From an uncultured Planctomycetia bacterium (GTDB lineage: Bacteria > Omnitrophota > Gorgyraeia > VGKH01 > JBHPFN01), in assembly GCA_964406665.1 (NCBI GenBank), contig CAYOSQ010000001.1, positions 7,412 to 71,411 on the forward strand: DNA of 64,000 nucleotides. The letters are read 5' to 3'. How positions within the stretch are numbered: position 1 is the stretch's first letter; every line of letters begins with the position of its first letter. The notes beneath the pieces are model-generated. The model had not been told where the DNA came from and searched no databases. It saw only the letters and a program-made list of their open reading frames with translations. Made by a program: the position numbers and the translations under genes. Below are positions 1-64,000 of the stretch, piece after piece.

Positions 1-326
1 TATTAAAGATACTTAAAAAGTTAATGCCGGGTATAGAAAATCACATAGATACAACATTAACCGCTACGCCGCTTACTTTTGAAAGATATACCTCAAATAA
101 ACAGGGAGCAGCTTATGGTTGGGCGCCAACGCCTCAACAGGCGAATTCTTCTTTAATCCCACAAGAAACATCTATTGAAGGATTGTATTTAACAGGCCAC
201 TGGTGCACCAAAGGGATTGGTACAGGATGCATTTCAGGAGTAGCAAGCTTAGGCAGAAACGCTGCAAAGCTTGTCTTAGAAAACAAGGGTAAAAAATGGG
301 ATTACCCAATATTGTTCAGGAAATAA
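1..326 (+). CDS. C-terminal fragment of a phytoene-desaturase-family FAD-dependent oxidoreductase (CrtI-like). The reading frame is open to the window edge.
   Basis: C-terminal AAYGW...GLYLTGHW..G.G.GI.GV..SG motif is typical of the CrtI / amine-oxidase family. No stop codon occurs upstream in this frame within the window. Confidence 0.55.
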   Translation, partial: LKILKKLMPGIENHIDTTLTATPLTFERYTSNKQGAAYGWAPTPQQANSSLIPQETSIEGLYLTGHWCTKGIGTGCISGVASLGRNAAKLVLENKGKKWDYPILFRK

Positions 327-330
327 TATC

Positions 331-1062
331 ATGAGCTTCAAAGAAAAAAACGCTATAGTTATTGAGGGCAACCGCCGGCTCGGCGCCCAAGCAAGTATTG
401 AGCTGGCTAAAAAAGGTGCTAAGGTAACTGTCTTAACAAGCATGGCCGATAACAGTTTTTCTAAGCTTATCAATAAGAATAAACTAAATATACGATGCAT
501 AAAAATTGGCAAACAAAAAACCTCTCTAAAGAGTGGCATTGCTAAAGCTAAAAAAATATGTAAATCTATCGATATCGTTATAAATTATCTAAATGCTGAA
601 AAAGGATCTCATTACTCAATTGGCAAAAAGAAAGCCGTAAAGCAAAGCTGGCAATCATTCTTTTCAGTAAATCTAAAAAGTTTTAACTCATCTCTTGAGA
701 CAATTATCTCTTCCATGGTTAATCAAAAAAATAGCACTATTATAACGCTCGCTGACACACCTATTCAAGGAACCCTGCATTATCTTACAGTGAGAAATAT
801 TATTACAGCAACTACCAAAACCTTAGGCAGAGAGCTGGCAAAAAAGAATATTCGCCTCAATGCAGTTATCCCAGGACCTATCGAGGGTGAAGACTACTCC
901 AGGGTCCTTAGAACCCACGCAGCAGCACTGTCGATGTATTTTCCTCATTTTAAACCTGCCAAAATAAATGAAATAGTCGAGCCGGTTTTGTTTCTGGCTA
1001 GTAAAGATTCCAGCTATATATTCTCAGAAACTATCCGCGTTGATTCTGGCTTCGCCTCATAA
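331..1062 (+). CDS. Short-chain dehydrogenase/reductase (SDR) family oxidoreductase
   Basis: SDR-like layout: degenerate N-terminal Rossmann segment (GNRRLGAQASIELAKKGAKVTVL), NAVIPGPI and a C-terminal LFLAS..SSYI...RVDSGF motif. An AGGAAA Shine-Dalgarno-like sequence sits upstream of the ATG. Confidence 0.55.
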   Translation: MSFKEKNAIVIEGNRRLGAQASIELAKKGAKVTVLTSMADNSFSKLINKNKLNIRCIKIGKQKTSLKSGIAKAKKICKSIDIVINYLNAEKGSHYSIGKKKAVKQSWQSFFSVNLKSFNSSLETIISSMVNQKNSTIITLADTPIQGTLHYLTVRNIITATTKTLGRELAKKNIRLNAVIPGPIEGEDYSRVLRTHAAALSMYFPHFKPAKINEIVEPVLFLASKDSSYIFSETIRVDSGFAS

Positions 1063-1109
1063 AATACGAATGTGTTGACAAATCATCATGCATATCCTAC
1101 AATTTTCTT

Positions 1110-2612
1110 GTGGACCTATTAAAGTATCCTAAAAAATCTATCAGCTATATAGAAAATCCTAATGTCCCTCTTCTATATTATTTCCTAACATTTTTTGCAG
1201 TAATAAGCTTAAGGAATTTCCTAGATATTTTCTCCGATACCGCACGCATATCATTTACATTATTTCCTATAACTCACGAATTATTTATGGCAGCATATGT
1301 AAGTCTAGGCATATCTTTCGCCCATTTTTATCTTTTCTGGATTGCGCTATTTTTGATATTTCCCTTTATAGCTACGTTTATTACTAAACAAGATATAGGT
1401 AAAACTCTGCGCATTATCTTAGGTTTCAGCTGGATTATAGTCATTACTCCAATTGCTGATCTTTTACTTTCAAGAGGTCAGGGCATCGAGGCAACATTTA
1501 TAGCACCAACAAGTTTAGGAAGCATTATTCCTTTGCCACAGGCGCTTAACCCTGGAGAAAAAATAACCTGCGTTGTCAGTATCCTGCTAATTTTTACTTA
1601 TGCAATCGTCAAAACGAAGAAGCTAAACAAGGCCTTACTTTTAGCTTTTCTTTTTTATTTAGTTAATATGCTTAGTTTTATGTTTCCGTTTTTAATCACA
1701 TCAATCGCAAGAATATTTAATAAGGCTTTTACAATAACATCTCCGGCAAACATAATTCCTATTCTCTCTGCCGTAATAGTTGTTGAAGCTGCTTTTCTTT
1801 TCTATTTATACGATAAAAAGTTCTTTATCTCCATTGTTAAAAGTGCGGGAATTTTAAAAAGTCTGCAGCTTGTTTTTATGTTTACCTTGGGTATCCTACT
1901 TTTTAGAGCGCGCCTTAACGGATTTATATTTAATAATATCGGTTTATTTTTCTTAAGTTCTTTAGTAATCATGCTCGCCTTAACTGCAATAACTCTTTTT
2001 AAAAGAAGCCGAGATGGATTAACACCATGTAAAACATCGCTAAAGATTTCATCTATTGCTCTGCTACTTGCGATTTTATGTGCAGCTTCAATAAACATAA
2101 CAACACTTTTTTTCCTTTTGGTCGCAATTGCCTGTGCTTTTATATACTACCTGCCACCTTTAAAATTAATGCGCATTCCTTTTTTCTCAAAAGTTTTTCT
2201 AGCATTAATGATTCTACTAATTATTATGCTAGGGTGGCTTTTTGCCGGTGGTGAGCTTTCTCAGTTCCCTCAGATATTTAGCCTATACATTCTAATTTTC
2301 TTCACCGGCTGCCTGAACATTACTGAAATCAATAAAAAACAAGACGCCGCCAAAGATGCCTTCCCCTTGCTAGAGATGTTCGGCGAAAAAAGATATAAGC
2401 TATTTATCGGCTGCTTATTTTTTCTATCCTATCTGTTGATTCCCTTGGTGCTAGTAGCAAAGATCTTGTTGATTCCCAGCATTTTATTCGCTGCGCTGTT
2501 TTTATTTTTCATTGTAAGAAAAAACTACCAAGAACATCCCATCATACTTACTTACACAGTAAGCCTCGCAGGAATACTTATTTGGCTAAACTATTTCAGA
2601 ATAACTGGATAA
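1110..2612 (+). CDS. Polytopic integral membrane protein of unknown function (about 12-14 TM helices)
   Basis: 500 aa ORF that is almost entirely hydrophobic helices. No catalytic motif recognised. GTG start. Confidence 0.45.
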   Translation: MDLLKYPKKSISYIENPNVPLLYYFLTFFAVISLRNFLDIFSDTARISFTLFPITHELFMAAYVSLGISFAHFYLFWIALFLIFPFIATFITKQDIGKTLRIILGFSWIIVITPIADLLLSRGQGIEATFIAPTSLGSIIPLPQALNPGEKITCVVSILLIFTYAIVKTKKLNKALLLAFLFYLVNMLSFMFPFLITSIARIFNKAFTITSPANIIPILSAVIVVEAAFLFYLYDKKFFISIVKSAGILKSLQLVFMFTLGILLFRARLNGFIFNNIGLFFLSSLVIMLALTAITLFKRSRDGLTPCKTSLKISSIALLLAILCAASINITTLFFLLVAIACAFIYYLPPLKLMRIPFFSKVFLALMILLIIMLGWLFAGGELSQFPQIFSLYILIFFTGCLNITEINKKQDAAKDAFPLLEMFGEKRYKLFIGCLFFLSYLLIPLVLVAKILLIPSILFAALFLFFIVRKNYQEHPIILTYTVSLAGILIWLNYFRITG

Positions 2613-2637
2613 TCTTTTTAATTAAATATAGAAGGTT

Positions 2638-3171
2638 TTAGTGGATGCGAAAACTGCGGATTGCTTTTTTAAACGTAGATTCATAATTAGCAAATTGGAT
2701 ATCCTGAGCAGTACAAGTTACGATATAAGCCTTACCGTCCTTAACCCATAATACTGCCAAGGTTTTTATAGACATGTCTTGACCATCACTGGTAAAACTA
2801 AGCCAGTTACCGCGGTGCGACCCAGAAGAGATCTCCCCTTCAGAAATACCATATTCTTCTCCAGGGACTGTTTCTAAGGTTTCGTTTTTGAATAGTTCAA
2901 AAAAAGTAACCGTTTGCATACCGACAGGTGCAGTGGTAACTACTACGTTGATATTCTCCTGAAAACGATCTGCTTTATCTTCCAGCGGGGATTTAGTTAG
3001 AATTATCGTTCCGTACAATCCCTCTATCTTAACCCACAAACGAGGTAGAGAAATTGAGAAACCATAATGCTTGCTTTCATAATTCTGCCACAGAAGCCCA
3101 GGCACAAACAAAATCATTGCCATTATAACAACGAGCATAATTCCAATAATTCTTTTAGCTTTTAAGCTCAT
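2638..3171 (-). CDS. Hypothetical membrane-anchored protein (N-terminal TM helix), the last gene of the Tad-like cluster
   Basis: 177 aa ORF with an N-terminal hydrophobic anchor. It is 2 nt downstream of tadC on the same strand. Confidence 0.4.
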   Translation of the reverse strand: MSLKAKRIIGIMLVVIMAMILFVPGLLWQNYESKHYGFSISLPRLWVKIEGLYGTIILTKSPLEDKADRFQENINVVVTTAPVGMQTVTFFELFKNETLETVPGEEYGISEGEISSGSHRGNWLSFTSDGQDMSIKTLAVLWVKDGKAYIVTCTAQDIQFANYESTFKKAIRSFRIH

Positions 3172-3173
3172 TA

Positions 3174-4052
3174 TTAAAATCCTCCTGGGATTAATTCTCC
3201 TGAAGTAAACTTAATGATAATTGGGCCTGCAACAACAATCATAATTACCGGCAGAATAAAAAACAACAGTGGAAACAGAATCTTAAGAGATGCAGCAATT
3301 GCCTGCCTCTCCCCTTCTATAAAACGCCCTTCGCGGGTATCTTCAGATAAGTTCCTGAAGGCCTCTTCAACAGAAGTACCCATGCGCTCAGACTGAACAA
3401 CCGTACGCACAAAACTTCTGATATCAGGAATATCTAATCTTCTAGACATATCTTTTAAAGCATCTATTCTATTGCGGCCTACCTGAATTTCTTTAAGCAC
3501 AAGTTCAAGTTGTTCGCTAAATGCGTTTCTATCTACTTTCTCAATTACCCATTTAAGTGATGATGTAAAATCTAATCCGGCACCGATACAAAGATCAATT
3601 AAGTCTATAGTTTCTGGAAACACCCTGACTATTTCGCGCTTCTTTTGTTTTATCTTATTCATGAAAATCATGTCTGGAATAAAGAAGCCAATCGTTCCAC
3701 CCGCGAATGCATAGCCTTCTGTCTGGGTTAACAAATAAACAATAAATCCGCTGAACAATGACAAAAATATTTTAACCAACACCAATCCGGTAACATCGAG
3801 ATTGATTCTTAAAACCTCTGTTTGCATCTGAAGTTTCTTTAAATATGCCATATTGGCAATCGGCTGAGTCAAAGGAAGCAGGGGTTTCAACAATTTAGAA
3901 GAAGAAAGCTGATTAAGCCTAGATCCTTTAGAATCCAATACAGAACGCAAACGTGGTTTCTTTTGCACCTGAAGCATAGAGGTAGACATCATATAAACTG
4001 CCGTAGCAACCATAACTAAAATAGAATAATATAAAGTTGTCTCAAAATCCAT
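3174..4052 (-). CDS. tadC: Tad pilus inner-membrane platform protein TadC (type II secretion system F domain)
   Basis: T2SSF-domain signature: GLDFTSSLKWVI...QVGRNRIDALKDMSRRLDIPDIRSFVRTVVQSERMGTSVEEAFRNLSEDTR, followed by C-terminal TM helices. Confidence 0.8.
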   Translation of the reverse strand: MDFETTLYYSILVMVATAVYMMSTSMLQVQKKPRLRSVLDSKGSRLNQLSSSKLLKPLLPLTQPIANMAYLKKLQMQTEVLRINLDVTGLVLVKIFLSLFSGFIVYLLTQTEGYAFAGGTIGFFIPDMIFMNKIKQKKREIVRVFPETIDLIDLCIGAGLDFTSSLKWVIEKVDRNAFSEQLELVLKEIQVGRNRIDALKDMSRRLDIPDIRSFVRTVVQSERMGTSVEEAFRNLSEDTREGRFIEGERQAIAASLKILFPLLFFILPVIMIVVAGPIIIKFTSGELIPGGF

Positions 4053-4906
4053 TATACCCTCAATGTACTGATCTTCTTAATCAGAAATATAGCAAGTATC
4101 TGAGCTATAACTGCAGCAATAAGTAACATCCTGCCCTGCTCAGAACTCCACATAACATCAAAATGATCCGGCTGCTGCTTAGATATGAACAATGCGAAGC
4201 CAATCGGTAAAATACTCATAATGACACCTTGCATTCTTCCCTGCAGAGTAAGAGTCGCTATTTTATTTTTCAATTTTATATTGTTACGCATCGTCTCAAC
4301 AAGCCTGGAAAAAACCCTGGTTAACTCACCACCTGTCTCGCGGGCAACTAGAACAGAGCTAACCAAAAGATTTACTTCTTCAATCGGCATTCTTACCCTC
4401 AGCTTACGCATAGAATCTTCCAGGCTAACGCCCCACTTATTTTCCTTAAGGATCAAATTAAATTCCTGTGATACAGGAGGAGGCATCTCTTCACATAATA
4501 CTTCTATTGCCTGTATAAGACTCAATCCACCTTTTAATGAAGAAGAAAGAATCATCATACTATCAACTAACTGAGCCGTAAACTGCTTAAGCCTTCTTTG
4601 TTTAATAAAATTACTCGCAAAACCTGGAAAGGCTAGGCCTAAGAAAAACCCTACAATCAAACCTATTACACTTTGGAACAAAATAAAAAATGCCCCTGCA
4701 AAAATCAAGGGACATACAGAAATTAAAACTAGCTTCTTCTTTTCTAAAAAAATAAAAGAGTCTTCTAGTTTATCTACTACCTTATCTACTCTTTTTTCCT
4801 GCCAACTACCCCACTTTTTTGCAAAAGCAGGAATAATCGCTTCGACCAAAACGAAAGAAAAAATATAAGTTGCTATAAAAACTAGTAAATATATAAGTGC
4901 GTTCAT
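4052..4906 (-). CDS. tadB: Tad pilus inner-membrane platform protein TadB (T2SSF domain)
   Basis: LKGGLSLIQAIEVL...LVARETGGELTRVFSRLVETMR T2SSF motif with flanking TM helices. Its stop overlaps the tadC start. Confidence 0.8.
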   Translation of the reverse strand: MNALIYLLVFIATYIFSFVLVEAIIPAFAKKWGSWQEKRVDKVVDKLEDSFIFLEKKKLVLISVCPLIFAGAFFILFQSVIGLIVGFFLGLAFPGFASNFIKQRRLKQFTAQLVDSMMILSSSLKGGLSLIQAIEVLCEEMPPPVSQEFNLILKENKWGVSLEDSMRKLRVRMPIEEVNLLVSSVLVARETGGELTRVFSRLVETMRNNIKLKNKIATLTLQGRMQGVIMSILPIGFALFISKQQPDHFDVMWSSEQGRMLLIAAVIAQILAIFLIKKISTLRV

Positions 4907-4915
4907 AGGGCAATA

Positions 4916-5167
4916 CTATGGGGTCGGCGTGCTTATATCTGTAGTTACTGTACTACGAATACCTTCGTTTCCAACTATATCCGGCACATAGGTCTCCCCT
5001 CTACCGTAAGTCTCAGAAACTTCACGCCATTTTCCCACAAAACTATTTCTTATATAATACCCCATAACCACCAAAGTTGCAACAACAATTACAAGTAAAA
5101 CTACATAATCTAGCATTGCCTGAGCATGTCGGTAGCATTTTTGTTTTCTTTTCATCTTACTCCCCAC
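4916..5167 (-). CDS. Small Flp/TadE-like prepilin-type protein (variant class III leader A|QAMLDY)
   Basis: HAQAMLDYVVLLVIVVATLVVMGYY: a basic leader, then the QxxL(D/E)Y motif and a hydrophobic helix. Confidence 0.4.
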   Translation of the reverse strand: MGSKMKRKQKCYRHAQAMLDYVVLLVIVVATLVVMGYYIRNSFVGKWREVSETYGRGETYVPDIVGNEGIRSTVTTDISTPTP

Positions 5168-5227
5168 AATCTAAACTTATTATATTATTTTCAATAAAAT
5201 ATTTTTGTTTCAACTAACAAAATCTCA

Positions 5228-7498
5228 TTATTCCAGAGGTAGAGGACATGGATTTGAGTCGCCCCACGGCCAATCCGGATTCTCATAATCAGGATCAGGT
5301 ATTGCTGCTGGACAAGGAGGATAATCTTCCTGACATAAGATATTACAACACTCTAATTTCTCCGGTTCATCGCTTGTTGCGTAGTGAGAACAACAGTCCT
5401 GACACTCTTCCACCAAGCCAACGCATTCACTTATGCATTCTGCCTGACAATATGGCAAGATTTCTCCTTCTTCTCCTAAGCATGCTTCTTCAAATAAGTC
5501 TGCATTGAAACAATCCGGACATTCATCTTGTATATTCGTATCACCATCAATAAGATCAGCAATTTCTGCAATACAACGCTGTTGACAATCAGTAAGTGTC
5601 TCTCCGAAAAAACATTCATCAGTTGCAACATCATTAAATCCATCCCTATCAGCATCAAACCATCCATTGCCCGGCATTATTTCACAACAGGCATCTATAG
5701 CTAGCTTTAAAGCTTCAAGTGCATTTTGCTGAGCAATCAACCCATCTTCTGCATCATTGATTAATTGTTGAAGCCTATCTCGCAATGTTGATAATCCACA
5801 CAAAGGACCTTCTACCATATTAATACATTCTGATAGAGGAATATCTGATGCCATAATGTCACAACCTTCATCGCAATCCTCTGTAGGCTCCACACACCCT
5901 CTGCCCCAAAGATCAGGAGGATTATTGCCACATTCAACATTATTGTTTACCCAGGGATGAAGATAAGCCCTCTCTCCTCCCGGCAAACTATCCCACCAAG
6001 GAGGATATTGTCCATAGCTTTGCGTCTGGTGCATTACTTTAAGCTCGCAATTATAGAAAAGCCCGTCATTATTATCCAAACAGCAAAAACTTTCACAGCA
6101 CTCCTCTTCATAATCTAAACCAGCTCCTGTTGTCATACAATTTTCAACACATGGAGGCACTTCTTCTGTCCACATGCAGTATCCATAGCACGGAGGATTA
6201 TTGCCAGCATCATCGCACTGAAAACACTCTCTAACATTCCAGCAATACCACCAAAAGCGTCCCCAATCACTACCACAATCGTTTTCAAGCTGCCAGTCAG
6301 TCATTGTGGTATCGCAATGATCATCCTGACAATCGCTGGAACGTGGCGGAACACACAAAGCCATGCAATTATCAAAAGGATCTCCCGGGGGAAGACCTTG
6401 ACACCCTCCAAACATTGGAGAAGTGTTTGCACACCAATCTTCTGCCTCAGCATCACACTGATCTTCACATCTATCTTCTGCCCAAGTATAACAAGGAGCC
6501 TTACAAGGCTCTATGGCAGGCTCTGCGCAATCTTTCTGACAGCGCAACTCTGCATACTCTGCACAGCCATTGCCCGCGAGACCCGATGTAATTCCATTAA
6601 TGATATTATTGGCTTCAGATATCCTAACACCTAACTCTGCTATCTGGCTATCCCACTCATCTTTATATCCTTGTATTAACATAGGGCATTGATTTGCAGC
6701 AATTAAATCTAGGCACGCATTCATTTCATCTAAATTTGTATAAACTGGGTTCTGACAACAGTTATTAATATCGTTGTACCTTGCCTGGATTTCTGCTTTC
6801 CTAGCTGCAAGCTTGTTTGCCTCTGCATCAATCTTGTTTGCAGAGTCTTTCAATTTTCTTGCAGTTACTCCAAAACCTGCCCACCAGCAAAGCTCCCACC
6901 AATCATCGCATTCTTCTGCCTGCCTTCTTAATTCTGCTGCCTCACTGCGCATAGCTCTTTCTGCATCGTCAAGCGCGTCAATCTGTCCCGCTAAAGCAGC
7001 AAGCTTTGCTTCAGTATTTCTTTCACACATACATTTATCATAAACATAACAATCTTCTCTTATTTCATATATAATAATCCCATTTTCTCCAACATGTTCT
7101 ATAACGCATTCAGGATGAGCTGCTCTACACCGTTCCTCTGCATCTGCCATACCAATGGGTTGAAGAACGAACGAAATCTCTTGATCTGTTCTTCCTGCAA
7201 AAACCCAATCGTCAGTTATGTCCAGGGGCGCTATGGGATCAATCGTAGAAGAGCCCAAATAAGCAGTATCGTTATTGAAGGCTCCGTAAGAATCTTTATT
7301 CGCTGCAACCATACGGGTATCTTGATATTCATCTTGGCGCTGGGCAAAGTTTGAGGTAAACCAAAGCCAGATACGCGTAATGCCAATGGCTAATGCTAAA
7401 ACAACTATGAAGGAAAAAACAAAACCCAGGATTGACTGACCTATTCTGCGGTTTTTTCTAACTAGGAAAGGTATTTTTTTACAACCCAAACATATCAC
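5228..7498 (-). CDS. Giant Cys-, Asp/Glu- and Trp-rich secreted or pilus-associated protein with an Flp-like leader (paralog A, 756 aa)
   Basis: The N-terminal RRIGQSILGFVFSFIVVLALAIG resembles the Flp leader of the 71 aa pilin (G|QSILEY). There are about 64 Cys and the protein is very acidic. Conserved blocks AEECDDWWELCWWAGFG and CQAECIS.CVGLV.ECQDCC.HYAT..EPEKLECCN are shared with the 9925-12123 paralog. Confidence 0.6.
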   Translation of the reverse strand: MICLGCKKIPFLVRKNRRIGQSILGFVFSFIVVLALAIGITRIWLWFTSNFAQRQDEYQDTRMVAANKDSYGAFNNDTAYLGSSTIDPIAPLDITDDWVFAGRTDQEISFVLQPIGMADAEERCRAAHPECVIEHVGENGIIIYEIREDCYVYDKCMCERNTEAKLAALAGQIDALDDAERAMRSEAAELRRQAEECDDWWELCWWAGFGVTARKLKDSANKIDAEANKLAARKAEIQARYNDINNCCQNPVYTNLDEMNACLDLIAANQCPMLIQGYKDEWDSQIAELGVRISEANNIINGITSGLAGNGCAEYAELRCQKDCAEPAIEPCKAPCYTWAEDRCEDQCDAEAEDWCANTSPMFGGCQGLPPGDPFDNCMALCVPPRSSDCQDDHCDTTMTDWQLENDCGSDWGRFWWYCWNVRECFQCDDAGNNPPCYGYCMWTEEVPPCVENCMTTGAGLDYEEECCESFCCLDNNDGLFYNCELKVMHQTQSYGQYPPWWDSLPGGERAYLHPWVNNNVECGNNPPDLWGRGCVEPTEDCDEGCDIMASDIPLSECINMVEGPLCGLSTLRDRLQQLINDAEDGLIAQQNALEALKLAIDACCEIMPGNGWFDADRDGFNDVATDECFFGETLTDCQQRCIAEIADLIDGDTNIQDECPDCFNADLFEEACLGEEGEILPYCQAECISECVGLVEECQDCCSHYATSDEPEKLECCNILCQEDYPPCPAAIPDPDYENPDWPWGDSNPCPLPLE

Positions 7499-8486
7499 CT
7501 TCTTCGCTGTAAACTATCTGAACTACGGCTCCTTCCTCTGAAGAAATAATATTGGGCATGATGGTAATTTTGACAAACTCATAATCATTAGTGAAATTCA
7601 AAGTATAGGTCTGATAAAATGCTTTATCTAAATCCCTGGAACCGCTGAAAGGAAAACGAAGCTTTCCTAATTTAAATCCTTTTTTGCTGCCTGACATCTT
7701 CTTATATTTATCCAGCATATCTCCTGCCTTAAAAGAACTGGTTAAATCCCAACCCTCGAGCTCCATCATCCTTTCATAAAATTCCAATGCTTCATCTAAA
7801 GAGAGTTCAGTAGTGTAAGTAACATATGTTTGTTTTCCAATGTTCATGTTGGACAATCGCACACTATCAGGTGGACGAGGAACATCTGATAAATCTTCCC
7901 CCTCTAAATCTTCTTTGGGCATATCAAAAAAAGTGTCTTCTGTTGACATGGGCAGTTCATCTAAGTTGGCAACGCCAATGGGAAGAAGATATTTAGCAAT
8001 ACCAACATCTGTGCCGTCATCAGCAGCAGTTAAAGCTACTTCAACTACTAGCTGATCTTTCTTAAACTGCATCCTGCGTATTTTGCTTCTGGGAAGTAAT
8101 TCCATAACTTTATCTTTAATGTTTCCACCTTTTAATAAAGACGCGTTTTCCGGCTTAGCTATTGACTCTGGTGGAACCATATCAGGCATTTTTTCATCTA
8201 AAACATTATCAAATTCTTCGTCTCGGAAAAAATCACTGTAATAGTTTGCAACATCGAAACGATTATCTTCACTTTTGTATACAACTCCAGAGACATCTTG
8301 ACCTCTTAATTTAAGAGTAAATGTATCTATCTTTTCACTGTTCTCTGGTGCCGGCACAACAAAATCAATACCAACCTCATCTTCAGCCCAAACAGAAGAT
8401 AACAATAAAACAAGTGTCACTACAATAATGACACCCGGATAAACAAACAAATTACTTTTTTTGAAATATTTTCTATGTACCATCAT
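7479..8486 (-). CDS. Hypothetical secreted/periplasmic protein (N-terminal signal anchor) inside the Tad cluster
   Basis: 335 aa ORF with N-terminal hydrophobic segment VIIVVTLVLLLSSVWA. Same strand as the cluster and overlaps its neighbours by a few nt. Confidence 0.45.
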   Translation of the reverse strand: MMVHRKYFKKSNLFVYPGVIIVVTLVLLLSSVWAEDEVGIDFVVPAPENSEKIDTFTLKLRGQDVSGVVYKSEDNRFDVANYYSDFFRDEEFDNVLDEKMPDMVPPESIAKPENASLLKGGNIKDKVMELLPRSKIRRMQFKKDQLVVEVALTAADDGTDVGIAKYLLPIGVANLDELPMSTEDTFFDMPKEDLEGEDLSDVPRPPDSVRLSNMNIGKQTYVTYTTELSLDEALEFYERMMELEGWDLTSSFKAGDMLDKYKKMSGSKKGFKLGKLRFPFSGSRDLDKAFYQTYTLNFTNDYEFVKITIMPNIISSEEGAVVQIVYSEEGDMFGL

Positions 8487-9906
8487 CCCATTCTATCTCT
8501 TCTATGCCTGCTTCATAAAGATGTAGTTCAGTATTAAAATAATCTTCCCAGTGAGATATGATATAGGCAATGCCGATAGGTGCAGCTAACAATGTAAGGA
8601 ATATACCCCAGAGATTATCGGCATCCCATAAAGTCGGCTGAATAGTAGAAGTCCTTCCTCCGGGATAGCTTTCTACAAAAACCCGTGAGGAAGACTCGGC
8701 ATCAATTTGCTCCAACATAGGATCAGAATTACCATAGCGGAAATTCCATAAACCTAAGTTTTCTCCCTGCTTGTACCTTTGCACTTTAACCAATATAGGA
8801 CTGTTTTCTACCTGCCACTGTTGACCATCCATACCACCTTCGCTTGGATCTTTAAACTTCAGGCCGAAAGCAATGGATTTAATTAGCAACCTTCCTATTG
8901 TTGCCTCGGCACCGGCAAACAACCCTGCGATAATTGGTGCAAGCGGACCTGCCCAACCACACATGGCCAGCCAAGTAGGATATCTTGTTACAAATATATA
9001 GGCCCAAGCTAAATTAGCAGCCATATCCTGAGGTGCACCTAAATCAACTAAATCCAAAATGTACAACATTCTCATAGAAATTACACTTACTTCTACCCAG
9101 TTATCATAATCTCTCCAACAGCCATCATCCAGGCCGCCCCCCAAACAAGCTTGTTGATTTCCTCCAGAATCATCAAAACTGTTATGCATTACCCAATCAT
9201 CAGCAGCAACAGACCATTGCCACTCCCAACCATAGCCGTTTATCGGCATGGGGTCGCCTAAATCTGCTGAGGGGTCGTCAGTTTCTCCAAAAACATCTTC
9301 AACCCAAAACCCAGTTTTTGAATGAGACATAAATCTGGAAAAGCCGTTCATTCCATGCTCTTTAGCGTCAGGGCTTATACCAGCTATGTATTCATCATAT
9401 GATGCATTGCTGGCAGCCTTACCCGATCCTGCAAGAAAATCTTCATAGGTAGGCCTAGGTTCATCAACGCCTACATTGTTAAACGCATACTGTATGGCCG
9501 CCTTTCTGGCTCTTGCCCAGGCCATCTGAGAATCCCAACCAGCTTTTGCAAGCTTTGATAAATTGGAAGACATTACCGTTGCCAATGTTGCTATAGCAGT
9601 AATAAGATTTCCCGGAAACGGGATAAGAAGAAGCTCTAATATAATAGCTACACATTTTATTATATTCTCACCACACATTAAGTCGCTGGTAAGACCATAG
9701 CTAAGCAACTGACCTGTCATAGTGCTAGCTGCAGAGATTGACCCTGCATCAGCAGCATTGGATACATCGGTTTTAAACAAGGCTATCTGACCTACGTTTA
9801 CGGTAATCATTACCATAACGATTACAACGCAGAGAATCGCAATCAGAAAAGGAAATATCTGACCTGATTCATACTTTGTTTTGTCTTGGGAAAACTTAAT
9901 AAACAT
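8473..9906 (-). CDS. tadG: TadG-like pilus-assembly protein (TadE/G-like N-terminal domain)
   Basis: N-terminal GQIFPFLIAILCVVIVMVMITVNVGQIALFKTDVSNAADAGSISAAS matches the TadG pattern (TM helix followed by an NAADA(A/G) motif). Confidence 0.5.
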   Translation of the reverse strand: MFIKFSQDKTKYESGQIFPFLIAILCVVIVMVMITVNVGQIALFKTDVSNAADAGSISAASTMTGQLLSYGLTSDLMCGENIIKCVAIILELLLIPFPGNLITAIATLATVMSSNLSKLAKAGWDSQMAWARARKAAIQYAFNNVGVDEPRPTYEDFLAGSGKAASNASYDEYIAGISPDAKEHGMNGFSRFMSHSKTGFWVEDVFGETDDPSADLGDPMPINGYGWEWQWSVAADDWVMHNSFDDSGGNQQACLGGGLDDGCWRDYDNWVEVSVISMRMLYILDLVDLGAPQDMAANLAWAYIFVTRYPTWLAMCGWAGPLAPIIAGLFAGAEATIGRLLIKSIAFGLKFKDPSEGGMDGQQWQVENSPILVKVQRYKQGENLGLWNFRYGNSDPMLEQIDAESSSRVFVESYPGGRTSTIQPTLWDADNLWGIFLTLLAAPIGIAYIISHWEDYFNTELHLYEAGIEEIEWDDGT

Positions 9907-9924
9907 AAAATCCTTTTTCCACTA

Positions 9925-12123
9925 TTATTCCGGAGGATCAGGACATTCATCCGGCCAAGATGGATCATCCGGATCAGGTATTGCTCCCGGACACGGTGGA
10001 TAATCATTTTGACACAGAACATTACAACATTCTAGCTTCTCCGGTTCATGATTTGTAGCATAGTGAGCGCAACAATCCTGACACTCTCCAACCAAGCCTA
10101 CGCATAAACTTATACATTCAGCCTGACAATAAGGCATTATTTCACCGCCTACAACACATCCTTCATCCCATCCTGCATCTGCAGGATCAAAACAGTGGGG
10201 GCATTCATCCTGCAGCTCTCCGCCGCCTTCTCCAAATTCTGCGATTTCTGAAATACAACGCTGCTGACAACCAGAGTGCGTTTCTCCTATAAAACAATCA
10301 GCAGTAGTATAATCACAATATCCATCGCCGTCGTCATCAACCCAGTCCACATCACAACATTCTCCTATAGCAACAATTTTTGCTTCTAGTTCTGTCCTGT
10401 TATATAGTAACCCATCTGGTTCATCATGTATTACGTGCCAAAGACGTCTGCGCAGTTCTTCCAGACCACACTGTCGACCGCCTTCACACTGTGGCGGCAT
10501 TTCTGCTCCTTCGCAATCCTCATCGCAAAAATCATCTGGCTGGTAACAATCTCTGCCCCAAGTATTACCCATGCATTCAACAATATTGTCTACCCAAGGA
10601 TGAACATAATAATTCTGTGGTCCTGGTAAGCTATCCCACCATGGAGTATATACTCCGTGGCTTTCTGTTTCATGCATTACTCCGAACTCGCAACCATAGA
10701 AAAATCCTTGAGCATTTTCCCGACAACAGAAACTCTGGCAACATTCAGTCAAATATCCTGGCCCAGCTCCTGTGGCAATACAGTCGGCTTTACAAGGAGG
10801 CACGTTTACTGTCCACATACAATGACGGTAGTAATTCGGGTTTGCGGCATTAGATGTAAGACATCTTCTCAAGTCCCAACAACGCCACCAGTCAGAACCC
10901 GTGTATCCTCCAGGGTTAGGTGAACAATTATTCCGTAATCGGTTTTCGGTAAAATTATCACAACGGTTATCTACACATTCATCTGTTCTATCAGGAATAC
11001 AATCATCCCAACAATCCTGCCACGCCTGTCCCTCAAGGCCATCACAGTCAATTGTACATTGATCCTCTGCCCAATCATCACAGCGATCTAAACAACGGTC
11101 TAAATCGTACACATCTTCACAATGGTCTCTACAAGGGTCTATGTTTGGTACAACACAATCTTTCTGGCAACGCAACTCTGTGTAAAGATCACAGCCGTTA
11201 GCTCCCTCAAGTCCGTTCCATATTCCACCACGAATAGAATTGGCTTCATTTATCATGCGATTAATCTCATCAACCATCTGTTCCCAGTCATCAACAATAC
11301 CAGCAACAATTATAGGACACTCTGCTGCAGCAATTTCATCTAAACATGCATCCATTTCATTTCTATTTTCATATGCAGCATCATTACAACAAGCATAAAT
11401 CGCATCTCTTCTTGCGGCAATCTCATTTCTTCTGGTTACAAGCTTATCTGCTTCTTGATCTATTTTTCTTGCCGAATCTTTAAGCTTTCTGGCTGTTACA
11501 CCAAAGCCTGCCCACCAACAAAGCTCCCACCAATCGTCGCATTCTTCTGCCTGCTCTCTTAATTCATTAGCTTCGTGTCTCATAGCATTAATTGCATCGT
11601 TAAGAGAGGCTATCTGTCCGTTAAAAGATGCCATCTTGGGATCGATTGATTTATTACACAAACATCTATCATAACAAAGGCATCCGGTCACAATCCAAAC
11701 ACCATCTATCTCTTCAAAACAATCAGGGTTAGCATCTATACATTCATTTCTACATTCCTCTTCGGCATCTGCAAGACCTATAGGTTGAAGAACAAATGAT
11801 ATTTCTTGATCTGTTCTTCCTGCAAAAACCCAATCATCGGTTATGTCCAGGGGCGCTGCAGGATCAATAGTGGGAGAGCCCAAATAAGCAGTATCGTTAT
11901 TGAGGACTCCGTAAGAATCTTTATTCGCTGCAACCATGCGGGTATCTTGATATTCATCCTGGCGCTGGGCAAAGTTTGAGGTAAACCAAAGCCAGATACG
12001 CGTAATACCGATTGCTAATGCCAAAACAACTATGAAGGAAAAAACAAAACCCAGGATTGACTGACCGCGTCTTATTCCTGGGGGTTTAAAGAAAATTTTT
12101 CTAGAGAAAGATTTATTTGACAT
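9925..12123 (-). CDS. Giant Cys-, Asp/Glu- and Trp-rich protein with an Flp-like leader (paralog B, 732 aa)
   Basis: After the leader the N-terminus is identical to paralog A for about 55 aa (GQSILGFVFSFIVVLALAIGITRIWLWFTSNFAQRQDEYQDTRMVAANKDSYG), and the DDWWELCWWAGFGVTARKLKDSA block is shared. An AAAGGGG RBS precedes the start. Confidence 0.6.
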   Translation of the reverse strand: MSNKSFSRKIFFKPPGIRRGQSILGFVFSFIVVLALAIGITRIWLWFTSNFAQRQDEYQDTRMVAANKDSYGVLNNDTAYLGSPTIDPAAPLDITDDWVFAGRTDQEISFVLQPIGLADAEEECRNECIDANPDCFEEIDGVWIVTGCLCYDRCLCNKSIDPKMASFNGQIASLNDAINAMRHEANELREQAEECDDWWELCWWAGFGVTARKLKDSARKIDQEADKLVTRRNEIAARRDAIYACCNDAAYENRNEMDACLDEIAAAECPIIVAGIVDDWEQMVDEINRMINEANSIRGGIWNGLEGANGCDLYTELRCQKDCVVPNIDPCRDHCEDVYDLDRCLDRCDDWAEDQCTIDCDGLEGQAWQDCWDDCIPDRTDECVDNRCDNFTENRLRNNCSPNPGGYTGSDWWRCWDLRRCLTSNAANPNYYRHCMWTVNVPPCKADCIATGAGPGYLTECCQSFCCRENAQGFFYGCEFGVMHETESHGVYTPWWDSLPGPQNYYVHPWVDNIVECMGNTWGRDCYQPDDFCDEDCEGAEMPPQCEGGRQCGLEELRRRLWHVIHDEPDGLLYNRTELEAKIVAIGECCDVDWVDDDGDGYCDYTTADCFIGETHSGCQQRCISEIAEFGEGGGELQDECPHCFDPADAGWDEGCVVGGEIMPYCQAECISLCVGLVGECQDCCAHYATNHEPEKLECCNVLCQNDYPPCPGAIPDPDDPSWPDECPDPPE

Positions 12124-12164
12124 GCTGACCCCTTTTGTAAATATAATCTTTACTTAAATGTATT

Positions 12165-13085
12165 CTAAAAATTAGTATCCCACGTTCGGTTTATTATAAC
12201 ACGATTATCGGGATTGTTTATAGTATTTGGATCATATTTTATTCTATTGTCATTAGTATCATACCAGGCTCCCTGAGCAAGATCTTGCGGATCCAATAAT
12301 TCCCAATCACCTTCAGCCGGAGAACCATCATCTGCATCGTGTTGCGATACAGATGTATCTCTGCGCAAAAAAACTGTTGATTCAATATTCTCACTTAATT
12401 CCATACGCTGCGTATTAGAAATTCTTGCCGGTCCCTCCCCAGCGGGCAGCTGATGTTTTCTCGAGGTTGAAGTAAGCTGTGTATGCTTAGCTGTAACATC
12501 TCTCCAAACAGTAGAAGGAACTTTCGACCAAGTGTCGTCTCCCCCTGTAGGATCGGTTGCTGCTTTGGGGTAGCGAGTTAACATTACATCGGGGTTGCCT
12601 ACGCGTGCTGTTTCCCAATCATGCGTGCCCACAAACTGATTGTTGACTTCGTAATACGAAAAAGATCCTTGTATTGTCGAACTATCATTGTCTTCTTTTT
12701 TATTATGGCATCCATGTTCATCATGCTGGCAACCAGCCATACCTTTCTGCCACATAACCGATGCAGATGCAGTTAAGGTAGATGGTTGGCTTTCACCAAA
12801 ATTTGCTAAAGCATTATAAAAACGGTTGTCTTTCTTTAAAGTATAAGAAACATTTGCATTTCTCTGATATGATTTCTGCAAAGCCTTGCGGAATGCCTCC
12901 TGTTTTAATGCTTGCTGTGCATCTATGCGTTGTCCGTATGTGATAAGTGAAGAAAATGCAACAAGAACTAAACTTCCTAAGATTGCCAGCTCTGCTGCTG
13001 CCTGGCCTGTGCGGAAAATAAATGCAGAATATTTGTTTCTTTTCTGATTCGGCTTTAATATCTTATGCGTTCTTCCAAACCTCAT
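12165..13085 (-). CDS. TadE/TadF-like pseudopilin (prepilin-type, leader G|QAAAEL)
   Basis: RTGQAAAELAILGSLVLVAFSSLITYGQ matches the TadE-like N-terminal domain pattern. Confidence 0.55.
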   Translation of the reverse strand: MRFGRTHKILKPNQKRNKYSAFIFRTGQAAAELAILGSLVLVAFSSLITYGQRIDAQQALKQEAFRKALQKSYQRNANVSYTLKKDNRFYNALANFGESQPSTLTASASVMWQKGMAGCQHDEHGCHNKKEDNDSSTIQGSFSYYEVNNQFVGTHDWETARVGNPDVMLTRYPKAATDPTGGDDTWSKVPSTVWRDVTAKHTQLTSTSRKHQLPAGEGPARISNTQRMELSENIESTVFLRRDTSVSQHDADDGSPAEGDWELLDPQDLAQGAWYDTNDNRIKYDPNTINNPDNRVIINRTWDTNF

Positions 13086-13111
13086 AAACTCTCCTAGCTG
13101 AAGTTGTTAGT

Positions 13112-13579
13112 CTAAAATTCTGGAGCTGCAATATCAAATTCACCCTGATCTAAAAATTGATCCTGCTGAATTAACATTTCGTAACCGTCACCAGTAGATG
13201 CTGTAACCCTATTCATCAATACTTCATTATCATTAGGATCAAGGAACGAGCTTTTTAAACCACCATGAGCTTCATGCGCTACTTGCTTGCGTTTCTGGGC
13301 TGTTCTGGTCCTTGTCCTGGTGTTATCAAATTCATCTCCGTCAGCAAGTTCTTCAAGTAATTCTTCTCCAGTATCAACCCTCCAGGGCTCTCCAATTCCC
13401 CAGCTTGACCAGAGCACTAAATCAGAAGTCTGATTAACCTTCTGCTGCAGGGAATTTGAAAGCGGCCTCTGAACTGTAGCAAGGACTGCCAGAACCACTA
13501 CAAACACCGACGCCCACATTATAATGCTTTGGCCTTTTCTATTTAATATTTTACCATCCATAGGAGAAAATTCCTCCAT
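13112..13579 (-). CDS. Prepilin-like protein with a variant leader (G|QSIIMW), acidic C-terminal part
   Basis: NRKGQSIIMWASVFVVVLAVLATV hydrophobic helix after a Gly-Gln processing-like site. Confidence 0.4.
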   Translation of the reverse strand: MEEFSPMDGKILNRKGQSIIMWASVFVVVLAVLATVQRPLSNSLQQKVNQTSDLVLWSSWGIGEPWRVDTGEELLEELADGDEFDNTRTRTRTAQKRKQVAHEAHGGLKSSFLDPNDNEVLMNRVTASTGDGYEMLIQQDQFLDQGEFDIAAPEF

Positions 13580-13583
13580 TTTT

Positions 13584-13910
13584 TTAATCTAGACCAGCTA
13601 ACCCGTCTACAGCTTCCCTGCGATCAAACGTAGTAGATGAATTAGAAAAAGTTAATGTAACACCGTCAGGAGCTCCGTTTACTCCCATATAACTATCTGT
13701 ATTAGTAGTAACTGTAGATTCTATTAGTGCGGTTGTATGTCTTGGGGAATATTGTGACGGGCTTATTGTATCGGCTTCCTGCTTCAGTCTTCCTGAATAT
13801 GCTCTCCTGACATAAGTCGCCATAAGTAAAAGAGCGCTGAGGACAAGCGCGATCAATACCGTATACTCTAATAACCCTTGACCTTTACAGTTTCTCATTT
13901 TTCTTAACAT
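13584..13910 (-). CDS. Flp/TadE-type prepilin (G|QGLLEY)
   Basis: CKGQGLLEYTVLIALVLSALLLMATYVRRAYSG: the class III (Tad-type) signal motif G/xxxxEY followed by a hydrophobic helix. Confidence 0.55.
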   Translation of the reverse strand: MLRKMRNCKGQGLLEYTVLIALVLSALLLMATYVRRAYSGRLKQEADTISPSQYSPRHTTALIESTVTTNTDSYMGVNGAPDGVTLTFSNSSTTFDRREAVDGLAGLD

Positions 13911-13945
13911 AAGCTTTTCCTTAAAATAGTTATTCTTAAGCTCAA

Positions 13946-14419
13946 TTAATCAATTTCACCTAAATCAAAAGGTGCTGGAAAATCTTCCCAGACGGTTGAG
14001 TTATCAACTATATCTTCAGTCCTATAGAGCTCCCCTATGGCAGAGTCTGTTTGTTTTCTAATGTCAGTATCAAATCTATTGCCAACGGAAGCTCTATAGG
14101 AATAAATACCTTTGTCCGCAACATACTGCGGAGTATAACCAAAACCATCAGGCAAAAATTCGGATATATGCCCGGCGCCCTCAGCTGTAGCAGTTTCTTC
14201 TGCTACTTCCTGATCGCCGATCATTGTCCGCGCAACTCTTTCGCTGGTGGCAGTGGGGGAAAACTGTTCCCCCATCCTTTCTGCTGCATCATTCATGCTA
14301 CCTGAAAATCCTCTTTTAACAATTGTCTGCATAAGTAGCAAAGCAGAAAGCACCACCGCCAAAACAATTGCGTACTCTAACATACTTTGAGCTTTACGTT
14401 TGCCTTTTTTAAAGGACAT
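13946..14419 (-). CDS. Flp/TadE-type prepilin (A|QSMLEY)
   Basis: KRKAQSMLEYAIVLAVVLSALLLMQTIVKRGFSG. Confidence 0.55.
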   Translation of the reverse strand: MSFKKGKRKAQSMLEYAIVLAVVLSALLLMQTIVKRGFSGSMNDAAERMGEQFSPTATSERVARTMIGDQEVAEETATAEGAGHISEFLPDGFGYTPQYVADKGIYSYRASVGNRFDTDIRKQTDSAIGELYRTEDIVDNSTVWEDFPAPFDLGEID

Positions 14420-14464
14420 CTTCTCTCCTGCTTTTCTTTTCTAAACTGCTTTTAACAATCCCTA

Positions 14465-14953
14465 TTATTCCCAAAGAGCTTCAGGATTGTCCCATTCATC
14501 ATCTAAAGCCTCATACTCAGCTGATGTATGATCTTCATGAATAGTTGAATCAGTTGTCTGCCTTGTATCTGTTGAATAACCGTGCCCTACACGAGAACTA
14601 ATGCTGTTAGCGCCTCTATCGATTGCACCTACAATGTCATAATCTGCAACTCCAGCATCAGCAGCAGCATCAGCGATCAAGTCTGTCATAAGATCGTCTG
14701 AAGAATCAATACCACCTTCTTCAACGATAATATGATCTTCACCTTCTGCCATTGCTCGTGTTTCTTGTATAACTGAATTAGAAACTGAGTATTGATCACC
14801 CATTCTTGAAGCAGCATCATTAATACCACCTGAAACACCACGCTTGACTATTGCCTGCAAAAGTAAAAACGCGGAGATGACAACTGCTAAAAGAATAGCA
14901 TATTCAATCATTGATTGTGCTCTTCTATTCTTATACAGCTTCATATTTCTCAC
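14465..14953 (-). CDS. Flp/TadE-type prepilin (A|QSMIEY), paralog of 13946-14419
   Basis: NRRAQSMIEYAILLAVVISAFLLLQAIVKRGVSGG. Confidence 0.55.
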   Translation of the reverse strand: MRNMKLYKNRRAQSMIEYAILLAVVISAFLLLQAIVKRGVSGGINDAASRMGDQYSVSNSVIQETRAMAEGEDHIIVEEGGIDSSDDLMTDLIADAAADAGVADYDIVGAIDRGANSISSRVGHGYSTDTRQTTDSTIHEDHTSAEYEALDDEWDNPEALWE

Positions 14954-14999
14954 CTTCCTTAATGTTTTATGCTTTTATTAAATAATTTAAAAATCTCTA

Positions 15000-15383
15000 C
15001 TATTCTCCCTCTTCTACTAATCTGTTAATATCAAGTGTAGTAGTTTCAGTCGCGGTCTCGTTATGCTTCATTTCCGCACCACCCTTTAACCTGATCTTCT
15101 CATCCGTATAACCGGTTTCTAAGCTAGTGGTATGGCGGACCTGCTCGCTTACTGCATAGACATCCTGCATTGTGTCAAAACCTGCTTCTTCCATAGCATC
15201 ATCTAGCTCTGAAGTACCTGCTCGCAGCATAAACTCAACTGCTCTATCCTGCTTTACGTTTATGGCGTTCTTCAATGAGACTGAAAGAGCGCCAGCGGCA
15301 ATCGCAATTACAGCGGCAAAGATTATGCCGTATTCTGCAGTCGATTGCGCCCTTTTGCTTTTAAATAATCGTCTCAAAAACAT
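15000..15383 (-). CDS. Flp/TadE-type prepilin (A|QSTAEY)
   Basis: KSKRAQSTAEYGIIFAAVIAIAAGALSVSL. Confidence 0.5.
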   Translation of the reverse strand: MFLRRLFKSKRAQSTAEYGIIFAAVIAIAAGALSVSLKNAINVKQDRAVEFMLRAGTSELDDAMEEAGFDTMQDVYAVSEQVRHTTSLETGYTDEKIRLKGGAEMKHNETATETTTLDINRLVEEGE

Positions 15384-15447
15384 GTTTTATTCGCCTCCTT
15401 AAATTACTATATATTTTATTTTCAATTTCATTGTTTTCACAATTTGC

Positions 15448-15663
15448 TTACTCTTCCTGAAATACACCCATGCCTAAGTCATCAACAGTACTTTTTAATG
15501 CTGTACCTGTTTTAGAATAGGCACCTTCGACTGATTCTTTAATTGAACCACCACCGATACCGGTAAACAAAACGGCAACAATAGCAGCAACAACCACGCC
15601 GAGAATAAGGGTATACTCCAATATACTCTGACCTGATCTTGACGCTGTTCTCATATTATTCAC
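15448..15663 (-). CDS. flp: Flp-family major pilin candidate (71 aa, G|QSILEY)
   Basis: SRSGQSILEYTLILGVVVAAIVAVLFTGIGG. Its small size and canonical G/xxxxEY motif are typical of Flp pilins. Confidence 0.6.
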   Translation of the reverse strand: MNNMRTASRSGQSILEYTLILGVVVAAIVAVLFTGIGGGSIKESVEGAYSKTGTALKSTVDDLGMGVFQEE

Positions 15664-15673
15664 CTCCCTTCCT

Positions 15674-15907
15674 TTATCTATTATATGTCATTTCTTCCTG
15701 AACACGTTTTAAATATCTATTATATGTCATTTCTTCCTGAACACGTTTTAAACGCGCATTCACGGAACGATATACATACCGATGTGTAATAATAATCCCG
15801 GCTGCGACTACAGCGAATAGTAATGTAAATTCGATAATACTCTGTGCTTTTCTGCATTTATTAAGCTTAATTAGTATCATTCTGTAATCATCACCCCCCC
15901 TGCACAC
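15674..15907 (-). CDS. Flp/TadE-type prepilin-like protein (A|QSIIEF) with a duplicated 13 aa C-terminal repeat. The true start is probably the internal Met near 15880.
   Basis: KCRKAQSIIEFTLLFAVVAAGIIITHRY. The C-terminus reads RVQEEMTYNRYLKRVQEEMTYNR, matching a 39 bp tandem DNA duplication. Confidence 0.45.
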   Translation of the reverse strand: MCRGGDDYRMILIKLNKCRKAQSIIEFTLLFAVVAAGIIITHRYVYRSVNARLKRVQEEMTYNRYLKRVQEEMTYNR

Positions 15908-16143
15908 TGAGTTACGGTTCTAAAATATTGATCGAATATTCCTCTTTCTCCTTCTCCACCTGTTGACTTACCTACATCAACCCAGAAATAAACTGCAATC
16001 AAAGCAATAATAGCAAAACTGACCAGTGCAACATATTCTAATAAAACCTGGCCGTTTCTTTTCTTTGATTTGCCTGAAATTCTTTTTAAAGACTTTTTAA
16101 AACTCATAATCAACTCTCCAAAAATAAAAACCGGATTACTCAA
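15877..16143 (-). CDS. Flp/TadE-type prepilin (G|QVLLEY), the first gene of the pilin array
   Basis: KKRNGQVLLEYVALVSFAIIALIAVYFWV. Confidence 0.5.
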   Translation of the reverse strand: MSNPVFIFGELIMSFKKSLKRISGKSKKRNGQVLLEYVALVSFAIIALIAVYFWVDVGKSTGGEGERGIFDQYFRTVTQCAGGVMITE

Positions 16144-16330
16144 AAACCCATAACGGCCTTTCGGTAACCCGGCTAATTTCTATCTCGCTCTTGACCCTGT
16201 GAAAGCGATAAAATATAAAAAGATGTAGCGAGCGAATCCCGTGGCTTTGCGCATCCGCCGTTTTTGATCGACGGAATTGCCGTTTCGCTGCCGTAAAATT
16301 TCCAAATTGTATTGTGCTACTTGCAAGTAA

Positions 16331-16358
16331 AATATAACACAGTATGAGCAAAAGTCAA
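16331..16358 (-). promoter_or_regulatory. Candidate sigma70-type promoter for the prepilin array (TTGACT-16 nt-TATATT on the minus strand), with a roughly 190 nt leader
   Basis: Reverse complement of 16331-16358 reads TTGACTtttgctcatactgtgtTATATT. It lies in the 247 bp gap upstream of the first pilin gene. Confidence 0.35.
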
Positions 16359-16390
16359 GACTAAATACTCATACGCAAGAAAACGCTTTT

Positions 16391-18790
16391 TTAACCGATT
16401 TTAAAGAATAATCTACTAGAATTATTATCGCGTATTCCGGATTCGTTGACTCTTCTAATGGCATACAACAAATCATTGCGCAGCGCATAATCTTTAGCAG
16501 GTAATAAAGAAACTATCAGCATATCATTAATTCTTCTTACCTTCCCCGGGAGGCTGTAAAACTGCTCTTTCATCTTAAGCAAATCCATTCCTTTGTAACT
16601 AAATGGAAAATAATGATTTACAGCATAGTTATGCAGCCTGCTAAGCAAAAACTTTATGTTTTCTTTTGCATCTGTTGTTGAACAGTTCAGCTGATAATCG
16701 TCTTTTTTCTCTTCAACTAAATCTGTTTTCTGCTTCAACATGAAATTATGCATAGTAAAAGGATCTTGTTTCTTCAACAAATCTTGATATGTTTCCTCTA
16801 AATTAGGCCAACGCATCACATATTTACGTATTATTTCTTCCGGCGAAGACTTTTCTTCCGATATATTAGTAAGTATGCCGATACGCGGCGAACTAAACTC
16901 TGAATCCCTCAAGAATATAACTCTAAACGTTACCCTATGCGTTACGCTTAACTTAGGAAAATCAACTTTAAAATTACTATAGAATATTTGTCTTCCTAAC
17001 TCTTCTATAACAAAAGTTTTGATAGCTTTAGTATCAAACGGCTGAAACGATTTTGCCTGAGCCTGCCAGGGCCAAAACCCGATAATAAAATTTCTTTTTA
17101 AGGCTGATGGTACATCTTCGCGATAGAGCTCTTCTTCCTTCGGACTTAAGGCAATTACTGATTTTATTCTTTTTTCGATGGTGTCTTCACATAAAGCTAA
17201 GAATTCAAACGTAATCTTTGAAAACTCTTTAAATCCTGAAATATTAAAAATATTGATTGGGCTGCTGTTATTAACAAATGTCCTTTCAATATAATGTTTT
17301 GTTGTGCTAATGCTGGTATTAACAACAGCCGGTATGTTACTACCTGACCAAATAGTTTTCCATTGCCCGTCGATAAAAAAAACAGAGTTATCATTTAAAA
17401 TAAACTTTATTTTATTTATTTGGGAAAATCCTTTGGCTATATGATCATGCAGGGCAAGAGCTACTTCTTTTTTTGCCATGAGATTCTGCATAAAACTCTG
17501 GAGATCTGAACTGGAAAACTTTCCTAAAGAATCGTTTAGCAACCACAGACCTTTACCTTTATACAAATCTATCTCTTTTAGATCATTTATCCCAAAGACC
17601 GAATGATAAATTAACGAATCTGTCTTTGCTGCATAGCTTTTATTTTGCAGTGGCCCGCGAAGTATTCCATCAAAAGTATTGGCATTAAATACCTCCCACT
17701 CAGCCGCCTTTAGAAAAAACGTGCCCACCGAATCTATTTCTTCATCATCACTTATCTTAACCGGAATTATAGGTTCCTCAGGGACTAAAACCTGAATTTC
17801 TTCTTCTTGCACAGGAGGCTCTATTTCTTTTTCTTCTTCAGCTTTTTCCGACGACAAGATAGCAGCTGGCTCAGGCTGCAAGTCTTCCTTCGCTTTAGGT
17901 TCAAGAATTGGCTTTTGTTCCTCTACTTCCTGTTCAGGAATAACTATATCTTCTTTTTCTTGTCTTACCTGTTCAATTTCTTCAGCTGCTTCCTGATCAA
18001 GTTCAGCCTCAGAGATTTCCTGCTCTGCGGAATCGCTCTCTGGAGTTTCCTGCAGCTGTTCTAATGCAGGATCTGGTTTTTCGATTTCTTTTGGCAAGTC
18101 TATTTCTTCTACTGGTGGCTTAACATCAGTCTCTTCAACAGGTGGCTGTTGATCTATCTGAGCTGGGGGTTCCTTGATATCTTCAGGCTCTGGTTCAGGT
18201 TCTCGTTCTGGCTCTGGCTCAGGCTCAAGCTCTGTTTCTTTAGGCTCTTCTAACTTAGGAGCATCTTCTTCTGCAATCTGCTCAATCTTTTCTTGCGAAG
18301 CAGAAACATCAGGTTTTTTAATCTCAGGCTCTTTAATTTCAGGAATCGGCGCCAAAGGCTCCTGAACTTCTAATTCTTTCTTTTCTTCTGGTTCAATAAG
18401 CGGAATGATATCTTCTGCCGGTATGGCTTTTTCGACTTTTTCTTCCTCTATATTACTGACTACTTCAGCAGGCTTAATAGGTGGGGGGGTCTCTTCCAGA
18501 GATTGAACATCTTCTTTTTTCTCAATAAGCAAGGATTGCTCATGCCTAGGCAGAATATGAGATTCCTGCTTTGCAGCAGATCTTAAGCCGTTTTGATATT
18601 TAGGCCTGCCTACGCGACTGCTTAATCCGGCTTCTTTTATAATTGAATTTATAGATGATTTGGATGCGGATATTGAGAAACGCTTATTGACCATATCAAC
18701 CAACTTCCTACATCCCAGCTTAGGATTCTGCTGTTTTTGGCTGATAATAAAATTCTTTACCTCGTCTTTAAGCTTATAGACTACGCCCAT
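16391..18790 (-). CDS. Large protein (799 aa) with an N-terminal HTH-like domain, a long acidic Pro/Glu-rich (EP)n low-complexity linker and an uncharacterised roughly 430 aa C-terminal domain
   Basis: The N-terminal KLKDEVKNFIISQKQQNPKLGCRKLVDMVNKRFSISASKSSINSIIKEAGL resembles an HTH. The central segment ELEPEPEPEREPEPEPED is embedded in an about 250 aa E/P/K-rich region. Confidence 0.5.
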   Translation of the reverse strand: MGVVYKLKDEVKNFIISQKQQNPKLGCRKLVDMVNKRFSISASKSSINSIIKEAGLSSRVGRPKYQNGLRSAAKQESHILPRHEQSLLIEKKEDVQSLEETPPPIKPAEVVSNIEEEKVEKAIPAEDIIPLIEPEEKKELEVQEPLAPIPEIKEPEIKKPDVSASQEKIEQIAEEDAPKLEEPKETELEPEPEPEREPEPEPEDIKEPPAQIDQQPPVEETDVKPPVEEIDLPKEIEKPDPALEQLQETPESDSAEQEISEAELDQEAAEEIEQVRQEKEDIVIPEQEVEEQKPILEPKAKEDLQPEPAAILSSEKAEEEKEIEPPVQEEEIQVLVPEEPIIPVKISDDEEIDSVGTFFLKAAEWEVFNANTFDGILRGPLQNKSYAAKTDSLIYHSVFGINDLKEIDLYKGKGLWLLNDSLGKFSSSDLQSFMQNLMAKKEVALALHDHIAKGFSQINKIKFILNDNSVFFIDGQWKTIWSGSNIPAVVNTSISTTKHYIERTFVNNSSPINIFNISGFKEFSKITFEFLALCEDTIEKRIKSVIALSPKEEELYREDVPSALKRNFIIGFWPWQAQAKSFQPFDTKAIKTFVIEELGRQIFYSNFKVDFPKLSVTHRVTFRVIFLRDSEFSSPRIGILTNISEEKSSPEEIIRKYVMRWPNLEETYQDLLKKQDPFTMHNFMLKQKTDLVEEKKDDYQLNCSTTDAKENIKFLLSRLHNYAVNHYFPFSYKGMDLLKMKEQFYSLPGKVRRINDMLIVSLLPAKDYALRNDLLYAIRRVNESGIRDNNSSRLFFKIG

Positions 18791-18877
18791 TGATTTTTAG
18801 ATTGGACATTTCCCTTGTATAACATATTGTTAATTCAGATGTTACGTCTTAGATTAAATCTGATTTCTAATAGGTAT

Positions 18878-18905
18878 AGTCTATCACTAATACATAAGCT
18901 GTCAA
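18878..18905 (-). promoter_or_regulatory. Candidate sigma70 promoter upstream of the 799 aa gene (TTGACA-16 nt-TAGACT on the minus strand)
   Basis: Reverse complement of 18878-18905 reads TTGACAgcttatgtattagtgaTAGACT, about 88 nt upstream of the start at 18790. Confidence 0.3.
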
Positions 18906-18953
18906 GATAGTTTTTTTGACTCGGGGATAAATCATAAAATTAATACGAATTGA

Positions 18954-19295
18954 CTACTCGAAGCGCAGCTCATCATCAATCTGAGTCTGGGTTTGGGATA
19001 TTTTTTTTGCAGGTAACTCAACAACCGAATGCGCCTTAAGATAAATTCTGCTTATCTTACCGGGCGACATATCTTCTCTTAATCCAATAACTTTGTTTTT
19101 GCTATCTATAAAAACTGCATCCATATTAAAGCGCATAAAAAAGGTGTGGATAGAATTGCAGCGTCGGATAATAAGGGCTTCGTTTGCTTCTAGCGATTGC
19201 TTGCCCAGAAGACCTTTTGTCCTTGAAAAAAAAGTATCCGCAACTACTACCTTATCTGCTAATAGCGCGTTGCGGGTTTGATTGAAAATTTTCAT
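18954..19295 (-). CDS. DUF192 (COG1430) family protein
   Basis: 113 aa ORF. The FFSRTKGLLGKQSLEANEALIIRRCNSIHTFFMRFNMDAVFID pattern is typical of DUF192. Confidence 0.55.
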   Translation of the reverse strand: MKIFNQTRNALLADKVVVADTFFSRTKGLLGKQSLEANEALIIRRCNSIHTFFMRFNMDAVFIDSKNKVIGLREDMSPGKISRIYLKAHSVVELPAKKISQTQTQIDDELRFE

Positions 19296-19303
19296 GAAAT
19301 AAT

Positions 19304-21457
19304 TTACGGCTTGAAAACTTCTTCAGGGATAATTATGCCACGTGTCTTAAGCTCAGCATAGAACGAAGGAATATGCCCAGTAGGCTTAAACTCACCAAGC
19401 ACCTTACCTTTTTCATCGACTCCGGTCTGATAAAAAGCGAATATATCCTTTAAGCCGATGTGCATTTCATCAAGCATCCCTGTTATCTCAGTAACCTGAA
19501 GCACTTTTCTCGAACCATCTGAAAGTCTTGCGGTATGAACTATGACATGAACAGCAGATGCAATCATTTCTCTAATTGCCCTGATGGGCAACTCGATACC
19601 AGACATAAGTATCATTGAGTCCAGACGTGTTAAAACATCATGTGTGGAGTTAGCATGAACTGTGGTCATGGATCCGTCATGGCCTGTATTCATTGCCTGA
19701 AGCATATCTAACGTTTCAATCCCGCGACATTCTCCAATGAGTATTCTATCCGGACGCATTCTCAAAGAGTTTCTAAAAAGATCTCTAATAATAACTGCAC
19801 CCTTGCCTTCAATGTTCGGCGGACGCGATTCAAGCCTTACCCAATGATCCTGGGTTAATTTTAACTCTGCTGCGTCCTCGATAGTAACAATGCGTTCACT
19901 GCTGGGAACGAAAGTGGAGAGAACATTTAATACAGTTGTTTTTCCGCTTCCCGTACCTCCGGAAACTATTATGTTCTTGCGAGAAAGTACACATGCTTTT
20001 ATAAACTCACCCATGGGGCTACTTAGTGAATCTAAATCAACAAGCTCTTCGACAGTAAAACGCTCCTTGCGAAATTTTCTAATAGTTAAGGTAGGCCCTG
20101 TTAATGCCAGCGGAGGGATGATAGCATTAACGCGTGAACCGTCAGGAAGACGTGCATCAACCATGGGAACAGACTCGTCTATTCTTCTGCCTATAGGAGC
20201 AATTATACGCTCTATGGTTGTCTTTACATGAGCATTAGAGGTAAATTTCTTTGGGGTCAACTCCAGCTTTCCTTTCCGCTCAACATAGACTTCATTCCTG
20301 TTGTTAACCATAATGTCTGTTATCTCTGAATCTGAGAGTAGCGCCTCTAAAGGACCTAGGCCTAAAGCCTCATCCAATATATCTTCCACAAGAGCACGGC
20401 GCGCTTCCCCAGAAGAAATAAATTTTCCTGATTCCTCGGCAAGCAAGTTTGAAACTAAATTACCAGCCTTTTTTCTCAACTCCTCTTTGGCTGCATCAGA
20501 AAAAGCTTTTATATCGAGCTTCTTAAGATTTAACTCTGCTATAAGACGCTTATGTATACGGGTTTTTAACATAATCATCTTATCTATTTCACTAACTACA
20601 GTAGGTGAAGCTACGGGTTCAGCCATCCCAATTTTTTGCCAAAATTTATTTATCTTACCAGACGTCTTGTCTCCTTTTTCAGCAGCGCTGAAATCTTGAT
20701 GCTCAATAAATATCGAACTGTCGCTTATAAGTTTATTCGCGAAACTATCTATAGTTTTACTTACTTTGCTGCGAGCATTAACCATGCTAACCGGTAAGCC
20801 TCTGTTTACCGCCTCCATAACAACTTTGCCCTCTGATGGAATCTGGGTAATAATTTCACTTTTTAAAGCTGCCTGTATTTCATGTAAACCAATACTACTT
20901 AAACTTTCTGATCTGTTTAAAACAACTTTGATCATATTAACCGGGATAAGCATTGATTGCAGGGTATTTATTAAAACCTTAACCTGATTAATTGAAAGCA
21001 CGTCGGGGTTTGCTACTAAAAGAACAAGGTTTGCCTCATTTAAAATGCTTAACATTAAATCAGTAAAGCCACGTCCTGCATCAACAATGATATAATCATA
21101 GTTGGGTCTTAGAATATCGAACACGGCTTTTATATGAGATGGTTCAACCTGATGGGCCTGTTGCGGCCTGGCAATACCTGACAAAAAATCCATCCCGGAA
21201 GAATGCTTTGCTACAAAATCTCCAAGAACTATATCTTTTTTTGCGGCTTTAATCTCCGTAATAATATCAAGCATCGTCTTTTTAGGAGATAGGTCTAACA
21301 TTCTTCCCATGTCCCCGACTACTTGATAATCTAAATCGGCAAGAAGGGCTCTGACGTTTCTATCCTTAGTTAATGCAGCAGCTAAATTAGCCGCGAGAAA
21401 CGTTTTACCAACGCCTCCTTTTATGCTAAGAATAACGATTGTTTTTGCCAACGCCAT
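19304..21457 (-). CDS. tadZ-tadA: Fused Tad pilus ATPase: an N-terminal TadZ/CpaE-like ParA/MinD-family domain joined to a C-terminal TadA/CpaF secretion ATPase
   Basis: The N-terminal deviant Walker A ILSIKGGVGKTFLAANLAAAL (ParA/MinD-like, as in CpaE/TadZ) is followed by a C-terminal Walker A SGGTGSGKTT. The latter carries surrounding T2SS-E/CpaF-type motifs and the CpaF-like helical N-domain MIMLKTRIHKRLIAELNL. Confidence 0.8.
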   Translation of the reverse strand: MALAKTIVILSIKGGVGKTFLAANLAAALTKDRNVRALLADLDYQVVGDMGRMLDLSPKKTMLDIITEIKAAKKDIVLGDFVAKHSSGMDFLSGIARPQQAHQVEPSHIKAVFDILRPNYDYIIVDAGRGFTDLMLSILNEANLVLLVANPDVLSINQVKVLINTLQSMLIPVNMIKVVLNRSESLSSIGLHEIQAALKSEIITQIPSEGKVVMEAVNRGLPVSMVNARSKVSKTIDSFANKLISDSSIFIEHQDFSAAEKGDKTSGKINKFWQKIGMAEPVASPTVVSEIDKMIMLKTRIHKRLIAELNLKKLDIKAFSDAAKEELRKKAGNLVSNLLAEESGKFISSGEARRALVEDILDEALGLGPLEALLSDSEITDIMVNNRNEVYVERKGKLELTPKKFTSNAHVKTTIERIIAPIGRRIDESVPMVDARLPDGSRVNAIIPPLALTGPTLTIRKFRKERFTVEELVDLDSLSSPMGEFIKACVLSRKNIIVSGGTGSGKTTVLNVLSTFVPSSERIVTIEDAAELKLTQDHWVRLESRPPNIEGKGAVIIRDLFRNSLRMRPDRILIGECRGIETLDMLQAMNTGHDGSMTTVHANSTHDVLTRLDSMILMSGIELPIRAIREMIASAVHVIVHTARLSDGSRKVLQVTEITGMLDEMHIGLKDIFAFYQTGVDEKGKVLGEFKPTGHIPSFYAELKTRGIIIPEEVFKP

Positions 21458-21471
21458 ATGTTTTTGGTAGT

Positions 21472-23097
21472 TTAATTATTGTTTCTTCGAAAAGCAATTG
21501 GAACTTCTACACGAAGCTCATCTGCCCGCAACTGATAAGGAAAGGAAGGATAAGGATCCTCATTTTTTACTACCCCTAACGCAGCCTCATCCAATACCGC
21601 GTGTCCAGAAGATTCCTGGACGACAACTTCTTGCAATGAACCATTATCTGAAATAAGCAGGCTTAACCTTACAGTGCCTGACCAGCCTAATTCTTCTGCG
21701 TCTGCAGGATAGTATGCTGCGTTTAATATTTTAGTTTGCACCATCTGAACATATTCATTAAGCAGTCGCTGAACATCTTCTTGAGAAAACTCAACTGGTT
21801 TCTCTTCTTTTGACTCTTGAGCCTGAGCTTTTTTAATTTCTGAAACTATCGTTGGAGTAAGGGTGATAAATAACTCTACATTTCCTCTTTCTCCCTGACC
21901 GCCACCCATTTTAGTTTCTTTCTTTCTGAACAATGCTCCAATAATCGGAATGTCGCCTAAGAAAGCATTCTTTCTTATATCTTCTTCTAATTTTTCCTTA
22001 ATAATTCCACCGATAGCTAATGTCTGACCATTATCCAAATAAATCTCGGTTGAAATATTACGCTTGGTTAAAGGAAAGGCTTTAGCGGATGGAGCATTGG
22101 GGTCTCCGATAGTAATCGCGTCTCCGATTTCACTTACTTCAACATTAAGCCCAACATGAATTCTACCATCATCAATTGTGGGCTGAATATTAAGTTTGAT
22201 TCCATATTCCTTATACTCGATACTAGTTGAAGAAGCTCCACCTGATTGAACAGCGGTGCTGAACATCGGCTTCTCTCCGCCTACCAACAGCTCTGCTTCT
22301 TTTCCACTTGAGCATGTCAATCTCGGACGAGAAAGAATTCTCGCCTTACCTTCCTGCTCTAAGAAATCAACTGTGGCAGTAAGTGCATTTCTTGTCCAGT
22401 CGGATACATGGAATAATGCACTAAACCCTGTTACTGCGTTTGCAGTAGGGCCAGATGCTTCCAAAACAGAAAACTGTCCCGGCAGAGTAAACCCTAACGT
22501 CTTAGTTGCATCTCTATCCAATTCAAGAACCTGAACTTCTATATCAATAACGCCTTCGTCTTTAACTTGAAGGAGATCTATAGTCTGAGGGAATAATTCA
22601 CCTAATGCCAGCTCAATTAATTCTCTTTCCTCCTCGGTGGGAACATCTCCCAAAATAAGAATTCTACCTTCTTCGTGGTTAGCCTTTGTGTAAACATTAT
22701 CAAGCTTAAGCGGTTTCAACAAATTGTCAACGCGCCTTTTGGTGTTAGTCATGTCTGCAGTTAATACTCTAATCTCAAATGAGCGTTCTCCTAATTCATC
22801 CCAGACCACCAACGTTGTAGAACCTGCCCCCTTACCAGCTATGCTAACTGCATCTTCAGATACCTTGGTAATATCTGCAATCTGCGGATTACCAATAGCT
22901 ACTCTAGTAGGAGATTTTATGGGAAGAACTTTTATCTCCCCAATATATACTATTTCTTCGTTGTTTAAATATTCTTCAAAAGATATATCCTCAGCTGAGA
23001 TGATGACAGGTGAAACAAATAATAAAGAAATTAAAAAACAGCTGATGATATTTCTTCTGAAATGTTTCATTGTGTGATTCTTATATAAGCTCTTCAT
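21472..23097 (-). CDS. rcpA: Flp pilus secretin RcpA/CpaC with an additional C-terminal TonB-C-like domain
   Basis: Secretin C-domain FLGDIPIIGALFRKKE...VELFITLTPTIV. The last roughly 100 aa (AAYYPADAEELGWSGTVRLSLLISDNGSLQEVVVQESSGHAVLDEAALGVVKNEDPYPSFP...VEVPIAFR) match the TonB C-terminal domain pattern. Confidence 0.75.
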   Translation of the reverse strand: MKSLYKNHTMKHFRRNIISCFLISLLFVSPVIISAEDISFEEYLNNEEIVYIGEIKVLPIKSPTRVAIGNPQIADITKVSEDAVSIAGKGAGSTTLVVWDELGERSFEIRVLTADMTNTKRRVDNLLKPLKLDNVYTKANHEEGRILILGDVPTEEERELIELALGELFPQTIDLLQVKDEGVIDIEVQVLELDRDATKTLGFTLPGQFSVLEASGPTANAVTGFSALFHVSDWTRNALTATVDFLEQEGKARILSRPRLTCSSGKEAELLVGGEKPMFSTAVQSGGASSTSIEYKEYGIKLNIQPTIDDGRIHVGLNVEVSEIGDAITIGDPNAPSAKAFPLTKRNISTEIYLDNGQTLAIGGIIKEKLEEDIRKNAFLGDIPIIGALFRKKETKMGGGQGERGNVELFITLTPTIVSEIKKAQAQESKEEKPVEFSQEDVQRLLNEYVQMVQTKILNAAYYPADAEELGWSGTVRLSLLISDNGSLQEVVVQESSGHAVLDEAALGVVKNEDPYPSFPYQLRADELRVEVPIAFRRNNN

Positions 23098-23105
23098 TTT
23101 CCTCC

Positions 23106-24041
23106 TTATTGAGATAAGGGAACAACCTCTAATTCAAGCCCGCGAATAATCTCTACATCTTTACCTGAATAGATAGTTTCCCGAGGAGTGTCAATAATTT
23201 GTTTTGGCTTTCTCTTGGGTGCCTTACGAGGCATAATCTGATCAAGTAAAGCTTCTAAGTTAGCCGGTTCTATATCCTCAACTATTTCCTTGTCTTCGGG
23301 TGAACGCAATACCATCTGAATCTCACCTTGTTCGGTAACAAAAGCTAGCATGCTGGATTCTTGAGGAGTTAAGGCAACGGTGATAATCTTTGCTGGCTTA
23401 GTGACCTTTTTCCTCTTTTTTCCATCTTCAGCATATTTTTGAGGATCTTCATATCCTATATCTGTACCCACAGCAAGAACTAAAACATTTTGAAACACAG
23501 GATATACGAGCTCTTGCTTTTTCTTACTTTTTTTCTTGTCCTTTGTTTCTTCAACATAAGGGATAGTACATAAAATATCTACGTGGTCTCCGGGCTTTAA
23601 CATCCCACCTACAGATTGAATCTCTTTAACCTGAACTGCAATTGCTCTTTTACCTGCAGGCGTTGCCACTGATAGAGATGATGCCCTGGTTTTCCTTGGT
23701 CTTTTGGATGCTATTAACATACCTTTCAATATAGGTTCGCCTCTCTCGATATCTTTTCCGGCTGTCTTACCTACAACCTCGCCGAAAGAAGTAGCGATCC
23801 TAGGATCAAGCTGCTCTTTATAAATCATCACTACACCGAGCATCTCTGAGGTTATTGGAATCCCTGCAGAAATTTTTTGTTCAGCAACCAATATTCTTTC
23901 TTTTTGTTCCTGCAATTTCTCTGATGCCTGCCTAGCCCTTATAGCCAATGCTTGTGTTTGTTGATCAAGATAAATTTTTATCAATACAACAGCTAAAATC
24001 GCTAATACGCCACCGACTATCAAACTTATTCGTTTAGACAC
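23106..24041 (-). CDS. cpaB: Flp pilus assembly protein CpaB/RcpC (N-terminal TM anchor, SAF-like domain)
   Basis: RISLIVGGVLAILAVVLIKIY anchor and a GDHVDILCT motif typical of CpaB. Located immediately upstream of the secretin gene. Confidence 0.65.
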   Translation of the reverse strand: MSKRISLIVGGVLAILAVVLIKIYLDQQTQALAIRARQASEKLQEQKERILVAEQKISAGIPITSEMLGVVMIYKEQLDPRIATSFGEVVGKTAGKDIERGEPILKGMLIASKRPRKTRASSLSVATPAGKRAIAVQVKEIQSVGGMLKPGDHVDILCTIPYVEETKDKKKSKKKQELVYPVFQNVLVLAVGTDIGYEDPQKYAEDGKKRKKVTKPAKIITVALTPQESSMLAFVTEQGEIQMVLRSPEDKEIVEDIEPANLEALLDQIMPRKAPKRKPKQIIDTPRETIYSGKDVEIIRGLELEVVPLSQ

Positions 24042-24970
24042 TATTGTATCTCCCCTTCGTAATATTCGATTTTTGCCTTGTTAGAAAGATCGGCGATAAG
24101 CTGCTCAATTGCCGCCTGCTGCTTTACAAAAGTAAGTTCTCTTTTAATATCATCCCAGATATCAGACAATTCTTTTTGAGCACCGCCGCGTTTCTCCTCA
24201 AGCTTCACTATATAATATCCTTCCGGACCTTTAAAATAATTACTTGTTTTACCAACTTCCAAAGTATCTGAAAAAGCTTCAACATCAAACTGTGGAGATT
24301 TTACTCCTCTTTGTATAAAACCCAAATCTCCGCCCTTATCTTTACTGGCTGCCTTCGAACGTTCTACGGCCAAAGCAGCAAAATCGACTCCTTGATATAT
24401 TTGAATAATAACACCCCTTGCTTCCTCCTCGGTATTAACCACTATTTCGCGCAGATGTCTTTCTTCTGGATCTTTTAACTGTTCTTTATACGTTTCATAA
24501 AAATTATTTATTTCATCATATGTTACCACTACACTCTCGGCTTCTTTTCTCACCAACTCCATAACCAGAAGATCTGCTTTGGTTTTCTCTAAAATTCTTT
24601 GTATCTCAGGATTACTATCCAGCCCTCTGCTCTGTGCTTCTTGATAAAGCAAAGAACGACGCACCATTTCATTCTTTAAATATTCAACTTTCTGCTCGGG
24701 TGTGGTAATTTTTACTTCAGGCCTGTCTTCTGGCACTAAGGCATTAAAACTATCAACCTCTTCGTTAAGATCTTCTAGTACGATGGGATAATTGTTTACT
24801 TTTGCAACAACTGTGCCGGTTACCATGGGAATCTTGACCGACTTCGTTGCAGAAGTACCCGTTTTAGGTGGGCTTAAAAACGGAATTTGTTCACAACCGA
24901 TAAAATAAAAAGATATAATAACTAAGCATACAGCTACCACTAATCCTTTTAAAGACTTAAGGTTACTCAT
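24041..24970 (-). CDS. Parvulin-type peptidyl-prolyl cis-trans isomerase (SurA/PrsA-like), probable lipoprotein
   Basis: PpiC-type domain GGDLGFIQRGVKSPQFDVEAFSDTLEVGKTSNYFKGPEGYYIVKLEEKRG. Signal peptide ending in Cys (FIGC). Confidence 0.6.
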   Translation of the reverse strand: MSNLKSLKGLVVAVCLVIISFYFIGCEQIPFLSPPKTGTSATKSVKIPMVTGTVVAKVNNYPIVLEDLNEEVDSFNALVPEDRPEVKITTPEQKVEYLKNEMVRRSLLYQEAQSRGLDSNPEIQRILEKTKADLLVMELVRKEAESVVVTYDEINNFYETYKEQLKDPEERHLREIVVNTEEEARGVIIQIYQGVDFAALAVERSKAASKDKGGDLGFIQRGVKSPQFDVEAFSDTLEVGKTSNYFKGPEGYYIVKLEEKRGGAQKELSDIWDDIKRELTFVKQQAAIEQLIADLSNKAKIEYYEGEIQ

Positions 24971-24998
24971 ATTTATGTCCCTTTCTATATTTGAAAAA

Positions 24999-25027
24999 AT
25001 TATAGCAATTATTATTTTCTATTGCAA
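24999..25027 (-). promoter_or_regulatory. Candidate sigma70 promoter (TTGCAA-17 nt-TATAAT on the minus strand) driving the ppiase-cpaB-rcpA-tadZA segment
   Basis: -35 TTGCAA at 25022-25027 and -10 TATAAT (reverse complement) at 24999-25004, with a 17 nt spacer. An AAGGGA RBS precedes the ATG at 24970. Confidence 0.45.
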
Positions 25028-25136
25028 GAAAAATCTGCAAATTCTTGATAAAATAGAAAAAATAATCATTCGCTTTTGAAAAAAATAAATTAAAAATCTA
25101 CTTTTACTGCTTTTATTATCTAAACTAAATAAACCT

Positions 25137-26840
25137 TTATTCTACATTAGTCAACCACTGTATTCTTCCAATTGTAGCTCCAGAGCTTTCAGGGATAATA
25201 TCAAAATTTTCAAATTCTATTGCACCTTGTAAATATGGAATCTGGCCTGCATACTGTGGCACCTCTGAACGAATGAGAAGATTCCCCCGACTACCATCGC
25301 ATGCAAAATTAGCATCACAGTTTGAATAACACAATGATGACATCACTACACTGTCGCATAACCTATGACATTCGGATCTATATGCCAAATAGTTAGCAAT
25401 GCCTGGTCTTACGTTCAGCCAATGATAAATCTCCTGAAAATCTAAACACTCTTGCATGCACTGTCCGGGATTATCCAGAGCACAAAAATCTCTACACTCA
25501 TAATAACCGTCAACGGTTCCCAACTCTTCATTGTCTAAACATTTCCGAATACACTCTGTATCGCATTTGTCTACAGCACAACATTCTTGTACGCATCCAG
25601 ATTTTCCATATGCAAACTGATATTCTCTGGCACACCAACGCATACAATGATCAGGATCACACCTACGATGACATTCAGAATCAGGATGCTCTGGCTGTAA
25701 AATTTCTAAACAACTATTAAAACATTGATCTCTACACGCAATTCCCTTGCAATCTTTATCAATATTGCTGCACATTTTATAACAAGCAGAACCTTCCTCT
25801 AAATCACAATCGGCAACACAGCGAACCGAATCTGTAGGGTCATGTTCTTGTTGCAGGCAAAGCGTTTGACCAAGCAATGGTTCGTCATCAACTTGAAAAA
25901 AGTACTCAGGAGAATCATTAACACCGTTACCGGCAACATGGGCAAAGTGTTCAATAAATCCCGTCTGCAAATCCCAGGGAATATTATATTCCCCATAACA
26001 CGGTATACCGTCTCCGGCTACACAGGGAAATTCTCCTGTTTCGTCAAAGCCCTCGCCATCATCTACCCATTCTTCAAGCAACAATTCTGTTTTTCCCAAA
26101 GTAATATATATATCTTCACTTTTGTAAGAAAGATCCTCTCCCTCTGGGGAGTCATTTGGACCTTCAAGTTTATGATATTTAGCAGAATAACTTATATCAT
26201 ATTTTCCAGCAGGAAGACCTAAATTTGCAAAATAGATAATATTCTTACCTCCCATAAGCAGCTCCCCATCTTCTCCTATAGTTGCATCACCAACTTCAAT
26301 GTTCATAGGGGCAACATAGCTGTATTTTACTGAGCATTGTACTGTCTTTAATGTTGAGCCTCCTAATATAGGAACTGTTGCAGATGCAGTTAAAAGATAA
26401 ATGTAGTCTCCTGGGATAGGAGGTTTCCCTGCTCCAGAGCCGTAAGTGTCTACGCTGATTAATTGAGCAGTGTTTTTATTAATAGATTCAAGCTGTTCAG
26501 GTGTACATTCGAAGTGTCCGTGCCCGGTCCCACCAGTTTCCCCAGAACCTCTATCGGTTTCTGGCAAAGACCACTCAAACACTTCACCAATATCTTTCTG
26601 CTCTATGGGAAAATGCTTAGGGAATTCACCTGTGTCAAAGTAAACTTTTATCTCTTGGATTTTTTCTCTGGCAGCTGATTCTGCTAACCAGAGTGCTTGG
26701 GTGGTACCAATCTGTCTTTTAGTAGAAGATATTTCTCTTACCGAAGACATGAATACTCCGGTAATGATAGCACCGAAGAGAATACATAAACCTAAAGCAG
26801 TAATCAGAGCAAAGCTTTTTTTATTATTTGGTTTATTCAT
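25137..26840 (-). CDS. PilX_N-domain minor-pilin-like protein with a Cys-rich C-terminal domain (567 aa)
   Basis: The N-terminal KKSFALITALGLCILFGAIITGVFMSSVREISSTKRQIGTTQALWLAESAAREKIQEI matches the PilX N-terminal pattern. The C-terminus has ECHRRCDPDHCMRWCA and the tail LLIRSEVPQY..PYLQGAIEF...RIQWLTNV, shared with 26854-28734 and 31260-33038. Confidence 0.55.
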   Translation of the reverse strand: MNKPNNKKSFALITALGLCILFGAIITGVFMSSVREISSTKRQIGTTQALWLAESAAREKIQEIKVYFDTGEFPKHFPIEQKDIGEVFEWSLPETDRGSGETGGTGHGHFECTPEQLESINKNTAQLISVDTYGSGAGKPPIPGDYIYLLTASATVPILGGSTLKTVQCSVKYSYVAPMNIEVGDATIGEDGELLMGGKNIIYFANLGLPAGKYDISYSAKYHKLEGPNDSPEGEDLSYKSEDIYITLGKTELLLEEWVDDGEGFDETGEFPCVAGDGIPCYGEYNIPWDLQTGFIEHFAHVAGNGVNDSPEYFFQVDDEPLLGQTLCLQQEHDPTDSVRCVADCDLEEGSACYKMCSNIDKDCKGIACRDQCFNSCLEILQPEHPDSECHRRCDPDHCMRWCAREYQFAYGKSGCVQECCAVDKCDTECIRKCLDNEELGTVDGYYECRDFCALDNPGQCMQECLDFQEIYHWLNVRPGIANYLAYRSECHRLCDSVVMSSLCYSNCDANFACDGSRGNLLIRSEVPQYAGQIPYLQGAIEFENFDIIPESSGATIGRIQWLTNVE

Positions 26841-26853
26841 TAATTGCCACTAT

Positions 26854-28734
26854 TTAATTTACGTTAGTCAACCATTGAATTCTTCTAACCGTAGCCCCGG
26901 ATTCTTCCGGAACAATATCAAAGCTTTCAAACTGAACAGAACCCTGTAAATAAGGTAACGCATAGTGGTATTGTGGCACCTCTGAACGAATTAAAAGATT
27001 ACCTCTAAAATCATCACATAGAAAATAAGAATCACAGTTAGAAAAACAAGTCTTTTTACTAGATAAATTTTTGCATAGCCTATGACATTCAGACATAAAG
27101 CCTGCTGCTTCGGGAATGCCAGGCCTAACATTCTCTCCATTATAGTCTCTCTGAAAATTCAAAGCGCAATCATCCACGCACTCTCCGGGATTGTCTATAG
27201 CACAAAAATCTTTGCACTCTGTATATCCCTCTATAGCTTGTTTTTGCTTAAATGCACATTGAAGCAAACAATCTTGGTCACAGGCCGTTTTGCCACAACA
27301 TAATTCTACGCACTGAGAATGTATATATGCTGTTTCATACTCAAAGGCACACCAACGCATACAATGAACCGGGTCACACCTACGGTGACATTCAGAGTTT
27401 GGATGTTCTTTCTGAAAAATTTCTACGCAACCTTTATAGCATGGTCCGCCACAACCAGAACCTTCACAATCGTCATCAAGCTGTTCGCACATTTTGCTAC
27501 ACAAAGAATCCTCTTCTAGATCACAATCATCTTGATAAAATTCAAGCCTCGAAGGATCTAAAATATCATACAGACCTAAAAAGCTTTCAACCAAAGGATC
27601 ATCATCAACTTCAAAGTGATACTGCAGATCTTCGTTAACCCCGTTATCAGCAATATGGGTAAAGTTTTCAGCAAATCCTGTTTGTAAATCCCAGGGAATA
27701 TTATATTCGCCGTAACATGACATGTCATCTCCAGCAACACAAGGAAGTTCTCCGGCTTCATCAAAACCGTCACCGTCATCTACCCACTCTTGCAGAAGAA
27801 TTTCGCTTTTACCTAATCTAATGTAAAAATTCTCTTCTTGAAAAGGGCTAACTTTTTCTGCTTCCCGTAAACTACGGCCAATATGCTGATTATATTTTGC
27901 AACATAGCTCAAATCGTATCTACCTGCAGGCAGATCTAAATCTTTATAATAAATAATATTATCGACTCCCATCTTTATACGTCCATCTTCTCCTATAGTT
28001 GCATCACCAACTTCAATATTCATAGGAGCAACATAGCTGTATTTTACTGAGCATTGTACTGTCTTTGATGTTGAGCCTCCTAATATAGGAACTGTTGCAG
28101 ATGCGGTTAAAAGATAAATGTAGTCTCCTGGAATAGGAGGATCTCCTGTTCCAGAACCATAAAGATTGACGCTGATTAATTGAGCACTGGTGGCTATGAC
28201 TGGAATATCTAGAGCATCAACAATCTTTTCAATCTTTGCCTTCTGGGAAGATGCGCTTTTTGGCTGACTAGCGCCACCAGAGGCGGGAGGCAGACCTTTT
28301 GGCTGACTAGCGCCACCAGAGGCGGGAGGCAGACCTTTTGGCTGACTACCACCTCCTGAATCAGGCTCATGTCCTGAGGGATCTTCATGACTCCCGTCTT
28401 GATCATCTGGCATAAAACCCCACTCATACTCTTTACCTATATCTTTATCAGGGTCTACGGGGAAGTGTTTAGGGAATTCACCGATGTCAAAGTATGTTTT
28501 TATCTCTTGGATTTTTTCTCTGGCAGCTGATTCTGCTAACCAGAGTGCTTGGGTGGTACCAATCTGTCTTTTAGTAGAAGATATTTCTCTTACCGAAGAC
28601 ATGAATACTCCGGTAATGATAGCACCGAAGAGAATACATAAACCTAAAGCAGTAATCAGAGCAAAGCTTTTTTTATTATTTGGTTTTTTTATTACTTTCA
28701 CCCCACCTACTCCTGCAAAGAATTGATTGGCCAA
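26854..28734 (-). CDS. PilX_N-domain Cys-rich protein, tandem paralog (626 aa as tracked). The probable true start is the GTG near 28701 (V of GVKVIKKPNNKK), preceded by a GGAG RBS.
   Basis: The first roughly 62 aa after KKPNNKK are identical to the 567 aa paralog. It contains a 3x GGASQPKGLPPAS repeat, and its C-terminus has ECHRRCDPVHCMRWCA ... RIQWLTNVN. Confidence 0.55.
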   Translation of the reverse strand: MANQFFAGVGGVKVIKKPNNKKSFALITALGLCILFGAIITGVFMSSVREISSTKRQIGTTQALWLAESAAREKIQEIKTYFDIGEFPKHFPVDPDKDIGKEYEWGFMPDDQDGSHEDPSGHEPDSGGGSQPKGLPPASGGASQPKGLPPASGGASQPKSASSQKAKIEKIVDALDIPVIATSAQLISVNLYGSGTGDPPIPGDYIYLLTASATVPILGGSTSKTVQCSVKYSYVAPMNIEVGDATIGEDGRIKMGVDNIIYYKDLDLPAGRYDLSYVAKYNQHIGRSLREAEKVSPFQEENFYIRLGKSEILLQEWVDDGDGFDEAGELPCVAGDDMSCYGEYNIPWDLQTGFAENFTHIADNGVNEDLQYHFEVDDDPLVESFLGLYDILDPSRLEFYQDDCDLEEDSLCSKMCEQLDDDCEGSGCGGPCYKGCVEIFQKEHPNSECHRRCDPVHCMRWCAFEYETAYIHSQCVELCCGKTACDQDCLLQCAFKQKQAIEGYTECKDFCAIDNPGECVDDCALNFQRDYNGENVRPGIPEAAGFMSECHRLCKNLSSKKTCFSNCDSYFLCDDFRGNLLIRSEVPQYHYALPYLQGSVQFESFDIVPEESGATVRRIQWLTNVN

Positions 28735-29345
28735 ACTCCGTCTATTGATTTGAAAGAAATCGATGTATCAATATTGGGAACCTTCTTCTCCAAAGTCAAT
28801 TCAAAAAATAAAGTCTCTCCATCGTCATATTGTTGGTTTACCGCTATTGTTTCAGAAGATGAACAAGTAAAAGAAACAACATTGTCAGTTATAACCTGAG
28901 ACACACTTACCACGCCAGAATTATCTGTTCGCATTAAACATCCTGTATTAGAGTTAACGCTATACACAATATTCGTATTAGCGGGATAGTATTCGAGAAC
29001 ATAATCACAATCGCCCCCTTCTTCTCCACCTTCACAACTACTAATCCAAAGACTTCCGTCATTATTTATATCCTTAGGAAGTGCAGCTGAAATGACACAG
29101 TTATTTACAGAGTTATGGTTAAACATTAACTTCTGCAGACCGTTTGGTTTTGCATTTCTTAGTTCTGACACTAATATGTTGGTTGCTCTATTGGCTTTTT
29201 GTTGCAACTCTACAGCAGAAAGCTCTGAAAAACTATATCTCATGGTAACAGCAAGAGCTGTAGCTCCAATGCCTGCAACTATGCTGAAAATTAAAGCTAC
29301 CATTAATACTTCTGGTAAGGTAAAACCAATATTTCTTAGCTTCAT
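28707..29345 (-). CDS. Type IVa/T2SS-type minor prepilin (PilW/GspJ-like), leader G|FTLPEV
   Basis: RNIGFTLPEVLMVALIFSIVAGIG is a classical prepilin cleavage/methylation-type N-terminus with Glu at +5. Confidence 0.6.
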   Translation of the reverse strand: MKLRNIGFTLPEVLMVALIFSIVAGIGATALAVTMRYSFSELSAVELQQKANRATNILVSELRNAKPNGLQKLMFNHNSVNNCVISAALPKDINNDGSLWISSCEGGEEGGDCDYVLEYYPANTNIVYSVNSNTGCLMRTDNSGVVSVSQVITDNVVSFTCSSSETIAVNQQYDDGETLFFELTLEKKVPNIDTSISFKSIDGVWPINSLQE

Positions 29346-29782
29346 AAACCAACCTCTATATATTCATCTACAATTTTTCCGTCAGTAATCCATCTAACAC
29401 CTACCTGAACATGTAAAGGCCTATCGGGCAATCCCGGAGACGCAGGAAGGTCATCTATGTATTCAACAGAAATCTTTTCTTCGGGAAGATATGGCGGATC
29501 GATCCAATCCCTTATATCAGGAGCTACTCCTTCGGGAAAATGTGTGATGTAAACAGCTTGGATACCTTCTTTTACTTCTATGCTTTTTAATATTTCTACT
29601 AAACGTTGGGCGTGTAAAGTTGCGGTCATCTGCTGGCCTAAAAGAATACGTAGTTGCCTGGCACAGGCAAAAGTTTTACCTGCTGCTACAAAAATAGCAA
29701 CAACAACTAGCAGAGAAATAAGAATCTCTACAAAAGATACTCCCAAGCGATTTTTGGAAAATACCTTAATCATTATATTCAA
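29342..29782 (-). CDS. Type IVa/T2SS-type minor prepilin (PilV/GspI-like), leader G|VSFVEI
   Basis: NRLGVSFVEILISLLVVVAIFVAAG. Paralogous to the divergently encoded 30136-30576. Confidence 0.55.
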   Translation of the reverse strand: MNIMIKVFSKNRLGVSFVEILISLLVVVAIFVAAGKTFACARQLRILLGQQMTATLHAQRLVEILKSIEVKEGIQAVYITHFPEGVAPDIRDWIDPPYLPEEKISVEYIDDLPASPGLPDRPLHVQVGVRWITDGKIVDEYIEVGL

Positions 29783-29890
29783 TATACCATAGAAATAATT
29801 CTGTACATAGAAAAATTTAAGGGAAAATATGTGGGGGCTTCGATGGTTTTATTATTTTAAGAATACAGTTAAATTATGTTTTTTCTTATC

Positions 29891-29918
29891 TTGAAAAGAC
29901 GCTATCTCGTGTTATACT
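29891..29918 (+). promoter_or_regulatory. Candidate sigma70 promoter in the divergent intergenic region (TTGAAA-16 nt-TATACT) for the plus-strand minor-pilin cassette
   Basis: The 353 bp divergent gap 29783-30135 is AT-rich. The plus-strand gene at 30136 has an AAGGAG RBS. Confidence 0.3.
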
Positions 29919-30135
29919 TTTATAGTAAGCATAAACAGTTGATTGAACGCACTGTCTGTTAAAGATGGGCATTCAGAGACAAGTAAATTTACCTCTGACC
30001 CTTGTGAAAGACAAGATGCAGGTCTTTCCAACACAACGTTATTAGCCTTATTTCACATTCAGGGTAATTACTGGGTCAAAAATTGAAACCTATCTTTTCG
30101 GCTTAGATAAAGATGGGTTTTTTTAAGGAGATCGC

Positions 30136-30576
30136 ATGCGTTACGCAAAAAACAAAAAAGGCATGATGATGCTATTGGAGGTCTTGGTTTCTTCGGTGGT
30201 TACCACCATCGTCGTTGCCGTAATGACTCTTACCTTGGTGCAGGAAAGAAATTTTCGCGCAACCCTAGGAGAACAAATGATAGCCACGTTTCATGCGCAA
30301 CGAATTATTGAGACGATGAAAAAGATAGAAAAACAAAGTGGCATAGAAGCAGTATACAACAATCCCTATTTTCCCGTAAACGACGAAGTAGTATGGAGCA
30401 ATTGCGATTGCATTGATGGGATTCTATTGCCGGGAGAAGTGGCAAAAATTACCTATCCTGATGGCCCGCTGCCACCGCCGGGCACGCTTCCTCCACGACC
30501 CTTACGTGCGCGCGTTGAAATTTTATGGAATAATAACGGTCGAACGCTCACCGAGGTTATGGAGGTAAATCTATAA
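30136..30576 (+). CDS. Minor prepilin (PilV/GspI-like), mirror paralog of 29342-29782
   Basis: KKGMMMLLEVLVSSVVTTIVVAV. An EQMIATFHAQRIIETMKKIE block is shared with the minus-strand paralog (QQMTATLHAQRLVEILKSIE). Confidence 0.55.
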   Translation: MRYAKNKKGMMMLLEVLVSSVVTTIVVAVMTLTLVQERNFRATLGEQMIATFHAQRIIETMKKIEKQSGIEAVYNNPYFPVNDEVVWSNCDCIDGILLPGEVAKITYPDGPLPPPGTLPPRPLRARVEILWNNNGRTLTEVMEVNL

Positions 30577-30578
30577 AA

Positions 30579-31235
30579 ATGACCCTCCATCCTTATTTAC
30601 GATTTTGTACATACCGATATAAAAAGAAGTCTGCTTCTTCTAAGGGGACTATTCTCATAGAAATGCTTATCGCTGTATTGATTATTGCACTTATCTCAGG
30701 TGTTGTAGGCGGCTTGTTGATTGCTCTCTCGCGGTTTTATTTTACCGAAATGGTTAAAACGGAACTTCAACAAAAAGGAAATCGCTCTATTACTCTTCTT
30801 GTTACAGAATTACGCGATGCGCAATCGCAGGGAACAGATATTTTAACCTTTACCCATGACAGCAACGGTAATTGTATAATCGATGCCTTTCTTCCCTACG
30901 ACGTCAATGACGATGATAGTCTTTGGAATTTAGCCTGTGATGAAGAAGGAAGACATTGTGATTTTAACATTGAATACGATGCTGCCGGCCAAATGCAGTA
31001 TATGGTTGATATGACGACTAACCAACTACAGCGCGTTTATACCAATGGAGTAGCATTGGTGCTATGCAATAATGTAAGAACGTTTATGTGTGCAGAGCCT
31101 GTTGGAGATGCGAATCAGTACGACGAAGGCGAGATGCTTTCGCTACGTCTTGAATTGTCCAAAGAAATTCCTTACCTTGGTCAAACGGCAGAAATAATTT
31201 TGGAAGATGGTGTATGGCTGGTGAATTCGCTCTGA
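30579..31235 (+). CDS. Minor prepilin (PilW/GspJ-like), leader G|TILIEM; paralog of 28707-29345
   Basis: SKGTILIEMLIAVLIIALISGVVGG with ELQQKGNRSITLLVTELRDA, compared with ELQQKANRATNILVSELRNA in the paralog. Confidence 0.6.
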   Translation: MTLHPYLRFCTYRYKKKSASSKGTILIEMLIAVLIIALISGVVGGLLIALSRFYFTEMVKTELQQKGNRSITLLVTELRDAQSQGTDILTFTHDSNGNCIIDAFLPYDVNDDDSLWNLACDEEGRHCDFNIEYDAAGQMQYMVDMTTNQLQRVYTNGVALVLCNNVRTFMCAEPVGDANQYDEGEMLSLRLELSKEIPYLGQTAEIILEDGVWLVNSL

Positions 31236-31259
31236 TATATTGAAAGGAGTATTCCTTAA

Positions 31260-33038
31260 ATGTTAGGCATTTATTCTCGCAAAGGACAAGTAGTTATTAT
31301 TACCTTAATACTTGTTGTTGCCTTCGCTGCAATCACCGCCAGCTTGTTTATGTCTTCTGTAGGTGAATGGATTTCTACGCGTCGCCAGCGCGACACAACA
31401 AAAGCAGTATGGGTTGCTGAGGCTGGCCTGCAACAGAGGATGCGAGATATAGAAACATGGTTTAATAACGGGCCTTTTCCTACAAACTTTCCCGTTGATT
31501 CTGATGAAATTGGTGACACGTATACGTGGCAAAACACTACTTTTTTCGGCGGAAACTACAATTCAAGTGCAACACTTATTCATATACGGGAATATGCTCC
31601 GGATACTCCGGATTATGTTCAGGAAGATCCACCTTCTGCAGAATATGTGTATTTAATTGAAGCAGAGGCAAATATATCCGCTCTCCCAGGACCTCAAGGA
31701 TTTACCACGCGCAAAGCCCAATGTGCAGTAGCATATGACTATCTTGGTCCAACCATATTTATAGATAGAGACAACAGAACATTAGGCAGAAGAGGAGCAA
31801 CGATTTTTGCTTCCGGAGGCATCTACAGATTAGCCAATATTATGCATTTCGGCAATCTAGATTTACCTCCAGGAAGATATAGCATGTCTTTTAGATCAGT
31901 CTATACTCAAGTTGCTGGCCCTCCTCTTCCTCCCAATAATGCTTCATACCCTTTGGCCCATGAAGATGCTTATATACATTTGGGCGACTCAAATATTTTA
32001 CTTGAGGAATGGACGGATGACGGCGATGGCTTTGAAGTAGACGGAGTGACTCCCTGCGTTGCTAATGATAGCGTTGTCTGTTACGGCGAATATAATATTC
32101 CCTGGGAGATGCAGAACTCTCATGAAGAATGGTATGAACATATTGATGAAGATGGAGTCCATGAAAATCCTCTGTATACTTTTGAAATCTCAGATGAAGA
32201 AGAAACTGAAATAGCAGAGTTCGCCTGCCACGGCGGAACACCTTCAGATCAAGATGCCGAAGAAGGCTCTTCAGGTTTTGTAGGCACCTGCTGGAATGAT
32301 CTTGATTTAGAAGAAGATTCAACCTGTAGCCAATTTTGCAACACCATTGACGACGCTTGTATCGGGCAAGATTGTATAACTCAATGCTGGGATGGCTGTC
32401 TTGACAATTTTCAGTGGAACCATCCTGATTCCGAATGTCATCGTAGATGCGAACCAATACATTGCATGAGATGGTGTGCGCAGGAATACCAACTTAAATA
32501 TCCCCAATCAGAATGCAACTTACTCTGTGCATCCGAGGCAGACCAAGCAAGCTGTGTGCAAACATGCATTGCTGATGAACAAAGCGGGCAAAACGGCAGA
32601 GAAGAATGCAAAGATTTCTGCGGAATTGAACCGCCAAATGGAATGACACAAATGGAAGCTTGCTTAACCGAATGTACTCTGGATACCACTGGGCTCCAAT
32701 TGGTATATGATGGGTCGTGGCATTCTGCATTTCTCTCGGAATGTCACAGAATCTGTGACAACATTACAGGCCCTCAACAATGTTTGGATAATTGTGATTT
32801 CTTATTCTTTAGAGAAGACATTCAAGGAGATATGCTGCTACGTACAGAAATAGGTCAATTTGATAACCAAAGACCATATCTACAAGGAGCTATGGAGTTT
32901 GATAAGCTTATTTTAACACCGGAAGACCCAGGTGCAAGCATCACTGACGTACAATGGATAACCAACCCTAGCCGCATAGAGATGCCACCAGAAGATCATC
33001 ATGGTAGGCATGCTGAAGAATTCGAACAATCATTTTAA
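31260..33038 (+). CDS. PilX_N-domain protein with a Cys-rich C-terminal domain (592 aa), third paralog
   Basis: The N-terminal LILVVAFAAITASLFMSSVGEWISTRRQRDTTKAVWVAEAGLQQRM is PilX_N-like. The C-terminus has HPDSECHRRCEPIHCMRWCAQEYQ ... LLRTEIGQF..PYLQGAMEF...VQWITN. Confidence 0.55.
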   Translation: MLGIYSRKGQVVIITLILVVAFAAITASLFMSSVGEWISTRRQRDTTKAVWVAEAGLQQRMRDIETWFNNGPFPTNFPVDSDEIGDTYTWQNTTFFGGNYNSSATLIHIREYAPDTPDYVQEDPPSAEYVYLIEAEANISALPGPQGFTTRKAQCAVAYDYLGPTIFIDRDNRTLGRRGATIFASGGIYRLANIMHFGNLDLPPGRYSMSFRSVYTQVAGPPLPPNNASYPLAHEDAYIHLGDSNILLEEWTDDGDGFEVDGVTPCVANDSVVCYGEYNIPWEMQNSHEEWYEHIDEDGVHENPLYTFEISDEEETEIAEFACHGGTPSDQDAEEGSSGFVGTCWNDLDLEEDSTCSQFCNTIDDACIGQDCITQCWDGCLDNFQWNHPDSECHRRCEPIHCMRWCAQEYQLKYPQSECNLLCASEADQASCVQTCIADEQSGQNGREECKDFCGIEPPNGMTQMEACLTECTLDTTGLQLVYDGSWHSAFLSECHRICDNITGPQQCLDNCDFLFFREDIQGDMLLRTEIGQFDNQRPYLQGAMEFDKLILTPEDPGASITDVQWITNPSRIEMPPEDHHGRHAEEFEQSF

Positions 33039-33063
33039 AGCATACAAAAAAATATTTCTGCTT

Positions 33064-33106
33064 TCGAAAAAAAAGAGCTGGTGATAAAAACACCAACTCT
33101 TTTTAA
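33064..33106. terminator. Bidirectional rho-independent terminator between the plus-strand pilin cassette and tRNA-Glu
   Basis: An 11 bp stem AAGAGCTGGTG / CACCAACTCTT (one mismatch) with a 7 nt loop, flanked by an A-run upstream and a T-run downstream. Confidence 0.5.
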
Positions 33107-33137
33107 TTTGAATTTATTGTTATCTGCTTAATAAAAA

Positions 33138-33215
33138 TGGTAGCCCCAGCGGGATTTGAACCCGCGTCTGATGGCTGAGAACCACCTGTCCTAGACCGGG
33201 CTAGACGATGGGGCC
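33138..33215 (-). tRNA. tRNA-Glu (anticodon CUC), CCA encoded
   Basis: Reverse complement GGCCCCATCGTCTAGCCCGGTCTAGGACAGGTGGTTCTCAGCCATCAGACGCGGGTTCAAATCCCGCTGGGGCTACCA folds as a cloverleaf. Acceptor stem GGCCCCA/TGGGGCT, anticodon loop TTCTCAG, T-arm GCGGG-TTCAAAT-CCCGC. Confidence 0.75.
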
Positions 33216-33375
33216 AATAAATACGTATGATTATTCTACCAAAAAAAATAGCGGAGTCAATCCTAAATTTTGCTCTGTAAAAATAAAAAATGTCAAAGAA
33301 TAAGCTCATAACTCAATAAAACTATTGACACTCCCAAGCGGTAAAGCTACAATAAAAACACAAAAAGGAAATTTT

Positions 33376-34566
33376 ATGTCCACATTAATTGGCATCGGGG
33401 TCAGCTCGTCTGCCGACGCACAACGGGCCGCTCGCGAAGCAACGCAATTAGCAAAATTTCAAATAGGTCAAGAAGACCTTGATTTAATTATAGCTTTCTC
33501 CTCTCTGCGCTCGAGCCATCAAAACATCATTACTGGTATTCGAGAGGTTGCCTCAGCTGCTAAAATTATCGGCTGTTCTACCGCAAGCGTTATACTCAAT
33601 TCCGGAGTCGAAAAAGACACTGTTGCTATCATGGCTATCCGCTCAAAACAGATGAAGTTCGGATTAAGCTGTGAAGCTGATTTAGCAGGAAAAGATCCGC
33701 GTGCCGCAGGACAAAACCTAGCAAAAGCAGCCATGGCCAATTTAGGATACGGACACCGTAATGTTTTTACTATGTTTTCCGACGGACTGATCCAAAACAC
33801 AACAGATATTATCCGGGGAGTCCAGGATGTGCTGGGAAAAAGCTTTCTTTTTATTGGCGGTGCTGCCAGCGATGATTTACGATTTACAACAACATACCAA
33901 TATTTCCAAAACCAAGTTCTTACCGATAGCGCTCTGGGTCTGCTCTGGGGAGGAGATATTCACTATGGCTTTGGTATTCAGCATGGCTGGAAACCGATAG
34001 GTAAAGCCAGAACAGTAACTTCGTGTGAAGGCAGAATAATTAAAACCATAGATAACGCTGCAGCAATCAGCATCTATAAAGATTATTTTGGAGAAGAAGC
34101 AAACAATCTTTATAAAACAAAATTGGCGCGGACTGCTATTCTTTATCCTTTAGGTATTTATTTAGAAGATGAACAAGAGCATATTTTACGTAACGTACTG
34201 GAAGTAACCGAGGATGGCTTTCTTGTTTGCCAAGGAGACATACCCAAGGGTGCATCTATACGCCTGATGATTGGTAACAAAGACTCATGCATACAGGCCG
34301 CAAGACAAGCAGCAGAAGAAGCAAAAAATATGTTGCATTCTAAGCAGCCAAAATTTATTATGGTAATTGATTCTGTTTCCAGAAATAAGCTTCTGCAGAG
34401 AAACGCTGTGAAAGAAATTGAAGCGATAACAGAGGTGTTTGATAAAAGTGTTCCGTTAATCGGTTTTTACAGTTTTGGCGAAAGCGCTCCGCTTAAAACG
34501 CTAGGCTATCAAGGACAAGCATACTTTCACAATGAAGCTATTGCTATATTGGTAATAGCAGAATAA
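33376..34566 (+). CDS. FIST-domain sensory protein. The track start at 33325 is a TTG; the ATG at 33376 with an AAAGGAAA RBS is preferred.
   Basis: STLIGIGVSSSADAQRAAREATQLAKFQIGQEDLDLIIAFSSL...IIGCSTASVI matches the FIST N/C-domain pattern. Confidence 0.55.
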   Translation: MSTLIGIGVSSSADAQRAAREATQLAKFQIGQEDLDLIIAFSSLRSSHQNIITGIREVASAAKIIGCSTASVILNSGVEKDTVAIMAIRSKQMKFGLSCEADLAGKDPRAAGQNLAKAAMANLGYGHRNVFTMFSDGLIQNTTDIIRGVQDVLGKSFLFIGGAASDDLRFTTTYQYFQNQVLTDSALGLLWGGDIHYGFGIQHGWKPIGKARTVTSCEGRIIKTIDNAAAISIYKDYFGEEANNLYKTKLARTAILYPLGIYLEDEQEHILRNVLEVTEDGFLVCQGDIPKGASIRLMIGNKDSCIQAARQAAEEAKNMLHSKQPKFIMVIDSVSRNKLLQRNAVKEIEAITEVFDKSVPLIGFYSFGESAPLKTLGYQGQAYFHNEAIAILVIAE

Positions 34567-34571
34567 AAACT

Positions 34572-36083
34572 ATGGACTCATTACTGCAAAATTTAAGCGT
34601 TGATGTAATCATTGACTGGCTAGGTTATATTTCACTGTTTTGTGTTATCTGCCTTATAGTAGTGCTTCTGGGAAAGGGAGAAAAAATAAAACAGCAGCGA
34701 CAAAGCTTGGAAAAACTACAAAAATCTTTTGACCAACTTGACGAACAAGCAAAGCTAATCGTTAAGACAGACCTTGAGCTTAATAAAACCCAGGAAGAGC
34801 TAGATAAAAAGGTTACTGGATTATATGCCTTACAAAGCATCTCTCACCTGGTCAGTACTACGCTTGATGAAAACGAAATTTTTGCACGCATCAGCCAAAA
34901 TTTAGTTGCCTCTCTAGGATTTGAAAAAGCGCTAATACTTATGTTCGATAAAGAACATAAAAACGTCTGGAAAACCACCTTAGGGTTTTCACAGGAACAA
35001 TTAAACATGTTTTTGATTCTTCTGGAAAAAGATCCTATCTTAAAGCAAGCAGCAAAAGAAGGCAAAACAATTAACTCATCTCATGTTTCCATAAAAGAAA
35101 TTGAACAGCTTTCTCAAACAATAGATGTTGCTTTTTTCATTATTTCTCCTATCCTAACCCAAGATGGAGTAATCGGTATCATGCTTGTGGGAAATAGCTC
35201 GATGGCTCCCGCCCTAACCGAAGGTGACCAAGAAATTGTTTCTATTCTCTCCACTCAATTGGGACAATCTATAGAAAATGCTCGCTTATTTGAACAAGTT
35301 TATAATTCCCATCAAGATCTGGAAAAGAAAGTAAAGATCAGAACCAAAGAACTCGCCGAGGCACTGGAGCAGGTCAAAAAAATCAGCAAAGCAAAATCGC
35401 AATTTGTCTCAGCTGTTTCACACGAATTAAGAACTCCTCTTACATCTATCAAAGGATATGCGGCAATTTTAATGGCCGGGACAATCGGTGAAATACCTGA
35501 TAAAATAAAAGAACGTCTTGAAAAAATAAATAAACACAGCGATAGTCTGGTTCAGCTAATAAACAACCTTTTAGATATTTCCAGAATTGAATCCGGCAGA
35601 GTCGCAATGAAACTTGAAGAGTGTGACTTAAAAGAAATGGTTCTTTCTGTTGCTGATATGCTGGTTCCTCAAACTAAAGAAAAGAAAATCAAGCTCGTGG
35701 CCAATGTGCCAGAAAACCTTTCTAAGATTTCAGCAGACACAAGTCAGATAGAGCGCGTATTTATTAATCTTTTAAGCAACGCAATAAAATTTACTCCGGA
35801 AAATGGTACAATAACGGTAGATATAAAAGAGATCCCCGGCGAAGCTATTGAAGCTTCTGTAACAGACACAGGTGTTGGTCTTGCCGAGGATGATCTTGCT
35901 AATGTATTTGAAGAATTTTACCGAGTAGACAATGCAATTAACCAAACGGTTAAAGGAACCGGCCTTGGGCTGCCTCTGGTAAAATATATTGTTGAAGCTC
36001 ATCAAGGAAAAATCTGGGTAAAGAGTACGCCAAACGAAAAAACTACTTTCACTTTTACTTTACCAAAAAAACAACAGGGATAA
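34572..36083 (+). CDS. Sensor histidine kinase (TM anchor, coiled coil, GAF-like domain, HisKA and HATPase_c domains)
   Basis: H-box SHELRTPLTSIKGY, N-box LLSNAIKFTPENG, G-boxes DTGVGL and GTGLGLPLV. Confidence 0.8.
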   Translation: MDSLLQNLSVDVIIDWLGYISLFCVICLIVVLLGKGEKIKQQRQSLEKLQKSFDQLDEQAKLIVKTDLELNKTQEELDKKVTGLYALQSISHLVSTTLDENEIFARISQNLVASLGFEKALILMFDKEHKNVWKTTLGFSQEQLNMFLILLEKDPILKQAAKEGKTINSSHVSIKEIEQLSQTIDVAFFIISPILTQDGVIGIMLVGNSSMAPALTEGDQEIVSILSTQLGQSIENARLFEQVYNSHQDLEKKVKIRTKELAEALEQVKKISKAKSQFVSAVSHELRTPLTSIKGYAAILMAGTIGEIPDKIKERLEKINKHSDSLVQLINNLLDISRIESGRVAMKLEECDLKEMVLSVADMLVPQTKEKKIKLVANVPENLSKISADTSQIERVFINLLSNAIKFTPENGTITVDIKEIPGEAIEASVTDTGVGLAEDDLANVFEEFYRVDNAINQTVKGTGLGLPLVKYIVEAHQGKIWVKSTPNEKTTFTFTLPKKQQG

Positions 36084-36086
36084 AAT

Positions 36087-37022
36087 ATGTTAAAAACAAA
36101 AATCTTAACAGTTGATGATGATCCAGACATTCTGGATATTTTAAAGATTACCTTAACCGATGCTGGATACGAAGTAATCTCTGGGTCCGATGGAGAAAAA
36201 GGCCTACAGCTGGCTAGAACAAAATCTCCTAATCTTGTAATACTTGATTTTAATATGCCTAAGATGAACGGCCGCGAGGTCTGCCGGACATTAAAAGAAG
36301 ATATTCTCTTGCGACACCTTCCTATTATCATGCTTACCGGAAGGGGAGAAATCACTGATAAGGTTGGTGGAATAGAAGCCGGTGCGGACGATTATATAGT
36401 AAAACCTTTTGAGCCACAAGAACTCTTAGCTAGAATAAGAATGTTGCTGCGTAAAACAGAACGCGATCTTGATGCCAATCCTCTCTCTCGCCTTCCTGGA
36501 AACGTTTCCATTATGAGCGCACTGCAACAGCGTATTGATGGAAAATCAAAGTTCGCCGTAGGCTATGTAGATTTAAATAAATTTAAGGCATATAATGATA
36601 AGTATGGCTTTGAGCACGGAGATGATGTTATTAGAGAAACTGCTCGTATAATTTTAAGGACCACTAAAGCGCTCGGAGACCCTAATGACTTTACCGGACA
36701 TATTGGCGGAGATGATTTTGTTTTTATTACCTCTCTTGATAAATCCGATGCGATCTGCAAAAAAATAATTCAGGATTTTGATGCTTGTGCTCCTAGTTTT
36801 TATAATGAAGATGATCGGGCCAAAGGGTTTATTGCTGGTAAAGACCGCCAAGGAAATATGAGAGAAATCCCTCTGCTCTCTGTCTCTATCGGCGTAGTTG
36901 CTAATGATTCACGCGAAATTACTCACGTTGCAGAAATCGGAGAAATCGGAGCAGAGTTAAAAGAATACGCTAAAAGTCTTAAAGGAAGTAACTATGTAAA
37001 AGACAAGCGAAAAGAGATATAG
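36087..37022 (+). CDS. Response regulator with a receiver domain plus a GGDEF-family domain carrying a non-canonical GGDDF motif and no RxxD I-site
   Basis: REC: ILTVDDDPDILDIL..D...LVILDFNMPKMNG. GGDEF domain: LSRLPGN...VGYVDLNKFKAYNDKYGFEHGDDVI...HIGGDDFVFI. Confidence 0.7.
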   Translation: MLKTKILTVDDDPDILDILKITLTDAGYEVISGSDGEKGLQLARTKSPNLVILDFNMPKMNGREVCRTLKEDILLRHLPIIMLTGRGEITDKVGGIEAGADDYIVKPFEPQELLARIRMLLRKTERDLDANPLSRLPGNVSIMSALQQRIDGKSKFAVGYVDLNKFKAYNDKYGFEHGDDVIRETARIILRTTKALGDPNDFTGHIGGDDFVFITSLDKSDAICKKIIQDFDACAPSFYNEDDRAKGFIAGKDRQGNMREIPLLSVSIGVVANDSREITHVAEIGEIGAELKEYAKSLKGSNYVKDKRKEI

Positions 37023-37040
37023 TTAGTTGTTTAATCAATT

Positions 37041-38213
37041 ATGATAAATAAATTAAAAACCGTTGCTCAATTTTTACTTATTATTCTTCTGGTAGTTTTT
37101 GTCTGGCTACATATAAAACCTGGCCTTGCACCCTACTTCACTAACAAGGGTGAAGAATACATGCAAAAGGGTGAATTAAGCGAAGCGATAGATTTTCTCA
37201 AAATTGCAACGATGCTTGATTCTCAAAATGCACAAATACGGATAGACCTAGGAAAAGCGTATAAGAATAATAAACAACTTGTACCGGCTGTTGGCGAATT
37301 AAGAAAAGCAATCGATCTTAACCCCCTCGCCTCAGATGCATATCAGCTACTCGCCGCGGCTTACCTGCAGCAAAATAATTTCTCAGAGGCAATAGTAATT
37401 TTGAAGGAAGGCCTTACTATAAATCCAGATAACGTATCTGCCAAAAACCTGCTGGAAAAAAGCAAACAAGACTATATCAAAAATCAGCTTCTTGAAGCAT
37501 CTGATGCTTACGCCAATAAAGAAATTGAAAAGGCAGAAAAGCTTCTTTTGGGCGCATCAAAGTTAAAACCAAGTTATTTGTATAATGCATACATGGTAAA
37601 AAACTTGCCTCCTATAGAAAAATCCCAAAATGATATTGTTGATGCGTTAAAAGCGGTAATCAAGGCTAACTCAAAAGATAAAACGGCTTATAGATTACTT
37701 GCCGACCTTCATCTTGAGAATGCTGAATTCAAGCGAGCCATAGACTATTACAGAAAATATTTAACACTTGAAGAAAATGAATTAGCCATCCGCAACAATC
37801 TGGCTATATGCTTTAATCAACTGGGTAAATTAGATGAAGCAATAAATGAATATCGCATAGCGCTTTCTCTTGAACCAGACAATACAGATGTTATTTACGG
37901 CTTAGCATCCACCTATAAAGAAATGCAAATGCATGAAGAAGCTATTAACCTTTATAATCACCTGATTAAAATTAAGCCAGAGTTACCCTACCTATATACA
38001 GACTTAGGAAGCATCTATAAAGACCTTGGGTTTTATAAAAAAGCCGTAGAATATTTAAATACAGCAATAAGTGTCGCTAAACAAAATCTCATAAATGATA
38101 CATCGGATATGATAGCAAGATTAGTTCTTGCAGAAGCTAGGTGGCTAAATAAAAATATTGTAATTGAAGAAAACATTAACGAAGAAATAAACCAACAAAG
38201 GGGGGAAGAATGA
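37041..38213 (+). CDS. TPR-repeat protein with an N-terminal membrane anchor
   Basis: Multiple 34-residue repeats with the A/Y/L TPR pattern. N-terminal helix VAQFLLIILLVVFVWL. Confidence 0.6.
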   Translation: MINKLKTVAQFLLIILLVVFVWLHIKPGLAPYFTNKGEEYMQKGELSEAIDFLKIATMLDSQNAQIRIDLGKAYKNNKQLVPAVGELRKAIDLNPLASDAYQLLAAAYLQQNNFSEAIVILKEGLTINPDNVSAKNLLEKSKQDYIKNQLLEASDAYANKEIEKAEKLLLGASKLKPSYLYNAYMVKNLPPIEKSQNDIVDALKAVIKANSKDKTAYRLLADLHLENAEFKRAIDYYRKYLTLEENELAIRNNLAICFNQLGKLDEAINEYRIALSLEPDNTDVIYGLASTYKEMQMHEEAINLYNHLIKIKPELPYLYTDLGSIYKDLGFYKKAVEYLNTAISVAKQNLINDTSDMIARLVLAEARWLNKNIVIEENINEEINQQRGEE

Positions 38214-38563
38214 AGTTTGCAAAGAAAACCTGCATTGCCATACTTATCATCTTATGCTTGTTAAGCTTAACCTGTTCACCTGCATTCGCTCAGAGAGCGC
38301 TAAGAAAACTAGGAAGAGGAGTTACTAATGCCGCTTTGGGTTGGACTGAAATATTAACCTGCATAGAGCTTACCGGGAAAGAATCTGGACCAATGGCTGG
38401 AGCGTCTTACGGATTGTTAAAAGGACTGGTAAATTCTGCGTTGCGCACTGTTGTTGGACTATATGAAACAGTGACGTTTATTGCTCCTGCTCCGGAAGAA
38501 TATAAGGTAATTCTTGAGCCGGAATTTCCTATGCAAAAAGAAATGTTGAAGCTCGCTGATTAA
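38210..38563 (+). CDS. Small secreted protein resembling the exosortase-system-associated TIGR04073 family
   Basis: Signal peptide followed by LRKLGRGVTNAALGWTEIL...GLLKGLVNSALRTVVGLYETVTFIAP, which matches my recollection of the TIGR04073 consensus (KLGRG..N...GW.E...G...G...G..R...G..E..TF). Confidence 0.4.
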   Translation: MKFAKKTCIAILIILCLLSLTCSPAFAQRALRKLGRGVTNAALGWTEILTCIELTGKESGPMAGASYGLLKGLVNSALRTVVGLYETVTFIAPAPEEYKVILEPEFPMQKEMLKLAD

Positions 38564-38599
38564 GATTAATTAAAAAGTATTTGTATGGTTGAAATAGCT

Positions 38600-38634
38600 G
38601 TGCCCGCCTAATTTCAGGCGGGCACAATTTTTTT
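38600..38634 (+). terminator. Rho-independent terminator
   Basis: A 9 bp GC-rich stem GTGCCCGCC/GGCGGGCAC with an 8 nt loop, followed by TTTTTTT. Confidence 0.6.
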
Positions 38635-38648
38635 ACCTTAATTAATTC

Positions 38649-38735
38649 TGGTGCGCGGGAGAGGACTTGAACCTCCATGAGATTACTCCCACTACCCCCT
38701 CAAAGTAGCGCGTCTGCCAATTCCGCCACCCGCGC
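38649..38735 (-). tRNA. tRNA-Leu (anticodon GAG), long variable arm, CCA encoded
   Basis: Reverse complement GCGCGGGTGGCGGAATTGGCAGACGCGCTACTTTGAGGGGGTAGTGGGAGTAATCTCATGGAGGTTCAAGTCCTCTCCCGCGCACCA. Anticodon loop TTGAGGG. Confidence 0.75.
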
Positions 38736-38813
38736 ATTTATTCAATAAAAAGGCGGCCCACACAACACGAGGGTCGCCAATGTGTGCTACAAAAACTTTA
38801 TATCTTCGTAATA

Positions 38814-39008
38814 TTATCTGCTATACGGATTTTCTTCATCAGTTTCACCGCCGTGATACACCTCAGCTCCACCCTCAGAAAGACCACCTACTGTTTCCAT
38901 TGTCTTTCCTGCAACCTTACCGGTCTCTTTCGCAGCGCCATGGACTGTTTCACAACCTAAAACTGAAGCAGCAAATAATAAAATATATAATCCCAAAAAT
39001 AGTCTCAT
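38814..39008 (-). CDS. Small lipoprotein (64 aa, entericidin-like)
   Basis: Signal peptide with lipobox VLGC, then Gly/Ala/Lys-rich GAAKETGKVAGKTMETVGG. Confidence 0.4.
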   Translation of the reverse strand: MRLFLGLYILLFAASVLGCETVHGAAKETGKVAGKTMETVGGLSEGGAEVYHGGETDEENPYSR

Positions 39009-39017
39009 ATATTCTCC

Positions 39018-39923
39018 CTATTCTGTTATTAAATCACCCTTCATAATTTCCATAGCACATGTTGGGGATAATTCAGCCTTAGAAAATTTATCTTGGACTT
39101 CTGTTATTTTAATATCTCCTATTTTTGCACTTTCTTTACCTAGTTCCATTCCGGTTTCAGGATCAATTAATGCTTCTCCTTCACGATAAACATCAAAAGT
39201 CTGTCCAGATTTTACACCAGCATTTTCCCCGGAGTTTACGTAAACTTTTCCTTCTTTTACTAACATTACTCTTCCTCGCCAAGGAATATCTTCCATTTGT
39301 TTAGTTGTATAAACAACGGCTCTGTCGATCGCCATCTGGACTGCTTTCCCTAAAGGAGTTTTCTCAAAACTTGATGTGCCAATACTAAAATTACCGCTGT
39401 ATCCGATTGAAAAACCTCCGGCCTTAGCTTCTCCTTCTACTCTTTTAGAATGAAGTATTTCACCGGTAGTAGAATCAATCAGCTGAATAATAACTGCAAC
39501 GTGGGCTGTTGATTTTTTGCCACCTATAGTAACTCCGCTTATAGAAAATCCCTGCTCTCCTCCGGAGGTATTTTCCTGAAATTCGGTAATCTGACCTTTT
39601 ATCAAAATCTGGGCAGGAACAATTTTTCCGGTCTTCGCAGATTTTGCTTTTGCAAAACGTCCGCTTGCAGCTAAATCTTGCTCAGCCATAACCACATCTA
39701 GGTCTTTTCTGGTTAAAACAATAAACTTACCGCTTGTAATCAACGCATCAGAAAGCTGTGTTGAAAAATCTTGACCTAAATTACCTATACTTGTATAGCC
39801 AGAATCATTTTTGAAATCAAAAACTGCAACTGTTTTCTTAAGTGCGCTTGCACAATATGCCTCGCCTACAAAAGCGACGTTGGCAACCATGCTTAAAATC
39901 AGCATAAAAATAAAATAGCGCAT
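39018..39923 (-). CDS. csgG: CsgG-family lipoprotein (curli-type secretion channel subunit homolog)
   Basis: KKTVAVFDFKNDSGYTSIGNLGQDFSTQLSDALITSGKFIVLTRKDLDVVMAEQDLAASG matches the CsgG N-domain pattern (TVAV.DF.N.TG...G..L.D.L...L..SGRF.V.ER..L..V..EQ.L..SG). Confidence 0.65.
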   Translation of the reverse strand: MRYFIFMLILSMVANVAFVGEAYCASALKKTVAVFDFKNDSGYTSIGNLGQDFSTQLSDALITSGKFIVLTRKDLDVVMAEQDLAASGRFAKAKSAKTGKIVPAQILIKGQITEFQENTSGGEQGFSISGVTIGGKKSTAHVAVIIQLIDSTTGEILHSKRVEGEAKAGGFSIGYSGNFSIGTSSFEKTPLGKAVQMAIDRAVVYTTKQMEDIPWRGRVMLVKEGKVYVNSGENAGVKSGQTFDVYREGEALIDPETGMELGKESAKIGDIKITEVQDKFSKAELSPTCAMEIMKGDLITE

Positions 39924-39945
39924 GTAACCTCCTTTTAGTTAAAAG

Positions 39946-40563
39946 TTAATAACAAATATGCTCCGCTAAATTATCGAGATTAACGCCCTCGGTTAATACA
40001 TCGATTTTTTCTCTATTAAGATTATAAACACTGTAATTAATTTTTCCCTGCGCATCTTGTTGAATTATAACATAATTACTGTTGTTATTAGGACATGTAA
40101 AAACACTAAAATCCACACCGCTATCAACTATAAACTCTTCGTTGCTTACTAAATTCATCCCATAAACAACGCTGGCCCCGGCAGGAGATAGCCCGGTATA
40201 AAAAACAAAATCTTCTCCCGATGAAAACAATATCCCTTGCTGCGCTTCATCATTAGTCGTATATTCAACAAATATGGTTTTTTCACTATTGTTTTTATCA
40301 ACTATCCATATTTTCTGTTTGTATCTTGGTTCGGCTTTACGTCTAAATACGTCAAGGGCTTCTTCTACTGAGGAAGATTCTGTTTTGACATCCCATTTAT
40401 CTAGATCGTAAGAAGAATATTTTGCTTGCGGAATATTTACAGCTTGTTGGGTTTTAGATTGTTCTGCAGAAATTTTAGCGCCAACAGGACAAGCAGCATC
40501 CTGTTCAGCAAACACAAAACTAGCAAACGTTAAGCATAAAATAAAGGTCAAGAATACCTTCAT
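39946..40563 (-). CDS. Hypothetical secreted protein. The start is reassigned to the internal Met (MKVFLTFILCL signal peptide), because the 22-codon N-terminal extension in the track is the repeat element.
   Basis: The track ORF 39946-40629 begins inside the inverted copy of the tRNA-Gln-associated repeat. A GGAG motif precedes the internal ATG. Confidence 0.45.
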   Translation of the reverse strand: MKVFLTFILCLTFASFVFAEQDAACPVGAKISAEQSKTQQAVNIPQAKYSSYDLDKWDVKTESSSVEEALDVFRRKAEPRYKQKIWIVDKNNSEKTIFVEYTTNDEAQQGILFSSGEDFVFYTGLSPAGASVVYGMNLVSNEEFIVDSGVDFSVFTCPNNNSNYVIIQQDAQGKINYSVYNLNREKIDVLTEGVNLDNLAEHICY

Positions 40564-40596
40564 ATCATCTCCTTTTATAAAGGTTTTTGGTAAATG

Positions 40597-40670
40597 TTGC
40601 CCTGCCCGCAAAAAATAGGGGCTGTGCAAATTTCCGCTGAATAAAAATTTAGGAAAATTTGCCCTGAATT
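40597..40670. repeat. Inverted partial copy of the 146 bp repeat family found next to tRNA-Gln
   Basis: The reverse complement of 40597-40670 is about 90% identical to 41690-41750 (GGGCAAATTTTCCTAAATTTTTATTCAGCGGAAATTTGCACAGCCCCTATT...). Confidence 0.6.
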
Positions 40671-40853
40671 AAGCGTTAGCTAAGCTGTAATCGTGTTAAT
40701 TAAATTAACATACTTATAATTGTTTTTCAAGCTTTTTCTATAGTAGAGAAATGGTCGCTGAGCTTATGATTTTATCTATTGAATATGTTATACTTTAGTG
40801 GTAGCATAGATACGAAAATTCAATAAAGAATTCAATAAAACAGGGAGAGCAAT

Positions 40854-41267
40854 ATGAAAATTCTTATAACAACATTAATCGCTTTAGGATTATGTTTTAG
40901 TGCATTTGCTGCTGACTATTCCACATTAAACGATACAAGTATGGCTGTATTATTAAAAGTAGTGCCTAGATTAAGGGCCTTGAGTCGTGATTTCGCAGAA
41001 AGTAAAGGCTTGCTAGCTGCCAACGTTCCCGCACAACTACAAACCGAAGCCTTGCAAGGATTACTTAAGCCCTACGGTATGACTGAAGAAGAGTTTTCCC
41101 AACTTATGCAAAAACTAGCCATAGGATTTACAAAGATCAAGGCTAAAGAAAAAGATGCTCCTATAAAATCTTACGGCTTCGAACAACTAGAAGGACCCTC
41201 GATTCAAGAGATGGGCGTTATCAGACGCAATCTGCCCAAACTAGAAAAAATTCTAGCAACTCAGTAA
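40854..41267 (+). CDS. Hypothetical secreted protein (137 aa)
   Basis: N-terminal signal peptide LIALGLCFSAFAADY. A GGAG RBS precedes the ATG. Confidence 0.45.
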   Translation: MKILITTLIALGLCFSAFAADYSTLNDTSMAVLLKVVPRLRALSRDFAESKGLLAANVPAQLQTEALQGLLKPYGMTEEEFSQLMQKLAIGFTKIKAKEKDAPIKSYGFEQLEGPSIQEMGVIRRNLPKLEKILATQ

Positions 41268-41323
41268 TATCTATCTCCTACCAAATAAAAAAGAAGGGAT
41301 TACCCTTCCTAAATATATAAATC

Positions 41324-41398
41324 TGGCTGCCCCGCCTGGACTCGAACCAGAACTAATTGATCCAGAATCAATCGTGCTACCAATTACACCACGGGGCA
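41324..41398 (-). tRNA. tRNA-Gln (anticodon CUG), U1:A72 pair, CCA encoded
   Basis: Reverse complement TGCCCCGTGGTGTAATTGGTAGCACGATTGATTCTGGATCAATTAGTTCTGGTTCGAGTCCAGGCGGGGCAGCCA. Anticodon stem ATTGA/TCAAT, loop TTCTGGA. Confidence 0.7.
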
Positions 41399-41750
41399 AA
41401 TTTTCCTAAATTTTCTCCTAGCGGAAATTTGCACAGCCCCTATTTTGTGGGCGGGGCAAATAAACAAAAAATCTTTTATATAGCGTAATTTTGCCCAGTC
41501 CTTGTTTCCGATACGCTCCGTTTCAGAAAAACAAGGGCGGGGCAAATTTTCCTAAATTTTCTCCTAGCGGAAATTTGCACAGCCCCTATTTTGTGGGCGG
41601 GGCAAATAAACAAAAAATCTTTTATATAGCGTAATTTTGCCCAGTCCTTGTTTCCGATACGCTCCGTTTCAGAAAAACAAGGGCGGGGCAAATTTTCCTA
41701 AATTTTTATTCAGCGGAAATTTGCACAGCCCCTATTCGTGAACAGGCAAA
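41389..41750. repeat. Direct tandem repeat, about 2.5 copies of a 146 bp unit, beginning inside the 5' end of tRNA-Gln
   Basis: Unit GGGCGGGGCAAATTTTCCTAAATTTTCTCCTAGCGGAAATTTGCACAGCCCCTATTTTGTGGGCGGGGCAAATAAAC...CAGAAAAACAA. Copies start at about 41389, 41535 and 41681; the third copy is diverged. Confidence 0.7.
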
Positions 41751-41771
41751 ACTTCCTTGATTTTTTAAAAC

Positions 41772-41972
41772 CTACCAAAGGTTTTCTTTTATCCAATCGT
41801 CAGTCTTTTTGATACCTTGAAAAACACAACCGGCACCATTGGCAACGCCTTTAGCATCCTCTTTCAATCCTGTGGCGGCACCTTGAACTATACCTTTAGC
41901 GGTAGAGCATCCTGCGCAAAAAACAAACGCTGCCAAGAACAACATTATAATCGAAGTTTTTTTTGAATGCAA
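41772..41972 (-). CDS. Small lipoprotein (66 aa, entericidin-like)
   Basis: Signal peptide with FCAGC, then CSTAKGIVQGAATGLKEDAKGVANGAG. Confidence 0.4.
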   Translation of the reverse strand: MHSKKTSIIMLFLAAFVFCAGCSTAKGIVQGAATGLKEDAKGVANGAGCVFQGIKKTDDWIKENLW

Positions 41973-41974
41973 GT

Positions 41975-43267
41975 CTACTCCTTTCTTTTTAAGCCTTCAT
42001 AAACTTGAACAAGCCGTTGCTTAGTTTTTTCACAACCCAATATTTCAATTGTCTCGAATAATCCCGGGCCGATGAGCTTTCCGGTTAAAGCCGCCCTTAC
42101 TGGATGCACCAATTCCGAAGCGCTCATATCTAACTCCTGCACCAGAGCCCTAAACTCTTCCTCAATAGAATGCGCATCAAAACTTTCCAAAGATCCTACT
42201 TTTTCAGCCAGTAAAGAAAACTCCTTCGATAAATTCTTAGATTGTAATTTTTCACGTGCTTGCTCATTAAAAACGGGCTTATCTAAAAACAAAAAGTCTG
42301 TCCAATCCAAAAAATCTCCTAAATTGTTAATCCTGCCTTGATACAGCTTAACAACTTTATTCAACCAATCCCGATCAAAGTCTTCTTGTAGATACTTCCT
42401 GTTTTTAAGAAACGGGGTGATTAAATCCGTTAATTTACCAACTTCCAGCTTCTTGATATACTCACTATTAACCCAGTTAAGTTTATCTAGAGAAAATGTT
42501 GCGGCAGTCTTATTAACTTTTTTTATAGAGAAGTTTTTAACGGCCTTATCCAAAGATACGATCTCCTGATTGCCTCCCGGAGACCAGCCTAAAAGCATGA
42601 AATAATTCCTCAAAGCGTCCGGCAAATATCCCATCGCCTTGTATTCACTTATTGCTGTAGCACCTGTTCTCTTAGAAAGCCTACCTCCATCATTACCTAA
42701 AATAAGCGGCAAGTGAGCAAACTTAGGAACCTTATACCCTAAAGCATCATAAAGCAAAACCTGTTTGGGCGTATTAGAGATATGATCATCCCCGCGGATT
42801 ACATGGGTAATGCCCATCTCGGCATCATCTACTGTGCAGGCAAAATTATATGTAGGAGTCCCGTCGGATTTAATAAGTACCTGGTCTTTGATTTCTGAAG
42901 CATCAAACTCTATTTCTCCACGGATAACATCATAAACCTTGATTTCTTTATCGGGTACAGGGTATATAATTGCACCTTCGCTGTGAACCGCTTTGCCTTC
43001 TTCCAACAATTTATCTACGTGTTGCTTGTAAACATCGGGCCTTTTGCTTTGATAATGAATCTCGTCCCAGTTTAATCCTAGCCACTTAAGACTATCTAAA
43101 ATCTCATCCAGATATTTTTTCTCTGACCTGTTTACATCAGTATCTTCAATGCGCAGGACAAACTGTCCTTTATTAGCCCTAGCATAAAGCCAGTTAAACA
43201 ACGCTGTTCTGGCACCACCGATATGAAGATATCCCGTCGGAGACGGAGCAAAGCGAACCCTGGTCAT
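41975..43267 (-). CDS. gltX: Glutamate--tRNA ligase (class I aminoacyl-tRNA synthetase)
   Basis: RFAPSPTGYLHIGGARTALFNW (HIGH region) and a downstream LSKR KMSKS-like motif. Confidence 0.8.
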   Translation of the reverse strand: MTRVRFAPSPTGYLHIGGARTALFNWLYARANKGQFVLRIEDTDVNRSEKKYLDEILDSLKWLGLNWDEIHYQSKRPDVYKQHVDKLLEEGKAVHSEGAIIYPVPDKEIKVYDVIRGEIEFDASEIKDQVLIKSDGTPTYNFACTVDDAEMGITHVIRGDDHISNTPKQVLLYDALGYKVPKFAHLPLILGNDGGRLSKRTGATAISEYKAMGYLPDALRNYFMLLGWSPGGNQEIVSLDKAVKNFSIKKVNKTAATFSLDKLNWVNSEYIKKLEVGKLTDLITPFLKNRKYLQEDFDRDWLNKVVKLYQGRINNLGDFLDWTDFLFLDKPVFNEQAREKLQSKNLSKEFSLLAEKVGSLESFDAHSIEEEFRALVQELDMSASELVHPVRAALTGKLIGPGLFETIEILGCEKTKQRLVQVYEGLKRKE

Positions 43268-43268
43268 T

Positions 43269-43820
43269 CTATGCTTTAACCTTTCCGCTACCTATAGCAA
43301 AACCTTGCTCAAGTGCTTTTTTATTAATTGCTAGAAGATTTATTTTTTTAGGCGGGGCGATTTTCCTCATGGCTTGAATAACGCTTTTTAAACGTACAAT
43401 TCTTTTCTGAGCTAGATATACGCCTAAAGCAACGGTGTTTGCTACCTTTATGTTACCTAACTTAACCGCAACATCCGTAAGCGGTACGGATAATATCTTT
43501 AAATCTTTTTTCTTAGGAATTTTTCTAACCAAAGAACTATTGATTATCAGCAATCCTTTTTTCTTAATACGGGAAATAAACCTATCCAGGGACGGTTGAT
43601 TCATCGCACAACATGTATCAGCTTCTGTAATATGGGGAGATGCGATTTCTCGCTCAGCAATTTTAACCATACAATATGCCGTGCCGCCTCTGACCTCAGC
43701 ACCATAAGCAGGCAGCCAAGTTACAACCTTATTTTCTTCTAAAGCGGCATGGGCTAAAATCTTACCCATCAACATAATTCCCTGTCCGCCAAAACCTGCA
43801 AAAATTATCTTTTCTTTCAT
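43269..43820 (-). CDS. porG: 2-oxoacid:ferredoxin oxidoreductase gamma subunit
   Basis: IIFAGFGGQGIMLMGKILAHAAL is the signature N-terminus of Por/Kor gamma subunits. Confidence 0.75.
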   Translation of the reverse strand: MKEKIIFAGFGGQGIMLMGKILAHAALEENKVVTWLPAYGAEVRGGTAYCMVKIAEREIASPHITEADTCCAMNQPSLDRFISRIKKKGLLIINSSLVRKIPKKKDLKILSVPLTDVAVKLGNIKVANTVALGVYLAQKRIVRLKSVIQAMRKIAPPKKINLLAINKKALEQGFAIGSGKVKA

Positions 43821-43827
43821 AATAAAT

Positions 43828-45186
43828 CTATAAACCTAAATCTTTCTTACCTCTAATTTGAGCCTTTAATTCTTCGATCTCTCTTTGTTGATGCTGAACA
43901 ACCTTTGTAAGCACTGCAACGATATCCATCGGGCTTAAAGACTCTCCATCTGGCTCAGCAACTAATTCAGGGACGTCTTCAGCAACAAATCCAACATATT
44001 CTTGGCCGTCAAGTTTATTTCTATAACTAACAGGTTCAAGATCTATCACTGTTTTCAAGGCATCATCTAACAAAAGAGGATTTATATTCTCTTTGTTTTT
44101 CCTGCTAGAAGAATTTGTCCACGCCCCTCCCATGGTTAAATGCGCACCTGATGGATGATTAATAGCGTCTGAAGGATTGATCTCTCCTCCTATTCCAATC
44201 GCGCCATCATTAGCAAGTGCGAGTAAATTCACTTCTCCTCCTGCTCCATCATCCCAGGCAAATATTGTCTTACCGGTATTGGCTCCTGTATGCATAACCC
44301 AAAAATTGCTATCATTTCCTCCGTCATACCACATATCTCTTCTGGCAGTACCAAAACCCACGCTTCCAACAGAGGCAGCATCACTTGCTATTTCCAGCTG
44401 AGTCGAAGGAGTTGTTGTATTAATTCCAACGTGGCCACCATTAGCTGCGGTTAAAATAGTTAGATGCTCATCAGCAGATGCTGCATTAGGCAAAAGAGGG
44501 TCAAAATTAGTAGCAGCAGAGGTTTTATTTCCTATACCTAAACGATTACCGTAGCTCGGGCCGTAAGCATTAATGAGCCAGTGGCGGTTTATTCCTACAT
44601 CAACCCCGCTAAGAATAATATGCGACATATGAGAAGTACTATATTTACCTACTACATGTAATGCAGCAGAATCGCTTGATTCCAAAACAAAAGAAGGCCC
44701 ATAAAAATAATGTTTACTACCAGCACCGTCTTCTCCTATATGAAGCTTAACATTAGTATTGTATCCTCCAGCAGAATTTAATCCTGGGTTAGTTATATCT
44801 CCTAATCCGATTAAGTACGCTGGGTCGGCTGGAAGCAGAAAATCAGGAACCCCAGCTAAGGAGCTGTTGTCAACATGTGTCCAATATCCTCCACTGCGCT
44901 GCCAACCCCAGACACCGGCTAAATTTTTGCTGCAATAAAAAAATCCCTCTTGCGCTAACCCACCAGGCCCACCATTGTCATAATGCAAAACACCCTGCTG
45001 CGCAGGGTCCACCCCATCACAAGCCGGAGGCGTATCATTAGGCCACAGCAGCAAGGCTTTATACGCGCCATAGGGTGCCGGATAATAAGTTGTCATCTTT
45101 AACTCTTCGGTTGTTTGAGCATAGGCGTAAATACTAGCTAGTGCAATTAAACTAATAACAATCAAAGTAATTATTGTTTTTTTCAT
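43828..45186 (-). CDS. Secreted tail-fibre-like protein with a C-terminal S74-type intramolecular chaperone domain (paralog 1 of 3)
   Basis: Signal peptide, then the conserved module KMTTYYPAPYGAYKALLLWPNDTPPACDG. The C-terminus (RKNKENINPLLLDDALKTVIDLEPVSYRNKLDGQEYVGFVAEDVPELV...IEELKAQI) resembles endosialidase/tail-fibre chaperone domains. Confidence 0.55.
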   Translation of the reverse strand: MKKTIITLIVISLIALASIYAYAQTTEELKMTTYYPAPYGAYKALLLWPNDTPPACDGVDPAQQGVLHYDNGGPGGLAQEGFFYCSKNLAGVWGWQRSGGYWTHVDNSSLAGVPDFLLPADPAYLIGLGDITNPGLNSAGGYNTNVKLHIGEDGAGSKHYFYGPSFVLESSDSAALHVVGKYSTSHMSHIILSGVDVGINRHWLINAYGPSYGNRLGIGNKTSAATNFDPLLPNAASADEHLTILTAANGGHVGINTTTPSTQLEIASDAASVGSVGFGTARRDMWYDGGNDSNFWVMHTGANTGKTIFAWDDGAGGEVNLLALANDGAIGIGGEINPSDAINHPSGAHLTMGGAWTNSSSRKNKENINPLLLDDALKTVIDLEPVSYRNKLDGQEYVGFVAEDVPELVAEPDGESLSPMDIVAVLTKVVQHQQREIEELKAQIRGKKDLGL

Positions 45187-45199
45187 ATTGCACCTCCTA

Positions 45200-45940
45200 T
45201 TATTTTAATCTACCTAAGGGAAATTGTTTAGTCATTGTATTTTCTATCCAATCCATAGCCTGCTTAGGCTTTACACCCCAATAAGTAGGACAAGGAGATA
45301 AAACCTCGACGAGAGAAAATCCAATTCCTTTTATTTGATTTTCAAATGCTTGTTTAATAGCTTTTTTAGTTTTAAGAATTTGCTGTGGAGAACTAGCTGC
45401 TGTCCTTTCAACATAAGTAACTGCCGGCAAAGAAGCGATGATTTCTGATATTTTTAAAGGAGACCCTGCGTCCTTTAGATCTCTACCCTTTGGAGTAGTT
45501 GCTGTAACCTGTCCGACTAAAGTTGTAGGAGCCATCTGGCCTCCGGTCATCCCGTATACTGCATTATTAATAAAAATGCAGGTTAAATTTTCTCCTCGAT
45601 TTGCAGCATGAATAGTTTCTGCAGTACCTATAGCAGCTAAATCACCATCTCCCTGATAAGTGAATACGAATTTATCCGGAGAGCATCTTTTAATACCTGT
45701 AGCCACAGCCAAGGCCCTACCGTGAGCAGCCTCGGAGCAATCAAAATCCCAATAATCATAAGCAATCACTGCGCAGCCCACAGGACAAACAGCTATAGTT
45801 TTATCGCGAATTTTTAATTCGTCAATAATTTCACTGACAAGCCTATGAACTATTCCATGTCCACAACCAGAACAATAATGCGTAGGATTGTCTCTTAAAC
45901 TTTTTGGCCTAGACAACACTTTGGTATATTTTTTCTTCAT
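45200..45940 (-). CDS. porB: 2-oxoacid:ferredoxin oxidoreductase beta (TPP-binding) subunit. The start is reassigned to the internal ATG (MKKKYTKVLSRP) that overlaps the porA stop as ATGA.
   Basis: Conserved CSGCGHGI and GDG..AAIG TPP-binding motifs. The track ORF extends to 46024 over the end of porA. Confidence 0.8.
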   Translation of the reverse strand: MKKKYTKVLSRPKSLRDNPTHYCSGCGHGIVHRLVSEIIDELKIRDKTIAVCPVGCAVIAYDYWDFDCSEAAHGRALAVATGIKRCSPDKFVFTYQGDGDLAAIGTAETIHAANRGENLTCIFINNAVYGMTGGQMAPTTLVGQVTATTPKGRDLKDAGSPLKISEIIASLPAVTYVERTAASSPQQILKTKKAIKQAFENQIKGIGFSLVEVLSPCPTYWGVKPKQAMDWIENTMTKQFPLGRLK

Positions 45941-47025
45941 TTGCTGATCTTTTTTATCTTCTTTAAAATTTCCTCTTTGGAAGGAATACTCCCACCGGAA
46001 CGGCCGAAGAAATACACAGGACATCTCTCGCGCACAGCAAGACGAACATCCTCGACCATTTGACCACAGCTCATTTCAACCGTTAAAACATTTTTTATCT
46101 TTTTGTTCGTCTTGAACAATTTATAAAATGCATTATCAGGAAACGGCCAGAGAGATATCGGCCTAATCAATCCTACTTTAATTCCTTTTTCTCTTGCTTC
46201 TTCCATAGCCTGCTTAGCTATACGAGCCATTGAACCATATGCAACTAAAACTACTTTGCTATCATTTAAATGCAAAGACTCATAGCGTCTTTCTTTCAAA
46301 GAAATTATTCTATATGTCGCCTGTAAAACTTTATTCAGCTCTTCCAGGGCACCTTCTTTCAACAACAGAGAGCGGATAATATTAGGTTTACGGTTCTTTG
46401 CACCAGTAAGAATCCAGGGTTTTTTGATTTTTCTAGATACTGTTTTTTGCATCTGAAAGCCGTGTATAGATTCCATCATCTGACCAAGCATGCCATCACC
46501 CAAAACTATAGCCGGTACCCTATAAGCTTCGCTCAACTCAAATGCCTTAACTGTTAAATCAACTGCTTCTTGTACTGAAGCAGGAGCTAATACTATGCAA
46601 CGATAGTCTCCGTGGCCTCCGCCTTTAGTCGCCTGGAAATAATCAGCTTGGCTGAGAGATATATTGCCTAAACCCGGACCTCCCCGCATAATATTAACAA
46701 TCACAGCAGGCAATCTACATGCAGCCAAATACGAAATTCCTTCCTGCTTTAAGCTCATTCCCGGGCTAGAAGAAGTAGTCATGGCTAAAGCGCCTGTTGT
46801 TGCTGCACCAAATACCATATTTATTGCTGCCAACTCTGACTCTGCCTGAATAAATATTCCACTTACTTCTGGCATACGCCTTGACATATATGCGGGTATT
46901 TCATTTTGCGGAGTAATGGGATAGCCAGTATAGAACCGACAACCTGCCTGTATCGCAGCTTCGGCAATAGCTTCGTTTCCCGTCATCAACAAACTGTTTT
47001 TATTTTTTTTCTTTGTATGTTTCAA
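45937..47025 (-). CDS. porA: 2-oxoacid:ferredoxin oxidoreductase alpha subunit
   Basis: LLMTGNEAIAEAAIQAGCRFYTGYPITPQNEI is a typical alpha-subunit N-terminus. The start is TTG (as tracked) or the internal ATG near 46986. Confidence 0.8.
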   Translation of the reverse strand: MKHTKKKNKNSLLMTGNEAIAEAAIQAGCRFYTGYPITPQNEIPAYMSRRMPEVSGIFIQAESELAAINMVFGAATTGALAMTTSSSPGMSLKQEGISYLAACRLPAVIVNIMRGGPGLGNISLSQADYFQATKGGGHGDYRCIVLAPASVQEAVDLTVKAFELSEAYRVPAIVLGDGMLGQMMESIHGFQMQKTVSRKIKKPWILTGAKNRKPNIIRSLLLKEGALEELNKVLQATYRIISLKERRYESLHLNDSKVVLVAYGSMARIAKQAMEEAREKGIKVGLIRPISLWPFPDNAFYKLFKTNKKIKNVLTVEMSCGQMVEDVRLAVRERCPVYFFGRSGGSIPSKEEILKKIKKISK

Positions 47026-47218
47026 TACAAACCTCCGGACAAACTACATAACACATCCCGCAACCGGTACATTTCTTCTTTTGATCTTTTTTAAATTTCA
47101 CCGACTTAACTCCCAGCTTGTTGAAAGAAGATTCTATACCAATTAATCCTTGCGGACAAAAAGCAATACAAAGATAGCATGCTTTACATTTATCTTTTTT
47201 TATCTTAATTTTTGCCAT
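47000..47218 (-). CDS. porD: 4Fe-4S ferredoxin-type delta subunit of 2-oxoacid:ferredoxin oxidoreductase
   Basis: Two CxxCxxCxxxCP clusters: CKACYLCIAFCP and CTGCGMCYVVCP. Confidence 0.8.
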   Translation of the reverse strand: MAKIKIKKDKCKACYLCIAFCPQGLIGIESSFNKLGVKSVKFKKDQKKKCTGCGMCYVVCPEVCIETYKEKK

Positions 47219-47223
47219 GAACT

Positions 47224-49107
47224 TTATTGATTTATAAAATGTTTAATTGTTTTTGTCAAAGACTCAACATCAAGACCAAGCTCCTTAAATAGCTTTTTGC
47301 GAGTTCCATGAACTATGAATTCCGTCGGGAGGCCTAAGTTAAGAATTTGAGGTAACTTATCTTTTTTGCACAAATCAACAATTTTTCCAGTAACCGTACT
47401 CCCAAACCCTCCATCAACAATTCCTTCTTCAATAGTTACTACTTTCTTGTGCGTTTTTAATAATTTCTGCAAAAGCTTTTCGTCTATCGGCTTTGCAAAA
47501 CGAGCATTAACCACTGTAGTTTCTATTTTTTCTTTCGCCAAATTTTCTGCAACCTCAGCTACATGTTTTACCATAGTTCCTATTGACAATATGGCGACAT
47601 CCTTACCTTCCCGGATAACTTCTGCTTTGCCCAATTCTATTTTTATGCCTGGTTCGCCCTGAGAAATCTTATCAACCTCTTTGGGATAACGTATCGCTAC
47701 AGGTTGATTAACATTAACTGCGAATTCAAGCATTGCTTGAAATTCTGATAAATCCTTTGGCGCCAATACAACCAAATTTGGCAAGTTACCCAAATAAGCT
47801 AAATCTGTTACTCCGTGATGAGTAGCTCCGTCAACCCCAACCAAACCTGCCCTATCAATTGCAAAAACCACTGGTAAATTTTGAAGCGCTACCGCCTCCA
47901 TAATTTGATCAAACGAACGCTGAAGAAAAGTTGAGTATATGGCAACTACGGGTTTTAACCCTGATTTTGCCAACCCTGCGGCAAAACATACTGCATGCTC
48001 TTCAGCTATGCCCACATCAAAAAATCTGTCAGGAAACTTATCGCGGAATAAATCTAACCCCGTCCCGTCAGGCATGGCAGCGGTAATAGCAACTATTTTT
48101 TTATCTTTGGCTGCCAGCTTAACAATTTCTTCTCCGAATATTCTTGTATACGATGCTGTATCATCTGCGTATTGAGATGGCTTTGCCCTACCCGATGAAA
48201 CCACGAAAGGAGAAGCGCTATGAAACCTCACAGGGTTTTCTTCTGCCGGATCATATCCTTTCCCTTTTTTAGTAACAATATGAATAATGCGCGGCTCTTT
48301 TAGAGAAAGAATATTTTTCAGTGTCGGCACTAATGTGCTTAGATCGTGTCCGTCAAAAGGACCGAAATAACGAAATCCCAATTCCTCAAAAAATATTCCC
48401 GGAACAATCAACCCCTTAAACACTTCTTCGAATTTATCCGAAAGCTTAAGTATGCGGGTTCCCACCCGCGGAATGCGTTCCTTAATAAAATGCTCAACTG
48501 CCTCACGAAATCTATTATAGATCGGCTGAGATATAATCTTATTCAAATAATTGGAAAGCGCACCCACCGACGGGGCGATGCTCATCTCGTTAGTATTAAA
48601 CATTACCGCTATATCTGTTTTCAAATGTCCGGCATTATTTAAGGCCTCAAAACACAAACCTCCAGTAAGTGAACCATCACCCATAACCGCAACAATTTTC
48701 TCATCGGTCTTTTTCAAATCCCTTGCAGCCGCTAACCCTAGTGCAAGCGAAACAGATGTTGAGCTGTGTCCCGTGGTAAATACATCGTACTCAGATTCGT
48801 CCTTGTGAGGAAAGCCGCTTATTCCTTTAAACTGTCTGAGGGTATGAAATTTTTTAGCACGTCCTGTTAAAATCTTATGAGCATAACATTGATGTCCAAC
48901 ATCCCAAACAATTTTATCTTCGGGAGTATTAAGACAGTAGTGCAACGCTACTGTTAGCTCGACTGCGCCTAAGCTAGAAGCAAGATGCCCCCCTGTTGAT
49001 GACACTACTTGTATCATCTTTTCGCGAATTTCATGTGCTACAAACGGCAATTCGTCAACAGGAAGTTCTTTAAGATCATTTGGAGAGTTGATTCTGTCAA
49101 TTAACAC
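47224..49107 (-). CDS. dxs: 1-deoxy-D-xylulose-5-phosphate synthase
   Basis: Transketolase-like TPP motifs GHSSTSVSLALGLA and GDGSLTGG. GTG start; 627 aa. Confidence 0.85.
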   Translation of the reverse strand: MLIDRINSPNDLKELPVDELPFVAHEIREKMIQVVSSTGGHLASSLGAVELTVALHYCLNTPEDKIVWDVGHQCYAHKILTGRAKKFHTLRQFKGISGFPHKDESEYDVFTTGHSSTSVSLALGLAAARDLKKTDEKIVAVMGDGSLTGGLCFEALNNAGHLKTDIAVMFNTNEMSIAPSVGALSNYLNKIISQPIYNRFREAVEHFIKERIPRVGTRILKLSDKFEEVFKGLIVPGIFFEELGFRYFGPFDGHDLSTLVPTLKNILSLKEPRIIHIVTKKGKGYDPAEENPVRFHSASPFVVSSGRAKPSQYADDTASYTRIFGEEIVKLAAKDKKIVAITAAMPDGTGLDLFRDKFPDRFFDVGIAEEHAVCFAAGLAKSGLKPVVAIYSTFLQRSFDQIMEAVALQNLPVVFAIDRAGLVGVDGATHHGVTDLAYLGNLPNLVVLAPKDLSEFQAMLEFAVNVNQPVAIRYPKEVDKISQGEPGIKIELGKAEVIREGKDVAILSIGTMVKHVAEVAENLAKEKIETTVVNARFAKPIDEKLLQKLLKTHKKVVTIEEGIVDGGFGSTVTGKIVDLCKKDKLPQILNLGLPTEFIVHGTRKKLFKELGLDVESLTKTIKHFINQ

Positions 49108-49109
49108 GG

Positions 49110-49490
49110 CTATAGATTTTCTGATTGCAATCGCATGAGTCTTTGAACTATAGAATAGATTCTTTGCTGATCATCTTTCTTAACTTTGCTTAATTCGATA
49201 CCAGTATCAAAGAACAGTGGTTTCTTTTCATCCGAATCTTTTCTCTTTACCACCCAAACGATTTTACCTTCACATTTTATATGAGGCTGTGTATCCATTA
49301 AATCAAGCTCAACTTCTACGGGAGTAAACAAACCAAGGTCTTTCTTTAAAATGACACAGACACCACCCATCCCGATATTCTCTGTATGTGTCAACATCGC
49401 TTCCGGACGGACGCTGCTGCGACGGATAATGACCAAACAGGGATAATTTGCCCTAGGAAATCTTCTTCTATCCATACCTTGCCATGTCAT
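49110..49490 (-). CDS. PilZ-domain protein (c-di-GMP receptor candidate)
   Basis: DRRRFPRANYPCLV...THTENIGMGGVCV fits the PilZ RxxxR ... (D/N)xSxxG pattern. Confidence 0.6.
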   Translation of the reverse strand: MTWQGMDRRRFPRANYPCLVIIRRSSVRPEAMLTHTENIGMGGVCVILKKDLGLFTPVEVELDLMDTQPHIKCEGKIVWVVKRKDSDEKKPLFFDTGIELSKVKKDDQQRIYSIVQRLMRLQSENL

Positions 49491-50269
49491 TTGAACCCCC
49501 TTTGTAATCTTTTAATAGAATTAGCTTTACCAGTTTTTTCATCTATATCTATAATAACGCCGTGCAGCTGAATATCCTCAGAAGCAACTTCAAACCTAAC
49601 CGGCAGACCTGTAAGAAATCTCTCTATTATCTTTTCTTTTTTTTGACCAATAACAGAATCGCAAGGACCTACCATGCCCGCATCAGTAATATATGCAGTG
49701 CCTTTGGACAAAACCTTTTCATCTGCAGTCTGAATATGAGTATGAGTGCCTATTACCGCACTTACTTCTCCGTCCAAAAAATGTCCCATAGCAACTTTTT
49801 CGCTGGTTGCCTCTGCATGCATATCAACAATAATAACCTTAGTTTCTTTTTTTAGCTCAGCCACTAATTTCTCTGCTGCCTTAAAAGGATTCTCTACTAC
49901 AGGGGCCATGAACACCCTACCCTGTAGATTAAGCACGCCAACTTTTTTACTCCCCTTTTCTACGACACAACATCCAACACCTGGGACTTCTACAGCAAAA
50001 TTAGCCGGACGCACAAGCCTGTCCTTGTTGTCCATCTCATCTAAAAGTTCTCGCCTATCCCAAATATGATCGCCACTAGTTAATATGTCAACGTTGTATC
50101 TTGCAAGCTCATCAATAATTTTTGGAGTTATTCCAGCACCGCCGGCAGCATTTTCTGCATTAGCTATGCAAAATTCTATGTTGAATTCTTCTGTAATCTG
50201 TGGGAGGAGCTCGGCAATTGCCTCTCTGCCTTGCTTACCTACAACATCTCCGATAAACAATATATTCAT
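49487..50269 (-). CDS. ymdB: YmdB-like metallophosphoesterase (TIGR00282 family)
   Basis: MNILFIGDVVGKQGREAI start and GDHIWD motif. Located adjacent to rny, as in many genomes. Confidence 0.75.
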   Translation of the reverse strand: MNILFIGDVVGKQGREAIAELLPQITEEFNIEFCIANAENAAGGAGITPKIIDELARYNVDILTSGDHIWDRRELLDEMDNKDRLVRPANFAVEVPGVGCCVVEKGSKKVGVLNLQGRVFMAPVVENPFKAAEKLVAELKKETKVIIVDMHAEATSEKVAMGHFLDGEVSAVIGTHTHIQTADEKVLSKGTAYITDAGMVGPCDSVIGQKKEKIIERFLTGLPVRFEVASEDIQLHGVIIDIDEKTGKANSIKRLQRGFK

Positions 50270-50347
50270 ACTATTACATTACTGCATAAGATATCTCTAT
50301 GTCAAGCAACAATACATAAACAAACTTAGCATTATTATGCCCTGTAG

Positions 50348-51922
50348 TTACTTAGCATATTCTATGGCACGAGTTTCTCTTATGACAGTTACCTTTATCT
50401 GTCCGGGATATTCCATCCCATCTTCAATCTTTTTACGTATGTCATTAGCTAAAACTGTTACTTCGGCATCAGCTACTCTCTCAGGCTGTACAATTACACG
50501 TATTTCTCTTCCAGCCTGAATTGCGAATGCCTTCTCAACGCCCTTAAACTCCGTAGCGATTGATTCTAGTTTATCTAAGCGCTTGATATAACTTTCTAAA
50601 GTTTCTCGACGCGCACCTGGACGAGCAGCACTAATACCATCTGCGGCTATAGCAAGTACGGCGTATAAGCTTTTTATTTCTTCTTCTTCGTGATGAGCTC
50701 CTATAGAATTAACCACCATCTCTGACTCACCAAACTTTTTAGCTAATTCGGCCCCGATCTTTGCGTGTGTACCTTCTATCTGATGATCAACCGCCTTACC
50801 TATATCGTGCAACAAGCCGATACGTCGGGCTAGCTTATAATCCAAACCTAGCTCCGAAGCCATAACACCCATAAGATAAGATACCTCTTTAGAATGCTGC
50901 AGTGCGTTCTGTCCGAAACTGGTGCGGTATTTTAATTTTCCTAAGAGCCTTATTATCTCCGGCCTAACACCTAAAAGTCCCATATCAAAAACTACCTGTT
51001 CACCCTCTTCTTTAATGCGCTGAGACAAGTCTTTTTTTGCCTTTTCCACAACTTCTTCTATGCGTCCGGGATGAATCCTGCCATCTCCAATTAACTTCTC
51101 TAAAGCCATCCTGGCAACTTCACGGCGCACCACATCAAAACCTGATAAAGTCACAGCTTCCGGCGTATCATCTATAATGATATCTATTCCTGTGGCCATC
51201 TCTAATGCCCTGATGTTACGGCCTTCTCTACCTATGATCCTACCTTTCATTTCATCACTAGGAAGACTAACAACGCTTACGGTTGATTCTGTTGTGTGTT
51301 CAGTTGCGCAGCGCTGAATAGCTAAACTGACAATCTCCTTAGCTTTTTTATCAGAAGTTTCTTTCACTTCATCTTCAAGTTTTTTAAGAAGCACAGCTTT
51401 TTCTCTTTTCATTTCTTCTTCTAAACGCACCATAAGCAATCTTCTGGCCTCTTCTTGGGATAGAGAAGAAATTTGCTGCAGGCGCTGTTTTTCTTCAACA
51501 AGCAGCTTTTGGAGTTGATCGTCTTTCTGTTTAATAGCTGCTTCTTGGCCTAAAACGGCCTGCTGTTTTTGTTGCATGTCTTTTTCTTTTTTCTCGAGAA
51601 GATCAACACGCCGCTCAATATTCTCCTCCCGCTGCGTCAAGCGTTTCTCTAGCGTGGTAATTTCATCTCGCCTGTCTTTAGTCTCCTTCTCGAAATCCTG
51701 ACGGATATTAAAAAGAAGGTCTTTCGCTTCTATGTCTATTTCTTTTTTTCTTGTTTCTGCTTCTCTTTTGGCTGTCTCTAAAATCTGCTTGGATTCTAAT
51801 TCGGCATTATATACCTTTTTCCCAGCAGTATATTTCCTGACAAAGTATCCCAGAAATATAAAACAGGCAGCCATTAATACAATCATTACTGTCTGAATCA
51901 TAGTATTGGCAAATATTGACAT
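50348..51922 (-). CDS. rny: Ribonuclease Y
   Basis: N-terminal TM helix, long coiled coil, KH domain ([15 protein letters not shown]) and HD domain ([19 protein letters not shown]...LLHDIGK). Confidence 0.85.
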
Positions 51923-52000
51923 GAGTTTAACACCCCCTATTGCACAACTTAATATTTTTTCTTATTCTAACAAGAGATACATGTGTAGAGCTAAATCTGT

Positions 52001-52606
52001 TTATGCAAACAGAATTTTGTCTACTGGCAAGTCGTGATTCTTTTGGTAAGGGATACGCGGAATAACTTGAAAATCAAAGGCAAGTCCTATAGTAAAAACG
52101 TGTCTTGGTAATGTTTTTAAGAAACGGTCGTAATACCCTTTTCCTCTTCCTAGGCGGTTGCCTTTTTTATCAAAAGCAACTCCTGGAACAATAACCAGAT
52201 CAATGTTCTCCTTAGCTATAGGTTTTATGTGTTCCTTCTTGGGTTCAGATATACCATAAACATTCTTTACAAACGTCTTTTGGAAACTATTAACCAGCGA
52301 AGGAACTATTGTTTTTGCCCTCTCCTTAATAACAGGAAGGGCTATATTTTTTTTATTTCTCTTTGCCTCTTTTATCATTTTAAACGTATCAACCTCACCA
52401 TCAAAACTTGCATAAAACAAAATATTTTTTGCTTCTTTAAACTCTAAACAAGAAAACAACTTCTCTTGAACCTTATAACTTTTTCTTGCCCTGCTAACCT
52501 CCTTTTGCACTTTCAACTTATTTAGGATGTATTTCCTAAGTTTTCTTTTTTGTTCTTTAACCTTTTTGTTCACCGGAATCTCCGGTGTTCTTCTTTTTAA
52601 AATCAT
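52001..52606 (-). CDS. 5-formyltetrahydrofolate cyclo-ligase
   Basis: C-terminal VPGVAFDKKGNRLGRGKGYYDRFL motif. The start is uncertain because the tracked ORF overlaps iscU by 50 nt. Confidence 0.65.
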   Translation of the reverse strand: MILKRRTPEIPVNKKVKEQKRKLRKYILNKLKVQKEVSRARKSYKVQEKLFSCLEFKEAKNILFYASFDGEVDTFKMIKEAKRNKKNIALPVIKERAKTIVPSLVNSFQKTFVKNVYGISEPKKEHIKPIAKENIDLVIVPGVAFDKKGNRLGRGKGYYDRFLKTLPRHVFTIGLAFDFQVIPRIPYQKNHDLPVDKILFA

Positions 52607-52958
52607 CGATTGCTGATTTCAAAGCCTCTTCGGCTAATACGGAACAATGCATTTTTACCGCAGGCAATCCCCCTAAGGACTCTGCAACAATACGGTTGGA
52701 AATCTTCAATGCTTCATCTATCGTTTTATCTTTAACTAGCTCTGTAACCATAGAACTAGTTGCAATGGCTGCACCGCAACCAAAAGTTTTGAACTTTGCA
52801 TCTACTATTTTATCATCTTTTATTTTAAGATACAACTTTAAGATATCTCCGCATACAGGATTTCCTACGCTACCAATGCCGTCTGCATCCTTAATTTCTC
52901 CTACATTATGAGGATGTAAACAATGCTCCATTACTTTATCGTTGTAACCTTCTGCCAT
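52557..52958 (-). CDS. iscU: Fe-S cluster assembly scaffold IscU/NifU-like
   Basis: NPVCGD ... FKTFGCGAAIATSS ... KMHCSVLAEEA, with three conserved Cys. Confidence 0.8.
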   Translation of the reverse strand: MAEGYNDKVMEHCLHPHNVGEIKDADGIGSVGNPVCGDILKLYLKIKDDKIVDAKFKTFGCGAAIATSSMVTELVKDKTIDEALKISNRIVAESLGGLPAVKMHCSVLAEEALKSAIDDFKKKNTGDSGEQKG

Positions 52959-52959
52959 T

Positions 52960-53613
52960 TTACTTTCCTGCCGTTGCCTTTCTCGGCTTCACCGTTTTTC
53001 CGTAATCCTTGACGGATTGAATTTTGGAAAATAATTCCAGCTTGCCGCGTTTTTTAAGATCATTATAAATCAACACCCACGTACAATCTCTGTCTTTATC
53101 TACTTCACATTTACCTTTATCCATGCCGCCACAGGGGCCGTTTAAAATTCCCTTAGGACATCTAGTAATCGGACAGATACAGCCGGTTGAATCTAAAACA
53201 CATTCGGCACAGGCAGAGCACAATTCTTGAAAACTACCCTGGCTATCAACTGCTCCAGCAAATAAAGTATCACACCCTGGCACGACCCAAAGATCTCTTC
53301 GGTCGTTTTCTTTAACCGACTGAGCACCTAAACCACAGGCCATAACCAAAATAGCATCTGATTCTTTTACTGCCTTTATATTCTTTGCGAAAGATGTTTT
53401 TATCTGGGCTGAAACACATGGGGCATCTGGAACAACATATCCTGTTACTTCCTTGCCTTGCTGTTCCAATTTTTCCTTAACTGCTAAGACTTCGGGCTCT
53501 CCTCCAGTCTTACAAGTTGTAGAGCATTCTCCGCAACCAATCACAAAAATCTTCTTAGATTCTTTAAGATTATCTAGAATCTTCTGCAAATCTCTTTGTT
53601 TAGTAATAATCAT
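52960..53613 (-). CDS. Cys-rich protein with an MTHFR C-terminal-like (NGPCGG) domain
   Basis: CPKGILNGPCGGMDKGKCEVDKDRDCTW matches my recollection of the methylene-THF reductase C-terminal domain. The N-terminal part has CGECS and further Cys pairs. Confidence 0.4.
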   Translation of the reverse strand: MIITKQRDLQKILDNLKESKKIFVIGCGECSTTCKTGGEPEVLAVKEKLEQQGKEVTGYVVPDAPCVSAQIKTSFAKNIKAVKESDAILVMACGLGAQSVKENDRRDLWVVPGCDTLFAGAVDSQGSFQELCSACAECVLDSTGCICPITRCPKGILNGPCGGMDKGKCEVDKDRDCTWVLIYNDLKKRGKLELFSKIQSVKDYGKTVKPRKATAGK

Positions 53614-53691
53614 AGTAGAATAATTTTAAATCAAAATTGCCAAAAAGTAAACAAATTTCGCTTAAGCCAAAAATTATCCGGAATTTCACAA

Positions 53692-55029
53692 TTAAGGCTT
53701 ATTCTGATCTTCGTTTTTTTTACGGCGCTTTAAATTTTCCATGCGCTGTCTTATTTTTGCTTCATAACCAATATCTGCAGGATGATAATAGCTTATGTTT
53801 TCCGGCATATATTCTTGAACAACAAAATGGTCAGAATAATTATGTGCATATTTATAATCTTCGCCTCGGCCAAGTTTTTTTGCGCCGCGATATGATGCAT
53901 CCTTTAAATGTTTTGGCACTTCTTGTATGCGTTGGTTTTCGACATCTTCCATTGCCTTGTTAATTCCCATATAAGCTGCGTTTGATTTAGGAGAACAGGC
54001 AACGTAGACCGCTGCCTGAGCCAAAGGAATTCTAGCTTCAGGAAGACCAACGAATTCAGCCACCTGCATTGCAGCATTTGCTAAAACCAACGCCTGAGGG
54101 TCTGCATTGCCTACATCTTCTGCAGCGCAAATACATATACGCCTGGCAACAAACCGAGGATCCTCGCCGGCATAAAGCATCTTAGCCATCCAGTATAAAG
54201 CCGCATCCGGGTCAGAGCCGCGCATAGATTTTATAAAACTTGAGGCTGTATCATAATGAGCATCTTCATCTTTATCATACAATATTATTTTTTTCTGAAT
54301 AGACTCTTTAGCTACTTCTAATGAAAAGTTTATTTTACCTTTTTTATCCACAGGTGTTGTAAGACAACCAACTTCTAAAGCGTTAAGGGCTCTTCTGGCA
54401 TCGCCATCGCACGTTTTTGACAAAAATTCTAAGGCTTTATCTTGAACATCTACTGCAAGATTACCCAAACCATTCTTTTTATCGACAAGCGCTCTTTTTA
54501 AAATTGATAATATTTCTTTTTTTTCTAAAGAGTGTAATTCAAAAACTAGCGAACGGGATAAAAGCGGAGAGACCAAAGAAAAAAATGGGTTGTGCACTGT
54601 GGCACCAATAAGAATAATCGTAGCCTCTTCAACATCCGGCATCAAAACATCTTGCTGTGCTTTGTTGAAACGGTGAATTTCATCTATAAACAATATTGTC
54701 TTCCTACCGTTGGTTGATTTCCTATGTTTTGCCTGTGCGATAATTTTACGCATCTCTTCCACATTAGATGTAACGGCATTTATCGGAACAAATTCTGTTT
54801 TAGTAATATTGCTTATTAAATGTGCCAGAGAAGTTTTTCCCACACCCGGAGGGCCATAAAGGATTAACGATGTTAGCCTATCGGCTTCAATTGCGCGGCG
54901 CAAGAGCTTATCTTTTCCCAAGATGTGTTCTTGCCCGACAAACTCTGATAGCTTTCCCGGACGCATGCGTGCAGCTAATGGTCTATCTTTTGTATTTTCT
55001 GTTTTTGGTTTTGTCTCGAAGAGATCCAT
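53692..55029 (-). CDS. rarA: Replication-associated recombination protein A (AAA+ ATPase RarA/MgsA)
   Basis: Walker A GPPGVGKTSLA, Walker B ILFIDEIHRFNKAQQD and a C-terminal MgsA helical domain. Confidence 0.85.
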   Translation of the reverse strand: MDLFETKPKTENTKDRPLAARMRPGKLSEFVGQEHILGKDKLLRRAIEADRLTSLILYGPPGVGKTSLAHLISNITKTEFVPINAVTSNVEEMRKIIAQAKHRKSTNGRKTILFIDEIHRFNKAQQDVLMPDVEEATIILIGATVHNPFFSLVSPLLSRSLVFELHSLEKKEILSILKRALVDKKNGLGNLAVDVQDKALEFLSKTCDGDARRALNALEVGCLTTPVDKKGKINFSLEVAKESIQKKIILYDKDEDAHYDTASSFIKSMRGSDPDAALYWMAKMLYAGEDPRFVARRICICAAEDVGNADPQALVLANAAMQVAEFVGLPEARIPLAQAAVYVACSPKSNAAYMGINKAMEDVENQRIQEVPKHLKDASYRGAKKLGRGEDYKYAHNYSDHFVVQEYMPENISYYHPADIGYEAKIRQRMENLKRRKKNEDQNKP

Positions 55030-55332
55030 TTTAAATCAAATAATAAATTATTTCTTTGCGTGAAAAAAATCCCCGCAACATGCCGTCGGAAAACTGGTTG
55101 ACTGAACCGTGTGTCTACAAGTGGGTGTCGCTCTAAACTTACCCGCAGGCAACATAGAAGTCAACTCCCATTGTTTAGCTGTTGGCTCAACACACATATC
55201 TTCCGGCGCGCATGGCAGGGATAAGAATTAATTACTTCTTAATTTGAATATACCACTTGGCAATTACAAAATCAAGGAATTTTGATGGCAGGTAAAATAT
55301 TTTTTCTTTTGTTTTTTGTAAGCGGAAGATTT

Positions 55333-56835
55333 CTATTTATTATCTGATACTAACTCTAAAGCTGCTATTCTCTGCGCTAACTCTTTATTTTCTGACTTTA
55401 ATGCATCAATTTCTGTCTTAAGCTCCCTTATAGTCTCTACAAAAAGTGCCTCAATTCCAGAAATATTGGTTGTTTTAAAACCATCCGGCCCATCCATTAC
55501 CCACTGAGGAAATACTTGTTCTATCTCTTGGGCTATGAAACCCATACGAGTACCAGTTTCATTGCCATGTCTTTGTGGATCTTTCCATTCAAAAACAGCC
55601 CCCCGCAGCTTAAGCACGGTATCCAAAGCTTCTTCTACAGTTTTGATATTCTTTTTTAAGCGTCTATCTGAAACGGCATTCCAAAGGTTGCCGCCGGAGC
55701 TCTTCCACGCAGACATACCTGTTCCATTATAATTCACTACCAAACCTGTGTTGGCGCTAGCGGGATTATCGTAATCTACAACAAGACCCTGGCCACCACC
55801 TTGATAATCTATCCACATCCCAGCCCCAGAACCACCCTCATATTGAACATTTATCCCATGTCCAGTAATATTATTGCTTTCGTTCCAAACCTTAAGTACA
55901 TCGGGGTCTCCGGAGACATTCGGATGAATATATGCTTGAACCGCATTATCGCCAGTAGAATATGCAACATTGCCTTGTAACTGAAAATCCGCTGCATGAA
56001 CATCGCTGCTTGCATCATTAAGCATAGTTCCTTTGACTGCTGCCCAATATCCGTAGTCACCATTGGGCGTTAGCGATGATTCAAAACCGGAAAAATTTGT
56101 TCCCTGGCCGAGATTACCAGCATAATCGACATAGGTTGCATATATTGCGCGATCGTAATCGCCCGCAGCGCTATCACCCGAACCTCCCACATACAACCTT
56201 GCGATATCATTAGATACTATACGCGGGTCTCCGATAAGCACATTAGAACCTAATGGATTAAGCGCTAAAATTTGATAGGTGCCAGCATCTTCAAATGCCT
56301 GAATACTGCCAAAGGTATTTTCCGCTCCAGATGGTTCGCGCAGATTACCTAAAGCAAGACCGTATTGATTGTCCCCGATAAAATAAGCAGTATGCTGTCC
56401 TAGGCCAGTTGCTCCCTGCACTGAAAACCGAGCCGCAGGACTATTGGTACCAATACCTATGTTCCAATCTAAACCCAAATCTACATCCCGTGTGTAAAGA
56501 TCTGTACCGTTAAGCCTCCAGTGTCCACCGCCTCCGACACCTGCCATCTGCTCCCAGGCAAAAGCCGGTGTTGCGTCTTGCGTACAGACATAAAGGCCTA
56601 TACCATCGGGAAGTCCTCCAGCGCCGTCATCGTAATGCATAATGCCTTCATTTGCAGCATTGCATCCGGCTGCCGGAGGAGTATTGTTAGGAAACAATCT
56701 TAAGGCTTTATATGCACCAAACGGTGCGGGATAATAGGTTGTCAGGGTTAACCCTTCTGTCGTTTGAGCATAAGCACAAACACTAGCCAGTGCAATTAAG
56801 CTTATACCTATTAAAATAATTATTGTTTTTTTCAT
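55333..56835 (-). CDS. Secreted tail-fibre-like protein with a C-terminal S74-type intramolecular chaperone domain (paralog 2)
   Basis: Signal peptide with TLTTYYPAPFGAYKALRLFPNNTPPAAGC. The C-terminal VSDRRLKKNIKTVEEALDTVLKLRGAVFEWKD...GFIAQEIEQVFPQWV...IRELKTEIDALKSENKEL is a canonical SDxRLK(K/T)NI chaperone-domain start. Confidence 0.65.
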   Translation of the reverse strand: MKKTIIILIGISLIALASVCAYAQTTEGLTLTTYYPAPFGAYKALRLFPNNTPPAAGCNAANEGIMHYDDGAGGLPDGIGLYVCTQDATPAFAWEQMAGVGGGGHWRLNGTDLYTRDVDLGLDWNIGIGTNSPAARFSVQGATGLGQHTAYFIGDNQYGLALGNLREPSGAENTFGSIQAFEDAGTYQILALNPLGSNVLIGDPRIVSNDIARLYVGGSGDSAAGDYDRAIYATYVDYAGNLGQGTNFSGFESSLTPNGDYGYWAAVKGTMLNDASSDVHAADFQLQGNVAYSTGDNAVQAYIHPNVSGDPDVLKVWNESNNITGHGINVQYEGGSGAGMWIDYQGGGQGLVVDYDNPASANTGLVVNYNGTGMSAWKSSGGNLWNAVSDRRLKKNIKTVEEALDTVLKLRGAVFEWKDPQRHGNETGTRMGFIAQEIEQVFPQWVMDGPDGFKTTNISGIEALFVETIRELKTEIDALKSENKELAQRIAALELVSDNK

Positions 56836-56866
56836 ATTGCACCTCCTCTTCGTGGGAAAAACCAGA

Positions 56867-58915
56867 TTATCTAATTTCTGCTCCGGTTTTATCTTGCAGC
56901 TCGGTACGGATTAAATCGAACACGCCAGAAACTTCTACATCACTTAACGTATGATCTTTCGCTTGAAATATCAAAGATAGGGTTAGACCTTTGGAATCTT
57001 TGGGGATATGCCCTCCAAGATAGTAATCAACTAGGCTTACGCTACGCAGCAATGTTCCTCCGGCTTCTTTCGTGATTTGTTCAAGTTGAGAAAATTTTAT
57101 TCTTTTATGAACTACTAGGCTTATATCGCGGGCAACCTCTGGATAAGAATCAATGTTTTCGAAATGCTTCCTAAGATTAACGAGCTGATAAAGCTCTGAT
57201 AAATTAATTTCTGCAAGCAATACTTCAGAGGTAGTTTTAAAATCAAAGTTCTTAAGTACCTTATCAGAAACTTTGCCAAGGACACCGATTTGTTTTCCTT
57301 CAATACTTATATTCGCGCTTTCTTGAGAAAACATGGGTATGTGCTGCGTCGCAAATGTAACATTGTATATACCCAGACGTTTAAAGAAATTTTCCAGCAC
57401 TCCCTTTAGATGAAATACGCCCTGCTCTAAATAAACTTTTTTGTTGGGTAAACAAGTATTTACATCCTCTCCTGTCAACCCTATGGTCAATACCGGCTGT
57501 TCGCTAAACTCAGCATTGTTGTTAAAATACTTGTTAGAAATTTCAAACATCTTTATATTTTTTTGGTTTCTTCTAAAATTATAAGACATGCAAGAAAGCA
57601 TGCTCGGCAATGCTGTAGGTCTTAAAACTGCCTGTTCTTTACTTAGAGGATTCAATATAAAGACCATGTCGGAAGAACTTACGTTCGCTTTTGCCAAAAA
57701 CTCTTCTGAAATTAAAGTATAGGTTACCACTTCGCGCAAGCCGGAAGAAATCATTGTTTCTTTTATTAGCGGACGCAACTGAACATCTTGCTGCGACTTA
57801 ATGCTTATTGACTTAACTAACGCACTGCTGTAAGGAATATTATCGTAACCGCTACAACGCGCCAATTCTTCGACAAGATCAACATCTGCGCTTACATCTC
57901 GACGGAAACTCGGAGGCTTTGCCTTTATTAATGATTTTGTCGTACGCACCGTAAACCCTAAGCTAGTTAACATGCGCTTTGCCTGCTGCAGAGATATTGA
58001 CATCCCTAAAAGCTGGTTGGCATATTTAATATCTAACGCCACCTCTTTTTTAAAAAGCTGTTTTTCCTGACAATCCTTGGCTGCAATAATTTTTCCTTTG
58101 GCGATATCGCATATAAATTGACTAGCCCTGAGAGAACCATAAGCCACCCCCGCAAAATCCACGAATCTCTCAAAGCGATAGCTAGATTCAGAGCTTAAGC
58201 CTAACTTTCGAGATGCCCTGCGTATTAATATTGGATCGAAGTATGCACTTTCCAATAAAATGTTTTTTGTCGATTCGGTTACTTCGGTTTCCAGCCCACC
58301 CATTACCCCGGCTATGGCTACGGGTTTCTTAGAATCAGCTATAATCAATATATCCGAATCCAGTGAGCGCTCAACACCATCAATAGTAGTAATCTTTTCA
58401 CCTGATTTTGCCTTACGGACAACGATCTTCCCACCAGATAACTTATCCAAATCAAAAGCGTGCATTGGCTGACCAGTCTCCATCAAACAAAAGTTTGTAA
58501 TATCTACAATATTATTTACTGGCCGCATCCCTATAGACTCAAGCTTATTAATCAGCCAGGCGGGAGAAGATTTCACATTAACATTCTGAATTATGGTTCC
58601 AATATAACGTTGGCAGGCTTTTTTATTTTTAACAGAAATACTTACTTTGCTTGAAGATTTTTTTAGGTTTGAAAGCGCAATTGTTTTAGGGATTCTTAAT
58701 TTCTTATTAGTTATGGCTGCTACTTCTCGAGCCAAGCCAATGATGCTTAACCAGTCCGGACGATTAGGAGTAACCTCTATTTCAAAAACCCAATCGCTGC
58801 CTTGCTTTTCTAGAGAAACAACCTCTAATCCAGCCATGGTAAACTTCTGTGCTAACTTCTCAGCAGAAAGCTTAACATCAACATAATTTTTTAACCAGCT
58901 TAAACTAAATTTCAT
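56867..58915 (-). CDS. pheT: Phenylalanine--tRNA ligase beta subunit (short form, 682 aa)
   Basis: B3/B4, B5 and catalytic-like domains are recognisable. Immediately downstream of pheS. Confidence 0.8.
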   Translation of the reverse strand: MKFSLSWLKNYVDVKLSAEKLAQKFTMAGLEVVSLEKQGSDWVFEIEVTPNRPDWLSIIGLAREVAAITNKKLRIPKTIALSNLKKSSSKVSISVKNKKACQRYIGTIIQNVNVKSSPAWLINKLESIGMRPVNNIVDITNFCLMETGQPMHAFDLDKLSGGKIVVRKAKSGEKITTIDGVERSLDSDILIIADSKKPVAIAGVMGGLETEVTESTKNILLESAYFDPILIRRASRKLGLSSESSYRFERFVDFAGVAYGSLRASQFICDIAKGKIIAAKDCQEKQLFKKEVALDIKYANQLLGMSISLQQAKRMLTSLGFTVRTTKSLIKAKPPSFRRDVSADVDLVEELARCSGYDNIPYSSALVKSISIKSQQDVQLRPLIKETMISSGLREVVTYTLISEEFLAKANVSSSDMVFILNPLSKEQAVLRPTALPSMLSCMSYNFRRNQKNIKMFEISNKYFNNNAEFSEQPVLTIGLTGEDVNTCLPNKKVYLEQGVFHLKGVLENFFKRLGIYNVTFATQHIPMFSQESANISIEGKQIGVLGKVSDKVLKNFDFKTTSEVLLAEINLSELYQLVNLRKHFENIDSYPEVARDISLVVHKRIKFSQLEQITKEAGGTLLRSVSLVDYYLGGHIPKDSKGLTLSLIFQAKDHTLSDVEVSGVFDLIRTELQDKTGAEIR

Positions 58916-58934
58916 AACAATATTTTCTTAATGA

Positions 58935-59624
58935 TTATGGACACCAGTCCCAGCCCGCCTCACAAGGAGATCCAACGCAACCGCCGTCACCAACCCAAGT
59001 TCCGTCTCTAAGGCATGTCCACAAAGTATATATTGTTCCCAGCTTAGTGAAACATTTTGTGGGATTGCTATAAGGAGTACCTGACCAGTAACATTCTGTG
59101 GCTGGTTCAAGCGAGGCACCTTTCCAAAGTGCACCATTGAAAAATTGATACTCTTGATCAGCTGTATTATACACAAACAACCCTTCCGCAGGAGCAGCGA
59201 TAGAATCCCGCTGAGCAGTTGTCATGCGGGGAGGCAGAAACCCTGCAACCGTAGAGCTTAAATCAAGCACAACGGAAGAATCGGGTGTGGCAGTTCCAAC
59301 ACCTATTGTCCAATTGGCGTCAGACGGATATATATCATTTCCGGAAACATCCCACAATCCTTCAAAAGTTTGCCACTCATATGTACTGGTTACGGTATTA
59401 AAAGAGCAGGCCCTAACTTGATTATCTGTATTGTCATAGTACAGCTTACCTGCATCATCCACAGCAGCGCACGGCGAAGGTGTATTGTTAGGAAACAATC
59501 TCATTTCTTTATATGTGCCGAAAGGAACAGGGTAATATGTTGTCATTGTAATTTCTTCGGCATGAACAAATCCCACAAACATGCAAAGCACGATTAAACA
59601 AATTATTAATGAAAATTTTAGCAC
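58935..59624 (-). CDS. Secreted protein sharing the TTYYPxPFGxYK N-terminal module (paralog 3, short, no chaperone domain)
   Basis: Signal peptide plus ITMTTYYPVPFGTYKEMRLFPNNTPSPCAAVDD. Cys-containing C-terminus (CEAGWDWCP). Confidence 0.5.
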   Translation of the reverse strand: MLKFSLIICLIVLCMFVGFVHAEEITMTTYYPVPFGTYKEMRLFPNNTPSPCAAVDDAGKLYYDNTDNQVRACSFNTVTSTYEWQTFEGLWDVSGNDIYPSDANWTIGVGTATPDSSVVLDLSSTVAGFLPPRMTTAQRDSIAAPAEGLFVYNTADQEYQFFNGALWKGASLEPATECYWSGTPYSNPTKCFTKLGTIYTLWTCLRDGTWVGDGGCVGSPCEAGWDWCP

Positions 59625-59640
59625 TATTTCACTCCCGCGA

Positions 59641-60699
59641 TTAAAACTGCTTTAAGAATCTAATATCGTTATCAAAAAATAACCTTATGTCATTAATGCC
59701 GTATTTAAGCATGGCTATTCGCTCAACACCCATGCCAAAAGCAAATCCTGTGTATTTTTTACTGGGATAACCCACAGCCTTAAATACCGCCGGATGAACC
59801 ATTCCAGCGCCTAAAATTTCTAGCCAGCCTTTCCCGCCACAAACGCTGCATTTTTTCTGTTTTGAAGTATTCTTTTTACCTTTACAAATAATACAAGAAA
59901 TGTCTGCCTCTGCCGAAGGCTCGGTAAAAGGAAAATAATGTGGTCTGAATCTCATCTTGATGTCGCGGCCAAACATCTCTTTAGCAAAATGTTCCAACAC
60001 ACCTTTTAAATCAGAGAAACGCACATTTTCATCTACTAGCAATCCTTCAACCTGATGAAACATAAAGCTATGACTTGCATCCACTGCATCCGGTCGATAA
60101 ACTCTTCCCGGAACAATTATCGCCAGCGGAGGTTTGTATTGTTTCATAATTCTTACCTGCCCCGGCGATGTGTGGCTACGCAGCAAAAGGCGCTCGTCGC
60201 TCAATCCTGATTTTTTGCAATCCAAATAAAATGTATCAAAGGCATCCCGAGAAGAATGCTCCAAGGGAATATTTAATGCGGTAAAATTATTATGTTCTGT
60301 CTCAACTTCAGGGCCTTCGAAAACCTTGAACCCAAGATTATTAAATATTTTACATATTGTATCTACAACCTCTGTAACAGGATGTCTCGAGCCCAATTCA
60401 CGAGCAACTCCAGGAAGTGTCACATCAATGTCTTGAGAAGGTGCGCTCAATAAATCATTTTTAAGTTGATTGAATCTTTCTTGAAATAGCTGAGTCAGCT
60501 CTTGTTTTAATTGATTAGCGGCCTTGCCAAAAGCAGGCCTCTCTGCTGCAGGAAGAGAAGATACCTTAGAAAGAAGATCTGCGAGTACCCCTTTTCTGCC
60601 TAAAAACCGAATGCGCACTTCTTCCAAACAAGCTATATCACTAGCTGCACCTATTTGTTCTGCAGCTTGCTCTTGAATATGTTTAATATTCCCAGACAC
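59641..60699 (-). CDS. pheS: Phenylalanine--tRNA ligase alpha subunit
   Basis: Class II aaRS motifs FRPHYFPFTEPSAE and GAGMVHP...GFAFGMGVERIAML. Confidence 0.85.
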   Translation of the reverse strand: MSGNIKHIQEQAAEQIGAASDIACLEEVRIRFLGRKGVLADLLSKVSSLPAAERPAFGKAANQLKQELTQLFQERFNQLKNDLLSAPSQDIDVTLPGVARELGSRHPVTEVVDTICKIFNNLGFKVFEGPEVETEHNNFTALNIPLEHSSRDAFDTFYLDCKKSGLSDERLLLRSHTSPGQVRIMKQYKPPLAIIVPGRVYRPDAVDASHSFMFHQVEGLLVDENVRFSDLKGVLEHFAKEMFGRDIKMRFRPHYFPFTEPSAEADISCIICKGKKNTSKQKKCSVCGGKGWLEILGAGMVHPAVFKAVGYPSKKYTGFAFGMGVERIAMLKYGINDIRLFFDNDIRFLKQF

Positions 60700-61181
60700 A
60701 ATAATACCCCAAGTAAAATATTAGCCAATTTTTGTTTCTTTTCGCTTACCTCGTGGATTCTCTCTGAGCCTACTTCAAGAATCTCTATGCTTTCTGCGTG
60801 AATATCCAAATCCCCACCGTGTTCACTACATGCCCGATGAAAAACTCCTTCTATTCTTACTCTGTCGCCGTTGTATTTATAGCCACCTTTATACGTTATC
60901 TTATCCGATAATTCACGCGGGGCCCATATTCCTATAGCGCTATCTATATCGCTAATATTAATCCAGGTAAAATCTCCACGAATCATTATGTCGCCGACAA
61001 CCTCTCCTTCGAAAGTGATATTTTGCTCATCGTATTTTTCAGAATGCTCAATAAGGTCGATGCTTGATGTAGGTTCAACTAAAGCAGCATAGGCAACATC
61101 TAATAACAGAAAAAAAGTTATACAAAAAGCAACTGCAATAAATACAGCATTAATGATCGTTTTATATTTTAAATTTTTCAT
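60651..61181 (-). CDS. Hypothetical membrane-anchored protein (N- and C-terminal TM helices)
   Basis: 176 aa ORF. No recognised motif. Confidence 0.4.
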   Translation of the reverse strand: MKNLKYKTIINAVFIAVAFCITFFLLLDVAYAALVEPTSSIDLIEHSEKYDEQNITFEGEVVGDIMIRGDFTWINISDIDSAIGIWAPRELSDKITYKGGYKYNGDRVRIEGVFHRACSEHGGDLDIHAESIEILEVGSERIHEVSEKKQKLANILLGVLLCLGILNIFKSKLQNK

Positions 61182-62680
61182 CTTCCTTTAATTATTGCAA
61201 TAATAAAACCTAAAAGTGCAAACACCGACATAAATTCTAACCTACCAGCCCACATCTGTAATATATAGGTAACTTTTAATGCCGCAGGCATAGAAGCAGA
61301 TGTAATGCCGCTTGATAACCCTACATTAGCTGCTGCTGAAGTTGATTCAAAAAGAGATTCCAAAAAAGGATATCCTAGAAGCATTCCTACAATGGCACCT
61401 GCAATATACAGAAACAAATACACCGTAGTAATTAACAAAACAGTTCTAACGCGCTTATCTTCTAATATTAAATCTTTTATATGATGGAATCTTGCAACCT
61501 CAACCGCATCCTCAGGAAGCAAAATTTTCTTAACATCATAAAATAAAGTTTTAACAATAAGTCCTATGCGCAAAACCTTAATGCCTCCTGTTGTAGAACA
61601 TGTTGCTCCTCCTAGAGCCATAGCAATAATGATGCCAAAAATGGCCAGATTCCCCCACTCTCTGATAAACTGTCCAACGTACAATGTTGAATAGCCAGTG
61701 CCCGTATGTGCGGATATAAGTTGATAAAATCCTCTCCGGAACATCACCAGCGCCTGAGGATATATGTCTGAGCGAGAAAGATCTAAAACAATTAATGAAA
61801 ATATAATAACCACGGATGAAAAAAAGGTGATTATTTCAATGTTGCGAAAGATTTCTTTGCGGTTTCCCGTCCAGACAGCGTAATGAACCTTAAAGTTTAT
61901 CGCGCCAAAAACCATAATGAGAATTGTAGCAATCTCAAACGCAAAGCTGTGATAATAAACTATGTTTTGTGACTGAGGAGTAAACCCTCCAGTATCAAAA
62001 GCTGCCATAAAAATACACGCACCATGAAACAAAGCTCTAAGAGGTGGCAGTCCTTCAATAAAACCAATAACCCCCAAGGTTGTTGTACCTAACATAAAAT
62101 AAATAATACTCACCATCCAAATAAATCTAGCGGTGTGTATAACATTAGGCAGCACCCTTTCTCCCCTTGCCTCACCTACATAAATCTTAAATGCGCCGGA
62201 TATCCCCCTCACAAGAAAAGTAAGGGCAACCACAACTATACCCTGCCCACCTAAAAACATGATGAGATGTCGCCAAAAATTATGCGAGTATGATAAATGA
62301 TCCAGATCCTGGATAAGAACTAATCCTGTAGTGGCAAATCCCGACATAGAATCGAAACAAGCATCCAAAAATGATTTCCAATGGCCGCTTAAGTATAGTG
62401 GGATAGCGCCTAAAACCATCGCAACTAGCCAAGATAAAGAAACAACCACCATGCCATGCAGCCAAGATAAATCTTTTTCTGCACGGAACAGCATGGTTAA
62501 AACCAAACCCAGCGATAAACAAATTGAAAGGCCCAGGGTAAAATCTATCACCGGATTAATCTCACCGGCAATAAGACCTACAGCCATAGGAATAAGCATG
62601 CATAACCCTATGCCAATTGTTAATCTACCCAAGTAATGACCTATCAGTTGGACATCTGCAAATCGTGGTCGTAAAATCAT
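61178..62680 (-). CDS. trkH: Trk/Ktr-family potassium transporter membrane subunit
   Basis: Repeated selectivity-filter-like motifs TGFATTG, TGGFT and GLSSG in a roughly 10-TM protein. Confidence 0.8.
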   Translation of the reverse strand: MILRPRFADVQLIGHYLGRLTIGIGLCMLIPMAVGLIAGEINPVIDFTLGLSICLSLGLVLTMLFRAEKDLSWLHGMVVVSLSWLVAMVLGAIPLYLSGHWKSFLDACFDSMSGFATTGLVLIQDLDHLSYSHNFWRHLIMFLGGQGIVVVALTFLVRGISGAFKIYVGEARGERVLPNVIHTARFIWMVSIIYFMLGTTTLGVIGFIEGLPPLRALFHGACIFMAAFDTGGFTPQSQNIVYYHSFAFEIATILIMVFGAINFKVHYAVWTGNRKEIFRNIEIITFFSSVVIIFSLIVLDLSRSDIYPQALVMFRRGFYQLISAHTGTGYSTLYVGQFIREWGNLAIFGIIIAMALGGATCSTTGGIKVLRIGLIVKTLFYDVKKILLPEDAVEVARFHHIKDLILEDKRVRTVLLITTVYLFLYIAGAIVGMLLGYPFLESLFESTSAAANVGLSSGITSASMPAALKVTYILQMWAGRLEFMSVFALLGFIIAIIKGR

Positions 62681-62796
62681 TTTATCTTAATTTTAAAAAC
62701 AAAAATATTATTAAAAAAGCCGTTGCCATTATGGCAAAGGCAAAACCTACTTCTGTGCTTATACCTAAAAATAATTTTTTTATTTTTGAATTCATG

Positions 62797-63462
62797 CTAT
62801 ATTTTACCGATCAAACTCACCAATAGCTGTTGTTCATTCTCTATTAAAGTCAAAGCAATGATATCATCTCCGGGCAAAAGAACAGTATCACCTTGAGGAA
62901 CAACAACCTCATCTTTTCTTATAATAGAAACCATGACTGAACTAGGAGGAAGTGTAATTTCCTGCAAGCTCTTATTTACTACGGGTGAATCTTTACTGAG
63001 GTCAACACGCACTATCGCTAATTTACCGCGTTTAAAGCTTAGCAAATTTACAAAATCTGAAAAAGAAGCTTCTTCTTCTATAATTTTAGCGATTATACTA
63101 GTTGAGTCTATGGGAACATCCACGCCTAAATCACTTAAGGCACGTGTATTGGTAGGATCGTTAACTCTGCCGACTGTCCGGCTGATTCCAAACTTATCTT
63201 TAGCTAGTTGACAAATAACTAAATTATCTTGATCGGCTCCGGTCACTGCGGCTAAAACATCTGCTCGCTCAATACCTGCTTGCTCAAGACTATCTACGTT
63301 GCAACCATCTCCGTTAATAACTAAAAGTCCTCCCAGAGATGATTTTATCTCCTCGCAGACAGCTTTTTCTTTTTCTATAATTACTACCTTATGATTATCC
63401 GCAACAAGTTTTTTACCTAAGAAAAATCCTACTTTACCACCACCAACAATTATAATATACAT
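62797..63462 (-). CDS. trkA: Trk system NAD-binding regulatory subunit (TrkA-N plus TrkA-C)
   Basis: MYIIIVGGGKVGFFLGKKL Rossmann start and a C-terminal TrkA-C-like fold. Confidence 0.75.
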   Translation of the reverse strand: MYIIIVGGGKVGFFLGKKLVADNHKVVIIEKEKAVCEEIKSSLGGLLVINGDGCNVDSLEQAGIERADVLAAVTGADQDNLVICQLAKDKFGISRTVGRVNDPTNTRALSDLGVDVPIDSTSIIAKIIEEEASFSDFVNLLSFKRGKLAIVRVDLSKDSPVVNKSLQEITLPPSSVMVSIIRKDEVVVPQGDTVLLPGDDIIALTLIENEQQLLVSLIGKI

Positions 63463-63483
63463 AAAGCCTGCTCCTTAATCACT

Positions 63484-64000
63484 CTATGAAAAAAGCTTTT
63501 TGATTTTATTAATGCTCGACATTTTAAGAACACCCAAAACTCTGTCGCCAGCTTCCACTATCATTTCTGGTTGAGGAATAACTGTATCTTTGCCTCGGAT
63601 AACGGCAACCACGATAAACTCTTCTGGGATATTAATTTGAGCAACGGAGCTACCATCTAATTTTTCATCTACCTCTATCTCCATGGTGCCCAACTTACCG
63701 CTTTCAACCAAATAGCTAGAAAGATGCTTTTCTATCAATTTATCCCTAAACATCGCTGCCAGTAATTCTGTTCCACTAATAATATCTAAGCCAAACTCTT
63801 TATAAATATTTGCTCTGCGTGGATCATACATGCGTGCAATAACACGAGGAATGTTAAATATTTTCTTAGCTATTTGAGATGCCATAATATTAGTATTGTC
63901 GTCGTGGGTAACCGCACAAAAGGCTTCGGCTTTTTCAATACCGGCGTTTCTTAATACATCTAAAGTAAAACCGTTGCCAACAACAGTTAGGCCGTTGAAA
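63484..64000 (-). CDS. trkA: Second TrkA-family subunit, partial, continuing past the window end
   Basis: The frame remains open upstream of the tracked Met. The reverse complement of 63886-64000 encodes ...VVGNGFTLDVLRNAGIEKAEAFCAVTHDDNTNI, typical of the TrkA-N domain. Confidence 0.65.
   Translation of the reverse strand, partial: FNGLTVVGNGFTLDVLRNAGIEKAEAFCAVTHDDNTNIMASQIAKKIFNIPRVIARMYDPRRANIYKEFGLDIISGTELLAAMFRDKLIEKHLSSYLVESGKLGTMEIEVDEKLDGSSVAQINIPEEFIVVAVIRGKDTVIPQPEMIVEAGDRVLGVLKMSSINKIKKLFS

Follow-up and report, generated by a model that had tools for sequence, protein, structure and literature searches.

The 64 kb DNA stretch analysed here (the window) carries, at 2638-33038, Tad-type genes beside type IVa-like minor pilins and large cysteine-rich proteins, which raises the question of whether it encodes a hybrid pilus or a known system with additions. 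A preliminary description spoke of a hybrid super-locus that departed from any standard Tad arrangement. Our reading is that the region is a Tad (Flp, type IVc) pilus cluster of an uncultured Omnitrophota bacterium, combining the layout typical of the phylum with two lineage-specific elaborations, and we assign it a probability of about 0.6.

A Tad locus with the gene order of Omnitrophota

The layout first described, a long co-oriented minus-strand series and a short plus-strand arm, was borne out by ORF listing and translation, but the count of about 32 minus-strand genes was not. There are 27 at 2638-29782, or 28 with one doubtful 71-aa ORF, and, adding three plus-strand genes at 30136-33038, about 30 genes in all (Table 1). 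Chimerism was excluded, positions 9304-31457 being matched at 99.97-100% identity by contigs from six independent assemblies.

Table 1. Features of the locus and its flanks; (a), gene order as in loci L035, L031, L025 and L030.
Feature	Coordinates	Strand	Basis
PsbP-like protein, membrane-anchored	2638-3171	-	Pfam; (a)
TadC	3174-4052	-	Pfam; (a)
TadB	4052-4906	-	Pfam; (a)
Flp-like sm83	4916-5167	-	(a)
Pseudopilin block	5228-13085	-	PF13400, leaders, position
CysA1, 756 aa, 64 Cys	5228-7498	-	pilin-type leader
p335, secreted	7479-8486	-	
TadG-like	8473-9906	-	PF13400
CysA2, 732 aa, 63 Cys	9925-12123	-	pilin-type leader
p306, TadE-like	12165-13085	-	sub-threshold TadE
Eight Flp-like prepilin genes: f88 (ATG at 16107), f77, f71, f127, f162, f157, f108, f155	13112-16107	-	leader motif
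Flp operon leader	16108-16358	-	
Terminator-like hairpin and U-run	16182-16108	-	folding; overlaps 3' strand of aptamer
c-di-GMP-I (GEMM-I) aptamer	16296-16155	-	RF01051
Sigma-70-like promoter	16358-16331	-	promoter-like site; such sites overall not above chance
PE799	16391-18790	-	HTH-like N-terminus; ~290-aa acidic Pro/Glu-rich linker; 460-aa Tn5-transposase-like-fold domain
Tad envelope/motor unit	18954-24970	-	Pfam, NCBIfam
DUF192	18954-19295	-	Pfam
TadZ-TadA fusion, 717 aa	19304-21457	-	ParA/AAA_31 and T2SSE
RcpA secretin with C-terminal TonB_C	21472-23097	-	Secretin 125.8 bits, T2SS-T3SS_pil_N 50.8 bits
CpaB/RcpC	23106-24041	-	Pfam RcpC 91.5 bits
Parvulin PPIase	24041-24970	-	Pfam, parvulin/SurA-like
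Cassette 1	25137-29782	-	
CysB1, 567 aa, 33 Cys	25137-26840	-	
CysB2, 626 aa, 30 Cys	26854-28734	-	
Medium pilin mp212, G|FTLPE	28707-29345	-	N_methyl and TIGR02532 pass
Small pilin mp146a, G|VSFVE	29342-29782	-	motif
Inverted cassette 2	30136-33038	+	
Small pilin mp146b	30136-30576	+	motif
Medium pilin mp218, G|TILIE	30579-31235	+	motif
CysB3, PilX_N-like, 592 aa, 27 Cys	31260-33038	+	
tRNA-Glu(CTC), conserved left border of Tad operon	33138-33215	-	ARAGORN, Rfam
Divergent regulatory unit	33325-37022	+	Pfam
FIST sensor	33325-34566	+	Pfam
GAF histidine kinase	34572-36083	+	Pfam
Response regulator, GGDEF-like domain reading GGDDF	36087-37022	+	Pfam, sequence

HMM searches placed the Tad core above the curated Pfam cut-offs, supporting the earlier calls of tadC, tadB, a fused tadZ-tadA, an rcpA secretin, cpaB, a tadG-like gene and a parvulin PPIase. 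The TadA part of the fusion matches PF00437 (T2SSE) over residues 365-644 of 717 (211.5 bits, cut-off 24.9) and its TadZ part matches AAA_31, CbiA and ParA at residues 4-243, while TadB and TadC form a platform pair of single-domain PF00482 (T2SSF) proteins (71.7 and 53.8 bits, cut-off 25.2). Genes of the envelope and motor unit are separated by gaps of -1 to 14 nt. The TadZ-TadA fusion is full-length in all Omnitrophota matches and is also found in some other phyla; the fusion of the secretin to TonB_C is phylum-wide and conserved in Omnitrophota only.

The best genome matches all belong to Omnitrophota, with identical gene order, and 86 loci were fetched for comparison. Dozens of Omnitrophota genomes share the order tRNA-Glu, PPIase, CpaB, RcpA-TonB_C, TadZ-TadA, DUF192, PE-linker protein, Flp genes, pseudopilins, TadG, TadB and TadC. 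Thus, the Tad part is not exceptional, and what does depart from it is a lineage-specific block of 8.2 kb with minor pilins and CysB proteins. In the closest relative (L007) the core proteins are 52-74% identical to those of the window, compared with 35-43% for the cassette proteins.

The Omnitrophota Tad locus had been outlined before (Seymour et al. 2023, PMC10066038; West-Roberts et al. 2023, bioRxiv 10.1101/2023.11.21.568195, section 11), and the portions of these papers available to us report gspD/rcpA, gspE/tadA, gspF/tadB-C, rcpC, a Rotamase_2 PPIase and many small genes with class-III signal peptides. The window has the same components as the locus of Ca. Velamenicoccus archaeovorus LiM; it differs in its expanded and duplicated CysA, in extra Flp paralogues, and in the T4-type minor pilin/CysB block at tRNA-Glu. 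The predicted c-di-GMP-I riboswitch before the Flp operon, the Tn5-transposase-like fold of PE799 and the phylum-wide secretin-TonB_C fusion are considered new. None of them is mentioned in the available portions of PMC10066038 or bioRxiv 10.1101/2023.11.21.568195.

PE799, the PE-linker protein, is flanked by DUF192 and the first Flp gene in five of six mapped distant loci, and 51 of the 86 loci fetched contain a recognisable homologue. Its 460-aa domain has the RNase-H-like transposase fold, and in its YREK-like motif Y-x2-R-W-P-N is conserved while the following acidic position varies (E/D/Q/A/G). An assignment as an IS4/Tn5-type DDE transposase was rejected, given the missing conserved catalytic glutamate and the fixed position in the locus.

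Canonical tad/cpa loci are organised as tadZABCDEFG-rcpCAB-flp-tadV in Aggregatibacter and cpaA-F in Caulobacter. The window resembles them in its TadA ATPase, TadZ, TadB/TadC, RcpA with the pilus N-terminal domain, RcpC/CpaB and TadG-like protein, and in Flp-type leaders with E+5 and Y+6. Unlike them, it has TadZ fused to TadA, a secretin carrying TonB_C, Gln at +1 in all leaders, eight Flp paralogues and pseudopilins as long as 756 aa, and lacks TadV, TadD and RcpB. As the preliminary description had stated, no prepilin peptidase (TadV/PilD) was found: the window ORFs of at least 90 aa that were run against Pfam gave no Peptidase_A24 match, and around the Omnitrophota loci a crude hydrophobicity filter picked out no polytopic ORF as a candidate within 10 kb. 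Equally, neither TadD (a TPR lipoprotein) nor RcpB occurs within 2638-33038. A TPR protein at 37041-38213 was considered as TadD and discarded (TM anchor, no lipobox, no homologue in the fetched loci). With these three components missing from the window, assembly and processing are not closed from sequence alone, which counts against the reading as a Tad pilus cluster.

Pilin-type leaders and the predicted riboswitch before the Flp operon

A leader of the [G/A]|Q-x3-[E/D]-[Y/F] type, or a degenerate form of it, was found in twelve proteins of the locus; nine small proteins have the motif, and in the eight Flp genes it reads [G/A]|Q-x3-E-[Y/F], degenerate in f155. The earlier count was of at least nine Flp/TadE-type prepilins, but all HMM matches to Flp_Fap, TadE and Class_IIIsignal fall below cut-off (the best, to Flp_Fap, PF04964, scores 16.9 bits against 32.2), and the Flp-like proteins have no Tad-pilin match in the PDB. 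Their orthologues keep the same order in relatives. Among the pseudopilins, the TadG-like protein passes PF13400 (Tad; 28.8 bits, cut-off 22.3) and p306 stays sub-threshold for TadE (13.6 against 22.9). The CysA proteins match no HMM despite their pilin-type leader, and homologues of their N-terminal part occupy the same locus position in relatives. This N-terminal module is conserved, while the proteins vary in total length between 80 and 756 aa (80-479 aa in relatives). The two giant proteins (732-756 aa) reported earlier are real and, as homology and position indicate, they are an expanded and duplicated form of a pseudopilin that relatives encode at this place in the locus.

For the conserved Omnitrophota locus next to giant genes and for the Myxococcus Kil system, it has reportedly been proposed that the machine is mainly a type-II-like secretion or contact-killing apparatus instead of an adhesive pilus, and the present locus might likewise be one, with the cysteine-rich proteins as exported cargo or as the tip of a pseudopilus piston. 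In the portions available to us, West-Roberts et al. (bioRxiv 10.1101/2023.11.21.568195) describe the conserved locus as a secretion system preceding giant genes for predicted effectors, and Seymour et al. (PMC10066038) tie the Omnitrophota Tad phylogeny to predatory bacteria. We consider this improbable for the window, where no giant gene flanks the locus and the gene that follows, on the opposite strand, is of the UbiA family, where CysA and CysB carry pilin-type leaders and not Sec/Tat signals, and where eight Flp-like genes accompany a full pseudopilin set.

In the Tad cluster, the genes for Flp, pseudopilins, TadB and TadC are closely spaced in a single run downstream of a predicted c-di-GMP-I riboswitch, which matches the full RF01051 model (positions 1-87) with 38.4 bits (gathering score 35, E 5.8e-4). 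This is a match to clan CL00126. The variant model RF03167 also matches, at 33.7 bits, below its own cut-off of 59. Using our own model, trained on the window and L031, the element was detected on the Tad strand of at least 12 further Omnitrophota Tad loci (E <= 2e-4; both training loci excluded), and the P1b hairpin covaries, its stem being present in all of them with different sequences. Since the 3' strand of the aptamer can alternatively form the terminator-like hairpin (-27.1 kcal/mol, z -5.3), the predicted riboswitch would be an ON switch through which c-di-GMP leads to pilus production, a polarity deduced from folding.

Riboswitches of the c-di-GMP-I (GEMM-I) class precede pilus genes in, for instance, Geobacter, and a c-di-GMP-II ON switch precedes pilA1 in Clostridioides difficile. 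The aptamer of the window is likewise placed directly upstream of pilin genes, in a layout compatible with an ON switch; unlike those examples, its operon is a Tad/Flp one from Omnitrophota, and its P2 contains a long insertion. A possible source of the signal is the adjacent FIST/kinase/GGDEF-like unit, which lies divergently beside the Tad operon in 18-20 of the fetched loci.

The minor-pilin and CysB block at tRNA-Glu

In 10 relatives the distance from the conserved tRNA-Glu(CTC) to the downstream PPIase gene is 36-611 nt, versus 8.2 kb here. The intervening block consists of two inverted cassettes built of small pilin, medium pilin and PilX_N-like cysteine-rich protein; no att repeat or integrase marking an insertion was found. 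The cassettes described earlier as G|FTLxE minor pilins with PilX_N proteins are therefore present, and mp212 passes both PF07963 (N_methyl, 21.4 against 21.2) and TIGR02532 (22.4 against 16.3), but PilX_N itself stays sub-threshold (15.5 bits on CysB3, cut-off 25.5), as does GspK (14.3 against 130 on CysB1). The other three T4a-type pilins are motif-level calls. A medium-pilin profile matches in the PDB the N-termini of T4a pilins (geopilin, PilA, PpdD and GspG, E 2.1e-6). The trio resembles GspI-GspJ-GspK of T2SS and PilV-PilW-PilX of T4aP in its small, medium and large subunits, fixed order and extra domain on the large one, and differs in having neither an H/FimU-like fourth member nor adjacent machinery.

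The large subunit has a helical cysteine-rich insert of ~180 aa and is often duplicated (1-3 copies). CysB has 10 strong relatives among 1.84 billion representatives, and its AF2 model (pLDDT 37.7) is too poor for a fold test, so that adhesin and tip roles are argued from leader motifs, position and divergence only. The cysteine-rich domains of the locus, instead of being disulfide-stapled adhesin heads, could bind metals or clusters, for example in a redox or electron-transfer contact with a partner. The C-x3-C and C-x7-C spacings that dominate predicted helical segments, and the very acidic, Trp-rich composition, would fit such a role. It is nonetheless very unlikely, taking into account that no Fe-S, haem or zinc-binding family was matched in Pfam, NCBIfam or the PDB, that CxxCH motifs are absent, and that cysteine positions are kept between paralogues while the intervening sequence diverges (in the CysA1/CysA2 alignment and among CysB paralogues), as expected for structural cysteines.

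In a true hybrid pilus, T4a-type small, medium and PilX_N-like proteins would be expressed together with the Tad genes and built into the filament by the Tad machine, giving TadE/F-type (CysA) or GspI/J/K-type (CysB) tips. In the two closest genomes (the window and L007) the cassette is directly upstream of, and co-oriented with, PPIase-CpaB-RcpA, 166 nt from the PPIase gene in the window and abutting it in L007, an adjacency equally consistent with co-expression with Tad and with chance. Both protein sets have the G-1/E+5 leader, so a single prepilin peptidase could cut both, and no PilB/PilC/PilMNOPQ or Gsp machine gene was found in the 64 kb window. However, one of the two cassettes in the window has the opposite orientation, facing away from the Tad operon, and we know of no Tad system that uses G|FTLxE pilins. 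In a related single-cell genome (GCA_042567325.1), moreover, the same small/medium/large cassette type is separated by over 10 kb from every Tad or T4P gene, with none of those machine genes within 10 kb, and further copies adjoin ETF genes. SAG AM-311-J20 and this genome also have additional CysB copies at other places. A functional hybrid is thus doubtful. Since its type is found away from Tad genes in GCA_042567325.1, the cassette is, judging from sequence, an autonomous type-IV/T2SS-style tip-pilin module. The evidence accordingly shows juxtaposition and not a functional hybrid: the gene content called a hybrid super-locus is real, a hybrid function is unproven, and the locus is less exotic than that label.

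Proposed mechanism

From what is known of these families, the Tad pilus cluster would operate as follows. TadZ-TadA, as ATPase, and TadB/TadC would polymerise the small Flp pilins, and the filament would exit via CpaB and the RcpA secretin, which its TonB_C domain probably anchors to the wall, with the SurA-like PPIase as a putative periplasmic folding helper. p306, CysA and TadG, with their pilin-type leaders, would be priming or tip pseudopilins, and the cysteine-rich heads of CysA1 and CysA2 may serve as adhesins exposed at the tip of the pilus. For the CysB tip-pilin module, the most likely assembly apparatus would be a type IVa machine whose genes lie elsewhere in the genome. The fast divergence of the cysteine-rich heads suggests that they could recognise host or prey surfaces.

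It has to be considered, although we think it unlikely, that a single c-di-GMP-controlled Tad machine makes filaments capped by interchangeable, fast-diversifying cysteine-rich heads from two unrelated pilin classes, the TadE/F-type CysA and the GspI/J/K-type CysB. If this were true, it would mean a modular system for host or prey recognition on a type IVc pilus, recruited beside tRNA-Glu next to the Tad operon.

Gene content and conservation of the Tad locus

The region at 2638-33038 is a Tad locus of the type already known in Omnitrophota, with a lineage-specific T4-type tip-pilin block juxtaposed to it and enlarged Cys-rich pseudopilins. According to the ORF listing, 27 tightly spaced minus-strand genes (2638-29782) are followed by three plus-strand genes (30136-33038), in a window with a GC content of about 39%. 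The arrangement given in the preliminary description was thus recovered, with these counts replacing its estimate of about 32 minus-strand genes and a short plus-strand arm. Its assignments of the Tad core genes are backed by Pfam matches exceeding the curated cut-offs, and the large Cys-rich proteins are present as described there. The absence of a prepilin peptidase also held, no Peptidase_A24 match being obtained in the Pfam scan of window ORFs of at least 90 aa. DUF192 was considered as a substitute for this enzyme and ruled out, being a small, soluble protein without TM segments. The secreted protein p335 has no similarity to the PsbP-like protein.

The same description had named a chimeric assembly as a possibility, which is contradicted by six independent assemblies whose contigs are 99.97-100% identical to positions 9304-31457 and span both junctions of interest. 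Samples in which this genome is present include JGI 3300009008 and 3300007510 and ENA ERZ23498660. Base-by-base comparison with two independent assemblies (L001 and L002, about 22 kb) revealed a total of four SNPs, all of them in CysB1 and clustered within 12 nt (26350-26361). The region is not an assembly artefact.

Features of the Tad locus and its surroundings (window coordinates)
Feature	Position	Strand	Basis or remark
PsbP-like protein	2638-3171	-	Pfam
TadC	3174-4052	-	Pfam T2SSF
TadB	4052-4906	-	Pfam T2SSF
TadG-like protein	8473-9906	-	Pfam
f77, Flp-like prepilin	15674-15880	-	C-terminal tandem duplication
c-di-GMP-I riboswitch element	16155-16296	-	directly upstream of Flp operon
PE799	16391-18790	-	HTH-like N-terminus, acidic Pro/Glu linker, Tn5-transposase-like domain
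DUF192	18954-19295	-	Pfam
TadZ-TadA, 717 aa	19304-21457	-	Pfam; ParA-like + T2SSE fusion
RcpA secretin	21472-23097	-	Pfam; pilus N-terminal domain and C-terminal TonB_C (residues ~448-541)
RcpC/CpaB	23106-24041	-	Pfam
Parvulin/SurA-like PPIase	24041-24970	-	Pfam
tRNA-Glu(CTC)	33138-33215	-	
Response regulator	36087-37022	+	GGDDF; part of Pfam GGDEF model
tRNA-Leu(GAG)	38649-38735		syntenic
CsgG-family lipoprotein and 227-aa secreted protein	39018-40629	-	
tRNA-Gln(CTG)	41324-41398		syntenic
Secreted proteins with common N-terminus	43828-45186, 55333-56835, 58935-59624	-	
PilZ protein	49110-49490		

Omnitrophota are abundant, uncultured and ultra-small bacteria, believed to live as epibionts, parasites or predators, and the Tad apparatus is the leading candidate for their attachment to hosts. 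When TadZ-TadA was compared with species-representative genomes, the best matches were all from Candidatus Omnitrophota, the SAG AM-311-J20 being 74% identical and a large number of metagenome-assembled genomes 50-64%. All window proteins were then compared by local BLAST with the ORFs encoded in the fetched loci, which revealed a conserved gene order. It starts with a divergent unit (a GGDEF-like response regulator, a histidine kinase and a FIST protein) and continues with PPIase, CpaB, RcpA-TonB_C, TadZ-TadA, DUF192 and a PE799-like protein. Five or six Flp-like genes, the TadE-like p306, a CysA homologue, TadG, p335 and a small Flp-like protein come next, and TadB, TadC and the PsbP-like protein close the order. 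The tRNA-Glu(CTC) gene lies between FIST and PPIase in ten relatives, and the tRNA-Leu(GAG) and tRNA-Gln(CTG) genes, located beyond the regulators, keep their synteny with the Tad locus throughout the phylum.

In outline, this locus has already been published. Within the portions of the two reports available here, Seymour et al. (PMC10066038) describe Tad complexes throughout Omnitrophota, that of Ca. Velamenicoccus archaeovorus being complete and expressed, and West-Roberts et al. (bioRxiv 10.1101/2023.11.21.568195) a phylum-wide conserved secretion locus with gspD, gspE, gspF, rcpC, a Rotamase_2 PPIase and many small class-III-signal-peptide genes. The locus of West-Roberts et al. usually precedes giant genes, whereas that of the window has no flanking giant gene. 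The same portions of both reports make no mention of a riboswitch, a transposase-fold protein or a secretin-TonB_C fusion, the three features that emerge from the present analysis. In nearly all Omnitrophota loci the TonB_C extension of RcpA can be aligned, but it does not align in the Tad loci that the same scan retrieved from other phyla. Fusion of TadZ to TadA is not confined to Omnitrophota, as full-length examples are found elsewhere, for instance in Moritella, Rhodospirillales and Binataceae (loci L062-L086).

The transposase-fold protein, PE799, has a homologue in 51 of the 86 fetched loci (six of which are the window species' own contigs). Six distant loci were mapped, and in five of them a PE799-like gene separates DUF192 from the first Flp gene. 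A confident model was obtained for its C-terminal 460 aa (pLDDT 83.2, pTM 0.83), and comparison with PDB sequences gave nothing meaningful. Its Y-x2-R-W-P-N motif recalls the IS4 YREK signature, although the acidic residue that follows is unconserved. Taking into account the recurrent place of the gene and the spread of its homologues, PE799 looks like a domesticated, transposase-derived and probably DNA-binding protein.

A c-di-GMP riboswitch before the pilin genes

The 247 nt that separate PE799 from the first Flp gene contain a c-di-GMP-I (GEMM-I) riboswitch, detected with Rfam at minus-strand positions 16160-16291 (38.4 bits, gathering score 35). The ATG of this Flp gene lies at 16107 and is preceded by a GGAGAG ribosome-binding site. 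In another fetched locus, L031, this element scores just below the threshold at the equivalent place, and a covariance model trained on these two sequences identified it at E ≤ 2e-4 in no fewer than 12 additional Tad loci of Omnitrophota. Each copy has the orientation of the Tad genes, follows tadA at a distance of a few kb and conserves the cores GGCAA, CGCAAAGCCACGGGA and AGCCGGGUUACCGAAAGCC. The P1b hairpin is found in every copy with a differing sequence, which indicates covariation.

The 3' strand of the aptamer (GCCGGGUUAC) is able to pair alternatively with GUAAUCCGGU, which is followed by UUUUUAUUUUU, and folding gives a terminator-like hairpin at 16108-16182 (-27.1 kcal/mol, z -5.3). 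Since this hairpin competes for the aptamer strand, the riboswitch would act as a transcriptional ON switch. All intergenic gaps from f88 to the PsbP-like gene are of 64 nt or less, so that the pilins, the pseudopilins (CysA among them) and also TadB and TadC are probably all under riboswitch control. The promoter and terminator scan returned counts not above the shuffled expectation, and the site upstream of the riboswitch is taken as a lead.

The response regulator beside the Tad locus carries GGDDF instead of GGDEF, which makes a cyclase activity uncertain. A PilZ protein is encoded elsewhere in the window. Beyond the regulatory unit, a CsgG-family lipoprotein with FlgT-like regions is followed by an unannotated 227-aa secreted protein. 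Scattered through housekeeping genes, three further secreted proteins have a common N-terminus, a signal peptide followed by TTYYPAPYGAYK, and two of them contain a Peptidase_S74 intramolecular-chaperone domain like that of phage tail fibres.

Flp-like pilins and Cys-rich pseudopilins of the Tad part

Twelve proteins (sm83, f88, f77, f71, f127, f162, f157, f108, f155, p306, CysA1 and CysA2) bear the leader [G/A]↓Q-x3-[E/D]-[Y/F] or a degenerate form of it. A Gln at +1 and a Glu at +5 are likewise typical of EppA-processed archaeal pilins and Gram-positive Flp pilins (PMC3875500). Matches to Class_IIIsignal, Flp_Fap and TadE all fell under their cut-offs, and the profile of the small Flp-like proteins matched no solved Tad pilin in the PDB; these proteins are thus called Flp-like on the strength of motif and context rather than of a model match. 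The C-terminus of f77 shows a 13-residue tandem duplication (KRVQEEMTYNRYL KRVQEEMTYNR), absent from its orthologues and present in independent assemblies.

CysA1 (756 aa, 64 Cys) and CysA2 (732 aa, 63 Cys) are composed of a conserved anchor, a coiled-coil hairpin with the motif CDDWWELCWW, a variable Cys-rich extension and a conserved C-terminus, and their first 110 or so mature residues are almost identical (300 nt, 90% identity). A word-indexed search with CysA1 returned the query alone, the cluster of its paralogue being represented by a 297-aa fragment, and CysA2 gave nothing meaningful against PDB sequences. Homologues were sought by local BLAST/HMM on the fetched loci, and those of the N-terminal module, of 80-479 aa and 0-30 Cys, occupy the equivalent locus position in other Omnitrophota. 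Because of this shared position, CysA is assigned as a TadE/F-position pseudopilin. In the window genome it reaches the largest size observed and is duplicated on either side of TadG and p335. An apparent similarity between CysA and CysB vanishes after composition correction (best E 0.015), and they are treated as two families.

The juxtaposed T4-type block

Two cassettes of T4-type pilins, inverted to each other, fill the 8.2 kb from the 3' end of tRNA-Glu (33138) to the start of PPIase (24970), an interval of 36-611 nt in relatives. Of their small and medium pilins, mp212 passes the N_methyl and TIGR02532 models, and the other three have the leader G↓VSFVE, G↓TILIE or a degenerate one; the medium-pilin profile matched the N-terminal helix of geopilin, PilA, PpdD and GspG (best E 2.1e-6). 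The large proteins, CysB1 (567 aa, 33 Cys), CysB2 (626 aa, 30 Cys) and CysB3 (592 aa, 27 Cys), begin with a PilX_N/GspK-like hydrophobic helix, scoring below threshold (PilX_N 15.5 bits, GspK 14.3 bits), and continue with a predicted beta-rich region, a helical insert of about 180 aa with mostly C-x3-C and C-x7-C spacings, and a conserved C-terminal strand region. An AF2 model of CysB1 from a 6-sequence alignment reached a pLDDT of 37.7, and the CysB profile gave nothing meaningful against PDB sequences.

The CysB family is very narrow. The word-indexed search returned six proteins, and an exhaustive profile search of 1.84 billion representatives gave ten strong matches, together with about 28 weak ones confined to the N-terminal helix (two of these, P0017 and P0020, lie on contigs too short for gene context). 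Among the strong matches whose sources were looked up, a set that excludes P0012, those beyond the window population (P0006, P0007, P0009, P0010, P0011 and P0013) come from two single-cell genomes. GCA_042567325.1 contains two tandem cassettes, and no gene of a Tad or T4P machinery lies within 10 kb of them. The first encodes pilins of 148 aa (KKG↓FTLVE) and 183 aa with a PilX_N-like protein of 509 aa, the second pilins of 168 and 175 aa with three CysB-like proteins. Additional copies of CysB adjoin ETF genes in the SAG AM-311-J20, and the window's own genome (L087-L090) has a truncated orphan CysB of 417 aa beside a radical-SAM gene, its N-terminus being 94% identical to CysB2 at the DNA level. 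The orphan copy is on an NCBI contig of 252,147 bp, and the window proteins are on another of 283,827 bp. The CysB2/CysB1 region and the tail of the orphan locus are connected on one 3.3 kb contig (L092); it is probably an assembly chimera formed through the shared repeat, the alternative being recombination between the paralogues.

We conclude that the T4-type block is an autonomous module of small, medium and large tip pilins inserted beside the Tad operon. At its far end no att-like repeat of tRNA-Glu was found (no 11-mer match), and an integrase is absent. In the closest relative (L007) the cassette likewise abuts the PPIase gene, and a functional link to Tad is accordingly possible on gene order. 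Relative to L007, cassette proteins are 35-43% identical, compared with 52-74% for the core (TadZ-TadA 74%, DUF192 64%, RcpA 63%, PPIase 61%, CpaB 52%). The preliminary description had proposed a hybrid of two pilin classes. The two do adjoin, and what it described is real and was described well; this headline reading is overstated, the present evidence being of a block juxtaposed to a known type of Tad locus beside a tRNA gene.

The secretin-TonB_C fusion and the transposase-fold protein are two conserved parts of the locus. The c-di-GMP riboswitch before the pilin operon, together with the conserved FIST/kinase/GGDEF-like unit next door, offers a regulatory handle. Of all parts of the locus, the pilin-anchored Cys-rich heads diverge fastest, and they are almost confined to one lineage, which makes them candidate recognition proteins.

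What the first reader, a model, noticed from the sequence alone, without database searches (positions are those of the whole stretch)
5228..12123. Two paralogous giant pilin-leader proteins with extraordinary Cys, Asp/Glu and Trp content
The 756 aa and 732 aa proteins start with a leader nearly identical to the Flp pilin leader (RRGQSILGF versus RSGQSILEY) and a TM helix. They continue into ectodomains with about 64 Cys (roughly 8.5%), about 25% Asp+Glu, clusters such as DDWWELCWWAGFG, and many CC, CxC and CxxxC spacings. Conserved N-terminal (about 200 aa) and C-terminal (about 70 aa) modules flank a divergent middle. There are no CxxCH haem motifs. I do not recognise this domain family. Possible roles are pilus-tip or pilus-associated adhesins, or metal/mineral-binding surface proteins, stabilised by many disulfides.
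Basis: seen in the sequence. Interest (0 to 1): 0.9.

Follow-up and report, generated by a model that had tools for sequence, protein, structure and literature searches.

The report
Cysteine-rich giant minor pilins of Tad pilus
Two paralogous 730-760-residue proteins in a tight-adherence (Tad) pilus operon of an uncultivated bacterium are oversized versions of a small minor pilin, carrying a new, probably disulfide-stapled helical domain, and most likely serve as two alternative pilus-tip modules.

Summary
Two intact paralogues, A (5228-7498, minus strand) and B (9925-12123, minus strand), are 56% identical. They have 64 and 63 Cys (8.5%), 3.0-3.4% Trp and no CxxCH. Asp+Glu is 19%, not 25%.

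They lie inside a complete Tad/Flp operon. No Pfam, NCBIfam, PDB-sequence or fold match exists. An exhaustive HMMER search nevertheless found about 130 unannotated relatives (clusters at 50% identity).

All relatives share a pilin-type N-terminus. Most long members add a Cys framework and a CDDPWELCWWGxWG hairpin motif.

In nine relatives' loci examined, the gene sits directly after a ~250-350-aa gene (TadE-like in the window). Where the contig continues, a TadG-like gene follows. In one locus that slot holds a 94-aa, Cys-free pilin, so the giants are expanded minor pilins.

Cys spacing is helical: i,i+4 is enriched (z = 19.7) and CxxC is depleted. Cys counts are mostly even. This favours disulfide staples over metal sites.

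A distant lineage also carries two copies, with a gene-converted pilin base and a divergent middle.

Best reading: interchangeable pilus-tip modules (confidence about 0.6). This is a new variant of a known kind.

The parts
9925..12123 (-). Protein B, 732 aa: Cys-rich giant minor-pilin-like protein, sitting in the family's usual slot between the TadE-like and TadG-like genes
5228..7498 (-). Protein A, 756 aa (753 aa in the JGI call): second paralogue, placed after the AF_1845-like gene and before the 83-aa Flp-like gene and TadB
11926..12075 (-). B residues 17-66: basic leader, G20/Q21 putative prepilin cleavage site (Gly instead of Glu/Asp at +5), hydrophobic alpha1 helix and the RIWxWF..N(F/Y)AxRQ..YQ motif
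7295..7441 (-). A residues 20-68: the same pilin-type N-terminal module, about 95% identical to B
11494..11541 (-). B residues 195-210, CDDWWELCWWAGFGVT: the most conserved ectodomain motif of the family, predicted as a beta-hairpin at the turn of a 45-residue helical hairpin
6863..6910 (-). A residues 197-212: the same CDDWWELCWWAGFGVT motif
12165..13085 (-). 306-aa TadE-like minor pilin candidate (GQAAAE leader, Glu at +5), always directly upstream of the family gene
8473..9906 (-). 477-aa TadG-like protein (PF13400, 28.8 bits, above the cut-off), directly downstream of the family gene in every locus that extends far enough
7479..8486 (-). 335-aa protein with an N-terminal hydrophobic signal-like segment and a faint AF_1845 hit; conserved operon member
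4916..5167 (-). 83-aa Flp-like small pilin, conserved just upstream of TadB
3174..4906 (-). TadB-like (4052-4906) and TadC-like (3174-4052) platform proteins (T2SSF domain)
2638..3171 (-). PsbP-like protein, conserved last gene of the operon
13112..16143 (-). Array of eight small Flp/pilin-like genes (71-162 aa) with (G/A)Q-type leaders; six have (I/L/A)E(Y/F) at +4 to +6, while 13112-13579 has Met at +5
16391..18790 (-). 799-aa Glu/Pro-rich protein of unknown function; a similar 650-770-aa gene holds this position in relatives' operons
18954..24970 (-). Machine genes: DUF192, TadZ(ParA)-TadA(T2SSE) fusion, secretin fused to TonB_C, RcpC/CpaB, and a SurA-like PPIase

Best explanation
A and B are modular minor pilins (pseudopilins) of the Tad/Flp pilus encoded around them.

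Proposed steps, all inferred:
1. Each protein is inserted into the inner membrane by its class-III-type N-terminus and probably trimmed after Gly20 by a prepilin peptidase encoded elsewhere.
2. The ectodomain folds in the periplasm into an elongated, mostly helical domain. Cys residues lie along one face of the helices and staple neighbouring helices by about 30 disulfides.
3. Residues 20-120, shared by both paralogues, dock with the single TadE-like (306 aa) and TadG-like (477 aa) neighbours to form a priming complex on the TadB/C platform.
4. Flp subunits polymerise beneath this complex, driven by the TadZ-TadA ATPase, so the complex leaves through the secretin and ends up at the distal pilus tip.
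5. Both proteins have Gly rather than Glu or Asp at +5. They could therefore be the capping subunit.
6. The two paralogues give the cell two alternative tips on one common base. The conserved base and C-terminal modules form the scaffold, and the divergent middle carries target specificity, such as adhesion to a surface or a host or prey cell.

Shown by the analysis: gene context, family membership, positional equivalence to a small pilin, Cys statistics, and mosaic evolution. Inferred: processing, disulfide formation, complex formation, tip location and adhesive function.
For: - Operon: there is a complete Tad set around the genes: TadB/C, TadZ-TadA, secretin, RcpC and a TadG-like gene. Gene junctions overlap or leave very short gaps.
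- Family: 132 relatives at E <= 1e-3, of which 90 at E <= 1e-10, share the leader (A/G/S at -1, Gln at +1, Phe at +6) plus a TM helix and the RIWxWFNANYAxRQxxYQxSR motif.
- Pilin link: 23 of 133 relatives give TadE hits (best E = 1e-6) and 6 give Class_IIIsignal hits.
- Positional equivalence: in L010 the 94-aa, Cys-free member P0113 (GQAMIE leader) occupies the same slot, upstream of the TadG-like and AF_1845-like genes.
- Synteny: the same arrangement is seen in L001, L005, L006, L007, L008/L009, L011, L012 and L013.
- Structure: AF2 with a 95-sequence alignment gives mean pLDDT 73, and above 90 for residues 120-320 and 520-630. It predicts a 48-residue N-terminal helix followed by long helical hairpins.
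- Cys statistics: i,i+4 spacing has z = 19.7, i+8 z = 10.9, i+12 z = 8.5, and CxxC z = -5.3. Counts are even in 53 of 68 members, p = 4e-6. 60 Cys columns are shared by A and B.
- Shared base: residues 20-120 of A and B have dS 0.32 and omega 0.09, against dS of 1.2 or more elsewhere. The L008 pair shows 0 nonsynonymous and 7 synonymous changes over 470 codons, with a divergent middle (dS 1.1-1.5).
- Literature: TadE/F/G-like minor pilins form interchangeable Tip complexes on a Tad pilus (PMC12075869). Tip complexes are capped by a subunit lacking Glu5 (PMC10191384).
Against: - A and B themselves give no TadE, Flp or N_methyl hit at E <= 0.1. The TadE link rests on distant short relatives, and most of the hits examined are below the Pfam cut-off.
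- No prepilin peptidase gene was found among the scanned ORFs of the 64-kb window.
- Position +5 is Gly, and many relatives have Ala or Ser at -1, so cleavage is not assured.
- B has an odd number of Cys (63).
- A 75-kDa domain has to pass through the secretin.
- No experimental data exist for any member.
- The host appears to be an anaerobe (PFOR), and no Dsb-type oxidase is present in the window.
Confidence: 0.6

Rival explanations
1. A and B are uncleaved bitopic inner-membrane proteins. Their Cys-rich domains stay in the periplasm as structural or assembly parts of the Tad machine, for example an alignment or stator-like element. They are never displayed on the pilus.
For: - A and B have no acidic residue at +5, and many relatives have Ala or Ser at -1.
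- No prepilin peptidase was found in the window.
- The large size is awkward for passage through the secretin.
- The most conserved motifs (the WELCWW hairpin and the C-terminal module) are invariant across lineages, as expected for contacts with conserved machine parts.
Against: - The same slot is filled by a 94-aa canonical pilin-like protein in L010.
- Length varies from 94 to 1053 aa, and paralogous pairs have divergent middles. This fits an exposed, target-facing module better than a machine part.
- A small residue at -1 and Gln at +1 are conserved as in the co-encoded Flp pilins.
Confidence: 0.2
2. The Cys- and acid-rich ectodomains are metal-, mineral- or redox-active surface proteins (metallothionein-like, Fe-S or Zn-binding, or part of extracellular electron transfer) that are merely anchored by a pilin-like N-terminus.
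For: - Cys is 8.5% and Asp+Glu is 19%.
- The host looks like an anaerobe (PFOR), where extracytoplasmic disulfide formation is less obvious.
- B has an odd Cys count.
Against: - There is no CxxCH.
- CxxC and CxC spacings are depleted family-wide (z = -5.3 and -4.2), while helical i+4, i+8 and i+12 spacings are enriched.
- Cys counts are even in 53 of 68 members.
- His is scarce (6 and 12 residues).
- There is no Pfam, NCBIfam or PDB match to any metalloprotein.
Confidence: 0.07
3. A and B are pilus-delivered effectors or membrane-attacking tips. The conserved Trp/Gly-rich, Cys-braced hairpin at the end of a long helical stalk inserts into a host or prey envelope during epibiotic parasitism or predation. 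The paralogues extend host range.
For: - The motif CDDPWE(L/I)CWWGx(W/F)GKT is the most conserved ectodomain element. It is predicted at the turn of a 45-residue helical hairpin.
- Tad pili mediate contact-dependent killing in Myxococcus (PMC12075869) and are linked to a predatory or parasitic lifestyle in Omnitrophota (PMC10066038).
- L008 has an ORF of more than 3686 aa near the operon, as reported for Omnitrophota Tad-flanked giant genes (bioRxiv 10.64898/2026.06.07.730766).
Against: - There is no structural similarity to any fusion or pore-forming protein.
- The lineage is not established.
- Such a conserved motif could equally be a buried interface.
- The NCBIfam hits to pore-former models (MakE, NheA) for the L005 homologue are far below their cut-offs.
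Confidence: 0.1

Closest known systems
TadE/TadF/TadG-type minor pilin 'Tip' complexes of Tad pili (Myxococcus KilL/KilM/KilN; Herrou et al. 2025, PMC12075869)
   Same: - Three adjacent pilin-like genes sit inside a Tad locus: a TadE-like gene, the family gene, and a TadG-like gene.
- One component carries a large domain of unknown fold.
- Paralogous copies suggest interchangeable tips.
   Different: - Here the enlarged component is the one that is small (94 aa) in related operons, not the TadG-like protein.
- Only that one component is duplicated, rather than whole trios.
- The domain is 6-10% Cys and helical.
- No sequence similarity to Kil proteins could be tested.
Modular type IV pilins with grafted domains (Streptococcus sanguinis PilB/PilC; reviewed in PMC10191384)
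   Same: A pilin N-terminal module is followed by a large extra domain, presumed to be displayed on the filament for adhesion.
   Different: - The grafted domains of PilB and PilC are known folds (vWA, lectin). This domain has no Pfam, PDB or fold relative.
- The system is Tad (T4c), not T4a.
GspK/PilK-type capping pseudopilins that lack Glu5
   Same: A and B lack an acidic residue at +5 and are large compared with the major pilin. This fits a capping position (PMC10191384).
   Different: - There is no homology to GspK.
- Most relatives in the family keep Asp or Glu at +5.
- The window also encodes separate GspK-like Cys-rich proteins.
Twin CX3C / CX9C (CHCH-type) disulfide-stapled helical hairpins
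   Same: Cys residues are spaced i,i+4 and lie within predicted helices, as in proteins whose antiparallel helices are linked by pairs of disulfides.
   Different: - This is only an analogy of design.
- There is no sequence or fold match, the location is bacterial and extracytoplasmic, and there are tens of Cys rather than four.
Pfam TadE (PF07811), Class_IIIsignal (PF04021)
   Same: Leader plus hydrophobic helix. 23 of 133 relatives give TadE hits and 6 of 133 give Class_IIIsignal hits.
   Different: - A and B do not hit either model at E <= 0.1.
- The RIWxWFNANYAxRQxxYQxSR extension is specific to this family.

Membership tests
Type IV filament pilins (class III signal peptide proteins) | A short basic leader ending in a small residue (Gly/Ala/Ser), followed by about 20 hydrophobic residues at the N-terminus | tested here: met
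   A has ..KNRRIG|QSILGFVFSFIVVLALAIGI and B has ..GIRRG|QSILGF.... Across 126 anchored relatives, position -1 is A/G/S in 98, +1 is Gln by the way the anchor was chosen, and +6 is Phe in 80.
Type IV filament pilins (class III signal peptide proteins) | Conserved acidic residue (Glu5) in the mature N-terminus | tested here: not met
   A and B have Gly at +5. Among relatives the count is Asp 52, Glu 27 and Gly 22 of 126. Absence of Glu5 is known for capping subunits (PMC10191384), so this does not exclude a pilin role.
Type IV filament pilins (class III signal peptide proteins) | Extended N-terminal alpha1 helix | tested here: met
   The AF2 model predicts helix 19-66, with pLDDT 81-90 for residues 21-50. 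This is a prediction only.
Type IV filament pilins (class III signal peptide proteins) | Cleavage by a dedicated prepilin peptidase | not testable with these tools
   No Peptidase_A24-type gene was found among the scanned window ORFs. The remaining ORFs were checked only by reading their translations. Biochemistry is needed.
Type IV filament pilins (class III signal peptide proteins) | Encoded within a pilus biogenesis gene cluster | tested here: met
   The genes lie in a complete Tad operon. The synteny is conserved in nine relatives' loci examined.
Pfam TadE (PF07811) | Match to the model at or above the gathering score (22.9 bits) | tested here: not met
   A and B give no hit at E <= 0.1. 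23 of 133 relatives hit, with best E = 1e-6. The short members examined individually score 13-16 bits.
Pfam Tad / TadG-like (PF13400) | Match to the model | tested here: not met
   A and B give no hit. The neighbouring 477-aa gene does hit (28.8 bits).
Tad minor-pilin Tip complex (TadEFG / KilLMN type) | Adjacent genes for three pilin-like proteins, including a TadG-like one, in a Tad locus | tested here: met
   In the window the order is the 306-aa TadE-like gene, B, then the 477-aa TadG-like gene. The same order holds in L005, L006, L007, L008, L010, L011 and L012.
Tad minor-pilin Tip complex (TadEFG / KilLMN type) | The three proteins assemble through a bundle of their alpha1N helices and prime pilus polymerisation | not testable with these tools
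   No multimer prediction or genetics was available. Indirect support comes from residues 20-120 being kept about 95% identical between A and B, which must share single-copy partners.
Multihaem c-type cytochromes | CxxCH haem-binding motifs | tested here: not met
   There are none in A or B.
Cys-based metal-binding proteins (zinc ribbons, Fe-S, metallothionein-like) | Clustered CxxC or CxC ligand spacings | tested here: not met
   CxxC occurs 4 times in A and 2 in B, and CxC 1 and 2 times. In the shuffle analysis, which excludes the leader, the expected count is about 5.5 for each spacing. Family-wide, i+3 has z = -5.3 and i+2 has z = -4.2.
WXG100 (PF06013) helical hairpins | Match to the model; about 100-aa helix-turn-helix with WxG at the turn | tested here: not met
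   Only 12 of 133 relatives give weak hits (best E = 4.5e-4), and A and B give none. There is a resemblance of shape (a helical hairpin with W/G at the turn), but no membership.

The most novel reading that the evidence does not exclude
The family could be a previously unrecognised class of Tad pilus tip devices in uncultivated, possibly host-dependent bacteria (Omnitrophota-like). In this reading, a disulfide-stapled helical stalk presents an invariant Trp/Gly-rich, Cys-braced hairpin (CDDPWELCWWGxWG) that engages or inserts into the envelope of a host or prey cell. Gene-converted paralogue pairs with divergent middle cassettes would set host range.
Probability: 0.12. Interest if true: 0.8.

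Novelty: new variant of a known kind. Interest (0 to 1): 0.55.

Why it matters
Tad pili are widespread adhesion and predation organelles, and what sits at their tips has only begun to be described (PMC12075869).

This locus shows that a normally tiny minor pilin has been expanded up to about 1050 residues. The added domain has no known relative and has one of the highest Cys densities seen in a bacterial surface protein. It recurs in about 130 sequence clusters, all unannotated.

The family offers three things:
- a defined candidate for the target-binding end of the pilus in uncultivated lineages;
- a natural example of a heavily disulfide-stapled helical architecture;
- a case of paralogue pairs with a homogenised base and a divergent middle, suggesting switchable specificity.

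It also fills an annotation gap: a family HMM could be built from the alignment made here.

Tried and rejected
- The word-indexed search (search for homologous proteins) with B found only the paralogue and one 30%-identical protein. Repeating it with a 68-sequence alignment again gave only 3 hits, so the index is insensitive for this family. The exhaustive HMMER search was the one that worked.
- The first AF2 run, with a 3-sequence alignment, was unusable (mean pLDDT 40).
- The afdb50 fold library was not available.
- A PDB sequence-profile search found nothing. NCBIfam found nothing for long or short members.
- Cytochrome and metal-cluster readings were rejected on motif statistics.
- The weak DUF6381, WXG100 and prefoldin hits were judged to reflect coiled-coil composition.
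- The viral fusion-protein analogy was tested by fold search and is not supported.
- Model coordinates are not exposed, so predicted Cys-Cys distances could not be measured.
- The organism could not be identified. The one GTDB relative is labelled 'uncultured Planctomycetales bacterium' by its submitter. An Omnitrophota affiliation is only suggested by context.

Full report
**1. The observation**

The two ORFs are real and intact on the minus strand. A runs 5228-7498 and is 756 aa from a GTG start; a JGI gene call begins 3 codons later and gives 753 aa. B runs 9925-12123 and is 732 aa.

They align over their whole length at 56% identity. Composition:
- A has 64 Cys (8.5%), 18.8% Asp+Glu and 3.0% Trp.
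- B has 63 Cys (8.6%), 19.1% Asp+Glu and 3.4% Trp.
- There is no CxxCH.
- CxxxC occurs 13 times in A and 15 in B.
- Forty-five other ORFs of the window average 1.4% Cys.

The conserved N-terminus is also interrupted. Residues 30-120 are about 95% identical, residues 120-175 are 37-50%, and residues 176-235 are about 80%. The C-terminal residues 660-720 are about 85% identical.

Sixty Cys columns are shared between the paralogues, although non-Cys identity is only 57%. The same genes occur on several independent JGI contigs, so they are not assembly artefacts.

**2. Context**

The genes lie in one long minus-strand Tad/Flp operon. In transcription order:

| Coordinates | Product |
|---|---|
| 24041-24970 | SurA-like PPIase |
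| 23106-24041 | RcpC/CpaB |
| 21472-23097 | Secretin fused to a TonB_C domain |
| 19304-21457 | TadZ(ParA)-TadA(T2SSE) fusion |
| 18954-19295 | DUF192 |
| 16391-18790 | 799-aa Glu/Pro-rich protein of unknown function |
| 13112-16143 | Eight small Flp-like pilin genes |
| 12165-13085 | 306-aa TadE-like protein |
| 9925-12123 | **B** |
| 8473-9906 | 477-aa TadG-like protein (PF13400, above cut-off) |
| 7479-8486 | 335-aa AF_1845-like protein with an N-terminal signal-like segment |
| 5228-7498 | **A** |
| 4916-5167 | 83-aa Flp-like protein |
| 4052-4906 | TadB-like |
| 3174-4052 | TadC-like |
| 2638-3171 | PsbP-like protein |

Neighbouring genes overlap or are separated by fewer than 20 nt around A and B.

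**3. A hidden family**

Pfam, NCBIfam and a PDB sequence-profile search give nothing for A or B. The word-indexed protein search found only the paralogue and one 30%-identical protein.

An exhaustive HMMER search of 1.84 billion cluster representatives found 132 relatives at E <= 1e-3. Of these, 90 are at E <= 1e-10 and 49 at E <= 1e-30.

All share the N-terminal roughly 100 residues:
- a basic leader;
- a small residue at -1 (A/G/S), Gln at +1 and Phe at +6;
- a hydrophobic helix;
- a family-specific extension, GI(T/V)RIWxWFNANYAxRQxxYQxSRxxAG.

Long members (400-1041 aa, 4-10.6% Cys) add:
- a first Cys cluster (B positions 124-156);
- the motif C-D-D-(P/W)-W-E-(L/I)-C-W-W-G-x-(W/F)-G-K-T;
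- a CC doublet at 245/246, plus C260 and C269;
- a variable insert;
- a conserved C-terminal module (C526, C533, C537, C552, CC589/590, C623).

Each of these Cys positions is conserved in more than 90% of the 68 long members.

The weak end of the hit list consists of 75-110-aa, Cys-free proteins. They have canonical GQxx(I/L)E leaders and the same RIWxW...RQ..Y..(S/T)R..AG extension.

**4. The giants are expanded minor pilins**

Twenty-three of 133 relatives give Pfam TadE hits (best E = 1e-6) and six give Class_IIIsignal hits. The short members I examined individually score below the TadE cut-off, and A and B do not hit at all.

The stronger argument is position. In the nine relatives' loci examined (L001, L005, L006, L007, L008/L009, L010, L011, L012, L013), the family gene follows a ~250-350-aa gene, which in the window is TadE-like. 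Wherever the contig extends far enough, it precedes a TadG-like gene, then an AF_1845-like gene, a small Flp-like gene, TadB, TadC and a PsbP-like gene. The second L008 copy, like window protein A, sits further downstream, after the AF_1845-like gene.

In L010 that slot holds the 94-aa member P0113. The giant Cys-rich proteins are therefore positional equivalents of a small TadE/F-type minor pilin that has acquired a C-terminal extension of 300 to about 950 residues.

**5. The ectodomain**

With a 95-sequence alignment, AlphaFold2 gives mean pLDDT 73 and pTM 0.59. pLDDT exceeds 90 for residues 120-320 and 520-630, which are the two family-conserved modules.

The model is almost entirely helical:
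- an N-terminal helix, residues 19-66;
- a 45-residue helical hairpin (149-194 and 211-247), with the WELCWWAGFG segment as a beta-hairpin at its turn;
- further helices, many of which contain CxxxC pairs.

Cys spacing is strongly helical:

| Spacing | Result |
|---|---|
| i,i+4, family-wide | 527 observed against 239 expected, z = 19.7 |
| i,i+4, protein B | 15 observed against 5.7 expected |
| i,i+8 | z = 10.9 |
| i,i+12 | z = 8.5 |
| i,i+3 (CxxC) | z = -5.3 |
| i,i+2 (CxC) | z = -4.2 |

Ectodomain Cys counts are even in 53 of 68 long members (binomial p = 4e-6).

Together these results point to Cys arrayed on one face of the helices and paired as inter-helix disulfides. They argue against CxxC-type metal or redox centres. 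I could not measure Cys-Cys distances because model coordinates are not exposed.

**6. Paralogues**

Most loci carry one copy. The window has two, and so does a distant lineage (L008/L009): a 1053-aa gene in the B-like slot and the 1034-aa P0062 just upstream of TadB.

The L008 pair is 82% identical overall. It is 100% identical over residues 1-470 and highly similar (dN 0.03) over the last approximately 220 residues, with a divergent middle.

Regional Nei-Gojobori estimates show a mosaic:
- In L008, codons 1-470 have 7 synonymous and 0 nonsynonymous differences (dS <= 0.08). The middle has dS 1.1-1.5 and omega 0.28-0.52.
- In the window pair, residues 20-120 have dS 0.32 and omega 0.09. Elsewhere dS is 1.2-1.8, with omega 0.24-0.41 in the middle. 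Residues 661-720 have omega 0.06.

The pilin base is therefore kept the same in both copies, by gene conversion plus purifying selection, while the middle diverges.

Each operon has only one TadE-like and one TadG-like gene. The simplest reading is that both paralogues must fit the same partners and differ in what they present.

**7. Mechanism proposed**

The steps below are inferred except where noted.
- Membrane insertion occurs through the class-III-type N-terminus.
- A prepilin peptidase cleaves after Gly20. None is encoded in the window.
- The helical ectodomain folds oxidatively in the periplasm.
- The N-terminal module assembles with the TadE-like and TadG-like proteins into a priming complex on TadB/C.
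- Flp polymerises underneath, powered by TadZ-TadA.
- The assembly leaves through the secretin, so the complex caps the pilus.

A and B have Gly at +5. The literature states that tip complexes are capped by a subunit lacking Glu5 (PMC10191384), which is compatible with a capping position. However, most relatives keep Asp or Glu at this position.

The concept of interchangeable Tad tips made of TadE/F/G-like minor pilins has experimental support in Myxococcus (PMC12075869).

**8. Rivals**

| Rival | Assessment |
|---|---|
| Uncleaved periplasmic machine component | Possible, given Gly at +5 and no peptidase seen. Harder to reconcile with the 94-aa positional equivalent and the variable middles. 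About 0.2. |
| Metal, mineral or redox protein | Disfavoured by the motif statistics. About 0.07. |
| Membrane-attacking tip that uses the invariant Trp/Gly hairpin | Attractive, given the predatory and parasitic associations of Tad pili (PMC12075869, PMC10066038). No structural support. About 0.1. It is a special case of the best explanation. |

**9. Novelty and limits**

The system type, a Tad pilus with modular minor pilins, is known. Three things are new:
- the family itself, which is unannotated;
- the identity of the expanded component;
- the extreme, helically phased Cys content and the fold.

I therefore rate it a new variant of a known kind, with moderate-to-high interest.

The organism is unidentified. 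One relative is a MAG labelled Planctomycetales by its submitter. An ORF of more than 3686 aa next to the L008 operon recalls Omnitrophota, where Tad cassettes flank giant genes (bioRxiv 10.64898/2026.06.07.730766; PMC10066038). This remains unverified.

Nothing here demonstrates expression, processing, disulfides, tip location or adhesion.

Noticed in passing
window 25137-26840 (-), 26854-28734 (-), 31260-33038 (+): A second, unrelated set of three paralogous large pilin-like proteins (567, 626 and 592 aa). They give weak GspK-like N-terminal hits and have 4.6-5.8% Cys, concentrated in a C-terminal third with CX3C-like spacing. The first two share an identical stretch of about 65 residues at the N-terminus (offset by a 14-aa extension in the 626-aa ORF). 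Large Cys-rich pseudopilin paralogues may therefore be a general theme in this organism.
   Followed up: partly
window 28707-29782 (-) and 30136-31235 (+): Two divergently oriented paralogous cassettes of pseudopilins of the N-methylation-motif (T4a/T2SS) type. One 212-aa member hits the Pfam N_methyl model; the others were recognised from their N-terminal sequences. Each cassette precedes one or two of the GspK-like Cys-rich proteins and lies directly upstream of the Tad operon.
   Followed up: partly
window 19304-21457 (-) and 21472-23097 (-): Unusual fusions in the Tad machine: TadZ (ParA-like) fused to the TadA ATPase, and the secretin fused to a C-terminal TonB_C domain. Both fusions recur in relatives' operons (L006; the ATPase fusion also in L007).
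   Followed up: partly
window 16391-18790 (-): A 799-aa protein with a very Glu/Pro/Lys-rich central region, no Pfam match, and only a faint IS481-transposase-like hit near its N-terminus. A 650-770-aa gene occupies the same operon position in L006 and L007.
   Followed up: no
window 15674-15907 (-): A small Flp-like ORF whose C-terminus contains a direct peptide repeat (RYLKRVQEEMTYNR twice). This suggests a short tandem duplication in the DNA.
   Followed up: no
window 55333-56835 (-): A 500-aa protein with a C-terminal Peptidase_S74 domain (intramolecular chaperone of endosialidase/tail-fibre type), in an otherwise housekeeping neighbourhood.
   Followed up: no
window 58935-59624 (-): A 229-aa protein with a signal peptide, 4.4% Cys and 3.9% Trp, and no Pfam match. 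It lies between the pheT and pheS genes.
   Followed up: no
window 33325-38213 (+): A FIST-domain protein, a GAF histidine kinase, a response regulator with a GGDEF domain, and a TPR protein, next to the pseudopilin cassette. This is a possible c-di-GMP regulatory module for the pili.
   Followed up: no
L008 16698-19105 (+): An ORF of more than 3686 aa begins three genes downstream of the related Tad operon on a 206-kb JGI contig. This is reminiscent of the giant genes reported next to Tad cassettes in Omnitrophota.
   Followed up: partly
window 39018-39923 (-): A CsgG-like lipoprotein (curli-type secretion channel family) with a FlgT_C-like C-terminal domain.
   Followed up: no

Follow-up and report, generated by a model that had tools for sequence, protein, structure and literature searches.

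The nine consecutive genes at positions 12165–16143 of the window (the whole 64-kb stretch of DNA that was analyzed), together with four genes located downstream of them, are likely to constitute an operon encoding the subunits of a Tad-type (type IVc) pilus machine in Omnitrophota. The evidence consists of leader motifs, gene context, conservation across related loci, an Rfam match and the architecture of structural models. Judging from the sequence, a c-di-GMP-I riboswitch with predicted ligand binding probably controls the transcription of this pilin operon. Omnitrophota are uncultured, ultra-small and probably predatory or parasitic, and the Tad locus ranks among the few conserved candidates for contact with a host in this phylum.

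Pilin-like genes and their leader motif

The nine ORFs were confirmed at their predicted coordinates, and all of them are co-directed on the minus strand. As the original prediction held, prepilin-like sequences with a basic leader, Gly or Ala, Gln and then a hydrophobic helix are really present there: in 9/9 ORFs, a short, basic and hydrophilic leader of 8–27 aa ends in Gly or Ala directly before about 20 hydrophobic residues. When the window was scanned in six frames for [GAS]Q...E[YFL] ahead of a hydrophobic stretch, 8 matches were obtained, all of them inside the array, with a mean of 0.04 matches expected by chance in shuffled sequence. Gln at +1 is the sole residue invariant over the nine ORFs (9/9), and it is shared by the four additional proteins. 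Glu at +5 occurs in 8/9 ORFs; p8, whose motif reads GQSIIMW, has Met at this position. The motif variants named earlier (QAAAEL, QSIIEF and QSTAEY) were found, but that list was incomplete, since QVLLEY and QGLLEY also occur and the ninth ORF carries GQSIIMW.

Based on RBS positions and independent gene calls, four ATG starts were revised, to 16107 (76 aa), 15880 (68 aa), 15654 (68 aa) and 14944 (159 aa). Because of these shifts, three Flp-sized genes (p1–p3, mature 56–60 aa) replace the single one (71 aa, 15448–15663) that had been proposed. The first of them, p1 (15877–16107), encodes a prepilin-like protein of 76 aa with G↓QVLLEY (here and below, the arrow marks the predicted cleavage site) and a mature length of 57 aa, and has the RBS GGAGAG; its longest ORF starts at TTG 16143 and gives 88 aa. 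The p2 protein (15674–15880; 68 aa, A↓QSIIEF) is basic (pI 9.9), has a 13-aa duplication at the C-terminus and shares 58–65% identity with its orthologues. The third Flp-sized prepilin-like protein, p3 (15448–15654; 68 aa with an 8-aa leader, G↓QSILEY), has orthologues of 47–56% identity. Its gene carries the strongest Shine-Dalgarno sequence (AAGGGAGGTG), and the exact protein was found on at least 17 contigs. The best candidate for the major subunit is most likely p3.

The other members of the array have mature lengths of 98–279 aa. Four of them are mid-sized pilin-like proteins, namely p4 (15000–15383; 127 aa, A↓QSTAEY, RBS AAGGAGG), p5 (14465–14944; 159 aa, A↓QSMIEY), p6 (13946–14419; 157 aa, A↓QSMLEY) and p7 (13584–13910; 108 aa, G↓QGLLEY, orthologues in 36 loci). 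The tandem paralogues p5 and p6 are 37% identical to each other, and related loci have a single copy. All homologues of p6 (n = 205) belong to Omnitrophota or are unnamed. The pilin-like p8 (13112–13579; 155 aa, G↓QSIIMW) has no Glu at +5, its L016 orthologue reads G↓QSLVMW, and by analogy it may act at the filament tip. The last ORF, p9 (12165–13085; 306 aa, G↓QAAAEL), is a large pseudopilin-like protein. The acidic character ascribed to the mature proteins applies to 7/9 (pI 4.1–4.9) but not to p2 or to p9 (pI 5.4).

The count of nine proved to be too low, as the same leader occurs on four more proteins outside 12165–16143, all encoded on the minus strand, which gives 13 in total. A Cys-rich acidic protein (9925–12123; 732 aa, 63 Cys) begins with RRG↓QSILGF, while its orthologues carry [GSA]↓QSILDF; it is 57% identical to its paralogue, the second Cys-rich protein (5228–7498; 756 aa, RIG↓QSILGF, 62 Cys). 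The TadG-like protein (8473–9906; 477 aa, SG↓QIFPFLI) matches PF13400 Tad with 28.8 bits, over the cut-off, and its leader is kept in orthologues. Finally, p10 (4916–5155; 79 aa, A↓QAMLDY, with Asp at +5) is a fourth Flp-sized pilin-like ORF, situated just upstream of tadB, and its orthologues ([GA]↓Q..LDYV) occupy the same place in the loci L015, L019, L024 and L025. The same window also encodes a second pilus system, with G↓F/V/M-type pilins.

Ala is found at −1 in 4/9 ORFs of the array. It was rightly called unusual in that it departs from the bacterial rule for this residue (PMC4471445), but within the phylum it is normal: of 289 pilin-like ORFs from 37 Omnitrophota loci, 155 have Gly and 130 (45%) have Ala at −1. 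Gly and Ala swap inside orthologous groups; in that of p4, covering 32 loci, Gly occurs in 20 and Ala in 18. Prepilin peptidases accept Ala as a substitute at −1 (PMC2913515). At −2, 77% of the 289 ORFs carry Lys or Arg; Gln at +1 served as the search criterion in the related loci, so these ORFs give no independent count of it.

Many tandem paralogues sharing one N-terminus, and p5/p6 as a recent duplicate pair, could also suggest alternative major pilins for antigenic or phase variation, one being expressed at a time. This is very unlikely, however, as the members vary widely in size, correspond one-to-one by position to their orthologues in other genomes and lie in a locus that is 100% identical among at least 8 independent metagenome assemblies, with no recombination repeats besides one 39-bp duplication.

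Tad machinery, profile matches and structural models

The window holds a Tad locus, in which the genes for the pilins and the TadG-like protein are joined on the minus strand by those for PPIase, RcpC, secretin, fused TadZ-TadA, TadB and TadC. The block 21472–24970 includes, from its upstream end, PPIase (24041–24970), RcpC/CpaB (23106–24041) and an RcpA-type secretin carrying a TonB_C domain (21472–23097). The ParA/MinD-like TadZ is fused to the TadA/CpaF ATPase in a 717-aa protein (19304–21457; T2SSE, 211 bits, and CbiA/ParA domains), and this fusion is kept in 55 Omnitrophota loci. TadB (4052–4906) and TadC (3174–4052) each have a single T2SSF domain. Orthologues and gene order are kept in up to 37 Omnitrophota loci.

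A locus of this type was noted in passing in Omnitrophota as 'T2SS-like'/Tad (West-Roberts 2023, bioRxiv 10.1101/2023.11.21.568195; Seymour 2023, PMC10066038). In the former, the conserved locus is described as 'type II secretion system-like' and located upstream of giant genes. The products of the array may alternatively be pseudopilins of a secretion machine, whose short periplasmic filament would push cargo (the Cys-rich proteins, or giant proteins in other genomes) through the secretin. The many subunits that are not Flp-sized, as with T2SS minor pseudopilins, and the unusual TonB_C domain on the secretin would agree with such a function. We consider it possible but improbable, given a TadA/CpaF-like ATPase with TadZ fused to it, separate platform proteins TadB and TadC, the presence of RcpC and TadG, four Flp-sized subunits and the absence of a giant gene from the window.

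For the Tad-type pilus, the comparison with Flp/TadE HMMs had been set beforehand as a possible refutation, and formally the refuting outcome did occur: no protein reached the curated cut-off of Flp_Fap (PF04964; best 16.9 bits, for p5, vs. 32.2) or of TadE (PF07811; best 13.6 bits, for p9, vs. 22.9). An NCBIfam search gave no match. The nearest profile was the archaeal Class_IIIsignal (PF04021), with 22.1 bits for p4 and 19.2 bits for p7, under the cut-off of 23.7. Among 113 relatives, at E ≤ 0.01, Class_IIIsignal was matched by 30 (best E 6.6e-6), Flp_Fap by 16 and TadE by 4, and the families recurring below the threshold (in at least 3 of the 113 relatives) are all N-terminal pilin families of type IV filaments. 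The motif and size of Flp (mature ~40–60 aa, G↓xxxxEY) were seen in p1 and p3, and in p2 with EF replacing EY. The suggested resemblance of the rest to TadE/TadF applies weakly and only to the 306-aa p9, for whose homologues (n = 130) no Pfam domain is on record; the mid-sized proteins belong to Omnitrophota-specific families annotated as hypothetical. The subunits usually receive this annotation because the curated Flp and TadE profiles miss them. The JGI labels for homologues are 'UPF0333 family' or 'Flp pilin'.

In the structures predicted by AlphaFold2 for p6 (pLDDT 77.5; helix 9–52 and four beta strands) and p9 (pLDDT 87.2, pTM 0.80; helix 12–75 and a large beta domain), an N-terminal helix of 44–64 residues is followed by a beta domain. 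A Foldseek search with the two models found no solved pilin alike. Supported by the full Tad locus, the recurrent sub-threshold pilin families and the helix-plus-beta models, the class III (Tad-type) prepilin assignment was upheld in its core.

No prepilin peptidase (A24 motif, Pfam) was found in the window, and a motif-only scan of the Omnitrophota loci revealed none at a distance of up to 10 kb from the ATPase. In the proteobacterial loci compared, TadV is present, with GGGDVK. The Tad model permits tadV as an unlinked gene (PMC6668835). A locus that encodes no peptidase, and curated pilin profiles that all remain below the threshold, would also suit ordinary Sec-dependent membrane or secreted proteins, with the common N-terminus as a class I signal or anchor. 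This explanation is hardly credible, however: the conserved motif stands before and not after the hydrophobic segment, this segment is interrupted by a charged Glu in a constant place, the motif is confined to the Tad locus, and every profile recurring below the threshold represents a pilin family.

Proposed assembly and comparison with known pili

We suggest the following pathway for the assembly of the Tad-type pilus. On the cytoplasmic side, an aspartic prepilin peptidase, whose gene may lie elsewhere in the genome, would cut off the preprotein leader between Gly/Ala(−1) and Gln(+1). Gln would then be the first residue of the mature protein and, as in Methanococcus, would probably cyclise to pyroglutamate; N-terminal pyroglutamate was reported for M. 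maripaludis (PMC4471445). The TadZ-TadA ATPase, acting on the TadB/TadC platform, would extract the subunits from the inner membrane and polymerise them via their N-terminal helices, after which the filament would exit through the RcpA secretin. The shaft is proposed to be built of Flp-sized proteins, with p3 as the likeliest major subunit, while p4–p9, TadG and the two Cys-rich proteins, several of them without Glu at +5, may serve as minor or tip subunits.

The Omnitrophota locus is a lineage-specific variant of the known Tad system. With the bacterial Tad/Flp pilus (tad of A. actinomycetemcomitans, cpa of Caulobacter) it shares TadA, TadZ, TadB, TadC, RcpA, RcpC and TadG, small Flp-sized subunits with Glu at +5 and Tyr at +6, larger pseudopilins and the arrangement in a single locus. 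However, residue +1 is Gln instead of the bacterial Ala/Val (G↓ATAIEYGL in the proteobacterial loci compared), residue −1 is Ala in ~45%, and 13 subunit genes lie downstream of the ATPase gene in place of ~3–5. Moreover, TadZ and TadA are fused, tadV is absent at the locus and the curated Flp/TadE profiles are not reached.

The archaeal EppA-dependent (Epd) pili of Methanococcus maripaludis (PF04021 Class_IIIsignal, formerly DUF361, UPF0333) have in common with the present locus a leader ending in Gly, Gln at +1, Glu at +5, ~60-aa plus larger subunits and PF04021 as the top profile. The platform is likewise split in both systems, each of its proteins having one T2SSF domain (PMC3875500, PMC6668835). 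The cleavage by EppA needs Gln at +1 (PMC4390842, PMC2913515). In contrast to the Epd system, the host here is a diderm bacterium with secretin, RcpC and TadZ, Tyr is present at +6, which Epd pilins lack, no EppA-like gene was found and the PF04021 scores are just below the cut-off. As for the published Omnitrophota loci, the passages on them in West-Roberts 2023 and Seymour 2023 mention no leader motif, Gly/Ala split, subunit families, missing peptidase or riboswitch; unlike the locus described in West-Roberts 2023, the one studied here is followed by no giant gene in the window.

Tad is considered to derive from archaeal Epd-like pili (PMC6668835), and the Gly/Ala(−1)-Gln(+1) code bears on this proposed origin as well as on the separation of subunits between two pilus systems in one cell. 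We offer as a speculation of rather low probability that the Omnitrophota Tad pilins keep an ancestral archaeal Epd-type code (Gly/Ala at −1, obligatory Gln at +1, pyroglutamate), and that a dedicated EppA-like peptidase distinguishes them from the subunits of the window's second pilus system, which are of the G↓F/V/M type. The phylum would then be a living intermediate in the archaea-to-bacteria origin of Tad, and the c-di-GMP-switched 13-subunit filament, with a giant Cys-rich pilin-fusion tip, would serve these nanobacteria as their organelle for contact with prey.

Predicted riboswitch and promoter-like site ahead of p1

A c-di-GMP-I (GEMM-I) aptamer was detected ahead of p1 at 16160–16291 of the minus strand, with 38.4 bits for Rfam RF01051 against a gathering threshold of 35. 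The margin is 3.4 bits and the full model is covered (positions 1–87); the P2 loop contains a 56-nt insertion. RF01051 was also above gathering (37.9–43.5 bits) in the syntenic loci L005, L012, L027, L042 and L050, and the aptamer core motif is present in L007 and L025; the aptamer is absent in the six other related loci searched. A terminator-like hairpin with a U-run (16117–16174, minus strand) has the conserved 3′ strand of the aptamer (AGCCGGGUUACC) as its 5′ arm and is the predicted expression platform. The folding energy of this hairpin is −26.9 kcal/mol (z = −4.7). Five orthologous loci show the same hairpin and U-run, in L027 with one compensatory change, and the terminator overlaps the aptamer in 6/6 loci (the window and the five syntenic ones).

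The aptamer and the terminator thus appear to be mutually exclusive. Binding of c-di-GMP would hold the 3′ strand of the aptamer, and the terminator would be blocked because the ligand-bound aptamer keeps this strand, so that an ON switch is predicted. Examples of c-di-GMP riboswitches ahead of other pilin genes exist. The leader described here shares with c-di-GMP riboswitches (RF01051) the aptamer in the 5′ leader of a pilin operon and the competition of the terminator with the aptamer. It differs in the P2 insertion, and its ligand binding and direction are sequence-based predictions. The c-di-GMP-I riboswitch ahead of the first pilin gene of this locus is new here. With the subunits defined, p3 named as the likely major one and a probable response of the subunits to c-di-GMP, the locus becomes useful for experiments and offers targets for antibodies, metaproteomics, cryo-ET and riboswitch assays.

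Upstream of the riboswitch, a promoter-like site was found at 16331–16358 of the minus strand (TTGACT, 16-nt spacer, TATATT, extended TG), which is a consensus match alone; over the region as a whole, such sites are no more numerous than in shuffled sequence. It is nevertheless plausible as a promoter because it is placed in the 247-bp gap after a 799-aa gene.

Organization of the Tad locus and its pilin-like genes

Nine consecutive pilin-like ORFs, numbered from p1 (15877-16107) to p9 (12165-13085), were found in the ORF listing on the minus strand at 12165-16143, exactly where the original prediction had placed them. We searched all six reading frames of the window for the pattern [GAS]Q...E[YFL] with a hydrophobic stretch behind it and obtained eight matches, all within the array; shuffled sequence gave a mean of 0.04. 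The motif of p8 (13112-13579) is GQSIIMW, without Glu+5 (the last leader residue is counted as -1 and the first mature residue as +1). Gln+1 was the sole invariant residue in the alignment of the nine, and four of them have Ala at -1.

Start codons were reassigned from the placement of Shine-Dalgarno sequences and from gene calls made independently on public contigs. As four of them moved (giving 76, 68, 68, 127, 159, 157, 108, 155 and 306 aa for p1 to p9), three proteins are Flp-sized, and not only one as claimed earlier. Seven of the nine mature proteins are acidic (pI 4.1-4.9), the exceptions being p2 (pI 9.9) and p9 (pI 5.4). The 3' end of p2 (15675-15752) contains a perfect 39-bp tandem duplication, so that 13 residues (YLKRVQEEMTYNR) occur twice. 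All eight independent assemblies share it, which excludes an assembly artefact.

The array is part of a complete minus-strand Tad locus. The locus starts with genes for a PPIase, RcpC/CpaB and an RcpA-type secretin (21472-23097) whose C-terminal TonB_C domain makes an unusual-looking fusion. They are followed by a TadZ-TadA ATPase, a DUF192 protein (18954-19295), a 799-aa acidic protein (16391-18790) and the nine pilin-like genes. Then come a 732-aa Cys-rich protein (9925-12123), a TadG-like protein (PF13400), a 335-aa protein, a 756-aa Cys-rich paralogue (5228-7498), a 79-aa pilin-like ORF (p10, 4916-5155), TadB and TadC. The ATPase joins ParA-like TadZ and TadA in one 717-aa protein (19304-21457), a fusion seen throughout Omnitrophota, and the alignments with Binataceae (L056), Chloroflexus (L057) and Anaerolinea (L058) cover nearly the whole of it. 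The 799-aa protein is highly acidic and repeat-rich; its N-terminus looks helix-turn-helix-like by eye, with no Pfam match. It is kept in 45 Omnitrophota loci, and the DUF192 protein in 51.

The same leader was found on four further proteins, namely both Cys-rich proteins (G|QSILGF, the bar marking the predicted cleavage point), TadG (G|QIFPF) and the 79-aa ORF (A|QAMLDY), so the locus encodes 13 leader-bearing proteins. The Cys-rich pair are acidic paralogues (57% identical, 62-63 cysteines each) with near-identical pilin-type N-termini, Gly at +5 (Asp in orthologues) and no Pfam domain above the curated cut-off. Possible roles are as tip adhesins or as cargo.

A second, distinct pilin-like gene set with T4aP/T2SS-type leaders (G|FTLPEV, G|VSFVEI, G|MMMLLEV, G|TILIEM) occupies 25137-31235 on both strands. 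It includes two PilX-like Cys-rich paralogues of 567 and 626 aa, in which the first ~75 residues are almost identical.

Family assignment and leader code

None of the nine proteins reached any Pfam curated cut-off. The Flp and TadE profiles stayed below threshold, the best scores being 16.9 bits for Flp_Fap (cut-off 32.2) and 13.6 bits for TadE (cut-off 22.9); Class_IIIsignal (PF04021) gave 22.1 and 19.2 bits, below its cut-off of 23.7. NCBIfam had no match for any of the ten small proteins. A profile of the N-termini gave only non-significant pilin matches among PDB sequences (Geopilin, E = 0.077; PilA, 0.16; Flp, 1.5). When 113 Omnitrophota relatives were scanned singly against Pfam (E <= 0.01), the recurrent matches were all to pilin N-terminal families: Class_IIIsignal (30), Flp_Fap (16), TadE (4), Flp1_like (3) and DUF4244 (3). 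Homologues were numerous for p6 (205) and p9 (130), all named ones being from Omnitrophota; no Pfam domain is recorded for them, and some carry the JGI labels 'UPF0333 family', 'Flp pilin' or 'pseudopilin PulG'. The 71-aa ORF (p3) retrieved only three proteins in a single-sequence homologue search, and no intrinsic terminator was found downstream of it to indicate a major pilin gene with its own attenuation.

The AlphaFold2 models of p6 (helix at residues 9-52, four strands, pLDDT 77.5) and p9 (helix at 12-75, large beta domain, pLDDT 87.2, pTM 0.80) have the predicted architecture expected of pilins. Foldseek found no similar solved structure in the PDB for either model; a MACPF/gasdermin likeness of p9 was rejected, since it comprised long beta hairpins only (TM <= 0.13).

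The closest ATPase relatives, with up to 74% identity, were in Candidatus Omnitrophota genomes. Pilin-like ORFs were collected around the ATPase by the presence of Gln+1. Each of the 37 Omnitrophota loci whose sequence continues downstream of the ATPase contains 2-14 motif ORFs, against essentially none in the non-Omnitrophota loci. Of the 289 ORFs with Glu+5, 155 carry Gly at -1, 130 carry Ala and 4 carry Ser; Tyr occupies +6 in 223, and 77% have a basic residue (Lys or Arg) at -2. Every motif-defined orthologous group contains both Gly and Ala at -1. A mid-sized subgroup in five loci (L036, L038, L043, L048 and L053) has a one-residue motif insertion, [GA]|Q.[IV][SA][AGV]EY, which places Glu at +6 (for example, AQGISAEY and GQSIAGEY).

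In proteobacterial Tad loci recovered by the same search, by contrast, the Flp genes encode G|ATAIEYGL or G|AAAIEYAI and TadV is linked, while one Binataceae locus has G|QTMTEYAL. The Epd pilins of M. maripaludis have Gly-1, Gln+1 and Glu+5 but no Tyr+6 (PMC3875500), and EppA cleavage requires Gln+1 (PMC4390842, PMC2913515). The final residue of bacterial leaders is said to be invariably Gly, with exceptions in archaea (PMC4471445), and Ala is an acceptable substitute at -1 (PMC2913515). Based on this comparison, the Omnitrophota leaders join the archaeal Gln+1 and tolerance of Ala-1 to the bacterial Flp Glu+5/Tyr+6. An origin of Tad from archaeal Epd-like pili has been proposed (PMC6668835).

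No A24 prepilin peptidase was detected in the 64-kb window by motif or Pfam match, nor did a motif search of the Omnitrophota loci reveal one less than 10 kb from the ATPase. This suggests that the peptidase gene is unlinked to the locus, as tadV may be (PMC6668835).

Gene order is kept in relatives (e.g., L015, L016, L019, L024, L025 and L029), and p5 and p6 arose by local duplication of one ancestral gene. Because the identical locus, with 100% nucleotide identity, occurs in at least eight independent metagenome assemblies, we rejected the idea that the array is hypervariable or phase-variable. We conclude that it is a genuine operon of Tad-type subunits and represents a known system in a lineage-specific form. 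One relative, L035 (JAIWAR010000030.1), has an Omnitrophota-like fused TadZ-TadA (54% identity) in a contig binned as a Methanosarcinales archaeon; the probable explanation is mis-binning of a contig from a predator or epibiont, with gene transfer as another possibility.

Tad complexes have been reported across Omnitrophota (Seymour et al., PMC10066038), so this type of locus was already noted. In the available portions of prior Omnitrophota accounts of the locus, we did not find the leader code, subunit families, unlinked peptidase or riboswitch described.

A predicted c-di-GMP riboswitch upstream of the pilin operon

The predicted riboswitch upstream of the pilin operon is new here. Rfam assigned a c-di-GMP-I riboswitch to 16160-16291 on the minus strand (38.4 bits, gathering threshold 35), with the full model covered and P2 enlarged by a 56-nt insertion. 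The element is flanked by a promoter-like site (16358-16331, minus strand), from a promoter scan whose overall count was not above the shuffled expectation, and the p1 start codon (16107). At the syntenic position, c-di-GMP-I scored above gathering in five loci (L005, L012, L027, L042 and L050), and the aptamer core motif was also present in L007 and L025; six other related loci searched had no match. The GEMM-I fold was not recovered when four riboswitch copies were aligned with MAFFT and folded with RNAalifold, and the riboswitch call is therefore based on Rfam.

In the window and the five loci, the conserved 3' strand of the aptamer (AGCCGGGUUACC) doubles as the 5' arm of a strong hairpin with a U-run behind it, and L027 shows a compensatory change in the hairpin. 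This points to a transcriptional ON switch, in which c-di-GMP would hold the aptamer and prevent termination. L005 has another predicted c-di-GMP-I riboswitch with a higher score (58.8 bits) at 5929-6015 (minus strand), on the opposite strand and upstream of the Tad locus. In the window, a gene cluster ~17 kb from the riboswitch encodes a FIST sensor, a histidine kinase with a GAF domain and a GGDEF-domain response regulator, with a CsgG-like lipoprotein gene nearby (33325-37022, plus strand, and 39018-39923, minus strand). This cluster is a possible source of c-di-GMP.
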